Shown here piece by piece: positions 1-64,000 of a stretch of DNA of 64,000 nt. The notes below the pieces were generated by a model that made no database searches, was not told the DNA's origin, and saw nothing but the letters and a program-made list of their open reading frames with translations. The stretch is taken from assembly GCA_026936335.1 (NCBI GenBank), contig JAPMXV010000029.1, forward strand, positions 687,366 to 751,365. The letters are read 5' to 3'. The first letter of the stretch is position 1. The number at the start of each line of letters is the position of its first letter. Made by a program: the position numbers and the translations under genes. Source of the stretch: Mantamonas sphyraenae STR306 (lineage: Eukaryota; Protista; CRuMs).

Positions 1-1576
1 TGCTGGCGGTTGAGGAAGCTTGCAAACTGGGCAGCTTTGATGTCGCTCTCGAGGGCGTCCTCAAGGAGGAGGAGGTAAATGTTGACGGGGTCCTGGAGGA
101 CGTGGAGGCGGCCAAAGAGGCGGAAGAGCAGAATGGGGAATTCGAGGAGCTTGTTGCTCTTGCGAAGGACGAGCCAACCAATGATGAGGGCGGCGACAAA
201 GGGGAAGAGGTGGAGCTGGAGGAGCTGGTCGTTGGGAATGGACTTGTCAAAGTGGTTGACCTGCCCGATGGCAGCCCAGGCGAGGGAGAACCAGAGAGAG
301 GAGAGCACCTGGTTGGTGGTGTGTTGGTACGGCTGCAAAAGGTGAAGACTGACGTTTGCAGCGATGGTGGCAGCGACGCGGAAAAAGTAAAAGATCTGTT
401 GGAGGTCTGGTTGCGGGGGTACGCTTGTGGCGATGATGACAAGCCAGCAGGCCTGGGAGAGGAGGTCGAGGTAGTGTGTACGTGTGCTAAGGAGAGCCTT
501 TTCGGTTGTGGTGTGAATGTTGACTGCGCTTGCCCAGGTGAGGACGAGGTGGAAAAGCATTGCGACAAAGCTGCTGGCGGCGTAGGGGAGTGTTTGTGCA
601 GAAGGGACACTGTTGGGGTGTATGGTGTGGGCAAACGGGGACGACGAATACGCAGACAGGCAGATTGAGATTAAGGGGGGAGGGTGTTGTGGGGGACAGT
701 GTGAGTGTGAGCGGGGGGTTGGGTAAGCATCATCTTGGGTGGCGCGCAGGAACGTCGTGCAACCGAGACAGAGCTGGGTGAGCAGTGGACATACATGATA
801 GCGGTCCAGAGGGAGTACTGTATGGGTACATAGAGAGGGTACATGCTAAAGTAGGCCATGGTGCCTGTGGCGCGCGCCAGGAGGCGGTGGTGCGCGGCGG
901 GCTCCAGAGAGGAGGATTCTGGTGGGTGGAAAACGCATCATCCGCACAAAAAAAGTTTGTGCGGTTCGGAGGGTGAGTGAGCGAGAGGCAGCGGGCGGGG
1001 GTGTGGGGAGGAAGGAGGGTGGGCGGAGACATACAAATAGACAGAGAAAAAGAGGAGGGTCTGGAGGTAGATCCAGAGGTTCACACAGAGGAGGACAGTG
1101 GGACCGAGGACAATTGGATCGGCAAGGAGGACGGCGATGATGCCCGAAAAGGCGGGGATGGAAGCTAGGGAGTATGAGAGGAGGAGGCCGCTGAGCTGGA
1201 GCCACTGGAGAGTGATGTAGGTGGCAGGGAAGATGTACAGGAAGAAGGTGGCGGCGACGGGCGAACGCATCAACGAGCCCGTGGAAAACTGGAGCTGGAG
1301 AAAGGTGCCTGTGAGGGCACGGTAGTGTCTCCAGTTCCAGGAGAGGCGCTGTTTGTGGACGACGCGGTCGATGTTGTTACTTTTAACATCGATGCGATCT
1401 GTGCTTTCGCTGCGGTAGGGGTTGAAGAGGTGGCTGACGGACGGCCTGCCGCGGCGCTGCCTGCTCTGGTGGTTGCGTGCTTGCATGGCGTTGGAAGAGC
1501 GAGCAAGGTCGTCATCTGCCCAGGCATCGAGGGTGTTGTGACTCCCAGGAGAGTAGTCGACGCCAGGATCGCGCAT
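1..1576 (-). CDS. Multi-pass membrane protein, TmcB/TmcC-like N-terminal membrane region; spliced, 3' end outside window
   Basis: Minus-strand exons ~1576-1035 (MRDPG...hydrophobic helices), ~845(or 918)-795 (MYPLYVPIQYSLW) and 609-<1 (IVPSAQTLPY...LHLLQPYQH...FPFVAALIIGWLVL). Donors GTATGT at 1034 and 794, acceptor CAG at 610. The first acceptor is ambiguous and the family call is from recall. Confidence 0.55.
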
Positions 1577-1831
1577 GGGGGGCCACAACAACGATGTCCA
1601 GTAAGTGTTGGCGTGGCGGGAGGGCTGCGAAGCAGACAGTTGCGAGGAGCATTGATCAAGGAAGCGGAGGGAGAGAAGGGAAACGCCGTGGAGATGTGAA
1701 GTAGACGGGGTGGGGGTTGTGTTGTGTGCGTGTGTCGCCGGAAGGGGGGTTTGAATGCCCGGGTGTGGCCTGCGGCCAGGCACGACTTTTGTCCGGACTG
1801 ACACAAAGGACGGACACATGGACGGACACAG

Positions 1832-2929
1832 CATCCGGGAAGGGATCGTCTAAGCAAGAGAAGGAAAAATGGGTGCAAGAGCTGGACGAAAAGTGCCACG
1901 AAGAGGAGTTTATGCACACGGAGGAACTGCCGCTGTCTGACGGAGACTTTGATGAGCTTGTGGAGCTGTGCCACGGTGACAACGACGCGTTCGACCTTAT
2001 TGTGGACAAGAAAGATGTGAAGATCTACAAGATGAACGACAGCCGATCGGGAGTGCATCTGATCAAGGCGACGTCGACACTGGCCAAGATCCCGCCACGA
2101 GTTGTGTTTACGCTGCTGTACGACCTGGAGCTGCGGCACGATTGGTAAGCGAAGCGTTGGGGGGGTGCGGGAAGGGGAGGGGATGGGCATGGGGCGGTGA
2201 CAGTGAGAAACAGGCGCAACAGAGACGAAGAGGCATGTGTGGCATGCGAGAGTGGGGCGCAGAGGAGGGGTGAAAAGCGGCTGACATCGCAGGACCGTTT
2301 TTGTACGCGCAGGGATCCATTGCTGGTGGACATGGAGAGCCTTGAGCGATACGACGAGAACCAAGATGTGATCTTCTTTCGTGTGGAGGGACCCATTGGG
2401 ATTGCAGACCGGTAAGTGGTCGGGCAGAGGGGAGAAAAACGGAAGCGGGACTGAGGTAGAGAGAGAGGGAGCGGACTGCGGTGGGACAATCTCGCTGACT
2501 TGGCATGGGGCGACCTGGGCTTCACTGGACACAGTGAGTTTCTGCAGTACCGTGGGCGGCGGCACGAGAAAGGGCGTCATGTGATTCTCTTCAAGCAGGG
2601 ACCCAACGAACTCGTGGAGGAGGTGGACGACCGAGTGCGCGCGGAAACGCTGATTGCCGGCTACGTAATCGAGCCGCACAACGGCGGAAGCATCGTGACG
2701 GTGGTGTCACAGAACGACATCAAGGGAATGATGTAAGTACAGACGGGGGCAGATGTGTGGGGAGGCACCAGAGCCCACAGAGAGTGTGTTGTAGGCTGAC
2801 ACTCAGCGTTGCGCGGGTAAACCTGGCAGCCCCAAGTCAGTTGTCAACTTGTTTGCCTCGAACCAGCCGCTGAAGTGGTTCCAGAAGTTTGAAAAGGTGG
2901 TGGACAAGTACATGAAGGGCGAGCTGTGA
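1832..2929 (+). CDS. START (StAR-related lipid transfer) domain protein; first exon/start not resolved (upstream of CAG acceptor at 1831)
   Basis: Exons 1832-2144, 2313-2411, 2535-2732, 2830-2929 joined by GT-AG introns give LYDLELRHDWDP...IADREFL...GYVIEP...SQNDIKGMIPKSVVN, which are typical START motifs. Stop TGA at 2927-2929. Confidence 0.85.
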
Positions 2930-2975
2930 TGTGCTACGGCGGGAGATACTTTTTCTGGATCGACGACTCGGGACA

Positions 2976-2976
<1 letters not shown>

Positions 2977-3009
<33 letters not shown>

Positions 3010-3070
3010 AGACAGACTGACTGACAGTGAGACAGTCAGACAGAGAGACAAACACACATACACACACACA
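2977..3070. repeat. (AC)n / (ACAG)n microsatellite between convergent 3' ends
   Basis: acacacacacacacacacacacacacacagacacagacagactgactgacag... directly visible. Confidence 0.9.
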
Positions 3071-3153
3071 CTGTGTTTGCAAACGCATGCAAACACACGC
3101 ACACGGGGGAGGCAAACAAATGGAAACGCGTTTTGTTTTCGCTTCTCCGCTGT

Positions 3154-5037
<1,884 letters not shown>

Positions 5038-5116
5038 GACTGTCGGAAAGTGGCGGTTTGTTTGGACTTGGGAGAGCGGCTTGCTGGCCACCCAACGCAA
5101 ACACGCGGAGGAAGCG

Positions 5117-6808
5117 ATGTCGTCAAAGCGGAGCAGAGAGAGCGTGGAAGAGGAGGGAGTGATGGGAACAGGGGGGCAAGACACAGAGAAGCGGCAACGT
5201 GTGGTGTGTCCGTACCTAGACACAATCGACCGCAGCAAGCTGGACTTTGACTTTTCGAAGCAATGCTCGGTGACACTGAGCGGACACAACGTGTATGCGT
5301 GCCTGGTGTGTGGCAAGTACCTGCAGGGACGAGGTGTGAACTCGCAGGCATACTTCCATTCGTTGCACGAGGACCATCACGTGTTCCTGAATCTGCACAG
5401 TGGCAAAGCGTACTGCCTTCCGGACGACTACGAGGTTGTGGACCACTCGCTGCACGACATCCAATACCTGCTGCACCCGACATTCACCAAGGAAGATGTG
5501 GCGCTGATGGACGGCAAGGAGGTGCCCAAGGTGGAGGACCTGGAAGGCAAACCGTTTGTGCCGGGGGTCATTGGCATGAACAACGTGCACGACAGCGACT
5601 ACATCAACGTCGTACTTCAGTCGTTGGTGCGCGTGCAGCCGCTGCGCGACTTTTTCTTGTTTGAGGCCAACTACAAAGGGGTAGGTTGCAGGTGCGACGA
5701 GTTGCGGACAGCGGAAGATGAGCGCGCGGGAGCGAGAGGTGCTGACACGGAGACGGCTTGTGCGTGCGTGTGTGTGTGTGCGTGTGACGCGTCATGTGGG
5801 TGTTTCTCTTTCCCTCCCTTTCTCTCACAATGTGTGTGTGTGTGTGTGCATGTGTGCAGTGCAAATCTGAGCTGGTCAACACATTTGGCGAGTGGGTGAG
5901 GTCGTACTGGAACTTTCGGCGCTTCCGGGCGCACAACAGTCCGCACAGGATTGTAGAGGCCATCAGCGCAGCTAGTGACATGCGCTTTCGCGCAGACAAA
6001 CAAGGGGATCCTGTGGAGCTGTTGTCGTGGCTTCTGAATGCACTGCATCGCGGGTTAAAGAGTGCGGAAGGCAAGGGCAAGAACGTGGTACACCGAGTGT
6101 TCCAGGGTCAAGTGGAGATCACGTCGTACAAGCTATCGGCGCCGGAAAAGGTGGAAACACGCACAGTGAACTTCTTGATGCTGTCGCTGGACGTACCACC
6201 GCCACCATTGTTCAAAGACGCTGACGAGAAGATCACGATTCCGCAGATTCCGATCGACACGCTGATGCGCAAGTTTGACGGGGAATCGGAGCATCTGGAT
6301 GCAGTGAGCAAGAGCATGCGCAAGTACAAGATCGTTCGGATGCCTGTGTACCTGTTGGTGCACATCAAACGGCTGACGCGGAACCGGTTCTTTGTCGAGA
6401 AGAATCCAACGATTGTCAACTTTCCGATTGTGAACATGGACGTGAGCGACTGTGAGTTTGGTTTGGGAGGGAGAAACGACAACAGGGAGGGAGTTTGTGT
6501 GAAAGGAGAGGGAGATGAGGGAGATGTTGGGTGCACTGACACAAACGGGGAGCGGATCTCAGATGTGCCACACGATGGCAAAAGCCCGTTGGTTTACGAT
6601 CTGGTGTGCAACGTGGTGCATGAGGGACTTCCCGGAGAGGGGAAGTACAAGGTACACGTGCCAAACAGAGGCACGTGGTACGAGATCGAGGATCTGCAGA
6701 TGGCCGAGGTGTTGCCGCAGTTGGTGCGTATCTCGGAGAGTCTGCTGCAGGTGTATCAAGGCAAGGCGAGCAAGAAGAGCAAGATTGAAAGCAACAGCAG
6801 CAACAGCA

Positions 6809-6846
<38 letters not shown>

Positions 6847-6867
6847 GGGGATCACAGCCGCGCGTGA
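5117..6867 (+). CDS. USP39: U4/U6.U5 tri-snRNP-associated protein 2 (USP39/Sad1)
   Basis: CPYLDTIDR..LDFDF.K.CS, YACLVCGKYLQGRG zinc finger, inactive USP domain (GMNN...DY.NV), FFVEKNPTIVNFP. Introns 5681-5859 and 6452-6562. Confidence 0.95.
6790..6846 (+). repeat. (AGC)n trinucleotide repeat encoding the poly-Ser tail of USP39
   Basis: agcaacagcagcaacagcagcaacagcagcagcagc... immediately before the stop. Confidence 0.9.
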
Positions 6868-6895
6868 CAAGCCACCGAAAACGAGAGGCTCGTCC

Positions 6896-8698
6896 ATGCG
6901 GCTGAGCTTCAAACAAGGGACGCAATCCATTGCACATGGCCAAGATGGCTCGCAGAATGCATACGTCTGTAAGCCCAACCGATGCGCGATCAGTGTGGCG
7001 CTTGAAGACGAGGAGGGACGAGCGGTGACGTCGACGCAGGAGCAGCTGCGATTCCGATGTGCTCTGTTTGAGACGAACGATAGCAGTCGAGAACTGAAGA
7101 AACTGGACGGGAATACAACATGTGTGTCGCACAGTGGCTCTGCGACATTCCAGTTTCGCGTGAATGTTTTGAGCGGACGGGACCGGAAGATGTTCTTTGT
7201 GAGTTGCTGCGCAATGGGTTGATTGGAATGCAGTGGGGACATGTCGGGATGCATGATGGGAGGCGAGATGGGACATGAAGGTTGTGGAAGGGGCGCGAAA
7301 GGGCGGGTCGGGGAAGTTTCCGGCGCTGCTCGGGCGGGTTTCCTCGCTTTTTCTGAGCGGCGGCAGGGAGCAAAGCAGGAGTGGAGAGAAGACGGACGGA
7401 GGTTGTTGGAATGGTGACGGGGAGGTGGATGTGGTGAAGTGAAAGGCAAGCGGGGATTTGGTGTGGAGGAAGCAGATGTGGCCATGGGCTGACTCAGTAG
7501 ACGGGGATCGTGGACACAGGTGCGCGTGAGCGTGGAGGACACGGAAAGCGGGGCGGACTACGCGCAGCCGATCCAGACGGACTCCTTTCTGGTGTACTCG
7601 AAGAAGCCGCGGCACAGCACACAGAGCACACAAAGCACAAACGGAAGCAGCAACGGAGAGCAGGGATACCAGGAGGTGCAGAGCAGCAGCAGTGAGAGGC
7701 TGTTTGCAGAAGACGGGGCAAGTGTGTACGTGGGCGGCGGCTACGGGAGTGAGCGGCGCGGGACTGGGCGGGCAAAACGAGGGATGTCGCCTGGGCTGGA
7801 CTACTTTGTGGTGGACCCACATGACAGCAAGCGAGTGCACAGCAACACAGGTGGGGCCGTAGGGATCCACGAGGCGGCGGACATGGGCTTGGACGACGAT
7901 CTGGGCGCAGGGATGAAGGGCCTGAAGGGTCTGAAGGGTCTGAAGGGGCCGGTGAGCACGCACGGGAGCGGGATCGCAGGAACAGACTCGAGACGACGAG
8001 GACACACAGACACAGTGGACGACTTTCACCTAGACCTGGAACACAGCGATCTGACGGTGGCAGCAAAGACGCTGGCGCTCAAATCGCTGCCTAGACCAGG
8101 CTCAGGGAGTAAACAACCGCGCTTTGGAGACAAGTACCTGCGCAGCTCACGTTCAAGCAGCGTCGACGGGGCGTTTGCGCAATACAGGGACGGGAGCGGA
8201 AAGATGGAAGAGGAGGTCGTGGACTCGCCGCTGGACATTGACGAGGATGAAGTGCTGTCGCGTGTGATCGACCAATCGGTAGGTTGTGTGTGGTGTGTGT
8301 ACGAGGGTGCGCGATTGCGATGCTTTGTGCTGACATGGCCAGGAAACCGCGTGTGTGCACAGTTGGAAACGGCCAGCTCGGCCAGCCACGCGCAAAAGGC
8401 GCTGGTGGACAGCTTTGAAGGGCTGGAGATCCCAGACAGGAGTGGGGGCGGGCACAAGGGTGACGGGGAGGCGGAGGGTGTACATACGAACGGGGAAGGA
8501 AGCGGGTGGGTGCAGCTGGAAGGAGACATGTCGGACGAGCAGCGTTCGCATTACCAGGTGCAAGCGATGCAAGCGCAGGTGATGGCCCTGATTGGACAGC
8601 TGCAGGACGAGCGTGTGGCGCGGCTGCGGGCGGAGCAGGAGGTGAAGAAGCTGAAGCAAGAGCTGGAGTGGATGCGTGCATCGGAAATGGGAATGTAA
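6896..8698 (+). CDS. Putative transcription factor: N-terminal beta-sandwich (CudA/p53-like Ig-fold) domain, low-complexity middle, C-terminal coiled coil
   Basis: Exons 6896-7198, 7520-8278, 8363-8698. Sequence ATFQFRVNVLSGRDRKMFF|VRVSV...IQTDSFLVYSKKPR resembles CudA-like DNA-binding domains (recall). C-terminal heptads LQDERVARLRAEQEVKKLKQELE. Confidence 0.5.
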
Positions 8699-8773
8699 GA
8701 AGTGGGGCGATTGCAGAGAACCACGGGGATGGATGTGCGGGTTTGCAGGGAAGGCCCGTGTGCAGGCAACCAA

Positions 8774-9820
8774 ATGATTGGGATGTCGCGCGGCTCCGTT
8801 TTGGTTTTCGTGTTGCTGGGCTGCGTGCTGGGGGCGGTGCGGGCCACGGGAGGAGTGAACCCGACCAACCAACCTGGCGGGGTGATGAACAGTATCGATG
8901 CGTTTTCTGTGGCGGAGGAGGAGAGCAACGAACGCAGTGTGGAGCTGGAAGGGCCGTCGGGAAAGAAGCTGAGCTGCGTTTTCAAGTACCAGACCAAAGT
9001 GGCGAGCAAGGATGCGGGTGGTGAGGAAGAGACGGCCAAGGTGGGGATGAGTGCGCAGCAGGCGATCGGACGGCTGCGTGGCAAGTGCATCCAAAAGCAG
9101 GACGGGTACTGGACGTACGAGGTGTGCGTGGGCAAGCATGTGAAGCAGTGGCACGACTCGGACGTGTACATGCTGGGCAAAACAATGAGCCCTGCGGCAG
9201 CAGACGCAACAACACAGGAGTACACAGACGGTACGCCGTGTGGGGCTCTGGCTGGGCGAGAGCCGCGCCGGGCAAACGTGGCGTACTTTTGCTCGGACAG
9301 CGAACGGCTGGAGACGATCCGAGAGGACAGCACGTGTGTGTACCAGGTGGTAGTGTCCACACCGTCGGTATGTGACCACCCGGCGTTTGAAAAGAGCAGC
9401 CAGCAGTTCTCTTCGGAAGACCAGCAGGAGGAGTGGTACCTGGAGCTGGAGCGATTCCCCGACACAGGCGGCTACGCGTGCTCTGTGCAGCTTGCGGGCG
9501 AAAAGATGCGCACGTCGAATGTGCACTTTGATCGCTTTTCGGTGCAGCTGGTGCAGTCGGGCAGCAAGATGCCACATCCACACACACTGAGCGCGGTGGT
9601 TGCTAGGTAAGTAGTGGGGGTGCGAGGGGAGACCTGGCCGGCGTTGGTTGTATTGAAGAGGGTGTGCGGACCACTGACACACAGGTGCAGACATGGCAAC
9701 CGACAGTCATTCGAGGCCGCAGAGGTGGCAAACGTCCGGGGCTCCTCGCAGTTGGCTTCCACGGACAAGTTTACGGGCAAGATGGAGTTTGTCCGCGTCG
9801 TAACCGACCAGGAGATCTAG
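8774..9820 (+). CDS. OS-9/erlectin-like ER lectin (MRH/PRKCSH domain)
   Basis: Signal peptide, CIQKQDGYWTYEVCVGKHVKQWH, YTDGTPC, IREDSTCVY...C. Intron 9607-9690. Start at 8774 or 8783. Confidence 0.85.
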
Positions 9821-10096
9821 AGAGGGACAAAGGATCGGTCAGGGAAGGCGCAAGATGACATTTTCTGGCCCTTGGGGGAGGCACTGTGTGTCAGGGTCGA
9901 TGTGGGAACGAGAGGGGAATCGAGAAAAGAACGAACTTTGGCGCGAATCCGCGAGCGCTGGCTTGGAGTCGTCAGGGACAAAGGCAAAACGAGAATGAAA
10001 GCCAGGACGTGTGGAAGGATGGATGAGCTGGTGAGCGGATGAAGCGGGTGTGGTCTGGGTGTCCATCTGCATTTGTGTGGATGGGTGCGTGCCTGC

Positions 10097-11336
10097 TCAA
10101 CTCCAGTTGGACTGGTTGAGCTCCTGCTCTGCCTCCTGTTCCCATTCCGGGTGCTCAGCAATGACCTCATCGACGGTCAGTTGGGTCAGGCGCTGTGCGG
10201 TGGCTTCGTGCTCGCTGAGCTCGACCTTGAGCTCCTCGACACGGACGTCAGCACGGTCGGAGACTTCCTTTGCAGTTTGCAGCTGTGTGGGAGCCAAGGA
10301 GTGGGTGTGAGTGGCTATGCGGGACACATTTGCACATCCACCGTGCATGGCAAGGACAAACGATGGGTACGGGGCAGCGTGCAGGCCATGCAGGGCCAAA
10401 ACACCACGCTCGGGGCGGCAACGGACGCGGACCTCTTCCCAGCGCGCTTTTGCGCACGGAGATGGCTACGGGAGCAGGGCGAGCGTGTGCAGGAACACAC
10501 AGAGGTGCGATGCGATGCACGTGGTAATGACGAGCGTGGCTGCGTGTGTACAATTGGGGGAGGGGGCACGGGAAGGAAACGAGAGGGAAAGCGCGGGACA
10601 AAAAGCCCTCTCTCGGCCGGGCGTAGTGACGTACAAGGGTAGCAAAGCCCTGCTCGGCCTCGGCACTGAAGGAGTCGCTGAAGGACGGGAACTCGAGGGT
10701 CTTGGATGCACTCTCGAACTGCTCGACGACGGATTCCATGCCCGGCAGCTCCTGCTTCCACTTGCGCCAATCGACAGGCTGGAGCGGCTCGCTGCCCAGC
10801 ATGTTGTTGAGCTGGCTGTGGATGTCGTCAAAGGCCTTGGACAGGCGCGACACCTCAGCGCGCTCAGCAGCGGTGTTGAGGTCAGCGGCCAGGTCGCTGA
10901 ATGCCAGGTTCTGGCCTGTGGGGGCAAAAGGGGGAGGCGGTACGGATTGCAAATCGAGTGTGAGCTTCACGCAGGTCAGAGCGCCTGAGCTATGGAAACG
11001 GGAGAAAGGGAGGCAATGCGGGACACAGCATCCCAGTCGATGCACGAGTCCCCCCACATAGCCATCGCAGTGTGGGACTCATGCACGAGAGTACAGGCGC
11101 GCATCTGGAACCGGGGAAAACTTGCCTTCCCACGACGACGAGGCTTCACCTGCCTGCACCTTCTTGGCCATGGCGGCAGCCTTGTCCAGGTCCACCTTGC
11201 CGTTGGAGGTGATCTCCGACACAAAGTCCAGGCTGTTGCCACCCTTTGCAGACTCGTACATGGCAGCAAGCTGCTCCTTGCTCATGGACGCAGCCAGGCC
11301 GGATTCGTTGCGTGCGACTCGCGAGAAACGAAACAT
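10097..11336 (-). CDS. Mitochondrial ATP synthase subunit d
   Basis: Exons 11336-11126, 10915-10635, 10282-10097. Presequence-like MFRFSRVAR, then PVDWRKWKQEL...VVEQFE and LTVDEVIAEHPEWEQEAEQELNQSNW, matching ATP7/ATP5PD. Probable 5'UTR intron 11440-11337 ends right at the ATG. Confidence 0.8.
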
Positions 11337-11493
11337 CTGCGAGGGTGTGGTTACGTGAATGTGTGTATGTGTGAGTGTGTGCATGGAGCGAGACGGGTGG
11401 GGCTCAGCGGCTCCGCGTGTGCCAGGGTCACCGCATATACGTTTGCTTTTTGCTGGCCTGCGTCGCGAGCTGAGCGTCCGTTTGCCAAACAGA

Positions 11494-13909
11494 ATGGCCG
11501 GTGTGCGCATTGTCAACGGAGAGATTGTCCGCGACGAGGATGTGCGCAACAGGCGGGGCACAACACAGGGCAACCCGCGCAGCACAAATGCCCACCGGCG
11601 CAAGTTGGTGCAGCGGGCAAGAACAGCGGCGGCTACGGCGACTTCTTCCTCGTCCAGCAGCGGCACTGGAGCTGCAAGCGGCGTCGCACAGGCGGTGAAT
11701 CAGCCCTTGCCTTCATCGACGGATATTGAGGAAGAGCTCAAGTGTCCCATCTGTCTGGACATGCTGGTGGGCGCAGTGGAGACGAGCTGTGGCCACTCGT
11801 TCTGTGGTGCGTTGTTGTTGAACGCCCTCCCATCTGCCTCTCTTTGTGCGGTGTGCTGACCCGTTCTCAACAGGCGTGTGCTTGTGCGCTCACTTGCGCA
11901 CAAGTCTGGTGTGTCCTTCGTGTCGCTCTGACGTGGCGTCCGTCCACCCCAGCTTTGCACTTCGCAAAGTGTGCACCACTCTGCGGCGTGCAGGCAGGCA
12001 ACGGGACACAGAAGAGGCCACGGCACAGGAAGAACCCGACTATCGAAGTGTGGACGCACAGGTGCAGCTGGTGTTCCAGGAACGGCAGGCGTTGCACGAA
12101 CAGGAACTCAGCGCACGCGACCGCGCTGACCAGCGGCGCAGGGAGCATGAACGCAGCGCAAATGCCTCTGCCTTTGCTCTGCGCATCTTTCTCGTATTTA
12201 TTTTCACCAGCGTGTGTCTGTCCTGGATGGCGTACGCGTGGAGCGCGGCAGAGACCCGACACCAGCTGCAGGCCAGCCCGTACACATCTGGGTGGTCCAG
12301 CGTGTTTGATACGTTGCAGCGAGTGATGAACAACGCGTGGGGTCGGGGCCATTTGGACGACAACGACAACGTCCACAGAGGGAATGTAGCTGGGCCGCAA
12401 GAGAAGTCAAAGGCGGCGCACGGGGCGACTCCTACCGCACCTAGGCGGACACGACAACAGCAGAGAAGGCAGGAAAGGGAAGCGCAGCGCAAGTTGCAAG
12501 CAAGCAGGCTCAACGAGGAACTGGTGGCGACGCACTCGGCACGTGAGGTGCGGCGGTTGGTGTCAGCCGGTGCAAAGGTGGACTCGGAGCACACAGAGAT
12601 CGGGGCCACGCCGTTGTACCTGGCCGCACGCGATGGCCTGGTTGACAAAATGGAGGCACTTCTGACTGAGGGGGCGACTGTGGACAAGTCAAGCAAGCAA
12701 AAGGCGACACCGTTGTACGTGGCCGCCGAGTACGAGCGCGTGGACGCTGTGCGGCTGCTTTTGCGCCACAGTGCGGACGTCAATGCACGCTTCAGTAGCG
12801 GAGCTACGCCACTGGTGATTGCCAGCGAAAAGGGCAATGGCGCGGTGGTGCAAGCTCTGCTGGACACAGGCAAGGCCGACTGTTCTCTTGCCGGAGCACA
12901 GGAGATGGGTCCACTGCATGTGGCGGCCGTGTTGGGCCATACCAAGGTTCTCCGACAACTGCTGCGCTACAAGCGAGGGCCTCGTTCGGGAACTGGATGC
13001 AACATCCATCACACGGGCTCCTCTGGCATGACGCCACTGTACCTGGCTGCACGTGCAGGCCAGTTGGACAGTGTCAAGACGTTGTTGGAACATGGAGCGA
13101 GTGTGCACAAGTGTTCGAAGGAACAAGCCTGCCCCGTGTACGTTGCCGCCGAGTACGGGCGTGCTGAAGTGGTCTCTGCCCTCCTGCGTGCAGGTGCACC
13201 CGTGGACTCTCGTTTCCACAGCGGTGCCACTGCACTGGTCATTGCCGCCCAGAAGGGATTTCTGTCCATCGTGCGTGTCCTGCTGGAACACGGGGCAGAC
13301 GTGGAGCTGGCCGGTGCACAGGCCATGAACGCCTTGCACCTGGCCAGCATGGGAGGACACGTGGACGTCGTGCGTGAGCTTTTGCAACATGGAGCAAACC
13401 CAGACGCTGTGGCTGAGCAACGAAGCACGCCATTGCATCTGTGCTTCAACGCAAACAAACTCGCTGCGGTTCCCATCCTGCTGGACTTTGGGGCCAATGT
13501 GGACCAGGCCAACGGCCAAGGTATGACCGTACGCCACTTGGCTCGCTCCAACTCCAAAGCACATCTCCTGCGTGGCTGCGATCGTGTGCGTGTGCGCCTG
13601 TTTGTCCGTGCGGGCCGTCGCAACGGACCTCGTGCCCTCTGGCTCAACAAGCGCTCTGCACCCAAACACGCGTGGTACCGCGTGCGACGGCGTGTACCGG
13701 GGTTAGTGTCCCTGCCCCTGGTGCAGCTGAGGGTGCAATTTGTCGACGCACGTGGGCAGGCGCTCCCGGGTTCGGCAGCACAGGCAACGGTGGCACTGAA
13801 CAAACCCTTTGAGCAACTGCTGCGTGTGCCGGCAGTGCAGGAGCTGAACAGGGGGACAGGCACGCCCGTGGTGCACCTGGAGATTGCAGAGAGAAGCAAG
13901 GCAAAGTGA
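11494..13909 (+). CDS. RING-finger (C3HC4) - transmembrane - ankyrin repeat protein, putative E3 ligase
   Basis: CPICLD...SCGHSFC|GVC...CPSCR across intron 11807-11873. One hydrophobic helix (FALRIFLVFIFTSVCLSWMAYAW), then about 9-10 TPLH/TPLY ankyrin repeats. Confidence 0.85.
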
Positions 13910-13977
13910 TGGTTGTGTCAAAATTCACTGCGTTCATGGCATTCCAGGCAAAGCTGACGTGCATCACACAGTCACAC

Positions 13978-15661
13978 TCACTTGCAGCCAGCCAGGATGT
14001 GGCCACTGCACTTGGTGCCGGAGCTGGAGGGCATCTTCCAGCTGCTGCCGCACTTGCACGGGGTCAGCTTGTTGAACCCAAAGTACACAAACTTGGCGGC
14101 TTGCTTGCAGTTGGCTGCGCTCTTGCCCGGGTTCTTGTCGCACTGCGAATCGATGGCACGGGCCTGGCATGCGTACATGGCACGCTCGCAGCAGCAGGCG
14201 AAGTAGGTCTTGGAGGCCTCATAGCAAAAATCGTGCAGCTTGCAGCAGGCATCGGCAGCGTCAATGGTCGGCTTGCAGTTGCCCTTCTTGGCACACTCCT
14301 TCTTTTGGCCATATCCCGGTCCGCACCAGTTGCCGTGGACGGGCATGCTCAGCTTGGGGAAGAAGCGCATGCTCTTCAGGATGCGCCAGTACCACTTGGC
14401 CTTGTACGCCATCTCCTCAAACTTGTTCTTGAGGCTGCCCAGCAGAGCCTGCAGGCGCTTGTACACCTGCGGTGCAAGCTCCTTGGCCGCCGTCTTGAGG
14501 ATCTCTCCCCACGACTTGATCTTGTTCCACGCCACCTTGCTCCAGTTGCTGGCCTTGTTCTTCAGGTTGTTGAAGTGGTGCTTGGCGTACGCACTGTACT
14601 TCTTCCACGCCGCCGGTGCCTTCTTCAGCGTCTCCTTGAACTTGTTTGCCATCGAGTCGAATTTGGCCTTGGCCTCCGTCTTCTTTCGGCTCAGCCATGC
14701 CTTGGCGCGCCTCCAGAACTTGTCTTCTTCGTCGTCGTAGTCACCGTCTTCAATCATCGCCTCGGCGTCGTCAAAGGCATCCTCCACGGCAAAGCCCAGG
14801 TTCTGTGTGGTGGGTGTGTGTGTGCTTGCGTCAGTGGCCCTCTTTCCTTTGCAAGCGGCGACCGTACAGGGAGGCCACACAACAGCTCGATCATCCCCAC
14901 ATGTGTGCTGCATGATATTTGTCTGCATCTGCGTCACGTGCCGCGGTTGCCTGCACCCATGCGTGCAGGCGGAGGCAGAAGAGCACCTGCCACGCCTTGC
15001 GAAAAAAGGCTCCACGCTACTGCGTTTGCCTTCTAGGCCGTAGCAACTCTATGCGTTCATCATGATCCATACACACATGTGTGTCCTCACACAGGCGGCA
15101 GGCGCCGTGAATCCCAGACCACACACGATCGCACAAACCCGTGTGGGACCGGCTGCAGGCTGCAATCGCGGCCTGTGGAGAGCGGAAAAAAAACGATGAT
15201 GCGCAAACCACAACGCGTGCTTGCACCGTGTGGGATGTCGAGCGGCTGGCTGAAGGGTTTGGTGGAGGAAAAAGAGGACACATATGGTTGCAAGGCGGGC
15301 CTGCATGTCAACTCACGTAAGCCTGGTCGACAAGGTCGTCGTTCTTGCCGACAAAGTCGTCGTCCTCGTCCTCAACCAGCTCGGATTCCTCGAGCGGGTG
15401 AGCGTTGGCGGTGGAGCTCAGCAGCTTGCTGGTGGCCTGCTGGAAGGCGTCGTGGTGAATACTCTCACCCAGGGCCTCCCAGTAGGCGTCAAACTGCTCG
15501 TCGGTGACCTCTGGGTTGAGGAGCTCGATGTGTGTTTTGAGCTCCTCCTTCTCCAAAGAGCGGTCGTCTGCGTCTGCGATTCCGTGCAGATGCACCTGCT
15601 TTTCCGCAGTGGCACCGATCACAAACAGCACAAGAAGAGCAATGGCAACGTGGCGCATCAT
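13978..15661 (-). CDS. Secreted phospholipase A2-like precursor with acidic pro-region and cationic amphipathic segment
   Basis: Exon 15661-15317 (signal peptide MMRHVAIALLVLFVIGATA, acidic), phase-0 intron 15316-14803, exon 14802-13978 with Ca-loop HGNWCGPG and catalytic DACCKLHDFCY. Confidence 0.8.
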
Positions 15662-15703
15662 GGCTGGTTTTTTTCTTTGGCGCAGCTGGAGTCGCGCTCC
15701 AGT

Positions 15704-17134
15704 CTAGCACGCACACCCCTCCTCTTCCTTGTTGTCGCCCTGTGCGTTGGAGGACGTGCCATCGTTGGCGCCTGTGCTGTTGGAACCCTTATCGTCGGAC
15801 ATGAGGTTGAGGGTGGAGGTGAGCTTGTCGTCCGAGCTGACGGTGACGATGCTGCTGCCCTGCTCCGCCTGACGCTCGAGGATGTGATCGAGGAGTGTGT
15901 CCATGGCCTTGTCGATGTTGGTGTTCTCCTTGGCCGACACGGGGAACCAGGCCACAAAGTTGTTGTCGTGTGCAAATTTTTCGATCGTCTCTGTGGGCAC
16001 CTTGCGGACGTTGATGTCCGCCTTGTTTGCCAGCAGCATAGCCGGCACGGGTGTCTCGTCCTTTAGCAGCACCTTGCTGTCCAGATCTTGCTTCCACTTC
16101 AGGATGGATGTGAAGCTCTTCTCCATGGTGAGGTCAAAGACAAGGATGGCGGCGGTGGCTTCCTTGTCTGTGTGGTGTGGGAGTGTGGGGAGATGTCAGC
16201 ACACCGCCGCGACAGTGACACAACCGAGAGCGATGGACACGCGCATCCCACATGCGTGCACTCTGCCTTGTAACTCACAGTAGACACGCGTCATGTTGCC
16301 GAAGCGTTCTTGGCCTGTGGGGACGGATGGACGGGAGGGCAGGCGGAAACGCGGTGTCAGCAACGCTGCACACACGGCCAAACGGTTGTACGGGGTCGGA
16401 TATGGGCGTGATCTTGTTGGCGACGCTGTAGGTCCGATGCACTTGTGCACAGGCAGCAGACAGCAAGGTTATGCAGGATGGCCAGCAGCCTGGACGCGAG
16501 GCAGGAGGGGATGCCGCTCCAGATCGCTGAACTGACCTGCAATGTCCCAGAGCTAATTCGCGGCAGTTGGGAACACAGCACGAGACGCAGGAGCACAGGA
16601 GAGTCATGCGCGGTGGGTTCAAGAGCAAGAGAGACGCATCGTGGGCACGGGAGTGCGGGGCAGAGTGAATCGGAAGCAGTGTGAGTGACAGCTGGGTGTC
16701 GAGAGAGTCCCCGGGAGAGAGGTTGGGGAAAAGAGGGTCGGGCTGCTGCTCCACTTCTCGCCCCCTGAGCCTCGTACCTGCAAGCGAATCAGTTGCTCGC
16801 CGCGCTTGACGGCTTTCAGGGCAAAGTCGACGCCAATCGTGTACTTGTACTTGGACGAAAAGGTGTTGTCGACGTAGCGGCGGATAATAGACGTCTTGCC
16901 TGGGTGTCGGGCAAACAGGGTCAGCTTCCGCTGCACAGCGGGTCAAGCGAGATGCGACACCTGGCACATATCACCGCCACATGGGGACAGGGCGCGCTGT
17001 GCTTTCGATGGGTGTGCGGCACAAAGGCTACTGGGCAAAGGGACGGCTGAAGAAAGAAACGCACCCACGCCGGCATCACCCGTCACAATGATCTTCAGGA
17101 GGCTGGCCTTCTGGCCTTCCGAGGAGACAGACAT
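15704..17134 (-). CDS. Rab32/Rab38/Rab29-subfamily small GTPase
   Basis: Exons 17134-17065, 16899-16778, 16552-16537, 16314-16279, 16167-15704. Motifs GDAGVGKTS, TIGVDFALK, WDIAGQERFGNMTRVYY (subfamily-diagnostic), LLANKAD, SAK and C-terminal CAC prenylation site. Confidence 0.93.
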
Positions 17135-17370
17135 GAAAACTGTGCACGAAGCCAAGGGTGACAATACGCAAAGCAAACAAAGAGAACGAAGTATGCGTGC
17201 GAATGGACGATGTCAGCAGAGCAACGCAGGCAGAAACCAAAACCTCGACGAAACGAACAAAGTGGGGATTCGATGTCCGCAAAGGCGCAAACATTGTTGA
17301 ATCCAATCCATTCACCCTGCCAAACATACTTGAATTCTTGGTTTCATTCAACCCAATCCACTTCCCCCCA

Positions 17371-18867
17371 TCACTCCTCTCTTGTTTCCAGGGGTTGGAT
17401 CTGGATGAGTTCAGGGTGCGGCTCGCCAGCAGCCACCATTGTGGGCAGCTGTCGATGGAGGTAGATGGGTAGCGCAACAGTGGGCAGGCTGATCGCCAGC
17501 AGGAGCAGATTCACCTCGAGAAAGGAGCCGCCAAACACTTCGAGTGCAAGGGCGAGCAGTCCAGCTTGGGCCAGATTGAAGATGGTGCCGGCCAGATTGA
17601 TGAAGCCAAACAGAGTGCCAAAGTGGTGGAAACCAAACACCAGGCCGACCATGAAAGCGACAAAGCCGTAGAGCATCGGACGAAACAACGCCAGCAACAC
17701 CCAAAACACAACTTGCACGGGCAGCAGCTCGATAACGTTGAGAATGCCCATCAGAACAAGCATCACCACCATTGTATATGCGCCCTGAATAGGACCCCTT
17801 GCGTCGTAGAGCCATGAGATGATTGGAATTGCAACGAGAGCGCCCGACGGCAGTACAATGGTGAACACAGACAAATACTCGGAGCCTTCAGCTGTGTTTG
17901 TGGTCATACTGTCGATCTGCGATCCGGCCGTTCCGATGATGAAGTTGATGCGGATCATGGAGACGCTGACGATCAGGAGAACCAAGAGAAACTCCTTGCT
18001 CTGCATCTGCTCCTTGACACTCTTGTCCCACATGAAACTCCTGTAGTACTCCAGCACTGTCTCTTTTTCGCTGCGTGTCTCGATTGCCTGTGCTGGTGCA
18101 TCGGCGGGGTTTTCGCTGGACGACGAGTCCGCAGTGTCACCAGGGTGCTGCAGCACACCATTCGGGTAGGCCCACGCCACAGAGAGGAGCACGAGAAATG
18201 CCAGCACGGTGTACGCGTAAAACAGCGACGGACGTGAGATGCCTGCGCCGTGCAGAGCCTCGAGAACGACAAAGACCACTGCGCCAACGTCAAACGCAGC
18301 TGTGACAAAGCCGTTGATCTGCCCCGTCTTTTCTGGAAACAAGTTGGCGAGAGGGAACCCTGCAGTGTAGACGGCAGGTGCAGCCACGCCAATGCAGGTG
18401 TAGCCGGCCAGAAACGCATCAAACGTCTTGGAACTGCTCACAGCCATCAGCAAGCTCCCAATGACCAGAAGGGTGGATCCAGAGATGGCCACCATGCGCT
18501 GACCGATGTGGTGCATGGCCACGCCCCACCCTAGCGAAGCAAGGGCCATGGCGCTGCTGGCTACGCTGAAGATGATGTTCAGTTGCAGCAGTTGGGCGTT
18601 GCACGGCGTGGCCTGTCCTCCCGTGCACAGCTCCGAATACTCACCATCGAGAAGAAGCACATTCTGCAGGGAGGCCCAGCCAAAGATGATGCCCGAGGTC
18701 CAGAAGACAGCATTGACGGAGATGGCAATGCGCACCCAACGCGCAGTGCTGCTCTTGGCCAATAGGGCCGCGTGTTGGGACTCCAACGCACTGTGTCCCT
18801 TTGTTTCTGGTGCGGCTGCACCCGTGTCGATCTTCAGCTGTGGTGGCGTTGGTTGTGGGGAAGCCAT
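17371..18867 (-). CDS. MFS transporter, SLC43/LAT3-like
   Basis: Intronless with about 12 hydrophobic helices. SGIIFGWASL..VLL.DGEYSELC, NLFP, FHHFGTLFG. Confidence 0.8.
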   Translation of the reverse strand: MASPQPTPPQLKIDTGAAAPETKGHSALESQHAALLAKSSTARWVRIAISVNAVFWTSGIIFGWASLQNVLLLDGEYSELCTGGQATPCNAQLLQLNIIFSVASSAMALASLGWGVAMHHIGQRMVAISGSTLLVIGSLLMAVSSSKTFDAFLAGYTCIGVAAPAVYTAGFPLANLFPEKTGQINGFVTAAFDVGAVVFVVLEALHGAGISRPSLFYAYTVLAFLVLLSVAWAYPNGVLQHPGDTADSSSSENPADAPAQAIETRSEKETVLEYYRSFMWDKSVKEQMQSKEFLLVLLIVSVSMIRINFIIGTAGSQIDSMTTNTAEGSEYLSVFTIVLPSGALVAIPIISWLYDARGPIQGAYTMVVMLVLMGILNVIELLPVQVVFWVLLALFRPMLYGFVAFMVGLVFGFHHFGTLFGFINLAGTIFNLAQAGLLALALEVFGGSFLEVNLLLLAISLPTVALPIYLHRQLPTMVAAGEPHPELIQIQPLETREE

Positions 18868-19053
18868 TGCCGCGACGGCGCGCCGTCTGCAGCCCAGCCC
18901 CTGCGGCACCGTGCTGCTGCATTGATTGGACACTGCACCAGGCACTCACACACGCGCTTCCCTCCATCACACACGATCACTGTCACCCTCTCTCTCCACC
19001 CATGTGGCAACGCAGGAGCTTCGTCAGGGCAGCGCGACGCAATCCAACGAGTC

Positions 19054-19785
19054 ATGGGTGCTGGGACGTCGCGCAAGAAGGACAGCAAGCAGGGGCAAGA
19101 ACAGGGAGTGGCCGATGGAGAGTCGGGCAGGAGCAAAACACGAAACTTGGGAGCACGGGACGGGGCAGACGGAGGTGAGAGCAGTCCAAAGGCAGGGCTG
19201 GGCCGAGCAAAAGGGGCGAGCAACGGCCTTGTTGCCAGCGAGCAATCGACCGTGTTTGAAACACGCCTGGTGCCTCCCCTGGACGCCATGGATGAGGAGG
19301 ACACACAGAATGCCGTGGTTCTGCAAACAGCACTGCGAGGCCTGATGGACAGGTTGGCCAGCCTGGATTCGATCGACTCGAGCACACCCAAGGTGCGGAG
19401 CGCCGAAGGGAGGCATTCGCAGCACGCTCTCATCAAGGAGGCGTCTCAGCTGCAGCGCTCATCGCTGTTTCCAGGATACAAACAGACGGTGGGCTACGCG
19501 CAGGACTTTCTGGAAGGGTTCCTTGTGCCCACTGCGTCTGTGGACCCGCGAGGCGGCGGTGGTCTGGGTGGCGAGGGTCGCAGGGAGCAGCAGAGGGCTC
19601 AAGGCCGGATGTATGCAGGCGTGGTGGGCACAGCCATGATGCCAATCGCAACACCGAATCTGGGCGAGACAACCACGTGGAGCAGTGGCGTGCGTTCGCC
19701 GCTCGGTTGGGGCTCCAGCGTCGTGTCGCTGTCCCAGATGGATTCCATGTCGTCTCTGTACAGCACGGACGACGAGAGCTGGTGA
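19054..19785 (+). CDS. Hypothetical protein with probable N-myristoylation signal
   Basis: MGAGTSRKK (MGxxxS plus basic residues), 243-aa ORF, Ser-rich tail, no recognised domain. Confidence 0.55.
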   Translation: MGAGTSRKKDSKQGQEQGVADGESGRSKTRNLGARDGADGGESSPKAGLGRAKGASNGLVASEQSTVFETRLVPPLDAMDEEDTQNAVVLQTALRGLMDRLASLDSIDSSTPKVRSAEGRHSQHALIKEASQLQRSSLFPGYKQTVGYAQDFLEGFLVPTASVDPRGGGGLGGEGRREQQRAQGRMYAGVVGTAMMPIATPNLGETTTWSSGVRSPLGWGSSVVSLSQMDSMSSLYSTDDESW

Positions 19786-19841
19786 AGGAAGCAACGGTGG
19801 GATCGGCTGGCAACAGCGCGTGGGGGACCAGACCAAAGGTG

Positions 19842-20764
19842 ATGGACAGCGAGGACCGGTGGCGCGAGCTTCTTGTGAAGCACTCCGGCCAGTTTGACCT
19901 GGACATGGTCACGTCGCTCAACTTGTGTGGCGCTCTGCAATCTCTGTCCCAAAGTGACCTGGGTGTGATTGTGCAACTGTGTCCCTCGCTGCAGGAACTG
20001 GATGTGTCGCAGTTGGGCTTGGACGCCCTGCCCGACAACCTGCACGCACTTGCCTCCCTTCGTCGGCTGGTGGTCATGGGCAACAGGATAGCCTCTTTGG
20101 GTGCGTTCTTTTGCGCATCCTATTGTGTTTTTCTTTTGGTTTGTTTGCATGCGCATGGCCATGGTCCCGTCACAGCACCCGCTGGGGAACCGCGCGGCCG
20201 TTTCCGGCGCGCAACTGGGGTGGACTTTTCCTGCCTGTTCACAGCGCACACGGTTCACGACACACATGGCTGACCATCCCCACCACCCCTTCAGATCCTG
20301 TGGCTGGCCTGGACGCACTTCAGTACCTGGACGTGTCGCATAACAAGCTGGAGACAGCCAAGCAACTGGAGCCGTTGGCCGGCCTGGAGTCGCTCACTAC
20401 GTTGCATGTACAGGGGAACCCAGTGGGAGACGCCAGCGACGAGTTGGTAGAACATCTATCGACGCTTCTGCCCGGTCTCCGCTGCTTGAATGGCGAAAAT
20501 GTGGCGTACAAGCGAGTGCACGACGAGATGATGCAGGAGATCCTTCGCCCGTTGACGCCCATCGAGGTGCCGCCGCAGGATCCTTGGCTTGACAGCGTGG
20601 ATCTTGGCAGTGCCCTCGTGCCATTGGACGGATTCCTGGACACCCAAGCGTGGGACAAACTGGTGGCGTCGTGCCAGCATCTCGTGGCCACGGCAGACGC
20701 CACCGTGCAACTGGCAGAGGCACAACGCAGTGAGCGCGAAGCGGATCAAACGGCCAACGATTAA
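19842..20764 (+). CDS. Leucine-rich repeat protein, LRRC61-like
   Basis: LLVKHSGQFDLDMVTSLNL, LQELDVSQ, LQYLDVSHNKL, LHVQGNPV...LPGLRCLNGE (LRR cap). Intron 20101-20294. Confidence 0.75.
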
Positions 20765-20811
20765 AAAAAAAGACATGGGTTGAGGTGACCTCTGCATTTG
20801 GCATGGCATGC

Positions 20812-23250
20812 TCAGAAAACGCGCAGATCACTCGAGGGAATCTCTTCGAGCCCGTCGTCGAGGTGAAAGAGAAAGAGGGATTGGGAGAGGAGGGCAAACG
20901 CGGAGCACATGTGCCAGATATCGTGGTAGTCATAAAAGTTGAGGAGGGCGCAGTTGCGGTTGAGGTTCTGCGAGTCGGGAAGGCTCACGTTCTTGTTTGT
21001 GGTGACTTGCTCAAAGAAGTAAAACGCGACGGCCCACAACGCAAGGGTGATCACAAGGAGAAGCCACGTTGTGCGCGGGATCGGTGCCGGGTCATATGCC
21101 ATCTTGAGGATGAGGTAATAGCAAAGAAAGACAAAGGCGTTGAGGACGACAATGCCGAGCAGGAGCATGGCAAAGTCCTTTTGCAGAGTGACGCCGACCA
21201 CGACGGCGACGATATCGACGACATTGAGAAAGACAAAGAGGGCGAGGGTGTTGCGGTTGGCAAACACCCTTCGGAAGACCTGGCGGCTAAAGCTGCGGCT
21301 CCAGGACTCGCCACCCATGAGGACGCCAAAGAGGACAAAGAGGTCAAAGACGGCGATGAACAGCAGGAGGGCGACGAGGAGGAATGTGCGCCACTCCTGT
21401 CGCATGATGTTGTGTGTGGTGTCCACGACAGAGCCAAAGTAGTTGAGAAGGATGATGGCTGCAAACCAGGGGAACACCTTGACGGGCAGGAGCTGCTCTT
21501 CCTTGCGCAGGTGACGCTTCTGATAAATGACCACCGTGGTGATGCCTGCAATGATAAACATAAAGGAGGTGTCAAACTGGAAGATGACGCGGGTGGGGCA
21601 GATGTGGTACATGGCAGAAAAGATGCCCTCTGCGACAATGGCGTACCCAAGGGCCTGGTAGAGGGAGTAGCGGTGAGGCACACCACGGCCGGTGAAGCGA
21701 ACGAGACTTTGGTGGCGTTGACGTACCAAACAAAGCCAATACCACAGATGACGTAGAACCAGTTGCTCCACATGGTGTTGTAGGCGGTGAAGTAGAGTGG
21801 TCTGGAGCAGAGGGTGTTGTAGTAGCACTGCGCACGTGCTCCCCCGCTGTCATGCACCGTGGTGAACTGGCCAAACACGTACTGGAACGAAGGGATGCCG
21901 AAAAAGGCGGCGGCCATAAACACGGCAAACACGTAGTACTGGTTGTCTTCACTCTCCTCCATGCTGGTGACATCGACATTGATCATAAAGTGGCTGCGTG
22001 CGGCAGTGCTTTGGTGGAGAAAGCCGCTTGCAGGCTGCTTGGACAGGGAGAGCGAACCGGTGAGCGGGCGGCTCTCGTCACGCCAGCTCTCGATGCCGCC
22101 TCCAGTGTTGCCCTGACGGCGAAGCTCGTAGCGCTGATACAGGATCATGGCACCGATGATGAGGAGAGACAGGAAGGGGAAAATGCTGGGCCAGGCGTAC
22201 TCGGTGTATGGCAGCGAGGGCCGCAGCGTGATGGAGTAATCCTTGACCGTTGTGTTGGCGAGTCCCTTTGTGTCGAAGCCTTCCACGGCAACAGCCATGT
22301 ACCACAAGCCCTCCTGGAGAACGGGGACAGAGGTGGAGGAGAGGGAGATGGCCACTTGTTTGGTGAAGCGGGTCATGGAGATGTCTGTGTGGGCAAAAAC
22401 ACAAAGCCAGGAACGTCATGAGGACGGGGTTTGAGTGAGTGGAGGGAGGGTGAACAAGGGCAAGGGTGGAAGTCCTGTGGGCGGGCGGGGGGGTGGGCGC
22501 AGGGAAGGGGCGGTGTTTACGCACTCTCTTGCAGGAAGGAATGTTCGATGCTGGGGCAGGAGTTGCGACGAAGAATGGCGACTGCCTGGGCAGGGGTGTT
22601 TGAGGTGATGAGGAGTTCCAACGGTTGCTTAAACGCCTGGTCCTTGGTGACACGGAACTGGAAGAAGCGGGAAGAGCCAAGCGGCAGTTTGCCTGTGGTG
22701 GGCTTTCCCAGGCCGAGTGTCGGGTTGACTAAGCGGGCCATGAAGCGATACATGCCCTGGCCTGCAAAAGACCGGCAAGGGCGAGATGGGCGACGGTGTG
22801 TGGGGAAATTGCGGGTCAGCTGGGGGGCTGGCACAGTGGTGCAGTGGAGACTGGGGGTGGGAGAGGTGCGGGAAAGGCAGGAGAAAGCAGGCGGTGGGAC
22901 GGGAGGGGAAACCGACCAGAGACTCGGATGAAAAAGTCGGCCACGGGTTTGTTGTCTTCGGGACAGATTGTGACAACCTCGCGGTAACTGCTGTACTTGT
23001 TGGGCAACTGCAAGTATTCCAAGGCTTCATATTCCTCGTTGCGTACGGCAAGGGTGATTTTGTCGCTGCCACCGGAGAGGACTTCGGCATCGAGCTCGAG
23101 CAGAGTGCCGGCCTGGGCTTGGATGTGGAACTCGACGCCGGTCTGAGTGGCATTGGTGACAACTGGCACACCAGGTTCGATTTCTACGGCAGAGCTGTAA
23201 GCAGCCAGGCCGAGGAGAAGGAGGAAGCAGAGAACGAGCGGTCGGTTCAT
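20812..23250 (-). CDS. SID-1 transmembrane family protein (SIDT/CHUP, CREST superfamily); one apparent frameshift near 21705
   Basis: Signal peptide. Exons 23250-22917, 22761-22525, 22384-20812. Motifs CYYNTLCS, NTMWSN, EGIFSAMYHICP...FQFDTSFM, SQNLNRNC, FYDYHDIWH. Confidence 0.92.
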
Positions 23251-23285
23251 CTCCGAATTGAGTGGCGAGCCCAGGGCAGGCCAAC

Positions 23286-24560
23286 ATGAGCAGCAGGAGT
23301 GGCACGGGTGGCATAGGGAGCGGCAAGAGCGAGAACGACAGTCGTGGAGACAAGGTCACGTGCGAGAAGGAGAGTTGGACATGGGCAGAGGCTGCAGTGT
23401 GCAGTGTCGTGTGGCTCTGGTGCAGCAAGCAGGACGATGGCAGTGTGTGGCGATCGCTGCTGGAGGACGAGCGCCGTGGATGCGACAGAGAGGCACACAT
23501 CTTTGGTAAACATTGGTACGATGCGTGTGCGGAAGAGCGCGTCGCGGCGATCAAAGAGGAGTTGGCAAGGAAGCGGGCGGCAAAGGCGTCGGCCATCCGA
23601 AGAGAGCTTGGGTTGGAATCCAGTATCGGAGGTGAGGACGAATGTGCTTTGGATGAAATGGACGCTGCAAAGAAGCATGAGGAGACGGGAACGTCGTCGA
23701 GCTCGGCAAGCACTACTCAGCGGCAGGGCGAGGAGGAGGATCTCGAAGACGTCCCGAAAGGGGTCAAAGATAGTGAGGAGGAGAAGATGGAGAAGCGGCT
23801 GGAGCGGTTCTTCTGTGTGCGCAGTCAGCTCGGGGGAGGGCGGACACCGTACCCGGCGCAACCGTACGCCTGCGAGGTGGGTGTCAGGTTGGTCAAGTGG
23901 GCCAAAGAAAGGCAGTTCCCAGTGAACATGGATGTGGGAGTCCATCTGCTGCAGGAGGTGGGGGATCCTGTGGGCGAGGCCCAAGCGTCGTTGGGTTCTG
24001 TGGTGGAGGATGAGCTGGGGGCGGTGCTGGTCAACGAGCCGACGGAAGGACAAGGCTGGGATGCGATACAACAGATCGTGGAGCAGGTGATGGAAACAAT
24101 GCAAGTGGGAGATCTGTTGGCGCTGCTCGGTGTACGAAGGACAAAAGGATCGCAGGAGATGCTGCCACCTGCAGTGTGGCAGCTTGTAGATGCGCTCAAC
24201 GCACCGCACACACCGGATTCAGCAAGCGAGGTGAGCGTGGGCGGGCGAGCGCTGAGCAAGCACGCAGTACGGAGCAAAGACAGCTTCTGGGGCCGGGCTG
24301 GGGGCAAGGAACGAGAGCGTAACCACAGGGCGATGGACATGCTGGAGACCGTGCTGACTCAGTGCATGTGGATCAATGTGCACTCGCTGCCTCAGGACGT
24401 GTGTGTTGTGGAGATTCGGCAAGTCGACGGGTACGGAATGCGCTGGGCATTGGAGCAGGACGAGGATACGCAAGGGGATAACCCCAAGTTCGTTTGTGTG
24501 TTTCGCGGTTTCTTGGAGCCGGTCATGGAAGGGGGACATGAGGTTGGCTGGCGACATTGA
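23286..24560 (+). CDS. Conserved hypothetical protein; C-terminus like that of plant ASCH-domain proteins and bacterial toxin-type nuclease domains
   Basis: Intronless ORF ending GGRALSKHAVRS...FWG...WINVH...EIR..DGYGMRW...FRGFLEP...GHEVGWRH. Similarity is from recall. Confidence 0.7.
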   Translation: MSSRSGTGGIGSGKSENDSRGDKVTCEKESWTWAEAAVCSVVWLWCSKQDDGSVWRSLLEDERRGCDREAHIFGKHWYDACAEERVAAIKEELARKRAAKASAIRRELGLESSIGGEDECALDEMDAAKKHEETGTSSSSASTTQRQGEEEDLEDVPKGVKDSEEEKMEKRLERFFCVRSQLGGGRTPYPAQPYACEVGVRLVKWAKERQFPVNMDVGVHLLQEVGDPVGEAQASLGSVVEDELGAVLVNEPTEGQGWDAIQQIVEQVMETMQVGDLLALLGVRRTKGSQEMLPPAVWQLVDALNAPHTPDSASEVSVGGRALSKHAVRSKDSFWGRAGGKERERNHRAMDMLETVLTQCMWINVHSLPQDVCVVEIRQVDGYGMRWALEQDEDTQGDNPKFVCVFRGFLEPVMEGGHEVGWRH

Positions 24561-24610
24561 CGGCGCCAACCCCGACAACAAAAAAGAAAACAACCACCAA
24601 CAAAAGCAGC

Positions 24611-27600
24611 ATGCGCAAGCACAGCAGCATCCACGCTGTGCTCGTGGTGTCGATCATCTTGACACTGTTTGTTAGCTTGTCACACGCGGCCATTGCAGAT
24701 TGCTTGGGTAAGCAAGCGGTGTAGTCGTTGCCACTACGGCGCCTCCTGGTGAATACACCCGCACTTACACTCACCTACAACTTCCACTCCCTCGATCTCC
24801 TCGCATCTCCTCGCAGCCGGACACACATACACACCCGCATCATCCTTGCGAGCTTGGATGTGCGCAAACGACGTCCAGACGTCCGGAAGTTCTGTGGACC
24901 AGTTTACAGACCAGTCGGGCTATGGACACCATGCCACAGCAAGTGGCTCCACGCGACCGACGTTGGAAACGAATGTCATCGGCAGCCAGCCTGGTATGCT
25001 GTTTGACGGAAGCAACGACTGCTTCACAATTGCCAATGCGAACGACTTCAACACCGATTTCAACCCCTACACGGGCAAGACCATCTTCATTGTCTTCAAG
25101 ACAGGAGCGAGTGTTACTGCCAAACAAACCCTATACGAACAGGGTGGTGGTACACGTGGTCTGACCATGTACCTCCAGGACAGCCGGCTGTACCTCACGG
25201 CTTACAACCGCGACAACGGACAGGTGTATTGGTACGTGACGCCTCTTTTCCCCGCACATCATGCGCGTGTATACATCGGTTGCTGCCCGAGCGTGCTCCT
25301 CACGCGTGCACTCCGCGTGTCTCTGTGTCGTTGGAGCGCCCGCCCGACGGAAGCCGCCGCATGGATGGATTTCGGATGATGCCTCGATGCGGAAACCACT
25401 AACGCCTTTTCCACGCCCGCATTTCCGCATTGCGCCACACACAGGGATGTGGCGGTGGCCTACGACGACCCCGTCCTCAACAAGACCAAGTACTTTGGTC
25501 TGTATCCTAACCAGTACAACATTCTGGCTTTCCGATGGGAGGCTCAAGGTACGTCCAGGCCCCACATCAGCCCCCTTTTCTTTCCACAGGCGCACCACTC
25601 ACAACACCCTCCCCGGTTCCCTTGCAGGTGCCAACGCAGGCCTCGAGCTCTGGGCAAACGGTTTGTACATGAACCGCAACACAGCCGTCGAGCGCATGTG
25701 GGCGCATAGCGGTACGTCCTCGGCGCCATGTCCCCATCCCCAGAACGCGGCGAAAGCCCGCGAAACTCGTCTATCCAGCACACTCCAGCTCACACACGCC
25801 ACACCTTGATCTTGCGCACTGCATCCTTCACCTCACACCCGTGCTACCTGTGACGTGTACTCTCCCTCACAGGCGACATTAAGCTTGGATGTGGTGCCAG
25901 CGGCATGCGCTACCACGACGGTGCGTTTTTTTGCGTTTCTATGCCCCTCTTGCTTTTCCTCCACCCTACCCTACCCTGCTTCCCCCTCTCGCTCTCTACG
26001 CCTCCCTCTCTCTCTCGCACACTGTCCACACGCCCTCTGCTCACACATCGGCTCTCGCCGTCCCTCCTGCGCCCGTCTCCACGTGCTGCTCGCCATCCGA
26101 ATTCTCTCTGGGCGCAACACATCCTGCGCCGTCGCCACTTCCACAGGCTCCTTCAGCAACATCTACTTTGCTGGCCACATCTCCGAGTTTATCTACTTCA
26201 ACAACGAGGCTCTCAGCCAGGCCAACATGGACGCCACGTTCAACTTTCTGCAACAGAAGTACGGCGAGATTCTCTACGACTCAAGTGCAGGTACGCCACC
26301 TTTCCATGCCTTGCTCACTTTCACTTGGACACATTCAGCCACAGGACATGCCGCACTGAGTGCACATGTGCGACACGTAAACTCACACCCACCCACCCAC
26401 CCACATCCGTCTGCAGTGTGTCCTGGGTTTTTCTCAAACCCTTGCTCCGGCGCCGACCACGGTACCTGTCTCACGTACCCCAACAACACCAAGTATTGCG
26501 AATGCAAGGACCCTTGGATTGGAGAATCGTGCGATACTTGTACGTTGCGCCATGTCGCATGTTGCCGAGCAGGAGCCAAGCCTCTCGCACCCGCACACCC
26601 TCCCATTCACCCTCCCATCCACCCTCGACTCACGCCCCATTCTCTTCCCTCTCACCGCCCTACCCACAGTCAACGGCGAAACAAACTACTGCTACGAAGT
26701 GCGCTGGGATCTTGCAAACCCGGCTGGCTACCGCTCGCGCAACTTTTCGCCCGTAAAGTACTTCCCACCGGGGCATCCGGCAACCACACGCTGCGGAGGC
26801 CTGCCCCCCGACAGCAACGGCCTGTATCGCATCCCCACGTATGGCAACAACCCCGATGATTGTGCACCCAACACTCCGGGCGCTGCAATGTTCTACTCCT
26901 ACGACTACCCGGCAGGCTCGTCCGAAAACACAGGCCTCGCCACAGTCGAAACTGCCACCCTCATCATCACTGTCGACGAAACCTTCAATAGCTCCGTGCT
27001 GTGGATTCTCGACCGCAACAACAACGCCGATGGAGGCCGTGTCGAGGTCTTTCTCGACTCCAAGGTCGTGGGTGGCACGGGCGTCCAGGTCGTCACCAAG
27101 GACGATCCTGCAGGCGACAACACGCAATCTTGTGTCGGCGCAGGAAACGATTGCTACTTTTGGAACACCAACACCGGCGTGGGTGACTTTTACTTCCGCT
27201 GGGTTTCCTGCTGCTCCGACGGCGTTGCATTGGGCGTCATGCCGCGCGAAGTCGACATGAACTATCGCATGAACGTCATTGCAGGCCTCACCCAGTTCCG
27301 CCTCGCAGAGTACGACGGCGAGACAAACCAGATCACCTTTTTCAACATCCCGCTCTCAGAGGCTGCCAAGGGCATCCGTATCCTTGACCGCACCTGCGAG
27401 GCCTCCACCGAGCTCTATTGTTCCCAATACCGCTTCTGTGGCGATTGCACCGCCGATCCCCTCTGTGGTTGGTGCAACGAAGACCTCCGATGCCTCGGCA
27501 AGGACTTTGGCTCCCTCTGCCAAGGCGGACGCTTCCCGCTCAGTTTCACCGTCGAGTGCTGCACCGCTTGCTCCGACCTCTGCAACTGTGGCGATTGCGT

Positions 27601-30600
27601 CCAGCGCGCAGGCTGCGGCTGGTGCCACGACACGGGCAAGTGCTACTCTGGTTCCTCCGCAGCGCCCTGTCAGAACTGCACTTACTTCTCCACAGACACC
27701 TGCGAGACCTGCGGCGGGCCCCTCGACGCTCAGGACAAGCCCGTCGCCTTTGTCGGCGTCAACAACCTCGGACACGCCTCCTACTGCTCCAAGAACGGCA
27801 CCTGCGACTTTTCCAAGAAGCAGTGCACCTGTGTCGACACCAAGTGGGGAGACGGCTGCCAGAACGACTGCCCCGCCATCGTCGACATTGGCGGCGGCGT
27901 CCTCAAGCCCTGCAACGGCAACGGCAAATGCAACCAGACAAGTGGCAACTGCCAGTGCAATTGCGGCTGGACAGGCCCCTACTGCAACCAGACTGCCCCC
28001 GCAGGCTGTGGCATCCAGGGAGGTAACTGTGTCGTCGGTGACACCTGCACACAAACCTGCGGCAAGTGTCTCGCCGGCGACACCCAATGCGTCAACCCCA
28101 CCGGTGTGCTGTTGGCCAACTCCACCACTTGTGCCTGCATCGACGGCTGGTACGGCGCAGACTGTACCTCGCCTTGTCCGGGCATCAGCTCCACAGATGG
28201 CTCAGGCTCAATTTGTGGTGGCTACGGTACTTGTCAGACCGATGGCACCTGCGTTTGCGACTCGTGCTACCAGAACCAGGGCGCAGCAAACACCATCTGT
28301 GTCGACAAGCCCTGCCCAGGTGTTTGCCCCACCGCAACCTTTGGCACTTGCTTTTGTGGCACATGCTCTTGCCCAGGCAATTGGTTCGGTGATGATTGCA
28401 CACAGTGCGCCTGCCAGAACGGCGCCATTTGCCACAGCATCCACGGTGAGTGTGAAGACCCGAGCAACGGCAACCCGTGCCCGCCTGGCTTTGCTGGTGA
28501 CCTGTGTCAGTACAATTGCACGCGCGACGGCTTCTGCAACGGCCGAGGCGAGTGCGACGCAAACACCCTCAAGTGCACCTGTGACGCAGGCTGGGTCGGG
28601 CCTACGACTGCCCCGTGCTCCAAGCAGTGCAACTCCACTGTCGATTGCTCCAACAAGGGCCAATGTCTCGAGGACGCAACTTGCTTCTGTGACTTTGGCT
28701 TCGTCGGCTCCAAGTGCGAGACTGCCTGTGTAAAGGACATCGATGATTGTAACTGCTACCCGCAGATCAACTCGGGGTACATCACCTTCAACGAGGACCC
28801 CCCCGCTGATATTCTCATCGACGTCACCGCCTTTGCCTTTGATGCAGACTCGGCCATCTACTACCAGACGCTCGAGGTGGTCAACCCTCCGACAACGGTA
28901 CCATAGTCAGCATCAACCGCATCACAGGCCACATGTACTACCGCCCCGAGCCAAACTACTTTGGCAACGACACCGTGGGCATCAAGGTCTGCGATGTCGA
29001 GGGCCTCTGTGCAATCGGCGCAATCATCATGAACGTCCTCTCCGTCAACGACCCGCCCGTCGCTCTCGACGGAAGCCTCGGTGCAGACGCAGAGGTCTAT
29101 TCCTACAGCAAGCTCAACGCCACCGATGTCGAGAACGACGCCCTCACCTTCCGTCTCGTCACCCAGCCTACAAAGGGTACCGTCGAGCTGCTCGACAACA
29201 GCACAGGCAGCTTCCGCTTCTACCCGTTCCTCGGTGCAAACGGAACCGACTCGTTCCAGTTTCAGGTCCGCGACAACGGAGACCCCAACGAGGACTCTGT
29301 CAAGAACGGCACGGTCTTCATCCTGGTTGCCATCAAAAACACCGCCCCGACCGTCTACAACGGCACCCTCCAAACCGAGGAGGACGTTCCGGCCACGGGC
29401 ACCCTCGTCGCAACCGACTTTGAAGGCCATCCAGTCGTCTTTACCGTCGAGACGCCGCCCAGTATGGGCACAGTCACCATTCTGGATGCCGGCTCGGGAC
29501 TTTACCGCTACACGCCCGATCTGCATCGCTTCGGCCCCGACGAATTCTCCTTTGTCGCCACAGACATTTTCGGCGACCGCAGCAACATCTCGTGGATCTC
29601 CATCAATGTCACCAGTGTCAACGACCTGCCTCTCTCTTTCAACGAGACCTGGGCCACCATGGAAGACGTCGCCTTCTTTGGTCAGCTCAACGCTTCCGAC
29701 GTGGAGACCTTGCAGGCAAACAGCGTGTTCACCATCACCGTACCCCCGCATTTGGGCACCATTGCCCTTCAGGCGGCCACGGGCGGGGTGTTTTTGTACA
29801 CGCCCAACGCAAACGTCAACGGCGTCGACTACTTTGCGTACACGGTCACGGACGAGGCTGGTGGCGTCTCCAACGCCTCCTGGGTCAACGTAACCATCTA
29901 CGCAGTCAACGACGCGCCCGACTTTGTCGTCCTCCCGTCGCCTCCAAGCACCGTCGAGGACACAGACCTCACCTTTGCAGGCCTGGCTGTCACCGACGCT
30001 GACGTCGCAGCGGACGACCAGCTCGTGCTGAACGTCACCATCACCGACGGTGCGCTGACTTTGCAGCGCACAGACAGCCTTGTGCTCGTCAGTGGCTCCA
30101 CCACAGCCAGCCAGGCTTTTGTCCTGCGTGGCAATCTGACAAAGATCAACCAGGCCATCACAGACATGGTCTTTGTCCCTCCACCCGGCTGGAGTGGCGA
30201 CGCCTACATGAACCTGTGGGCAAGTGACAACGGCGCCACAGGCAGTGGCGGGGTCCAGTACGGCATGCGCAACGTCTCCATCAACGTGCAAACCGTCAAC
30301 GATCCGCCCTCGCTCCTTCTGCCCAGTGCACAAACCGTCAACGAGGACGTCGACCTCACCATCGTGGGCATCAGCATGAACGACGTCGACGTCTACACAG
30401 CCAACATGCAGGTCAACATGAGCGTCACCGCAGGTGTGCTCACCCTCGCCCAGACCACAGGACTCACGTTCCTCACGGGCGACGGGTCCGCAGACACCCT
30501 GCTCCGCTTCCAGGGCACCCTCACGGATTGCAACGCAGCCGTGGCCTCCGTTGTCTACCGTGCCAACCTGCACTACAACGGCGCAGACTCGCTGCAAGTC

Positions 30601-33600
30601 ATCGTCGATGACCGCGGCAACACAGGCTCCGGCGGCATCCTTTCCGCTTCAGGCGTCGTGGCTCTCACCATCACGCCCGTCAACGACGCACCCGTGCTCA
30701 CGCTTGCCTCGCCGCAGGTCACCAACGAAGACACCTCGGTGGCCATTGGAGGCATCAGTGTGAGCGACGTCGACGTCGCCGCAGGAACACTGGCCGCCAA
30801 CGTCAGCGTGACCAACGGCCTGCTGACCATGAGCAGCCTCGGCGGCTCCATTGTGCAAGTCCAGGGCAACGCAACCCAGGGCGCAACCGACCTTCGCATC
30901 CGTGGCTCGCTCACAGACATCAACGCAGCGCTCGCTTCGCTTGTCTACGCTCCCAACGCAGACTACAACGGCGCCGATACCCTCCAGGTGTGGGTCAGCG
31001 ACCTTGAACTCAGCGACGCGGGCTCCGTGGCCATTTCGGTTGTGGCTCTCAACGACGGGCCCGTCATCACTTTGCCCGGCACGCCCTCGACCCTCGAGGA
31101 CACCGCCCTCACCATCACTGGTATCAGCGTCAGCGATGCCGATGTGGCTGCCGGTCTCATGTGGCTCAACATGACCATGAGCGAGGGCGAAATGGTACTC
31201 GGTACCACCCTCGGTCTCACCATGTACGTGGGCACAGGCTTGGGCGGCAACGCTTTCAACGCCCAGGGCACGCTGACCACTCTCAACTCGGCTCTTGCCC
31301 AGGTCATCTACCGTCCCAGCACAAACTTCAACGGTGCCCCGTCGCTGGAGGTGCGTGTTTCGGATCGCGGCGCCACAGGTGTTGGCGGAGCCCTGGAGGA
31401 TGTCAAGACGCTGCCCATCACCGTGCAGGCTGTCAACGACGCCCCCATTCTCTCGGTGCCTCCTGCACAGACTGTGGACGAGGACGTGGATCTCACGCTG
31501 CCTTCGCTCAGTATCGCCGACGTCGACATCGCCGCTGGGCTCGTCAACGTCAACCTCAGCGTGGCCACGGGTGTACTCAGCCTCGCCAGCACCACGGGCA
31601 TCTCTGTCCAGGCTGGCAGTGCCACCAGCAGTGCCTTTATCCAGTTTGTCGGCACCCTGACCAACGTCAACACTGCCCTCGCGGGTGTGGTGTACCGCGC
31701 TGCACAGGACTACGCTGGCTCGGACCAGCTCGACGTGTTCATCAGTGACCTCGGCAACACCGGGCTTGGAGGCGCACTCAACGACACGGGTTCGGTCGCC
31801 ATTACGGTGCAGCCCGTCAACGACGCACCAGTCATCACCACCATCACGGACCAGACCGTCTCCGAAGACACCGACCTCACCATCTTGGGCATTGGAGTGA
31901 CCGACATCGACAGCGGCGACGGCACGTTGCGTTTCAACCTCACCGTCCAGTCGGGAACCATCACCATGCCCAACCCTGCTGGCATCGAGTTTCAGCTCGG
32001 GGGACCCTCGGGCTACTCTGCGCTCTCGTTCACAGGCAACGTCACGTCCATCAACGCGGCTGTGGGTACTCTGGTCTACCGTTCCTTTGTCAACTTTGAC
32101 GGCAGCGACACGCTGTCGGTTGCCACTCGAGACTATGGAAACACGGGCTCCGGTCCTGAGGGCACCCACAGCGTCACCATCGGCATTACCGTCATCGGCG
32201 TCAACGATCTCATCGAGTTTTCCAACCCGGCAACAGCCTCTGTTGACGAAGACACGGATCTCACTCTTGCTGGCATCAGCGTCAGCGACAGTGACGCCTA
32301 TGCAAACGCCGTGCGTGTCAACGTCAGCGTGTCGTCTGGCACGGTGACCCTGGCCCAGACCACGGGCTTGACGCTGCTCAGCGGCTCAGGCTCTGCAGAC
32401 GCCTTTGTCGAAGTCCTGGGCACGCTGACCAACATCAACGCCGCCCTGAACAACCTCGTGTACCGTGCAAGCACGCACTACAACGGCCCAGAAACCATCC
32501 TGCTGGGTGCAGCCGATCTCGGCGCTACCGGCACGCCTGGGCCAACGAGCTCGTTCAGCAATGTCTCGGTCACCGTCGCCGCTGTGAACGATGCACCTGT
32601 GCTGACCGTTCCCGCGGCCACTCAAACCACCCTGGAGGATGTGGCACTTACAATCACTGGTGTCAGCGTAAGCGACGTCGATGTGGCTGCCGCAAATGTC
32701 AATGTGACTCTCTCCGTCTCTTCGGGTGTCCTCTCCCTCGGCTCCACAACAGGCCTGACTTTCGGCTCGGGCGACGGCACCGCAGATCGCTCCATGTCCT
32801 TTGAGGGCACGCTCACAAGTGTCAACGCAGCCCTCGCGGCATCGGGCGTCGTGTACCTCGGCGATGCAAACTACAACGGGCCCGACGGCCTCTATGTTGA
32901 AGTGGACGATGGAGGAGCCACGGGACAGGGTGGCGTGCAACGGAACAGCACCACAGTGGCCCTGTATGTTGAGGGAGTCAACGACCCGCCTGTGCTCACA
33001 AGCATCAGCGCACAAACCGTCGACGAAGACACGGATCTGACCATGTCCGGCTTTGCCATCACGGATTTGGACGTCGGTTCCCTCCCGCTGCAGGTCAACA
33101 TCAGCGTAAGCCAGGGTGTGCTCACCGTCGGCTCTCTTGCAGGCCTCACGTTTGTGCAAGGGGACGGCTCCGCAGACGCACAGATGCGCTTCCAGGGTTC
33201 GCTTACCGCCGTCACGGCCGCTCTCAACGGCCTCGTGTACCGCGGCAACCTGCACTTCAACGGCGCAGACACCCTCAGCGTGGGTGTGGATGACCGTGGC
33301 AACGTGGGTCTTGGTGGCTTCCTCACAGATGCTGCCACGGTGGCCATCACCGTGGAGGCCGTCAACGACGCGCCTGTGCTCACCGTGCCTGGTTTGCAGG
33401 CAGCCACTGAGGATGTGCAGCACACCATCAGTGGCGTGAGCGTGTCCGATGTCGACGTCGCTGCAGGCCTGATGAGTGTCAACCTCACAGTCACGGCAGG
33501 CACCCTGTGGCTTCCCACAACCACCTCGCTCACCTTTGCTCTTGGCGACGGCACCAACGACCGCCGCATGGAGATGACGGGCACGCGCACCGCACTGAAC

Positions 33601-36600
33601 ACAGCCCTGGCCGCCATTGTGTACCAAGGCGACCTTCACTGGAACCAGGGTGACACGGTCACCGTGGACGTGCACGACTACGCGCAGACAGGCAAGGGAG
33701 GCCAGCTTGCCGACACAGCAACCATTCCCATCAACTTTGTGGCTGTCAACGATGCGCCTGTACTCACGGTGCCACCTGCTCAAGCGGGTTCGGAAGATGT
33801 CGACCTCCCCATCACGGGCATCAACATCACCGATGTCGACGTGGCAGGAGGCCAGCTGCGTGTCCAGATCGGCGTCACATCCGGTGTGTTGACCCTGGCC
33901 ACCACGGTCGGGCTCAACTTTGCCTCCGGAGGTGGCTTTGCGGACGCAAGCATGGACTTCCAAGGCACGCTGACCCAGGTCAACAACGCTTTGGCCACAG
34001 TCACCTATCTCACCGACCTGCACTACAACGGCAACGATGCCGTTTCCATTGCCGTGTACGATCAGGGCAACACAGGTGTGGGTGGCGTCCTGCAGGACTC
34101 GGGCAACATCCCGCTCACGCTTCAGGCCGTCAACGACGCACCTACCTTTGGTGTGCCTGGTACGCAGAATGTGGACGAGGACACAGATCTCACCATTTAC
34201 TTGGTGGGATTCACCGTTTCCGACGTGGATCTGTTCGGCGCAGATGTGCAGGTCAACCTTTCGTGTGCCTCGTGTCTGATGAACCTGACCACCACCACGG
34301 GCCTGGAATTCGTGGTCGGCGATGGCTTCCTCGACCCGTTCATGTCCTTTACCGGCACTCGCACAGAGGTGAACAACGCCATCACAACCGTCGTTTACCG
34401 TGGCGAACCCGACTTCAACGGTTTCGACGCCGTGACGGCGGTCGTGTCCGATCGTGGCTTCACCGGTTTTGGCGGTGAAAAGTTTTCCACCGACCAAACC
34501 GCGATCATCGTGAACCCGGTGAACGACGAGGTCATCATCACCATCCCCACGGCCCTGTTTGTGTCCGAGGACATTGCGTACAGCATCGACAGCGTCAGCA
34601 TCACCGACGTGGACATCGGGTCCGGCATCATGTCGGCCAACTTGTCTGTGAGCCACGGTTTGTTGCAGCTCGCATCCACCGAAGGCCTGACCTTTGCAGA
34701 GGGCAGTGCCGCACCCGGGCGTGTTTTCCGCTTGGATGGCAACGTGACCAACATCGCCAAGGCGCTTCTGAACATGACCTACACGAGCGACCTGCACTAC
34801 CACGGCACAGACTACCTCTACATCGAGGCGACGGACAACGAGATTGGCAACGCCACGTTTACATGGAAGTATCTGGCCATCAACGTGGAGGCAGTCAACG
34901 ATGCGCCTGTGCTCAGCGTGCCTGGCGCACAGGCGGTGAGCGAAGACGTGGCCATCACCCTCAATGGGATCAACGTCACCGATGTGGACGTGGATGCAGC
35001 CACCATGTTCTTCAACATCACGGCTGACCATGGTGTCATGTCCCTGGCCACCACCACGGGCTTTGCCATGACGTTTGGAGACGGAACAGCCGACACGGCC
35101 ATGCGCTTCACAAGCACTTTGACCAGTTTCAACACGGCTATGGCCGGTGGGCTCGTGTACCAGGGCAACCTGCACTTCAACGGCATCGAGACAATCCACA
35201 TCACAGCCAGCGACCAGGGCAACACGGGCGTCACCGGAGGTGTGCTGCAGGATCTGCGCACCATTGTCATCAACGTGACTGCCGTCAATGACGCTCCCGT
35301 GTGGACGGTGCCTTCTGCACAGACTGTGGACGAGGATGTCACCTTGAACATCACAGGCATCTCGTTGAGTGATGTCGATGTCGAGGCTCTCCCCATGGAG
35401 GTTAGCCTGCGCGTGTCCAACGGCACCTACAACCTTGCCTCCACAGCAGGCCTGACCTTTACGACGGGCACAGGCGCAAACGACCGGGAAACCGTGCTGC
35501 GTGGCTCTCTGACCGACATCAACGCCGCCCTGGTGTGGTTGACCTACACCGGCGACTTTGAGTTCTCCGGTTTGGACACTCTCCAGCTCAGTGTCAACGA
35601 TCTTGGCCACGTCGGCGACGTCGGGCCGCTCTCCGACGCTGCCTCGGTGCCCATCAATGTCGTGATCATCAACGACGCCCCACAGCTCTCCGTGAGCAGC
35701 TCCCAATCCGTTAGTGAAGACACAGACGTCACGATTGCAGGCATGAGCGTGACCGATGTGGATGTGTTTGACCAGTCCATGCGTCTCAACGTGTCGGCTT
35801 CCAACGGTGTCGTCACTTTTGTCACCACCACAGGACTGTCGTTCCTGTCCGGCACCAGCAACGGCGCATCGCTGCTCAACGTGCGCGGCACAGTGACTCA
35901 GATCAACGCAGCCCTGGGCACGGTCGTCTACCGTGGCAACCTGCATTGGTACGGCCAAGACCAGCTGCAGATTGCCGTCGACGATGAGGGCAACACAGGA
36001 AACGGGGGCGTCCAGAGCGCCTCTGGCGTCGTCAACGTCACTGTTACGGCTGTCAACGACGCGCCTGTGCTCCAGGCAGTCAGCGATCAGACGGTGAACG
36101 AAGACACAGATCTGACCATTGCTGGTATTGGTGTGAGCGACGTGGATGTGTACGCCGTGCCACTTGAGGTCAACGTCAGCGTGTCGCAGGGAGTGCTCTC
36201 GCTGCCCAACACGGCCGGTTTGACATTCTTGGTTGGCGACGGCCAAGACGATGCCTTTATGCGCATTCGCGCCACCGTGACCAACATGCACGCTGCCCTG
36301 TCACCTATTGTGTACCGTGCGGCCCAGGATTACAACGGAGCAGACACGCTGCAGGTCAGCGCCAGCGATTTGGGCGAGTCTGGCTTTGGTGGCGAGCTGC
36401 GTGATGCCTTTACAGTGGGCATCACCGTGCAGGCCGTCAACGATGTGCCCATCTTTGGCATCATCACTGACCAGGCCGTCAACGAGGACACAGACTTGAC
36501 CATGCTGGGCATCACCGTCACCGACGTCGATGTCTTTGCTGGTGCTCTTACCGTCAACGTGAGCGTCGGCCACGGAGTGCTCACCCTCCCCAACACGGCT

Positions 36601-39600
36601 GGTCTCACGTTTAGCCGCGGCGACGGTACGCAGGACCCTGTGCTCACTTTCACGGCGGACGTGACCACGGCCACCGCGCGTCTGGGCACCATTGTGTACC
36701 GCGGTGATGTCAACTACAACGGCGCCGACGCGCTGGTGCTGTATGTCAACGACAACGGTGCCACTGGTCTGGGCGGACCTTTGTCGTCCACGCAGACCAT
36801 CAACCTGAACGTCGTCCCGGTCAACGACGCGCCCGTACTGACTGTGCCCGTGGGCTCGATCACCTCTGAGGATGTGATCGGTTTCTTCAACGGCATGAGC
36901 GTCAGCGACGTGGACGTTGCGAATGCGATTGTCAGCGTCAACATCACTGCAACGCTGGGCCTGGTGATGACCGGTGGCACGACCACGGGACTCACGTACA
37001 CCGTAGGCAACGGCGCCTCATTCTTCCCCGAGCTGCGCTTCTACGGCACCCTGACCCAAATCAACGCTGGCATCTCCACCATGCGCTACCTGCCGCTGGC
37101 CGACCGCAACGGCGACGACTTTGTGCAGGTGAGCGTGTCTGATGGCGGTGCCACGGGTCTGGGAGGCGCACTGTTCGACCAGGCCGTGTGGGTGGTCAAC
37201 GTCACTGCCGTGAACGACGCACCCGTGTGGTCTCTGCCTACAGGTGGCACACCCGTTGTCCTCGAGGAGAACGACTTGATCATCACGGGCGTCGACGTGA
37301 ACGACGTCGATGTCAAAGACCGTGTCATGGCGTTCAACATCAGCAGCGGCATTGGTCTCATTACGCTGAATAGCACTGCAGGGTTGACGTTTGAGAGCGG
37401 AGACGGCGTGGCAGACGCGTACATGCGCTTCTACAGCACCCTGACGGCTGCTCGCAACGCAGTGCAGCAGCTTGTGTACCGCTCGCAACCGAACCTGCAC
37501 GGAAACGACGTGCTTGTGTTCACTGCCGACGACCAGGGAGCACTGGGCGCAGGCGGTGCGCTGATCCACAATGTCACGTACAATGTGTTTGTGACATCCG
37601 TGAATGACGCCCCGGAGGTGATCCTGCCCAGCCAGGGTACGGTGGCCGAAGAAGCGGATCTCAGCATTGCCGGTGTCAGCCTGACTGATGTCGACGTGGG
37701 TGCCTCTACGTTGTATGTCAACATGAGTGTGGGAAGCGGTGTGTTGTCGCTGGCGACCACCACAGGTCTCACCTTTACGCTGAACTTGGGTGTGCCCATC
37801 GGCGACGGCGTCCAGGACCGAGTGATGGACTTTTCGGGCACCCTGACTGCCATCAACGCAGCCCTGGCCACAGTTGTGTACACGGGAAACCAGCACTACT
37901 TTGGCACCGACTTTTTGTACATCGGTGTGCGTGACGGCGGAGCCAGCGGCGCAGGAGGCGAATTGAGCGGGAGCAACACCATGACCATTACCGTCGTGGG
38001 TGTCAACGATGCTCCTGTGGTCATTGCCCCAAGTACGGCCACGGCAACCGAGGATGTCGACCTGGTCGTTGCAGGTGTGGCCGTGAGCGATGTCGATGTG
38101 GCCAACAACCTGCTTGGCGTCAATTTGACAGTGACTGCAGGCACGTTGACCCTGAGTGGCACCTCGGGCCTCACCTTTGTGCAAGGCGACGGCACGGCCG
38201 ACGCAGACATGATCCTGCGCGGCACAATCACCGACGTCAATGCTGCACTGAACAATTTGGTGTACCGCACAAACCTGCACAGCGTGGCTGCCGACACCCT
38301 GTCCATCGGCGTCGAAGACTTTGGCTCGTTTGGCACGGGTGGCCCGCTGAGCGGAAGCGGAAGTGTTGCGATCGCCGTGACGGCGGTCAACGACGCACCG
38401 TACTTCACTGTGCCCAGCGCACAGTCTGTCAACGAAGACACCGACTTGACCCTCGTGGGAGTCAGCGTGTCTGATGTCGATGTGAACGCAGCCACACTGA
38501 ACGTCAACATGAGCGTGAGTCTTGGTCAGCTGTGGCTGAGCACAACCGCAGGTCTGACCTTTTCCACGGGCTCCGGCTCTGCAGACGCCAGCATACATGG
38601 CACTGGCAGCGTTACATCGTGGCAGAATGCACTGACCAACATGGTGTACCGCGGCAACGCGCATGTGTATGGCACCGACACGCTGCATCTCGGAGTGCGC
38701 GACAATGCAGCCAGCGGCGTGGGCGGCGAACTCAGCGGCGCGTCGGCACTTACCATCACCGTAGTGTCGATCAACGATGCGCCTGTGGTGAGCACACCAG
38801 GGACAGCCTCTGTGATGGAGGACATCCCTGCTGCCATCAGCGGTGTGTCTGTGAGCGACGTGGACGTGTACGCCGCTCCGTTGCTGGTCAACGTGAGCAC
38901 CTCGCATGGATTGATCACCTTGGCGACCACCGAGGGTCTGACCATGCTGCAGGGCGACGGTACGCAGGACGCCACAGTCCGTTTCAACGCAGCCAACCTG
39001 ACGCGTGTCAACAACGCTCTGGCCGGCTTGGTGTACGTGAACCAGCCTGACTACAATGGAGGAGACATCATGACCATCACCGTGGAGGATCTGGGCCAGA
39101 GCGGAGTGGGCGGCAGCCTAGTCGGCGTGGGCACCGTGACAATCACCGTCCAAGCGGCCAACGACGCGCCTGTTGTCAGCGGCCCCACATGGGCAGCTGT
39201 CAATGAGGACACCGACTTGACCATCTCTGGATTCAGTGTCACCGATGTGGACGCTGCAGGTGACAATCTGTGGCTGAACATCTCTGCGGGCGCCGGTGCG
39301 GTGTCCCTCCCTGTCACTGCCGGCCTGTCCTTCCGTGTGGGTGACGGTGCTGCAGACAGCTACATGGAAGCACAGGGCACGCTGACGGCCATCAACGCAG
39401 CCCTTGCGACCGTGGTGTACCGTGCAAACAGCAACTACGACGGCTCCGACAAGTTGCAGGTTCTGGTGGACGACCAAGGCCACAACGGCCTGGGCGGAGC
39501 CAAGTTTGGCAACAGAAGCACCCTTGTGCAGATGACAGCCATCAACGATGCGCCCTACCTGCCGGTCCTGGCCACAAAGGTGACCAACGAAGACACAAAC

Positions 39601-42600
39601 CTGACCATCAGTGATCTGGCCATTTCCGACGTGGACATCCGCAGCAACGCCATCACCGTCAACATGACCGTGATGTACGGTCGCATCAGTTTGGCCAGCA
39701 CAGCGGGCATCACGTTTACGCTTGGCTCGGGCAGCGGTGACCGCTTGGTTCAGTTCCAGGGCACTCTCACGGACGCCAACACGGCTCTGAACGGCATGAT
39801 TTACACGCCAGACACCAACTTTTACGGCAGCGACACTCTGTTGGCGTGGGCGAGCGACAGTGGATTCGTGGGTTCCGGCGGTGAGCTCCTGGGCAACTCG
39901 AGCATTCCCATCACGGTCACAAGCCTGAACGATGCCCCAGAGGTGGATGCACCGGCCTCGTTGTCCGCCTCAGAAGACATCGAGTACACCATGACCAGCG
40001 TCTCTGTCACTGACGTCGACGTTGCGTCCAGCCCGCTGAGCGTAACCATGGGCGTCACGCAGGGTGTCCTCACGCTGAACGGCACGGCTGGCCTCACATT
40101 TACGCTGGGCGATGGCTCTGCCGATGCGACCATGCGATTTTCGGGTACGCTGACAAACGTCAACGCAGCTCTCCAGGGCGCAGTATATGCGTCGACCCCC
40201 GAGTGGAATGGCGTCGACACGCTCAATCTGCAGGTGAATGACCAAGGCGCAACTGGCGCTGGTGGAGCACAGTCGGCTACCGTGAACATTCCCATCAACG
40301 TGGCCTCCATCAACGATGGCCCGGCCATCGACATCGGCGCAAACCAAACGATTGCCGAGGACACAGCAGCCACCATCACTGGATACACAGTATCCGACTC
40401 TGATCTTGGCACAAAGTCCATGTACATTCGTCTGTCCACGACGAATGGTGTGATCACGCTGAAGCAAACCACTGGTCTCGTGTTTGACACCGGCAGTGAC
40501 GGCACACGCGATCCCACGCAGATTTTCACCGGTTCTCTCACCAATGTGCGCAATGCAATTTCGCAAATTGTGTATGAACCCAACGCAGACTACTATGGCG
40601 TGGACGCAATCCGCGGAGAGACCAACGATTTCGGCTTCACCGGTGCAGGAGGTGCCCAGGGCGATCTCAAGTACCTGTATGTGACGGTGACCCCTGTGAA
40701 CGACCCGCCCAGTTGGAACGTCCCCACCACACGCACGCTCGATGAGGACACCGAATTGACTGTGGGTGGCGGCGTGATCAACATTGCGGATGTCGACGGA
40801 AGCGGCGGAGACATTGAGACTCGTGTCACCGTCGATCAAGGACGCGTGGCGTTGGCCAACACCAATGGTTTGACATTTACCACGGGAACGGGTGCGTATG
40901 ACACACAGATGATTTTTACGGGCACGTTGGACGCGACAAACCAAGGTCTGTACTTTTTCATCTACCGTCCGGATCAGGACTTTGCTGGCACCGCTACGGT
41001 GACGCTGTGGACGGATGACCGTGGAAATGTGGGCACCGGCCCGTCGTACCAACGCCAGACAACGCTGCAGTTTGTGGTGAATCCGCTCAATGACGAACCG
41101 CGTCTGCTCAACCCCATTGTGGGCACACAGACAGTGAGTGAGGACACCGACCTCACCCTCACAGGCATTGGAGTCACAGACAACGACGTCACGACCCAGA
41201 TGGTGGAGATCTCCTTGTCCGCTTCGTACGGTACGCTGACGCTGCCCACGACCACTGGCTTTGTCTTTGGCGTGGGTGACGGTATCGCAGACGCCACGAT
41301 GAAGTTTAACACGACCATGGCCAACTTCAACAGCAGCATGAGTGGCTCTGGCATCGTGTACCGCGGCAACGCTCACTATTTTGGAAGCGATGTGATTTCA
41401 CTCAATGTCAGCGACAATGGTATCAGCGGACTGCCTGGTGCCCGTACGGACAGCTCAACTATTGTTGTTTGTGGTCAGTATCAATGACGCTCCTTTGGTC
41501 ACCGTGCCTGCAGCACAGGCTGTGAACGAAGACACGGATCTGACACTGAGCGCCGCCACGGCCATTTCGGTGAGCGACGTCGACGTGGGCGGCGCCAACG
41601 TGTACATGGAGCTCAATGTGACGCAAGGTGCCATCACATTCGTGAGTACCACCGGACTCACTTTTGACAATGCATGCACAGGCACTGCCTGCGCTGTGGC
41701 CAAGCTGCACGCAGACCTGACTGCCCTCAACGCAGCCCTGGCGACCATTGTGTACCGCCCGGGAAGCCACTACAACGGTGCGGATACGCTAGGCGTGTAT
41801 GCACATGACAACGGCGTGCAGGGTACTGGCGGCCAGCTTCAAGACTACAAGACCGTGGCACTTACCGTCAACGCAGTCAACGACGCGCCGACCATCACTG
41901 CACCTGGATTGCAGGTGGTCACTGAAGATCAAACCACGTCACTGAATGGTTTGATATCTGTGTCCGACTTGGACGTGTTTGCAAACAACCTGCGCCTGAA
42001 CCTGAGTGTGGCCAACGGCCAGCTGAGCCTCGACTCTGCTGTCGCCGGCTTGACTGTGGTCCAAGGCAACGTGTCTGCAGATACCGACTTGCGTCTGCTT
42101 GGTACACTCACTGTGCTGAACAACGCCCTCAATGTGCTTTCGTACACACCGGGCCTGAATTTTGAGGGTGTCGACCAGCTGTCCATGGTAATCGACGACA
42201 ACGGCTACACCGGCAGCGGAGGAGTGCTATCCACCTCTGTTCAAATGGCGCTTGGAGTCAATGGTGCAAACGATGCTCCGGTGGTCAATCTGCCTGCCAC
42301 GCAGAGTGTGGCTGAGGACGTGGATCTGACCATCAGCGGCATCTCCATTGCCGACTCGGACATCGGTGCAAACCAAGGCCGCGTCCGATTGAACGTCAGC
42401 CATGGCGTACTCACCGTGGTTTCTACCTCGGGTCTGTCGTTCAACCTCGGTGATGGATCTGCAGACACGGAAATGCAGTTCACCGGGACCATCACGCAGC
42501 TCAACCTGGCGCTGAGCTCAGTGATTTACCGCAACAACATCGACTACAACGGCGATGACACCATTCTCGTGGAGGCCAATGACCTGGGCAACACCGGCGT

Positions 42601-45600
42601 GGGTGGAGCCCTCACAGCTTCCCGCACGCTCACCGTCCAGGTGACGCCTGTGAACGACCGCCCTGCCATCACACCTGTGGGTGGAGTGAACGTGGACGAG
42701 GACACGGATCTGACGATCGTAGGTGTGCAAGTGACCGATATCGACGTCCTTGACGGATCGATGGAGATGAACTTGACGGTGACGCATGGTGTGCTGACGA
42801 GCGTGAACGCAGGCGGCGTGACGTTTGTGTCTGGCACGAGCAACGGAGGACGCAGTCTGGTGCTGAACGGCACGGTGACGGCGCTGAACGCGGCCATCGG
42901 GCAGGTGGTGTACCACGGCGACCTGCACTTCTTTGGCAGCGACTCGCTCGAACTGAGCGTGCGCGACAAGGGCAACACGGGAGCCGGCGGTGAGCAGACA
43001 GACAGCCAGAGTGTGGCGATCACTGTGAATGGTGTGAACGACGCGCTGGTGATCACTCTGCCGAGTGCACAGAGTGTGGCTGAGGACACGGATCTGACGA
43101 TTGGTGGCATCAGCGTGAGCGATGTGGACGTGGCCGGATTTGCGTTCCGAGTGAACGTGAGTGTGAGCGCAGGCAGCCTGTGGCTGGGCAGCACGACGGG
43201 TCTGACGTTTGGCAGTGGCGACGGAGTGAACGACACGTGGATTGTGTTTGACGGGTCGATCACGGCTGTGAACGCAGCACTGTCGAACATGGTGTACCGT
43301 GGAGTGACACAGTACAACGGAGCAGACGGGCTTGTTGTGTGGGTGTCTGACCAGGGAGCAGTCGGCAGCGGTGGTGAGCAGGTGTCGAACAAGACACTTG
43401 TGATCAACGTGGTGGCTGTGAACGATGCACCTGTGCTGAGTGTGCCTGGGGCACAGAGCACGGCCGAGGACACTGCGCTGACAGTGAGCGGCGTGAGTGT
43501 GGCGGACGTGGACGTTGCGGGCGGAGCGATGAACGTGAACGTGAGTGTGAGTGCTGGCCGAGTGTGGCTGGCGAGCACGAACGGCCTTGTGTTCAGTGCA
43601 GGCAACGGCAGCAGCGACGGACGGGTGGAGTTCAGCGGCAGCGTGACGGATGTGAACAACGCGCTGGCGACAGTTGTGTACATGCCGGACAGTGCGTTCA
43701 ACGGAGTGGACAGCATTGTGGTGAGCGTGAACGACGGTGGCAACACGGGCAGTGGCGGAGTGCTTGGAGACAGTGGCAGCATTGTTGTGACTGTGTCGAG
43801 CGTGAACGACGCGCCTGTGCTGAGTGTGCCGAGTGGACAGAGCGGCGTTGAGGACACGGATCTGACGATTGGTGGCATCAGCGTGAGCGATGTGGATGCC
43901 GCAGCTGGACTTGTGGGCGTCAAGGTGGCCGCTGCACAGGGTACAGTGAGTCTGGGATCGCTGTCTGGAGTTGTGTTCAACGCTGGAGACGGCGTGCGTG
44001 ACGCATTCATCGATTTCAACGCCACGTTGACAAACGCCAACGCCGCGCTTAACAACCTGGTGTATCTGGGAAGCCAGCATCTTGTGGGTGACGACGTGAT
44101 CGCCATCAACGTGACCGATTACGGAAACAGTGGCGTTGGAGGTGCACTGAGCGACAGCGCAAGCTTCGTCGTCACCCTCAGCGCAGTCAACGACGCACCA
44201 ACCGTCATTTTGCCCAGCTCCCCGTCGGGCAACGAGGATTCAAACATTGCTGTCGCCGGCATCAGCGTGAGCGATGTGGATGTGGCAGACAACTTCCTGG
44301 CGGTCAACCTGACTGCCGGTTCAGGCACCCTCAGTCTTGTCACTTTCGACGGCATCTCGCTTACTGGAGCCAGCACCGGTACAAATGACGCCGTTCTTGC
44401 CTTTGTGGGCAACATCACTTCGGTGAACAACGCTCTGGCGAACATCCTGTACCGTGGGGACGCCAACTTTAATGGCGTCGACCAAATTGTGGTTGGCGTG
44501 GAAGACGGTGGCGCTGTTGGCACAGGTGGCTCTCTCTACGCACAGGCATCGTTGGCCATCACCGTCAACGGAGTCAACGATGCCACCGACACTGCAGGTG
44601 CCTGCGACGCAAAGTGTCCTCGAGGGCACGACCGTCACCATGGCCGGACTGACGTTGTCGGACATCGACGCCGCCAGTGGAACCATGGAATTGCAGCTGC
44701 AGGTGACGAGTGGTCTTCTCACGCTGAATGGTGCCACGACTGGACTGACTTTTGTCACGGGCGGGCCGTCTCTGAATGCTCTCATGGTTTTCCGAGGCAC
44801 GCTCTCTCAGCTGAACACGTCGGTGAGCAGTCTGGTGTACGAGCCTGCGCAGTATTTCAATGGTCAGGACACCGTCAGCGTCTTGTTGTCGGACCTCGGC
44901 TTCACGGGCATTGGCGGCACTCTGTCCACGCAAGGGTCGTTCAACATCACTGTGACCCCGTACAACAACGCACCGACCATCGCTGTGCCCGGGGCGCAGA
45001 GCACCGAAGAGGACACCCTTGTCAACATCGTGGGTGTCAGCGTCTCCGATATTGATGCAGGTGCCACTCCGGTCAGTGTCAACGCTAGCGCCGCAAACGG
45101 TGTCATTGTGCTCGCCTCTACAACAGGCATCACATTCACCACAGGCGACAACTCAGGAGTTGCACTCATGCGATTCACCGGCACGTTGACGGATGTGAAC
45201 ACGGCTCTTGCCACTCTGGCGTACACTCCCAACAACAACTACTTTGGTACAGACACCATCTCTGTGGGCGTGAACGACAACGGAGGCACAGGTGAAGGCG
45301 GGCCGGCAAGCTCTGCCAGCTCGTTCACCGTGCTCGTCAATGCAGTCAACGACAACATGAACATAACGGTTCTGGGTGCACAAACAGTCAACGAAGACAC
45401 TGATCTGACTCTGTTTGGCATCACCCTGACGGACCAGGACGTGGGCACGAACGAGATCCTGGTCAATTTGACCACGAACATCGGCACCCTTACTTTGTCC
45501 AACACAACCGGGTTGACGTTCTATCTCGGCAACGGGACGGCAGACTCCAACATGCAGCTCTTGGGCTCGCTGGCCATCATCAACGACGCCCTGCACGGAG

Positions 45601-48600
45601 CCGTGTACCGCAGTTTGCTCAACCAGAACGGCGCAGACACACTGGACATTTGGGTGTCCGACCGTGGCTTTGGCAGCGCGAATGGCACTGTGACCATCAG
45701 CCAGAAAGCGCAGATCATCAACGTGGCCCCGGTGAACGACGCACCTGTGCTCACACCCAGCCCTGCCTCGGTTTCCGTCGATGAAGACAGTCAGCTTACC
45801 CTGTCTGGCATTTCCGTCGCAGACGTCGACGTGGCCGCGTCCTCTCTTTTCTTCAACTTCACTGTGTCCAGGGGCTCACTTTCGCTGGGAAGTACGACCG
45901 GTTTGTTGTTCACCCTTGGCGCCGGATCAGGTGACAAGGCCATGCACTTCACCGCCACCACAACCCAGTTTGCAAGTGCCATCGCCGCAGCTGGCCTCGT
46001 GTACCAACCGGACCCGAACTACAATGGAGTGGATGTCCTCCACCTCCTCGTGTCCGACCAGGGCGCAACAGGCTCCGGTGGCGCTCTCACGGATACCGCT
46101 ACAACCGTTATCACAGTCAATGCGGTCAACGACGGACCGACCGTCGTCGTGCCGAGCTCCCAGAGCGCTGTGGAGGATGTTCAGTTGACCATTGCTGGCA
46201 TTTCAGTGTCGGACATTGATGCAGGCGCATCGCTGGTGACCGTCAACGCGAGTGTCTCCAACGGACAGATCTGGCTTCGAAACACGACTTCCTTGATCTT
46301 TGCGCTTGGCAGCGGATCTGCAGATGTGGATGTGCGCTTCCGTGGTACGCTCACCGCCGTCAACGAGGCCTTGAGTAGCGTGGTCTACCTGGCACAGTCT
46401 CACTACAACGGAGCGGACACCCTCGTGATCAACGTCGATGACAACGGCAACAGTGGCTCCGGTGGGTTGCTTACAGCATCCGCCTCCGTTCCGCTTTCTG
46501 TCGCTGCAGTCAACGACGCCCCGGTGTTGACGGTGCCTGCTGCCCAGAGCACGAATGAGGACGCAGCGCCCCTGGTGATCTCGGGTATCAGCGTCACCGA
46601 CGTGGATGCGGGAGCAAACGCGATGCAGTTCAACATGTCCGTGTCCAGCGGCACCATCACGATTCCTACAACCGCAGGGCTCACCTTCGTTGTCGGTGAC
46701 GGTGTCAACGACCGATTTGTCTCGTTTACGACCTCAATGACCAACTTCAACACCAGCATGACCACGGGAGGCGTCGCGTACTCGGGCGACCTGAACTTTG
46801 AGGGAACGGACACCTTGCTTGTAGTCGTCAGCGATCTCGGCAACACCGGCGGCGTCGCTCTGACAAACACAGGCTCTGTCACCATCACGGTCAATGCTGT
46901 GAACGACGCCCCACTCATTACTGTGCCTGGCGCCCAGGTGGTAAACGAAGAGTCCGACCTGCTGGTGTCAGGCATCAGCGTTGCAGACGTCGATGTGGCA
47001 ACCGGCTCCATGTCCTTCAACGCCAGCGTGTCCAACGGTATCATCCGCCTCGGGTCATCGGTGCCCTCTCTGACCTCGATCAGTGGCAACAACTCTGCGT
47101 CGTTGTCGTTCACCGGCTCGCTCACGGCGCTGAACAACGCCCTGGCCACGCTTGTGTATCATGGCAATGTGAACTTCCAGGGCGTGGACACGCTGCTCTT
47201 GGGTGTGCGAGACAACGGCAACACGGGAAGCGGCGGTGAGCTCAGTCACGCTGCCTCTGTTTCTATCACCGTGGCGGAAGTCAATGACCCGCCCGTTCTC
47301 ACCGCACCCTCGAGTGCAACTGCCAACGAAGATGTTGACGTGACCATTGGTGGTGTGTCTGTTGCAGACCCGGATGTCGGTGGTGGCCTCATGTCCTTCA
47401 ACATCAGTGTGAGCAATGGCGTGCTCACGCTGCCGAACCGAAACAGTGGTGAAGTTTTCGTTGTTGGCGACGGCGTTCAAGATGGAACCATCCACCTGCT
47501 GGGCAACGTGACCACAATCAACGCGGTGTCCAGCGCCATTGTCTACCGCGCCAATGAGAACTACAACGGGCCGGATACCCTCAGCGTGTTTGTCAGCGAT
47601 CGTGGACACTCCGGCTCTGGTGGAGCTCTTTCGGATTCCGCGAACGTGGCGATCACGGTTGTGGCTGTGAACGACGGCCCTGTGCTGAGTGTTGTGTCTG
47701 CACAGAGTGTGGCTGAGGACGTGGATCTGACGATCAACGGCATCAGCGTGACGGACGTGGACGTTGCAGGCAACGCATTCCAGGCGAACGTGAGCGTGAG
47801 CCAGGGTGTGGTGACCGCAGTGACGACGACGGGCCTGACATTCAGTGTTGGCGACGGTGCGTCGGACGCGACGATGAGCTTCACGGGCACGCTGACCCAG
47901 GTGCAGACTGCACTGGGTGTGCTGGTGTACCGCGGGGCACAGGATTACAACGGCGCAGACACGCTTGTGGTGCGCGTGAGTGACCTGGGCAACGTGGGTG
48001 TGGGGGGAGAGTTGACAGACAGCGGCAGCGTGGGCATCACGGTGACGCAGGTGAACGACCGACCTGCCATCACACCTGTGGGTGGAGTGAACGTGGACGA
48101 GGACACGGATCTGACGATTGCAGGCATCACTGTGACGGACATTGACGTGGGCGGAGAGTCCATGGAGATGAACTTGACGGTGACGCATGGTGTGCTGACA
48201 AGCGTGAACGCAGGCGGCGTGACGTTTGTGTCTGGCACGAGCAACGGAGGACGCAGTCTGGTGCTGAACGGCACGGTGACGGCGCTGAACGCGGCCATCG
48301 GGCAGGTGGTGTACCACGGCGACCTGCACTTCTTTGGCAGCGACTCGCTCGAACTGAGCGTGCGCGACAAGGGCAACACGGGAGCCGGCGGTGAGCAGAC
48401 AGACAGCCAGAGTGTGGCGATCACTGTGAATGGTGTGAACGACGCGCTGGTGATCACTCTGCCGAGTGCACAGAGTGTGGCTGAGGACACGGATCTGACG
48501 ATTGGTGGCATCAGCGTGAGCGATGTGGACGTGGCCGGATTTGCGTTCCGAGTGAACGTGAGTGTGAGCGCAGGCAGCCTGTGGCTGGGCAGCACGACGG

Positions 48601-51600
48601 GTCTGACGTTTGGCAGTGGCGACGGAGTGAACGACACGTGGATTGTGTTTGACGGGTCGATCACGGCTGTGAACGCAGCACTGTCGAACATGGTGTACCG
48701 TGGAGTGACACAGTACAACGGAGCAGACGGGCTTGTTGTGTGGGTGTCTGACCAGGGAGCAGTCGGCAGCGGTGGTGAGCAGGTGTCGAACAAGACACTT
48801 GTGATCAACGTGGTGGCTGTGAACGATGCACCTGTGCTGAGTGTGCCTGGGGCACAGAGCACGGCCGAGGACACTGCGCTGACAGTGAGCGGCGTGAGTG
48901 TGGCGGACGTGGACGTTGCCGGCGGAGCGATGAACGTGAACGTGAGTGTGAGTGCTGGCCGAGTGTGGCTGGCGAGCACGAACGGCCTTGTGTTCAGTGC
49001 AGGCAACGGCAGCAGCGACGGACGGGTGGAGTTCAGCGGCAGCGTGACGGATGTGAACAACGCGCTGGCGACAGTTGTGTACATGCCGGACAGTGCGTTC
49101 AACGGAGTGGACAGCATTGTGGTGAGCGTGAACGACGGTGGCAACACGGGCAGTGGCGGAGTGCTTGGAGACAGTGGCAGCATTGTTGTGACTGTGTCGA
49201 GCGTGAACGACGCGCCTGTGCTGAGTGTGCCGAGTGGACAGAGCGGCGTTGAGGACACGGATCTGACGATTGGTGGCATCAGCGTGAGCGATGTGGACAT
49301 TGCGGGCAGTCTGCTGCTGGTGAACGTGAGCGCAAGCCAGGGTGTGGTGACACTGGGCAGCATGAGCGGCGTGACGATTGTGGACGGAGCAGCATCGGGC
49401 ACGAAGGATGTGCGCTTTGTGGCGACGCTGACAAACGCAAACGCGGCGCTGAACAACATTGTGTACCGTGGAGACGCGCAGTACAATGGAGGAGACACGA
49501 TCACGGTGACAGTGAACGACCAGGGAGCAAGTGGCACGGGTGGAGCACTGGGCGACACGCGCACGATTGGTGTGAGTGTGAGTGCGGTGAACGACGCGCC
49601 TGTGCTGAGCCTGCCTTCGCCAGTTGCTGTTTCTGAGGACAGTGGTCTGACGATCAGTGGCCTCTCTGTGTCCGATCTGGATGTCGGGGCTTCCAATCTG
49701 CAGGTCACCTTCAACTCTACTCTCGGAAAGATCTGGTTGATTAACACTGCTGGACTCTCGTTTGCTCCAGAGTGTCCCACTGGACGCGAGTGCAAGTTTA
49801 TTCGTTTCCAGGGCACATACACTGCAACTGCCGCTGCGCTGAGTCCTATTTTCTACGCGGGTGACCCAGATGCTCAAGGTCTAGAGCAAATTGTGATTGA
49901 AGTGTCTGATCTTGGAAACACTGGTGCGGGCGGGCCGTTGACCGATTCGGGTGTCCTCAACGTGACCATTGAGAACCTTAACGATCGCCCTGTGCCAAGT
50001 GTTCAGAGCCTCATGAGCACGAATGAGGATACCCCTATCAACATTACCAACATCTCTGTGGTGGATCTGGATTCCCCTATTCTGTACCTCAACATCTCCG
50101 TTGCATCTGGTTTCATCGATATCCCCAACACAGCAGGGTTGACAATCGTTGAGAACAACAATGGTACCGGAATCAATGGGTCAAACCACATCTACAAATT
50201 CGAAGCACCCATCGCAGACATGAACGCCGCACTGCAGAGTGTGGTTTACTATCCGCCCAAGGACTTTGTTGGGCTTGACTACATTGTGCTCACCTTCCAC
50301 GACGAACGTGGAGTTTCGGGTCAAAACGAAAACCGCGTCTCTGAGGCGGTCATCTACATGACAGTCATCGACGTAAACGACGGGCCATCATTGCTCGTTC
50401 CCGGTGCGCAAACCACAGCAGAGGACGTGGACCTCACCATCGCTGGTATCGCCGTATCCGATATCGACGTAGCCGCTCAACCGTTCCAGGCAAACGTGAG
50501 CGTGAGCCAGGGTGTGGTGACAACGGTTTTTACGACAGGCCTGACATTCAGTGTTGGCGACGGTGCGTCGGACGCGACGATGAGCTTCACGGGCACGCTG
50601 ACCCAGGTGCAGACGGCACTGGGTGTGCTGGTGTACCGCGGGGCACAGGATTACAACGGCGCAGACACGCTTGTGGTGCGCGTGAGTGACCTGGGCAACG
50701 TGGGTGTGGGTGGAGAGTTGACAGACAGCGGCAGCGTGGGCATCACGGTGACGCAGGTGAACGACCGCCCTGCCATCACACCTGTGGGTGGAGTGAACGT
50801 GGACGAGGACACGGATCTGACGATTGCAGGCATCACTGTGACGGACATTGACGTGGGCGGAGAGTCCATGGAGATGAACTTGACGGTGACGCATGGTGTG
50901 CTGACGAGCGTGAACGCAGGCGGCGTGACGTTTGTGTCTGGCACAAGCAACGGAGGACGCAGTCTGGTGCTGAACGGCACGGTGACGGCGCTGAACGCGG
51001 CCATCGGGCAGGTGGTGTACCACGGCGACCTGCACTTCTTTGGCAGCGACTCGCTCGAACTGAGCGTGCGCGACAAGGGCAACACGGGAGCCGGCGGTGA
51101 GCAGACAGACAGCCAGAGTGTGGCGATCACTGTGAATGGTGTGAACGACGCGCTGGTGATCACTCTGCCGAGTGCACAGAGTGTGGCTGAGGACACGGAT
51201 CTGACGATTGGTGGCATCAGCGTGAGCGATGTGGACGTGGCCGGATTTGCGTTCCGAGTGAACGTGAGTGTGAGCGCAGGCAGCCTGTGGCTGGGCAGCA
51301 CGACGGGTCTGACGTTTGGCAGTGGCGACGGAGTGAACGACACGTGGATTGTGTTTGACGGGTCGATCACGGCTGTGAACGCAGCACTGTCGAACATGGT
51401 GTACCGTGGAGTGACACAGTACAACGGAGCAGACGGGCTTGTTGTGTGGGTGTCTGACCAGGGAGCAGTCGGCAGCGGTGGTGAGCAGGTGTCGAACAAG
51501 ACGCTTGTGATCAACGTGGTGGCTGTGAACGACGCACCTGTGCTGAGTGTGCCTGGGGCACAGAGCACGGCCGAGGACACTGCGCTGACAGTGAGCGGCG

Positions 51601-54600
51601 TGAGTGTGGCGGACGTGGACGTTGCCGGCGGAGCGATGAACGTGAACGTGAGTGTGAGTGCTGGCCGAGTGTGGCTGGCGAGCACGAACGGCCTTGTGTT
51701 CAGTGCAGGCAACGGCAGCAGCGACGGACGGGTGGAGTTCAGCGGCAGCGTGACGGATGTGAACAACGCGCTGGCGACAGTTGTGTACATGCCGGACAGT
51801 GCGTTCAACGGAGTGGACAGCATTGTGGTGAGCGTGAACGACGGTGGCAACACGGGCAGTGGCGGAGTGCTTGGAGACAGTGGCAGCATTGTTGTGACTG
51901 TGCTGAGCGTGAACGACGCGCCTGTGCTGAGTGTGCCGAGTGGACAGAGCGGCGTTGAGGACACGGATCTGACGATTGGTGGCATCAGCGTGAGCGATGT
52001 GGACATTGCGGGCAGTCTGCTGCTGGTGAACGTGAGCGCAAGCCAGGGTGTGGTGACACTGGGCAGCATGAGCGGCGTGACGATTGTGGACGGAGCAGCA
52101 TCGGGCACGAAGGATGTGCGCTTTGTGGCGACGCTGACAAACGCAAACGCGGCGCTGAACAACATTGTGTACCGTGGAGACGCGCAGTACAATGGAGGAG
52201 ACACGATCACGTGTGACAGTGAACGACCAGGGAGCAAGTGGCACGGGTGGAGCACTGGGCGACACGCGCACGATTGGTGTGAGTGTGAGTGCGGTGAACG
52301 ACGCGCCTGTGTTGACTGTGCCTGGTGGACAGAACGTGAACGAGGAGACCGACCTGACGATCGGCGGTATCAGCGTGGCAGATGTGGACGCAGCAGCCGG
52401 TATGGTTGCCGTGAACGTGAGTGTGACGTCTGGTCAGATGTGGCTGGGCAGCACGAGCGGCCTTGTGTTTGGTGCTGGCAACGGCAGCAGCGACGCAACG
52501 GTGCGTTTCACGGGCACGTTGACCAACGTGAACGCAGCGCTGACGAACCTGGTGTATCGTGGCAACGCGAACTTCCAGGGCACGGACAGCGTGGTGTTGA
52601 GTGTGAACGATCTGGGCAACACGGGCGCGGGTGGAGCGCTGGGTGACAGTGCCGTGATTGTGGTGACTGTGGCCGAAGTGAACGATGCGCCTGTGCTGAC
52701 GGCACCGGCCACTGTGAGTGTGAACGAAGACACGAGCAGTGCCATTGGCGGTCTGAGCGTGGTCGATGGCGACGTTGGCAGCGCGCGCATGCAACTGCGT
52801 CTGAGTGTGTCACAGGGTGTGTTGAGCCTGGGTAGCACAAGCGGACTGTTGTTTGCTGTTGGTGACGGCGTGTCTGACAGCACGATTGAGTGCAACGGCA
52901 CGGTGACGGATGTGAACGCGGCTTTGGGCAGCGTGACGTACGTGGCAAACAGCAACTACAACGGAGCGGATACGCTGGCTGTGTTTGTGGACGACCTCGG
53001 CAACAGTGGTCTGGGAGGAGCACTGAACGACACGGCGAACGTGGCGATCACAGTTGTGGCTGTGAACGACGGCCCTGTGCTGAGTGTTGTGTCTGCACAG
53101 AGTGTGGCTGAGGACGTGGATCTGACGATCAACGGCATCAGCGTGACGGACGTGGACGTTGCAGGCAACGCATTCCAGGCGAACGTGAGCGTGAGCCAGG
53201 GTGTGGTGACCGCAGTGACGACGACGGGCCTGACATTCAGTGTTGGCGACGGTGCGTCGGACGCGACGATGAGCTTCACGGGCACGCTGACCCAGGTGCA
53301 GACGGCACTGGGTGTGCTGGTGTACCGCGGGGCACAGGATTACAACGGCGCAGACACGCTTGTGGTGCGCGTGAGTGACCTGGGCAACGTGGGTGTGGGG
53401 GGAGAGTTGACAGACAGCGGCAGCGTGGGCATCACGGTGACGCAGGTGAACGACCGCCCTGCCATCACACCTGTGGGTGGAGTGAACGTGGACGAGGACA
53501 CGGATCTGACGATTGCAGGCATCACTGTGACGGACATTGACGTGGGCGGAGAGTCCATGGAGATGAACTTGACGGTGACGCATGGTGTGCTGACGAGCGT
53601 GAACGCAGGCGGCGTGACGTTTGTGTCTGGCACAAGCAACGGAGGACGCAGTCTGGTGCTGAACGGCACGGTGACGGCGCTGAACGCGGCCATCGGGCAG
53701 GTGGTGTACCACGGCGACCTGCACTTCTTTGGCAGCGACTCGCTCGAACTGAGCGTGCGCGACAAGGGCAACACGGGAGCCGGCGGTGAGCAGACAGACA
53801 GCCAGAGTGTGGCGATCACTGTGAATGGTGTGAACGACGCGCTGGTGATCACTCTGCCGAGTGCACAGAGTGTGGCTGAGGACACGGATCTGACGATTGG
53901 TGGCATCAGCGTGAGCGATGTGGACGTGGCCGGGTTTGCGTTCCGAGTGAACGTGAGTGTGAGCGCAGGCAGCCTGTGGCTGGGCAGCACGACGGGTCTG
54001 ACGTTTGGCAGTGGCGACGGAGTGAACGACACGTGGATTGTGTTTGACGGGTCGATCACGGCTGTGAACGCAGCACTGTCGAACATGGTGTACCGTGGAG
54101 TGACACAGTACAACGGAGCAGACGGGCTTGTTGTGTGGGTGTCTGACCAGGGAGCAGTCGGCAGCGGTGGTGAGCAGGTGTCGAACAAGACGCTTGTGAT
54201 CAACGTGGTGGCTGTGAACGACGCACCTGTGCTGAGTGTGCCTGGGGCACAGAGCACGGCCGAGGACACTGCGCTGACAGTGAGCGGCGTGAGTGTGGCG
54301 GACGTGGACGTTGCCGGCGGAGCGATGAACGTGAACGTGAGTGTGAGTGCTGGCCGAGTGTGGCTGGCGAGCACGAACGGCCTTGTGTTCAGTGCAGGCA
54401 ACGGCAGCAGCGACGGACGGGTGGAGTTCAGCGGCAGCGTGACGGATGTGAACAACGCGCTGGCGACAGTTGTGTACATGCCGGACAGTGCGTTCAACGG
54501 AGTGGACAGCATTGTGGTGAGCGTGAACGACGGTGGCAACACGGGCAGTGGCGGAGTGCTTGGAGACAGTGGCAGCATTGTTGTGACTGTGTCGAGCGTG

Positions 54601-57600
54601 AACGACGCGCCTGTGCTGAGTGTGCCGAGTGGACAGAGCGGCGTTGAGGACACGGATCTGACGATTGGTGGCATCAGCGTGAGCGATGTGGACATTGCGG
54701 GCAGTCTGCTGCTGGTGAACGTGAGCGCAAGCCAGGGTGTGGTGACACTGGGCAGCATGAGCGGCGTGACGATTGTGGACGGAGCAGCATCGGGCACGAA
54801 GGATGTGCGCTTTGTGGCGACGCTGACAAACGCAAACGCGGCGCTGAACAACATTGTGTACCGTGGAGACGCGCAGTACAATGGAGGAGACACGATCACG
54901 GTGACAGTGAACGACCAGGGAGCAAGTGGCACGGGTGGAGCACTGGGCGACACGCGCACGATTGGTGTGAGTGTGAGTGCGGTGAACGACGCGCCTGTGT
55001 TGACTGTGCCTGGTGGACAGAACGTGAACGAGGACGTTCAGTTGACGATCACGGGTGTTTCGGTGACCGACGTCGACGTGGGTGCAGGGCTGCTGCAAGT
55101 CAACGTGAGTGTGGCTTCCGGTCGTGTGTGGTTGAAGTCCCTGGCCGGCCTTGGAGTGGAAGCAGGCAGTGGCAGCGGTGATGCCAGCCTGCGTGTGGTC
55201 GGCAACCTGACGTCTGTGAATGCGGCGCTGTCCGAGATGGTGTACCAGGGCAACCTGCACTTTGTGGGTGCCGACAGCTTGGCGATTGCAGTGAACGATC
55301 TGGGCAACACCGGGTCGGGTGGTGCTTTGGGCGATGCACAGAGCATTGCGGTGACTGTGGCAGGTGTGAACGACGCGCCTGTTCTGAGTGTGCCGAGTGC
55401 GCAGAGCGGCATGGAGGACACGGACATTGCGCTCGGTGGCATCAGCGTGAGCGATGTGGACGTGGCTGCGAACGAACTTGTGGTTGATCTGCAGGTGAGC
55501 AGCGGTGTTCTGACGCTTGGCGGCACGACGACGGGCCTGACGTTTGTGACGGGCGGTCCGTCGCTGAACGCCGTGATGCGCTTCCGAGGCAGCCTGACGA
55601 ACATCAACACGGCGATGAGCAGTGTGGTGTACCGTGGCAACACGCACTACAACGGAGCGGACACGGTGCTGGTTACTGTGAACGACCAGGGAGCCGTGGG
55701 CATTGGTGGTGCTCTGAGCGATGCGGCCAATGTGTCTGTGACTGTGAATGCTGTGAACGACGCACCTTCGGTCGCTGTGGGTGGAGCCCAGAATGTGGAC
55801 GAAGACGAACTCCTCGGTGTCACAGGGATCTCTGTGGCGGATGTGGATGTCGCTGGAACAAGCATGACGGTGAACGTAAGCGTGAGCCGTGGTGTGTTGA
55901 CCCTGGGTTCGTCGACGGGACTTGTGTTTTCAAGTGGCGACGGAGCTGCTGATGCGTCGATGGTGTTTTCAGGCACGCTGACGAGTGTGAACAGTGCGTT
56001 GGCGACGCTGCAGTACCAGGGCAACCTGGACTTCAACGGATTGGACAACGTGGTCGTTGGCGTTAGTGACAACGGAGGTACTGGAGCTGGTGGGGCGCTG
56101 TCAGCTTCCGCCAGCAAGCTTCTGGTTGTGAACGCGGTGAACGACAAGGTGAACATCACGGTGCTGGACACGCAGAGCGTGAACGAGGACACGGACCTGA
56201 CCATGTATGGCATCAGCATCTCTGATGTGGACATTGGAGGCGACACGATGCTTGTGAACGTGACGGTGACGGAGGGCCTTGTGAGCCTTGGCAACACTGC
56301 AGGGTTGACGTTTACGCAGGGTGACGGTGCGGCGGACGCGGATGTGCGCTTCTCGGGCAACCTGACGGCAATCAACGCGGCGCTGAACGGCCTTGTGTAT
56401 CGCGGTGCGCAGCACTGGAATGGTGCTGAGCTGCTGCGTGTGTGGGCGTCTGATCAGGGCTTCGGCAGTGCGAACGGCACGGTGACGGAGACGGAGAAGC
56501 TTCAGGTGATCAACGTGCTTGCTGTAAACGACGCGCCTGTGATCGGTGTGACAAGCAGCAGCGTGGCGACGGCTGAGGATGTGAGCGTGAATGTGACTGG
56601 CCTGAGTGTGAGTGACGTTGACGTGATGGCATCTGCAGTGTCTGTGAATCTGACTGCGACCAGTGGTGTGATGACGCTCGGATCGACGAGTGGGCTCGCT
56701 TTCACGCTTGGCAGTGGCAACTCGAACAAGGAGATGCAGTTCTCGGGCACCTTGACTGCAGTGAACGCTGCGTTGGCATCTGGCGTGTCGTATGTGGGAG
56801 ATGTGCATTTCAACGGGGCCGACAGCATTGTGGTGACTGTGAGTGACCAGGGTGCAAGTGGATCTGGTGGAGAACAGACGGCAACGGCGACGATCGCTGT
56901 GAGCGTGAGCGCTGTGAACGACGGGCCTGTATTGAGTGTGCCCAGTGCACAGAACGCGGTGGAGGACACTGATCTGACGATCGGTGGCATTAGCGTGAGT
57001 GACGTGGATGTGGCGGGCAGCAACGTGCGTTTCAACGTGAGCGTTAGCAACGGTCGCGTTTGGTTGGCAAGCACGACGGGCCTTGTGTTCGCAGAGGGCG
57101 ACGGAGTGTCTGATGTGCGTGTGCGTGCAGAGGGCACGCTGACCGCGGTGAACGCGGCACTTGCCAGCGTTGTCTACCACGGCGATGCCAACTTTGTCGG
57201 TGTGGATAGCCTGCTTGTCTCTGTGGATGACAATGGCAACACCGGAAGTGGTGGCGTTTTGTCTGCGTCGAAGTGTGGTGAGTGAGCATCGTGGTCGCGA
57301 GTGTGAACGATGGACCTGTGCTGAGCGTGCCTGGTGGTCAGAGCGCTGTGGAAGACACGACGCTGGTGATCAACGGGATCAGTGTGAGCGACACGGACGC
57401 GGGAACGGGACAGATGTACTTCAATGTGACGAGCGTGAACGGTGTTGTGACTTTTGGCACAACCACGGGTTTCACGTTTGTGGTTGGCGACGGAGTGTCA
57501 GACAGCCGTGTGGAGTTCACGGCATCGCAGCAGGCGTTCAACGCGTCGATGATTGCGAGTGGCCTGGCGTATCGCGGCAACGCCCACTTTGAAGGAGCAG

Positions 57601-60600
57601 ATGTGATCACGTTGACAGTGAATGATCAAGGCAACACGGGCGGATCGGCATTGAACGACACGCGCACGATTGGTGTGAGTGTGAGTGCGGTGAACGACGC
57701 GCCTGTGCTGACTGTGCCCGGTGGACAGAACGTGAACGAGGAGACCGACCTGACGATCGGCGGTATCAGCGTGGCAGATGTGGACGCAGCAGCCGGTGTG
57801 GTTGCCGTGAACGTGAGTGTGACGTCTGGTCAGATGTGGCTGGGCAGCACGAGCGGCCTTGTGTTTGGTGCTGGCAACGGCAGCAGCGACGCAACGGTGC
57901 GTTTCACGGGCACGTTGACCAACGTGAACGCAGCGCTGACGAACCTGGTGTATCGTGGCAACGCGAACTTCCAGGGCACGGACAGCGTGGTGTTGAGTGT
58001 GAACGATCTGGGCAACACGGGCGCGGGTGGAGCGCTGGGTGACAGTGCCGTGATTGTGGTGACTGTGGCCGAAGTGAACGATGCGCCTGTGCTGACGGCA
58101 CCGGCCACTGTGAGTGTGAACGAAGACACGAGCAGTGCCATTGGCGGTCTGAGCGTGGTCGATGGCGACGTTGGCAGCGCGCGCATGCAACTGCGTCTGA
58201 GTGTGTCACAGGGTGTGTTGAGCCTGGGTAGCACAAGCGGACTGTTGTTTGCTGTTGGTGACGGCGTGTCTGACAGCACGATTGAGTGCAACGGCACGGT
58301 GACGGATGTGAACGCGGCTTTGGGCAGCGTGACGTACGTGGCAAACAGCAACTACAACGGAGCGGATACGCTGGCTGTGTTTGTGGACGACCTCGGCAAC
58401 AGTGGTCTGGGAGGAGCACTGAACGACACGGCGAACGTGGCGATCACGGTTGTGGCTGTGAACGACGGCCCTGTGCTGAGTGTTGTGTCTGCACAGAGTG
58501 TGGCTGAGGACGTGGATCTGACGATCAACGGCATCAGCGTGACGGACGTGGACGTTGCAGGCAACGCATTGCAGGCGAACGTGAGCGTGAGCCAGGGTGT
58601 GGTGACCGCAGTGACGACGACGGGCCTGACATTCAGTGTTGGGCGACGGTGCGTCGGACGCGACGATGAGCTTCACGGGCACGCTGACCCAGGTGCAGAC
58701 GGCACTGGGTGTGCTGGTGTACCGCGGGGCACAGGATTACAACGGCGCAGACACGCTTGTGGTGCGCGTGAGTGACCTGGGCAACGTGGGTGTGGGCGGA
58801 GAGTTGACAGACAGCGGCAGCGTGGGCATCACGGTGACGCAGGTGAACGACCGCCCTGCCATCACACCTGTGGGTGGAGTGAACGTGGACGAGGACACGG
58901 ATCTGACGATTGCAGGCATCACTGTGACGGACATTGACGTGGGCGGAGAGTCCATGGAGATGAACTTGACGGTGACGCATGGTGTGCTGACAAGCGTGAA
59001 CGCAGGCGGCGTGACGTTTGTGTCTGGCACGAGCAACGGAGGACGCAGTCTGGTGCTGAACGGCACGGTGACGGCGCTGAACGCGGCCATCGGGCAGGTG
59101 GTGTACCACGGCGACCTGCACTTCTTTGGCAGCGACTCGCTCGAACTGAGCGTGCGCGACAAGGGCAACACGGGAGCCGGCGGTGAGCAGACAGACAGCC
59201 AGAGTGTGGCGATCACTGTGAATGGTGTGAACGATGCGCTGGTGATCACTCTGCCGAGTGCACAGAGTGTGGCTGAGGACACGGATCTGACGATTGGTGG
59301 CATCAGCGTGAGCGATGTGGACGTGGCCGGATTTGCGTTCCGAGTGAACGTGAGTGTGAGCGCAGGCAGCCTGTGGCTGGGCAGCACGACGGGTCTGACG
59401 TTTGGCAGTGGCGACGGAGTGAACGACACGTGGATTGTGTTTGACGGGTCGATCACGGCTGTGAACGCAGCACTGTCGAACATGGTGTACCGTGGAGTGA
59501 CACACAGTACAACGGAGCAGACGGGCTTGTTGTGTGGGTGTCTGACCAGGGAGCAGTCGGCAGCGGTGGTGAGCAGGTGTCGAACAAGACGCTTGTGATC
59601 AACGTGGTGGCTGTGAACGATGCACCTGTGCTGAGTGTGCCTGGGGCACAGAGCACGGCCGAGGACACTGCGCTGACAGTGAGCGGCGTGAGTGTGGCGG
59701 ACGTGGACGTCGCGGGCGGAGCGATGAACGTGAACGTGAGTGTGAGTGCTGGCCGAGTGTGGCTGGCGAGCACGAACGGCCTTGTGTTCAGTGCAGGCAA
59801 CGGCAGCAGCGACGGACGGGTGGAGTTCAGCGGCAGCGTGACGGATGTGAACAACGCGCTGGCGACAGTTGTGTACATGCCGGACAGTGCGTTCAACGGA
59901 GTGGACAGCATTGTGGTGAGCGTGAACGACGGTGGCAACACGGGCAGTGGCGGAGTGCTTGGAGACAGTGGCAGCATTGTTGTGACTGTGTCGAGCGTGA
60001 ACGACGCGCCTGTGCTGAGTGTGCCGAGTGGACAGAGCGGCGTTGAGGACACGGATCTGACGATTGGTGGCATCAGCGTGAGCGATGTGGACATTGCGGG
60101 CAGTCTGCTGCTGGTGAACGTGAGCGCAAGCCAGGGTGTGGTGACACTGGGCAGCATGAGCGGCGTGACGATTGTGGACGGAGCAGCATCGGGCACGAAG
60201 GATGTGCGCTTTGTGGCGACGCTGACAAACGCAAACGCGGCGCTGAACAACATTGTGTACCGTGGAGACGCGCAGTACAATGGAGGAGACACGATCACGG
60301 TGACAGTGAACGACCAGGGAGCAAGTGGCACGGGTGGAGCACTGGGCGACACGCGCACGATTGGTGTGAGTGTGAGTGCGGTGAACGACGCGCCTGTGTT
60401 GACTGTGCCTGGTGGACAGAACGTGAACGAGGAGACCGACCTGACGATCGGCGGTATCAGCGTGGCAGATGTGGACGCAGCAGCCGGTGTGGTTGCCGTG
60501 AACGTGAGTGTGACGTCTGGTCAGATGTGGCTGGGCAGCACGAGCGGCCTTGTGTTTGGTGCTGGCAACGGCAGCAGCGACGCAACGGTGCGTTTCACGG

Positions 60601-63600
60601 GCACGTTGACCAACGTGAACGCAGCGCTGACGAACCTGGTGTATCGTGGCAACGCGAACTTCCAGGGCACGGACAGCGTGGTGTTGAGTGTGAACGATCT
60701 GGGCAACACGGGCGCGGGTGGAGCGCTGGGTGACAGTGCCGTGATTGTGGTGACTGTGGCCGAAGTGAACGATGCGCCTGTGCTGACGGCACCGGTCACT
60801 GTGAGTGTGAACGAAGACACGAGCAGTGCCATTGGCGGTCTGAGCGTGGTCGATGGCGACGTTGGCAGCGCGCGCATGCAACTGCGTCTGAGTGTGTCAC
60901 AGGTGTGTTGAGCCTGGGTAGCACAAGCGGACTGTTGTTTGCTGTTGGTGACGGCGTGTCTGACAGCACGATTGAGTGCAACGGCACGGTGACGGATGTG
61001 AACGCGGCTTTGGGCAGCGTGACGTACGTGGCAAACAGCAACTACAACGGAGCGGATACGCTGGCTGTGTTTGTGGACGACCTCGGCAACAGTGGTCTGG
61101 GAGGAGCACTGAACGACACGGCGAACGTGGCGATCACGGTTGTGGCTGTGAACGACGGCCCTGTGCTGAGTGTTGTGTCTGCACAGAGTGTGGCTGAGGA
61201 CGTGGATCTGACGATCAACGGCATCAGCGTGACGGACGTGGACGTTGCGGGCAACGCATTGCAGGCGAACGTGAGCGTGAGCCAGGGTGTGGTGACCGCA
61301 GTGACGACGACGGGCCTGACATTCAGTGTGGGCGACGGTGCGTCGGACGCGACGATGAGCTTCACGGGCACGCTGACCCAGGTGCAGACGGCACTGGGTG
61401 TGCTGGTGTACCGCGGGGCACAGGATTACAACGGCGCAGACACGCTTGTGGTGCGCGTGAGTGACCTGGGCAACGTGGGTGTGGGCGGAGAGTTGACAGA
61501 CAGCGGGCAGCGTGGGCATCACGGTGACGCAGGTGAACGACCGCCCTGCCATCACACCTGTGGGTGGAGTGAACGTGGACGAGGACACGGATCTGACGAT
61601 TGCAGGCATCACTGTGACGGACATTGACGTGGGCGGAGAGTCCATGGAGATGAACTTGACGGTGACGCATGGTGTGCTGACGAGCGTGAACGCAGGCGGC
61701 GTGACGTTTGTGTCTGGCACAAGCAACGGAGGACGCAGTCTGGTGCTGAACGGCACGGTGACGGCGCTGAACGCGGCCATCGGGCAGGTGGTGTACCACG
61801 GCGACCTGCACTTCTTTGGCAGCGACTCGCTCGAACTGAGCGTGCGCGACAAGGGCAACACGGGAGCCGGCGGTGAGCAGACAGACAGCCAGAGTGTGGC
61901 GATCACTGTGAATGGTGTGAACGACGCGCTGGTGATCACTCTGCCGAGTGCACAGAGTGTGGCTGAGGACACGGATCTGACGATTGGTGGCATCAGCGTG
62001 AGCGATGTGGACGTGGCCGGATTTGCGTTCCGAGTGAACGTGAGTGTGAGCGCAGGCAGCCTGTGGCTGGGCAGCACGACGGGTCTGACGTTTGGCAGTG
62101 GCGACGGAGTGAACGACACGTGGATTGTGTTTGACGGGTCGATCACGGCTGTGAACGCAGCACTGTCGAACATGGTGTACCGTGGAGTGACACAGTACAA
62201 CGGAGCAGACGGGCTTGTTTGTGTGGGTGTCTGACCAGGGAGCAGTCGGGAGCGGTGGTGAGCAGGTGTCGAACAAGACGCTTGTGATCAACGTGGTGGC
62301 TGTGAACGACGCACCTGTGCTGAGTGTGCCTGGGCACAGAGCACGGCCGAGGACACTGCGCTGACAGTGAGCGGCGTGAGTGTGGCGGACGTGGACGTCG
62401 CGGGCGGAGCGATGAACGTGAACGTGAGTGTGAGTGCTGGCCGAGTGTGGCTGGCGAGCACGAACGGCCTTGTGTTCAGTGCAGGCAACGGCAGCAGCGA
62501 CGGACGGGTGGAGTTCAGCGGCAGCGTGACGGATGTGAACAACGCGCTGGCGACAGTTGTGTACATGCCGGACAGTGCGTTCAACGGAGTGGACAGCATT
62601 GTGGTGAGCGTGAACGACGGTGGCAACACGGGCAGTGGCGGAGTGCTTGGAGACAGTGGCAGCATTGTTGTGACTGTGTCGAGCGTGAACGACGCGCCTG
62701 TGCTGAGTGTGCCGAGTGGACAGAGCGGCGTTGAGGACACGGATCTGACGATTGGTGCATCAGCGTGAGCGATGTGGACATTGCGGGCAGTCTGCTGCTG
62801 GTGAACGTGAGCGCAAGCCAGGGTGTGGTGACACTGGGCAGCATGAGCGGCGTGACGATTGTGGACGGAGCAGCATCGGGCACGAAGGATGTGCGCTTTG
62901 TGGCGACGCTGACAAACGCAAACGCGGCGCTGAACAACATTGTGTACCGTGGAGACGCGCAGTACAATGGAGGAGACACGATCACGGTGACAGTGAACGA
63001 CCAGGGAGCTAGTGGCACGGGTGGAGCACTGGGCGACACGCGCACGATTGGTGTGAGTGTGAGTGCGGTGAACGACGCGCCTGTGCTGACTGTGCCTGGT
63101 GGACAGAACGTGAACGAGGAGACCGACCTGACGATCGGCGGTATCAGCGTGGCAGATGTGGACGCAGCAGCCGGTGTGGTTGCCGTGAACGTGAGTGTGA
63201 CGTCTGGTCAGATGTGGCTGGGCAGCACGAGCGGCCTTGTGTTTGGTGCTGGCAACGGCAGCAGCGACGCAACGGTGCGCTTCACGAGCACGTTGACCAA
63301 CGTGAACGCAGCGCTGACAACCTGGTGTATCGTGGCAACGCGAACTTCCAGGGCACGGACAGCGTGGTGTTGAGTGTGAACGATCTGGGCAACACGGGCG
63401 CGCGGGTGGAGCACTGGGTGACAGTGCCGTGATTGTGGTGACTGTGGCCGAAGTGAACGATGCGCCTGTGCTGACGGCACCGGCCACTGTGAGTGTGAAC
63501 GAGACACGAGCAGTGCCATTGGCGGTCTGAGCGTGGTCGATGGCGACGTTGGCAGCGCGCGCATGCAACTGCGTCTGAGTGTGTCACAGGTGTGTTGAGC

Positions 63601-64000
63601 CTGGGTAGTCACAAGCGGACTGTTGTTTGCTGTTGGTGAACGGCGTGTCTGACAGCACGATTGAGTGCAACGGCACGGTGACCGGATGTGAACGCCGGCT
63701 TTGGGCAAGCGTGACGTACGTGGCAAACAGCAACTACAACGGAGCGGATACGCTGGCTGTGTTTGTGGACGACCTCGGCAACAGTGGTCTGGGAGGAGCA
63801 CTGAACGACACGCGCGACGTGCGATCACGAAGTTGTGGCTGTGAACGACGGCCCCTGTGCTGAGTGTTTGTGTCTGCACAGAGTGTGGCTGAGGACGTGG
63901 ATCTGACGATCAACGGCATCACAGCGTGACGGACGTGGATGTTGCAGGCAACGCATTCCAGGCGACGGTGAGCGTGAGCCAGGGTGTGGTGAACCGCAGT
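24611..64000 (+). CDS. Giant secreted/cell-surface adhesin-like protein (more than about 12,700 aa, 3' truncated): SP - LamG-like - EGF - unknown domain - PSI - EGF array - 4 short Ig-like repeats - about 88 cadherin-like modules
   Basis: Exons 24611-24707, 24817-25231, 25445-25548, 25628-25711, 25873-25920, 26147-26290, 26417-26539 and 26670->64000 splice in frame with GT-AG. ORFs 26519, 28933, 41405, 44454, 52165, 57282 etc. continue the same protein across 1-2 nt indels. Confidence 0.9.
27410..28740 (+). other. Cys-rich PSI and EGF/laminin-EGF repeat block of the giant protein
   Basis: CGDCTADPLCGWC and CGDCVQRAGCGWC (PSI). Repeated C.gnG.C....C.C..GW.G..C (EGF). Confidence 0.85.
28757..29904 (+). 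repeat. Four ~95-96 aa Ig-like (tandem-95/Big_9-type) repeats
   Basis: Starts near 28757, 29044, 29332 and 29617 (285-288 bp apart). Motifs P..GT, Y.P..N..G.D.F, VND.P. Confidence 0.75.
29905..64000 (+). repeat. Array of ~128-aa cadherin-like/Ig-like modules (about 384-390 bp each, about 88 copies by length)
   Basis: Consensus VNDAP...ED..L.I.G.SV.DVD...VNVSV..G.L.L...GLTF..G.G..D...F.GT...VN.AL...VY.....G.D.L.V.V.D.G..G.GG.L. Confidence 0.92.
42650..64000 (+). repeat. Near-identical 7-module higher-order repeat (2,688 bp, modules A-G) in four blocks: ~42650-43897, ~47641-49609, ~50484-55032, ~57654-64000
   Basis: The DNA gtgaacgaccg(c/a)cctgccatcacacctgtgggtgg recurs at ~42650, 48051, 50757, 53446, 58844 and 61534. 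Confidence 0.92.

Follow-up and report, generated by a model that had tools for sequence, protein, structure and literature searches.

In the window, i.e., the whole 64,000-nucleotide stretch of Mantamonas sphyraenae DNA analyzed here, we found the 5′ part of what is likely one of two paralogous giant genes, each of which would encode a single membrane-anchored surface protein. The last exon reaches base 64,000, where contig C29 also ends, and adding up the exon lengths to this base gives 38,346 nt (12,782 codons). The full protein is probably longer than 17,000 residues and probably ranks among the longest proteins known, the copy number of a tandem array in the gene setting its full length. 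The initial annotation described the protein as titin-scale. If anything, this is an understatement: in the paralogue on contig C27, the same reading extends over 71 kb, and a 3′ part with a membrane anchor lies on other contigs. No description of these Mantamonas proteins was found in our literature search. All of the window features described below lie on the forward strand.

Gene model and head

The 5′ region of the gene (24,708–26,669) contains seven spliceosomal introns separating exons 2–7. All of the seven GT..AG introns (24,708–24,816, 25,232–25,444, 25,549–25,627, 25,712–25,872, 25,921–26,146, 26,291–26,416, and 26,540–26,669) were skipped in a single RNA-like contig of run X3 (6,280 nt, depth 134), resulting in eight exons as the initial annotation had anticipated. 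The donors read GTAAG or GTACG and the acceptors CAG in the window sequence. The RNA coverage was examined for 24.4–30.4 kb, with runs that consist of contigs, not reads; after the seventh intron, the RNA-like contigs were colinear with the genome and no further splice joint was found up to 30,255. The run X3 contig shows transcription and correct splicing of the 5′ 5.8 kb. Of the ATGs preceding the first splice donor, only that at 24,611 keeps an open frame across the spliced product. Exon 1 (24,611–24,707), as assigned by this check and by translation, carries the start codon and the signal peptide predicted earlier. The latter is of the classical kind in the spliced translation, with approximately 26 residues, a hydrophobic core, and small residues before the cut.

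Exons 2–6 (24,817–26,290), with four introns inside, correspond to a putative LamG-like (concanavalin-type) region of approximately 265 residues. No Pfam match to LamG was obtained on single exons or in the six-frame scan at the locus (PF13385). Exon 2 shared 56% identity with C44:522408-522803, a stretch overlapping a Laminin_G_3 match of 29.1 bits (cut-off 27.6), and this match and the exon-2-like stretch share one open frame. The LamG-like region claimed previously is putative, being assigned indirectly via homology to the C44 paralogue. Exon 7 (26,417–26,539) encodes a single EGF-like domain (DUF7949 with 27.5 bits against a cut-off of 27; EGF and EGF_2 matched weakly). Exon 8 starts with an orphan domain of approximately 240 residues (26,670–27,406), for which neither a Pfam or NCBIfam match nor a usable look-alike in the Atlas feature search was found, and the head part of this exon had no homologue among 5.8 billion proteins of 406–1293 aa. 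The dN/dS of the orphan domain against the C27 paralogue was 0.185.

The orphan domain is followed by two PSI-like domains (27,419–27,703; PF01437) and a Cys-rich block of tenascin/teneurin-type EGF repeats detected with Pfam (27,704–28,750). The EGF/PSI block of the initial annotation was borne out by EGF_2 (24.4–25.4 bits; cut-off 22.1), EGF_Teneurin (24.6–25.5 bits; cut-off 24.3), and the PSI match at 27,419–27,499 (25.5 bits; cut-off 23.1), while the second PSI match at 27,569–27,703 (21.6 bits) fell just below the cut-off. The model of the teneurin EGF array (EGF_TEN) yielded 31–32 bits, below its cut-off of 65. The 1,078-residue head contains 94 Cys in total. The PSI pair is also present in C27, C44, and C61, the architecture of the paralogues on the latter two contigs being taken from search coordinates. 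The head, which is eukaryotic (animal-like) in style, is common to at least four genes, and several more genes bear the modules described below; the module type is thus found beyond the window gene. Between the heads of the window gene and the C27 paralogue, dS was 0.89 and dN/dS was 0.155. Judging from these rates, the paralogous heads are old and have diverged under purifying selection.

Stalk and candidate 3′ end

The region from 29,044 to 64,000, a single exon running to the contig end, encodes a stalk in which approximately 91 modules, each 128 aa (384 nt) long and of the Cadherin_4/Big_9 type, are arranged in tandem. The number was obtained from the spacing of a linker motif, which repeats every 128 aa or so from 29,044 onward. 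In the profile searches that had been suggested for the modules, Cadherin_4 (PF17803) matched massively with 430, 262, 175, and 112 bits (cut-off 25.1; 6–17 stretches per piece), as did Big_9 (PF17963) with 151, 124, and 89 bits (cut-off 23.6), the E values for the two Pfam families being 8e-132, 2.6e-79, and 3.4e-52. The strict Cadherin profile (PF00028) was absent among the matches at E ≤ 0.01 in all pieces searched. The NCBIfam tandem-95 model (NF012211) stayed below its cut-off of 90 bits, scoring 17.5 bits with three modules and 64 bits with the C32 piece, and a PDB sequence search with three modules gave no match.

Among 30 aligned modules, N2, D3, and P5 (NDAP), E17 (ED), D30 and D32 (DVD), and D106 were invariant, in good agreement with the roughly 90 modules with acidic ED, DVD, and VNDAP motifs reported before. 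The bacterial type of the module was also supported, the stalk modules having their 128-position profile and conserved residues in common with 180 domains of 15 bacterial proteins; N2, D3, E17, D30, D32, and D106 are each conserved in at least 80% of these domains. The structure of a di-module predicted with AF2 (pLDDT 90), a check proposed at the outset, had its top Foldseek matches among cadherins and also resembled an RTX-adhesin tandem, the matched folds being those of cadherin-23, N-cadherin, protocadherin, and an Aeromonas RTX adhesin. In cadherins, the Ca2+ sites are composed of an early acidic residue, DxD, a late Asp, and the xNDxP linker. The conserved acidic, Ca2+-ligand-like positions at the module junctions would place the stalk in the class of cadherin-like Ca2+ chains. 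Over 4,193 residues of the stalk, we counted 439 D+E, 108 K+R, and 5 Cys.

The candidate 3′ end of the window gene is the repeat-bearing end of C32 or C28. Here, more modules are followed by six unnamed Ig-like domains, a membrane span, a loop of approximately 60 residues, a two-span hairpin, an acidic, proline-rich tail of approximately 530 residues, and a stop codon, the three membrane spans and the stop being read from hydropathy peaks and the sequence. IML1/DEPDC5 lies downstream of the stop in C32. The C-terminus that the initial annotation suggested looking for beyond the contig can be proposed, with membrane spans as the anchor. This 3′ end shows 38% identity to a complete ORF of 4,357 aa in M. 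plastica, in an alignment of 1,070 residues that takes in the membrane spans. The tail contains a conserved LPxxPxLP-acidic segment, and neither NPxY nor any other known cytoskeleton-binding motif was found in it. The C-terminal 1,412 residues, as well as the A3 profile of the membrane-proximal domains, whose alignment shows no conserved Cys, gave no match in PDB sequence searches. Ig_SibA matched this gene with 22.3 bits, below the cut-off of 27, and no HemolysinCabind/RTX nonapeptide or type-1 secretion end was detected in the Pfam scan.

Proposed role and alternative explanations

We propose that the protein is routed through the secretory pathway, ending up with the head outside and the tail in the cytoplasm. 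By analogy with cadherins and bacterial adhesins, the invariant acids at the module junctions (NDAP, E17, DxD, and D106) would bind Ca2+, which would stiffen the chain into a rod of 0.4 µm (the part encoded in the window) to approximately 1 µm, on a cell of 3–5 µm. The LamG-like/EGF/PSI head would be the binding tip, and the conserved tail would link the rod with the inside of the cell. Such a protein would most likely serve to touch the substratum or prey as the cell glides and feeds.

Alternatively, the protein may be a protective, adhesion-limiting filament of the glycocalyx or cell coat, similar to mucins, and not an adhesin or a traction element. We rate this possibility as unlikely, but several observations are consistent with it. 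The stalk is strongly acidic and carries approximately two N-glycosylation sequons per module, one of which is conserved in 25 of the 30 aligned modules and is missing at that position in the bacterial relatives. A Foldseek search with the membrane-proximal domain found a weak match to the coat protein FMG1B (TMq 0.46, rmsd 3.5, E 0.03), the loss of which raises adhesion in Chlamydomonas and leaves gliding intact. On the other hand, the FMG1B match is not seen by sequence, and S-layer Ig-like domains match the membrane-proximal domain as well or better (Z 7.5). The LamG-like, PSI, and EGF heads are under purifying selection and differ between the paralogues, which suggests specific binding, and the length and conservation of the cytoplasmic tail point to a connection with the cell interior. 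We prefer the adhesive role. The most far-reaching version of it appears doubtful to us: single-polypeptide rods of 17,000 to approximately 30,000 residues (0.5–1 µm, at least one-fifth of the cell length), in which a bacterial adhesin module has been set in a eukaryotic receptor frame, would act as traction and capture elements coupled through the LPxxPxLP-acidic tail, with the heads diversifying while gene conversion keeps the stalks identical.

The two loci differ in their heads and share most of the stalk. In 300-nt identity bins, the window gene and the C27 paralogue are 71–87% identical in the head and the first modules before 30.85 kb but approximately 100% identical over 19 kb of the stalk (30,850–49,450), the identity of the shared stalk changing locally with patches of 94–99%. 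A BLAST unit scan delineated, from 47,640 to 64,000, a super-repeat array of 2,688-bp units (seven modules each) with 98–99% identity, in which a variant unit recurs at about every fourth copy. C29 breaks off inside this array, and all of the four contigs (C29, C27, C32, and C28) end within it. The assembly was generated from PacBio reads with FALCON and polished with Racon and Pilon, and the read N50 is 11 kb. It is conceivable that the identical stalks are partly an assembly artefact, being one long stalk or mixed reads, in which case the sizes and the gene conversion would be wrong. The identity starts abruptly at approximately 30.85 kb, the reads are too short to span the shared part, and 98–99% identical units of 2.7 kb can mislead long-read assembly. 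Nevertheless, we consider an artefact improbable. Two different heads, each with unique flanks, lead into the stalk, which is followed by two different tails whose downstream sequences are also unlike; this is the pattern expected of two genes. In addition, the 94–99% patches argue that the stalk is not a pure copy. C27 is not a haplotig of the window locus either, as the upstream flanks of the two loci (8.6 kb and 9.3 kb) are single-copy and unrelated to each other. On the reading of two genes, we infer that the near-identical stalks are maintained by gene conversion between the loci, beside the diverging heads.

The initial annotation proposed one frame of more than 12,700 aa running off the window. 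The length agrees with the 12,782 codons counted to the contig end, but the frame is switched repeatedly in the assembled DNA, namely at 28,889, 41,470, 44,585, 52,212, 57,273–81, 58,641, 59,097/59,500, 60,902, and 61,505. In the array, frame-breaking indels of 1–5 nt are also found at 62,218, 62,332, 62,757, and 63,319, and some 18 more occur in the last 600 nt or so, the density climbing steeply toward the contig end. Each break in the window coincides with an indel of 1–5 nt against the C27 paralogue, which stays open there (e.g., 2 nt absent at 41,470 and 1 extra nt at 44,585). Conversely, the frame breaks of C27 fall on positions that are open in the window, and the C27 copy has an open frame of 3,454 codons over the equivalent array units. 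The break at 28,889 is the single one compared with read-derived contigs, the remaining ones being judged against the paralogue. At 28,888–28,890, one base is absent from the assembly, causing an apparent switch from frame 2 to frame 1; the extra base is carried by the contigs of the DNA run X2 and the RNA-like run X3 and by part of those of X1, as well as by the C27 paralogue, which is open across the site. Because the paralogue has none of these breaks and the one tested is an assembly error, introns at these positions are rejected, and the frame switches past the seven introns are, by these comparisons, uncorrected indels of the long-read assembly. We give very little credence to the view that the switches are real and that both copies are decaying pseudogenes or yield several shorter products. 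In its favour, at least 13 switches are counted in the window, with a comparable number found in C27, C28, and C32. Nonetheless, copies that are otherwise approximately 100% identical never have a break in common, and the breaks concentrate at contig ends and in repeats that are nearly identical, both of which defeat polishing with short reads. The low dN/dS of the paralogous heads and the spliced 5′ transcript also speak for intact genes.

The two best database matches of the stalk sit on bacterial contigs and the modules are of a bacterial family, but contamination by bacteria, or a bacterial insert of recent date mistaken for a protist gene, can be dismissed, as the gene has spliceosomal introns used in RNA and a signal peptide, shares one exon between its EGF/PSI head and the modules, is located among eukaryotic genes on the longest nuclear contig, and bears modules that mostly neighbour those of another Mantamonas species in a tree. 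In the module phylogeny, which had been proposed as a check, the nearest non-self neighbour was a M. plastica module for 11 of the 12 M. sphyraenae modules. We therefore regard the modules as predating the split of M. sphyraenae and M. plastica.

If the two giant genes are real, a protist genome of 25 Mb, with genes averaging 2.3 kb, holds genes of 50–90 kb, the products of which are among the longest polypeptides known. They would clearly illustrate how an extracellular module of bacterial type can be placed in a eukaryotic receptor-like frame (signal peptide, EGF/PSI head, anchor, and tail), as well as concerted evolution of stalks between loci alongside diverging heads. They would also offer a concrete candidate for the surface machinery by which CRuMs flagellates glide and feed. 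In the published annotation, these loci must be split into fragments, since the assembly has uncorrected indels and breaks in the array.

Comparison with known systems

Chlamydomonas FMG1B (PDB 9GOS) is likewise a very large, repeat-built, N-glycosylated, and membrane-anchored protein, of a cell gliding on flagella. There is no sequence similarity between the two, and the repeats of FMG1B have a conserved Cys pair, whereas the Mantamonas membrane-proximal domains and stalk are nearly Cys-free. FMG1B forms a compact coat, in contrast to the cadherin-like chain of the Mantamonas stalk. The Dictyostelium adhesion receptors SibA–E, which are similar to integrin beta (for the biology of SibA, PMC9453864), are protist membrane-anchored proteins of adhesion type with outside repeats of bacterial kind, as seen here. 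The Mantamonas protein differs from them in that no VWA domain was found by Pfam and no NPxY talin-binding motif in the tail, in having three spans, and in being approximately 10 times larger. Ig_SibA matched clearly in a M. plastica protein (P0004; see below) and weakly in this gene.

The classical and long-chain cadherins (cadherin-23, protocadherin-15, CELSR, and Fat) share tandem β-sandwich modules, a membrane anchor, and a chain outside the cell with the protein predicted here, and the acidic pattern of the Mantamonas modules (early acid, DxD, late Asp, and xNDxP) resembles the cadherin Ca2+ sites. Compared with animal cadherins, the Mantamonas modules have 128 residues instead of approximately 110 and are unmatched by PF00028, there is no catenin-type tail, and the number of modules is 3–8 times that of the longest animal cadherins. 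The Ca2+-dependent RTX adhesins of bacteria, such as the extender repeats of Aeromonas hydrophila (PDB 6XI1; one of the best fold matches, with 19% identity), possess a similarly long extender of tandem Ig-like domains. Unlike these, the Mantamonas protein would be anchored by membrane spans, and it gave no RTX nonapeptide or type-1 secretion end in the Pfam scan.

The relatives of the stalk are the giant bacterial tandem-95/Cadherin_4-Big_9 proteins of Planctomycetota, Magnetococcales, and cyanobacteria and those from metagenomes (P0001 and P0002), which bear the tandem-95 label while the Mantamonas modules score under that curated cut-off. These proteins are 33–39% identical to the stalk over approximately 1,900 residues. 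Both comprise thousands of residues in tandem modules of 128 positions with N2, D3, P5, E17, D30, D32, G47, G96, and D106. What sets the Mantamonas protein apart is its eukaryotic signal peptide, the introns, the EGF/PSI head with a putative LamG-like part, the Ig-like membrane-proximal domains, the three spans, the cytoplasmic tail, and a conserved N-x-S/T sequon per module, which the bacterial modules lack.

Among eukaryotes, relatives of the module-bearing family were also found in M. plastica and Entosiphon, and related pieces in apusomonads, ancyromonads, jakobids, and euglenids. The uncharacterised M. plastica protein EP00003_P025455 (P0004; 4,357 aa) is alike in its Cadherin_4 modules, six membrane-proximal domains, and three spans. 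Parts of the tail are also included in the 38% alignment over 1,070 residues, and the modules of the two species interleave in the tree. P0004 is, in contrast, much shorter, and its N-terminal part is dissimilar to the head of the window gene; it may be the orthologue of another member of the family.

Transcript and reading frame of the gene for a putative giant surface protein

The genome assembly of Mantamonas sphyraenae analyzed here comprises 25,061,354 bases in 78 contigs, and the window corresponds to C29:687366-751365, such that its base 64,000 is the final base of contig C29 (751,365 bases). For the published FALCON assembly (25.06 Mb, 78 primary contigs, the longest being 751,365 bp), PacBio reads with an N50 of 11 kb were used, with Racon and Pilon for polishing (PMC10492846). 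M. sphyraenae is a diploid flagellate, marine and gliding, with a size of 3-5 µm; its genes are single-exon for the most part and average 2.3 kb.

We aligned the contigs from four public sequencing runs to window 24,400-30,399. A single contig of run X3 (6,280 nt, depth 134) skipped seven stretches with GT..AG ends, and thus we regard this run, of which the sample type had been automatically guessed as 'DNA?', as RNA-derived. With the cuts shifted to GT..AG, introns 1-7 on the plus strand are 24708-24816, 25232-25444, 25549-25627, 25712-25872, 25921-26146, 26291-26416, and 26540-26669, bearing GTAAG, GTACG, or GTGCG donors and CAG acceptors. No splice joint was found 3' of intron 7 in the X3 contigs, which run colinear to the genome between 26,959 and 30,255, so the gene is composed of eight exons. 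Among the four ATGs preceding the first donor, that at 24,611 is the sole one open through the spliced product, and the N-terminus comprises a short run of basic residues, a hydrophobic core ~17 residues long, and small residues ahead of the probable cleavage site. Altogether, the start, signal peptide, and eight exons proposed in the initial annotation were borne out. Taken to base 64,000, the exons amount to 38,346 nt, equal to 12,782 codons; the joined product was translated for the frame check, and the domain searches used the exons singly.

The spliced X3 contig extends unbroken for 4,735 nt upstream of 24,400 (window 19,665-24,706), so the transcripts of the upstream gene or genes (including a 432-codon frame at 23,262-24,557) and those of the window gene either overlap or are connected by read-through. 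At 27,646-27,739 in the EGF/PSI region, one X3 contig showed ~27 differences from the assembly in 100 nt, unlike X1 and X2, which match the assembly there; this patch may represent a second allele or a copy from a related repeat. Small indels between the read-derived DNA contigs and the assembly at 25,373, 25,967, and 26,587, all intronic, reflect either heterozygosity or further consensus errors.

As assembled, the frame of exon 8 switches at ~28,889, 41,470, 44,585, 52,212, 57,273-81, 58,641, 59,097/59,500, 60,902, 61,505, 62,218/62,332, 62,757, and 63,319, with the density rising toward the contig end. Every switch is the site of a 1-5 nt indel against the paralogue on contig C27, which is open there: frames of 4,276, 1,735, and 3,454 codons in C27 span the equivalents of 28,889, of 41,470 plus 44,585, and of 52,212-59,097, respectively. 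Conversely, the window stays open at the switches of C27 itself (168,575; 169,854; 170,169; 174,966; 178,367). One additional base, which restores the frame at 28,888-90, is present in the contigs of DNA run X2, RNA run X3, and part of X1; the read-derived check covers this site, and the others were judged by comparison with C27. The indels concentrate in the near-identical repeats and at the end of C29, where the last ~600 nt have about 18; short-read polishing fails in such places. Thus, the switch at 28,888-90 is a consensus error and the remaining ones most probably are as well, and the apparent splicing beyond the seven introns is an assembly artefact.

Head and stalk modules and their relatives

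The head comprises 1,078 residues with 94 cysteines. Exon 7 (26,417-26,539, plus strand) encodes an EGF domain, and the first ~240 residues of exon 8 had no match in Pfam, NCBIfam, the Atlas, or among similarly long proteins. This orphan part is followed by a PSI-like pair (25.5 bits, over the cut-off, and 21.6 bits) and an EGF block with EGF_2 and EGF_Teneurin over the cut-off. Exons 2-6 resemble a LamG jelly-roll by eye, albeit neither the single exons in Pfam nor a six-frame scan gave a LamG score. The stretch C44:522408-522803 shares 56% identity with exon 2 and is overlapped by a Laminin_G_3 match (29.1 bits, over the cut-off) in the same open frame, by which exons 2-6 are indirectly indicated as a LamG-like region. 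The architecture stands largely as first read.

From 29,044 on, a linker motif is repeated at intervals of ~128 residues, which amounts to about 91 modules; these match Cadherin_4 and Big_9 with E-values down to 8e-132. Across the same 128 positions, the profile of these modules aligned 180 domains from 15 named bacterial proteins. N2, D3, P5, E17, D30, D32, G47, T77, D106, and G111 are invariant in 30 aligned stalk modules, and N2, D3, P5, E17, D30, D32, G47, G96, D106, and G108 are conserved in at least 80% of the bacterial domains. A di-module was predicted as two beta-sandwiches (mean pLDDT 90), of which the top PDB matches were cadherin-23, N-cadherin, protocadherins, CELSR1, and the extender repeats of an Aeromonas RTX adhesin. 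The stalk is acidic (439 D+E versus 108 K+R in 4,193 residues), nearly devoid of cysteine, and bears about two N-x-S/T sequons per module. One sequon, at module positions 41-43 (e.g., window 33,481-33,489), is conserved in 25 of the 30 modules; the bacterial consensus there is V-T-L, and no enrichment at these positions was found in the modules of M. plastica or Entosiphon.

At E <= 1e-10, the stalk matched 190 database proteins of 2,300-7,300 residues, the named ones being mostly of Planctomycetota, Magnetococcales, and cyanobacteria. The two best matches are bacterial, since MreB/MreC or TAT-signal and xanthine-dehydrogenase genes adjoin them. The eukaryotic matches were of M. plastica and the gliding euglenid Entosiphon. 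In a quick FastTree phylogeny with weak deep support, the nearest non-self neighbour was an M. plastica module for 11 of the 12 M. sphyraenae modules, so the modules are older than the split of the two species. In a precomputed Pfam list, a giant expressed protein of Entosiphon sulcatum (P0063; 7,024 aa) bears modules of the F5/8 type C, VWA, and Cadherin_4 types together, in which the bacterial-type module may have been put to use in parallel.

Counterparts of exon 2 and of the PSI pair were found in the genes on C27, C44 (9,721-codon open frame), and C61 (3,601 codons); at C44:522,400-553,000 and C61:61,900-75,900 (minus strand), a LamG-like/PSI head precedes Cadherin_4 modules. For the study of a complete family member, the C44 gene, open on a single contig, would be the first choice. 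Cadherin_4 modules additionally occur on C4, C8, C13, and C56, and Laminin_G_3 matched 75 places in the genome; many of these lie within open frames of 4,000-6,800 codons distributed over at least 20 contigs.

Repeat array, paralogue and membrane-anchored 3' end

From ~47.6 kb, the stalk consists of tandem 2,688-bp units (seven modules each) of 98-99% identity, with a variant unit about every fourth copy. C29 ends within this array, as do C27 (about 18 units, 48 kb), C32, and C28. The heads and first four modules of the window and C27 genes share 71-87% identity, which jumps to ~100% at about 30.85 kb and remains at that level for ~19 kb preceding the array. The head part encoded by exon 8 has a dS of 0.89 and a dN/dS of 0.155; dN/dS is 0.33 for the first modules. 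The simplest reading would be that of two old functional genes with stalks homogenised by gene conversion. Partial mixing of reads in the assembly is a possible alternative source of the near-identical stalks. We rejected C27 as a haplotig, as the upstream flanks of the window gene (8.6 kb) and the C27 gene (9.3 kb) are single-copy and unrelated.

The C-terminus, sought beyond the window as initially suggested, probably corresponds to a membrane-anchor 3' end on C32 or C28. On C32 (minus strand), the gene extends from the contig end at 402,225 to the stop codon that follows 374,065; IML1/DEPDC5 comes next. The C-terminal 1,400 residues, past the last modules, comprise six copies of a ~115-residue domain, then a hydrophobic span, a loop of ~60 residues, a double span of ~44 residues, and a tail of 534 residues in which S, G, P, and E abound, along with acidic runs and P-x-LP motifs. 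No NPxY was found in this tail. The head is inferred to lie outside and the tail inside. The 3' copies share 94-99% identity in the stalk and membrane-proximal domains and about 70% in the tails, which retain conserved islands; their membrane spans are almost identical. A complete 4,357-residue ORF of M. plastica (EP00003_P025455) is 38% identical to the C32 end over 1,070 residues covering the six domains and membrane spans; judged from the sequences, this 3' end is conserved in M. plastica. At residues 4033-4052, in its tail, the last ORF of C32 carries the motif LP..P.LP.L.GG[YW] and then an acidic run, cytoplasmic by the above topology; C28 and M. plastica retain this motif with its acidic run, while the tails of both paralogues and M. 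plastica otherwise diverge.

The ~115-residue domain (L019:5649-8192, C32 minus strand; consensus DPDN.D...S.GDTIT..F...TN.P...TK...D.LF.FS..LG.DY.G.W) belongs to no Pfam family. It is widespread, with 708 cluster representatives matching at E <= 0.001, including giant proteins from Andalucia, Mastigamoeba, Thecamonas, and Fabomonas as well as one planctomycete protein bearing 22 copies. The predicted fold is an Ig-like sandwich (pLDDT 88), nearest to S-layer domains (Z 7.5) and eukaryotic Atlas clusters, mainly haptophyte; the domain is also repeated in haptophyte proteins. The flagellar coat protein FMG1B of Chlamydomonas is a weak structural match.

The window gene is larger and more complete than the first reading could see. 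With an estimated 4,474 or more codons beyond the array, it would total at least ~17,000 codons. The C27 gene has ~23,400 codons in its 5' part (71.2 kb on the contig) and, with the same 3' part taken from the separate contigs C32/C28, would total ~28,000 if its array is correctly assembled. A cadherin-like module is about 4.5 nm long; at this length, 91 modules would extend about 0.4 µm and at least 175 modules about 0.8 µm.

Possible function and relation to known systems

Ca2+-dependent stiffening is the best-supported mechanism, as predicted from the acidic set per junction common to the bacterial relatives and the cadherin-like fold. The locus-specific heads under selection argue for a predicted specific binding, and the conserved anchor and tail for a putative coupling to the cell. 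On these three grounds, we favour a probable role in contact with substratum or prey during gliding and feeding. The main rival would be a protective, adhesion-limiting coat, which the conserved stalk sequons fit; such a coat was recently shown for FMG1B in Chlamydomonas (bioRxiv 10.1101/2024.09.28.615573).

The small M. sphyraenae genome is unusually rich in giant surface-type proteins. In the literature searched, no description was found of the proteins of the window gene and its paralogue. The finding is real, and we regard it as a variant of the giant repeat adhesins and protist receptors with bacterial-type repeats rather than a new category.
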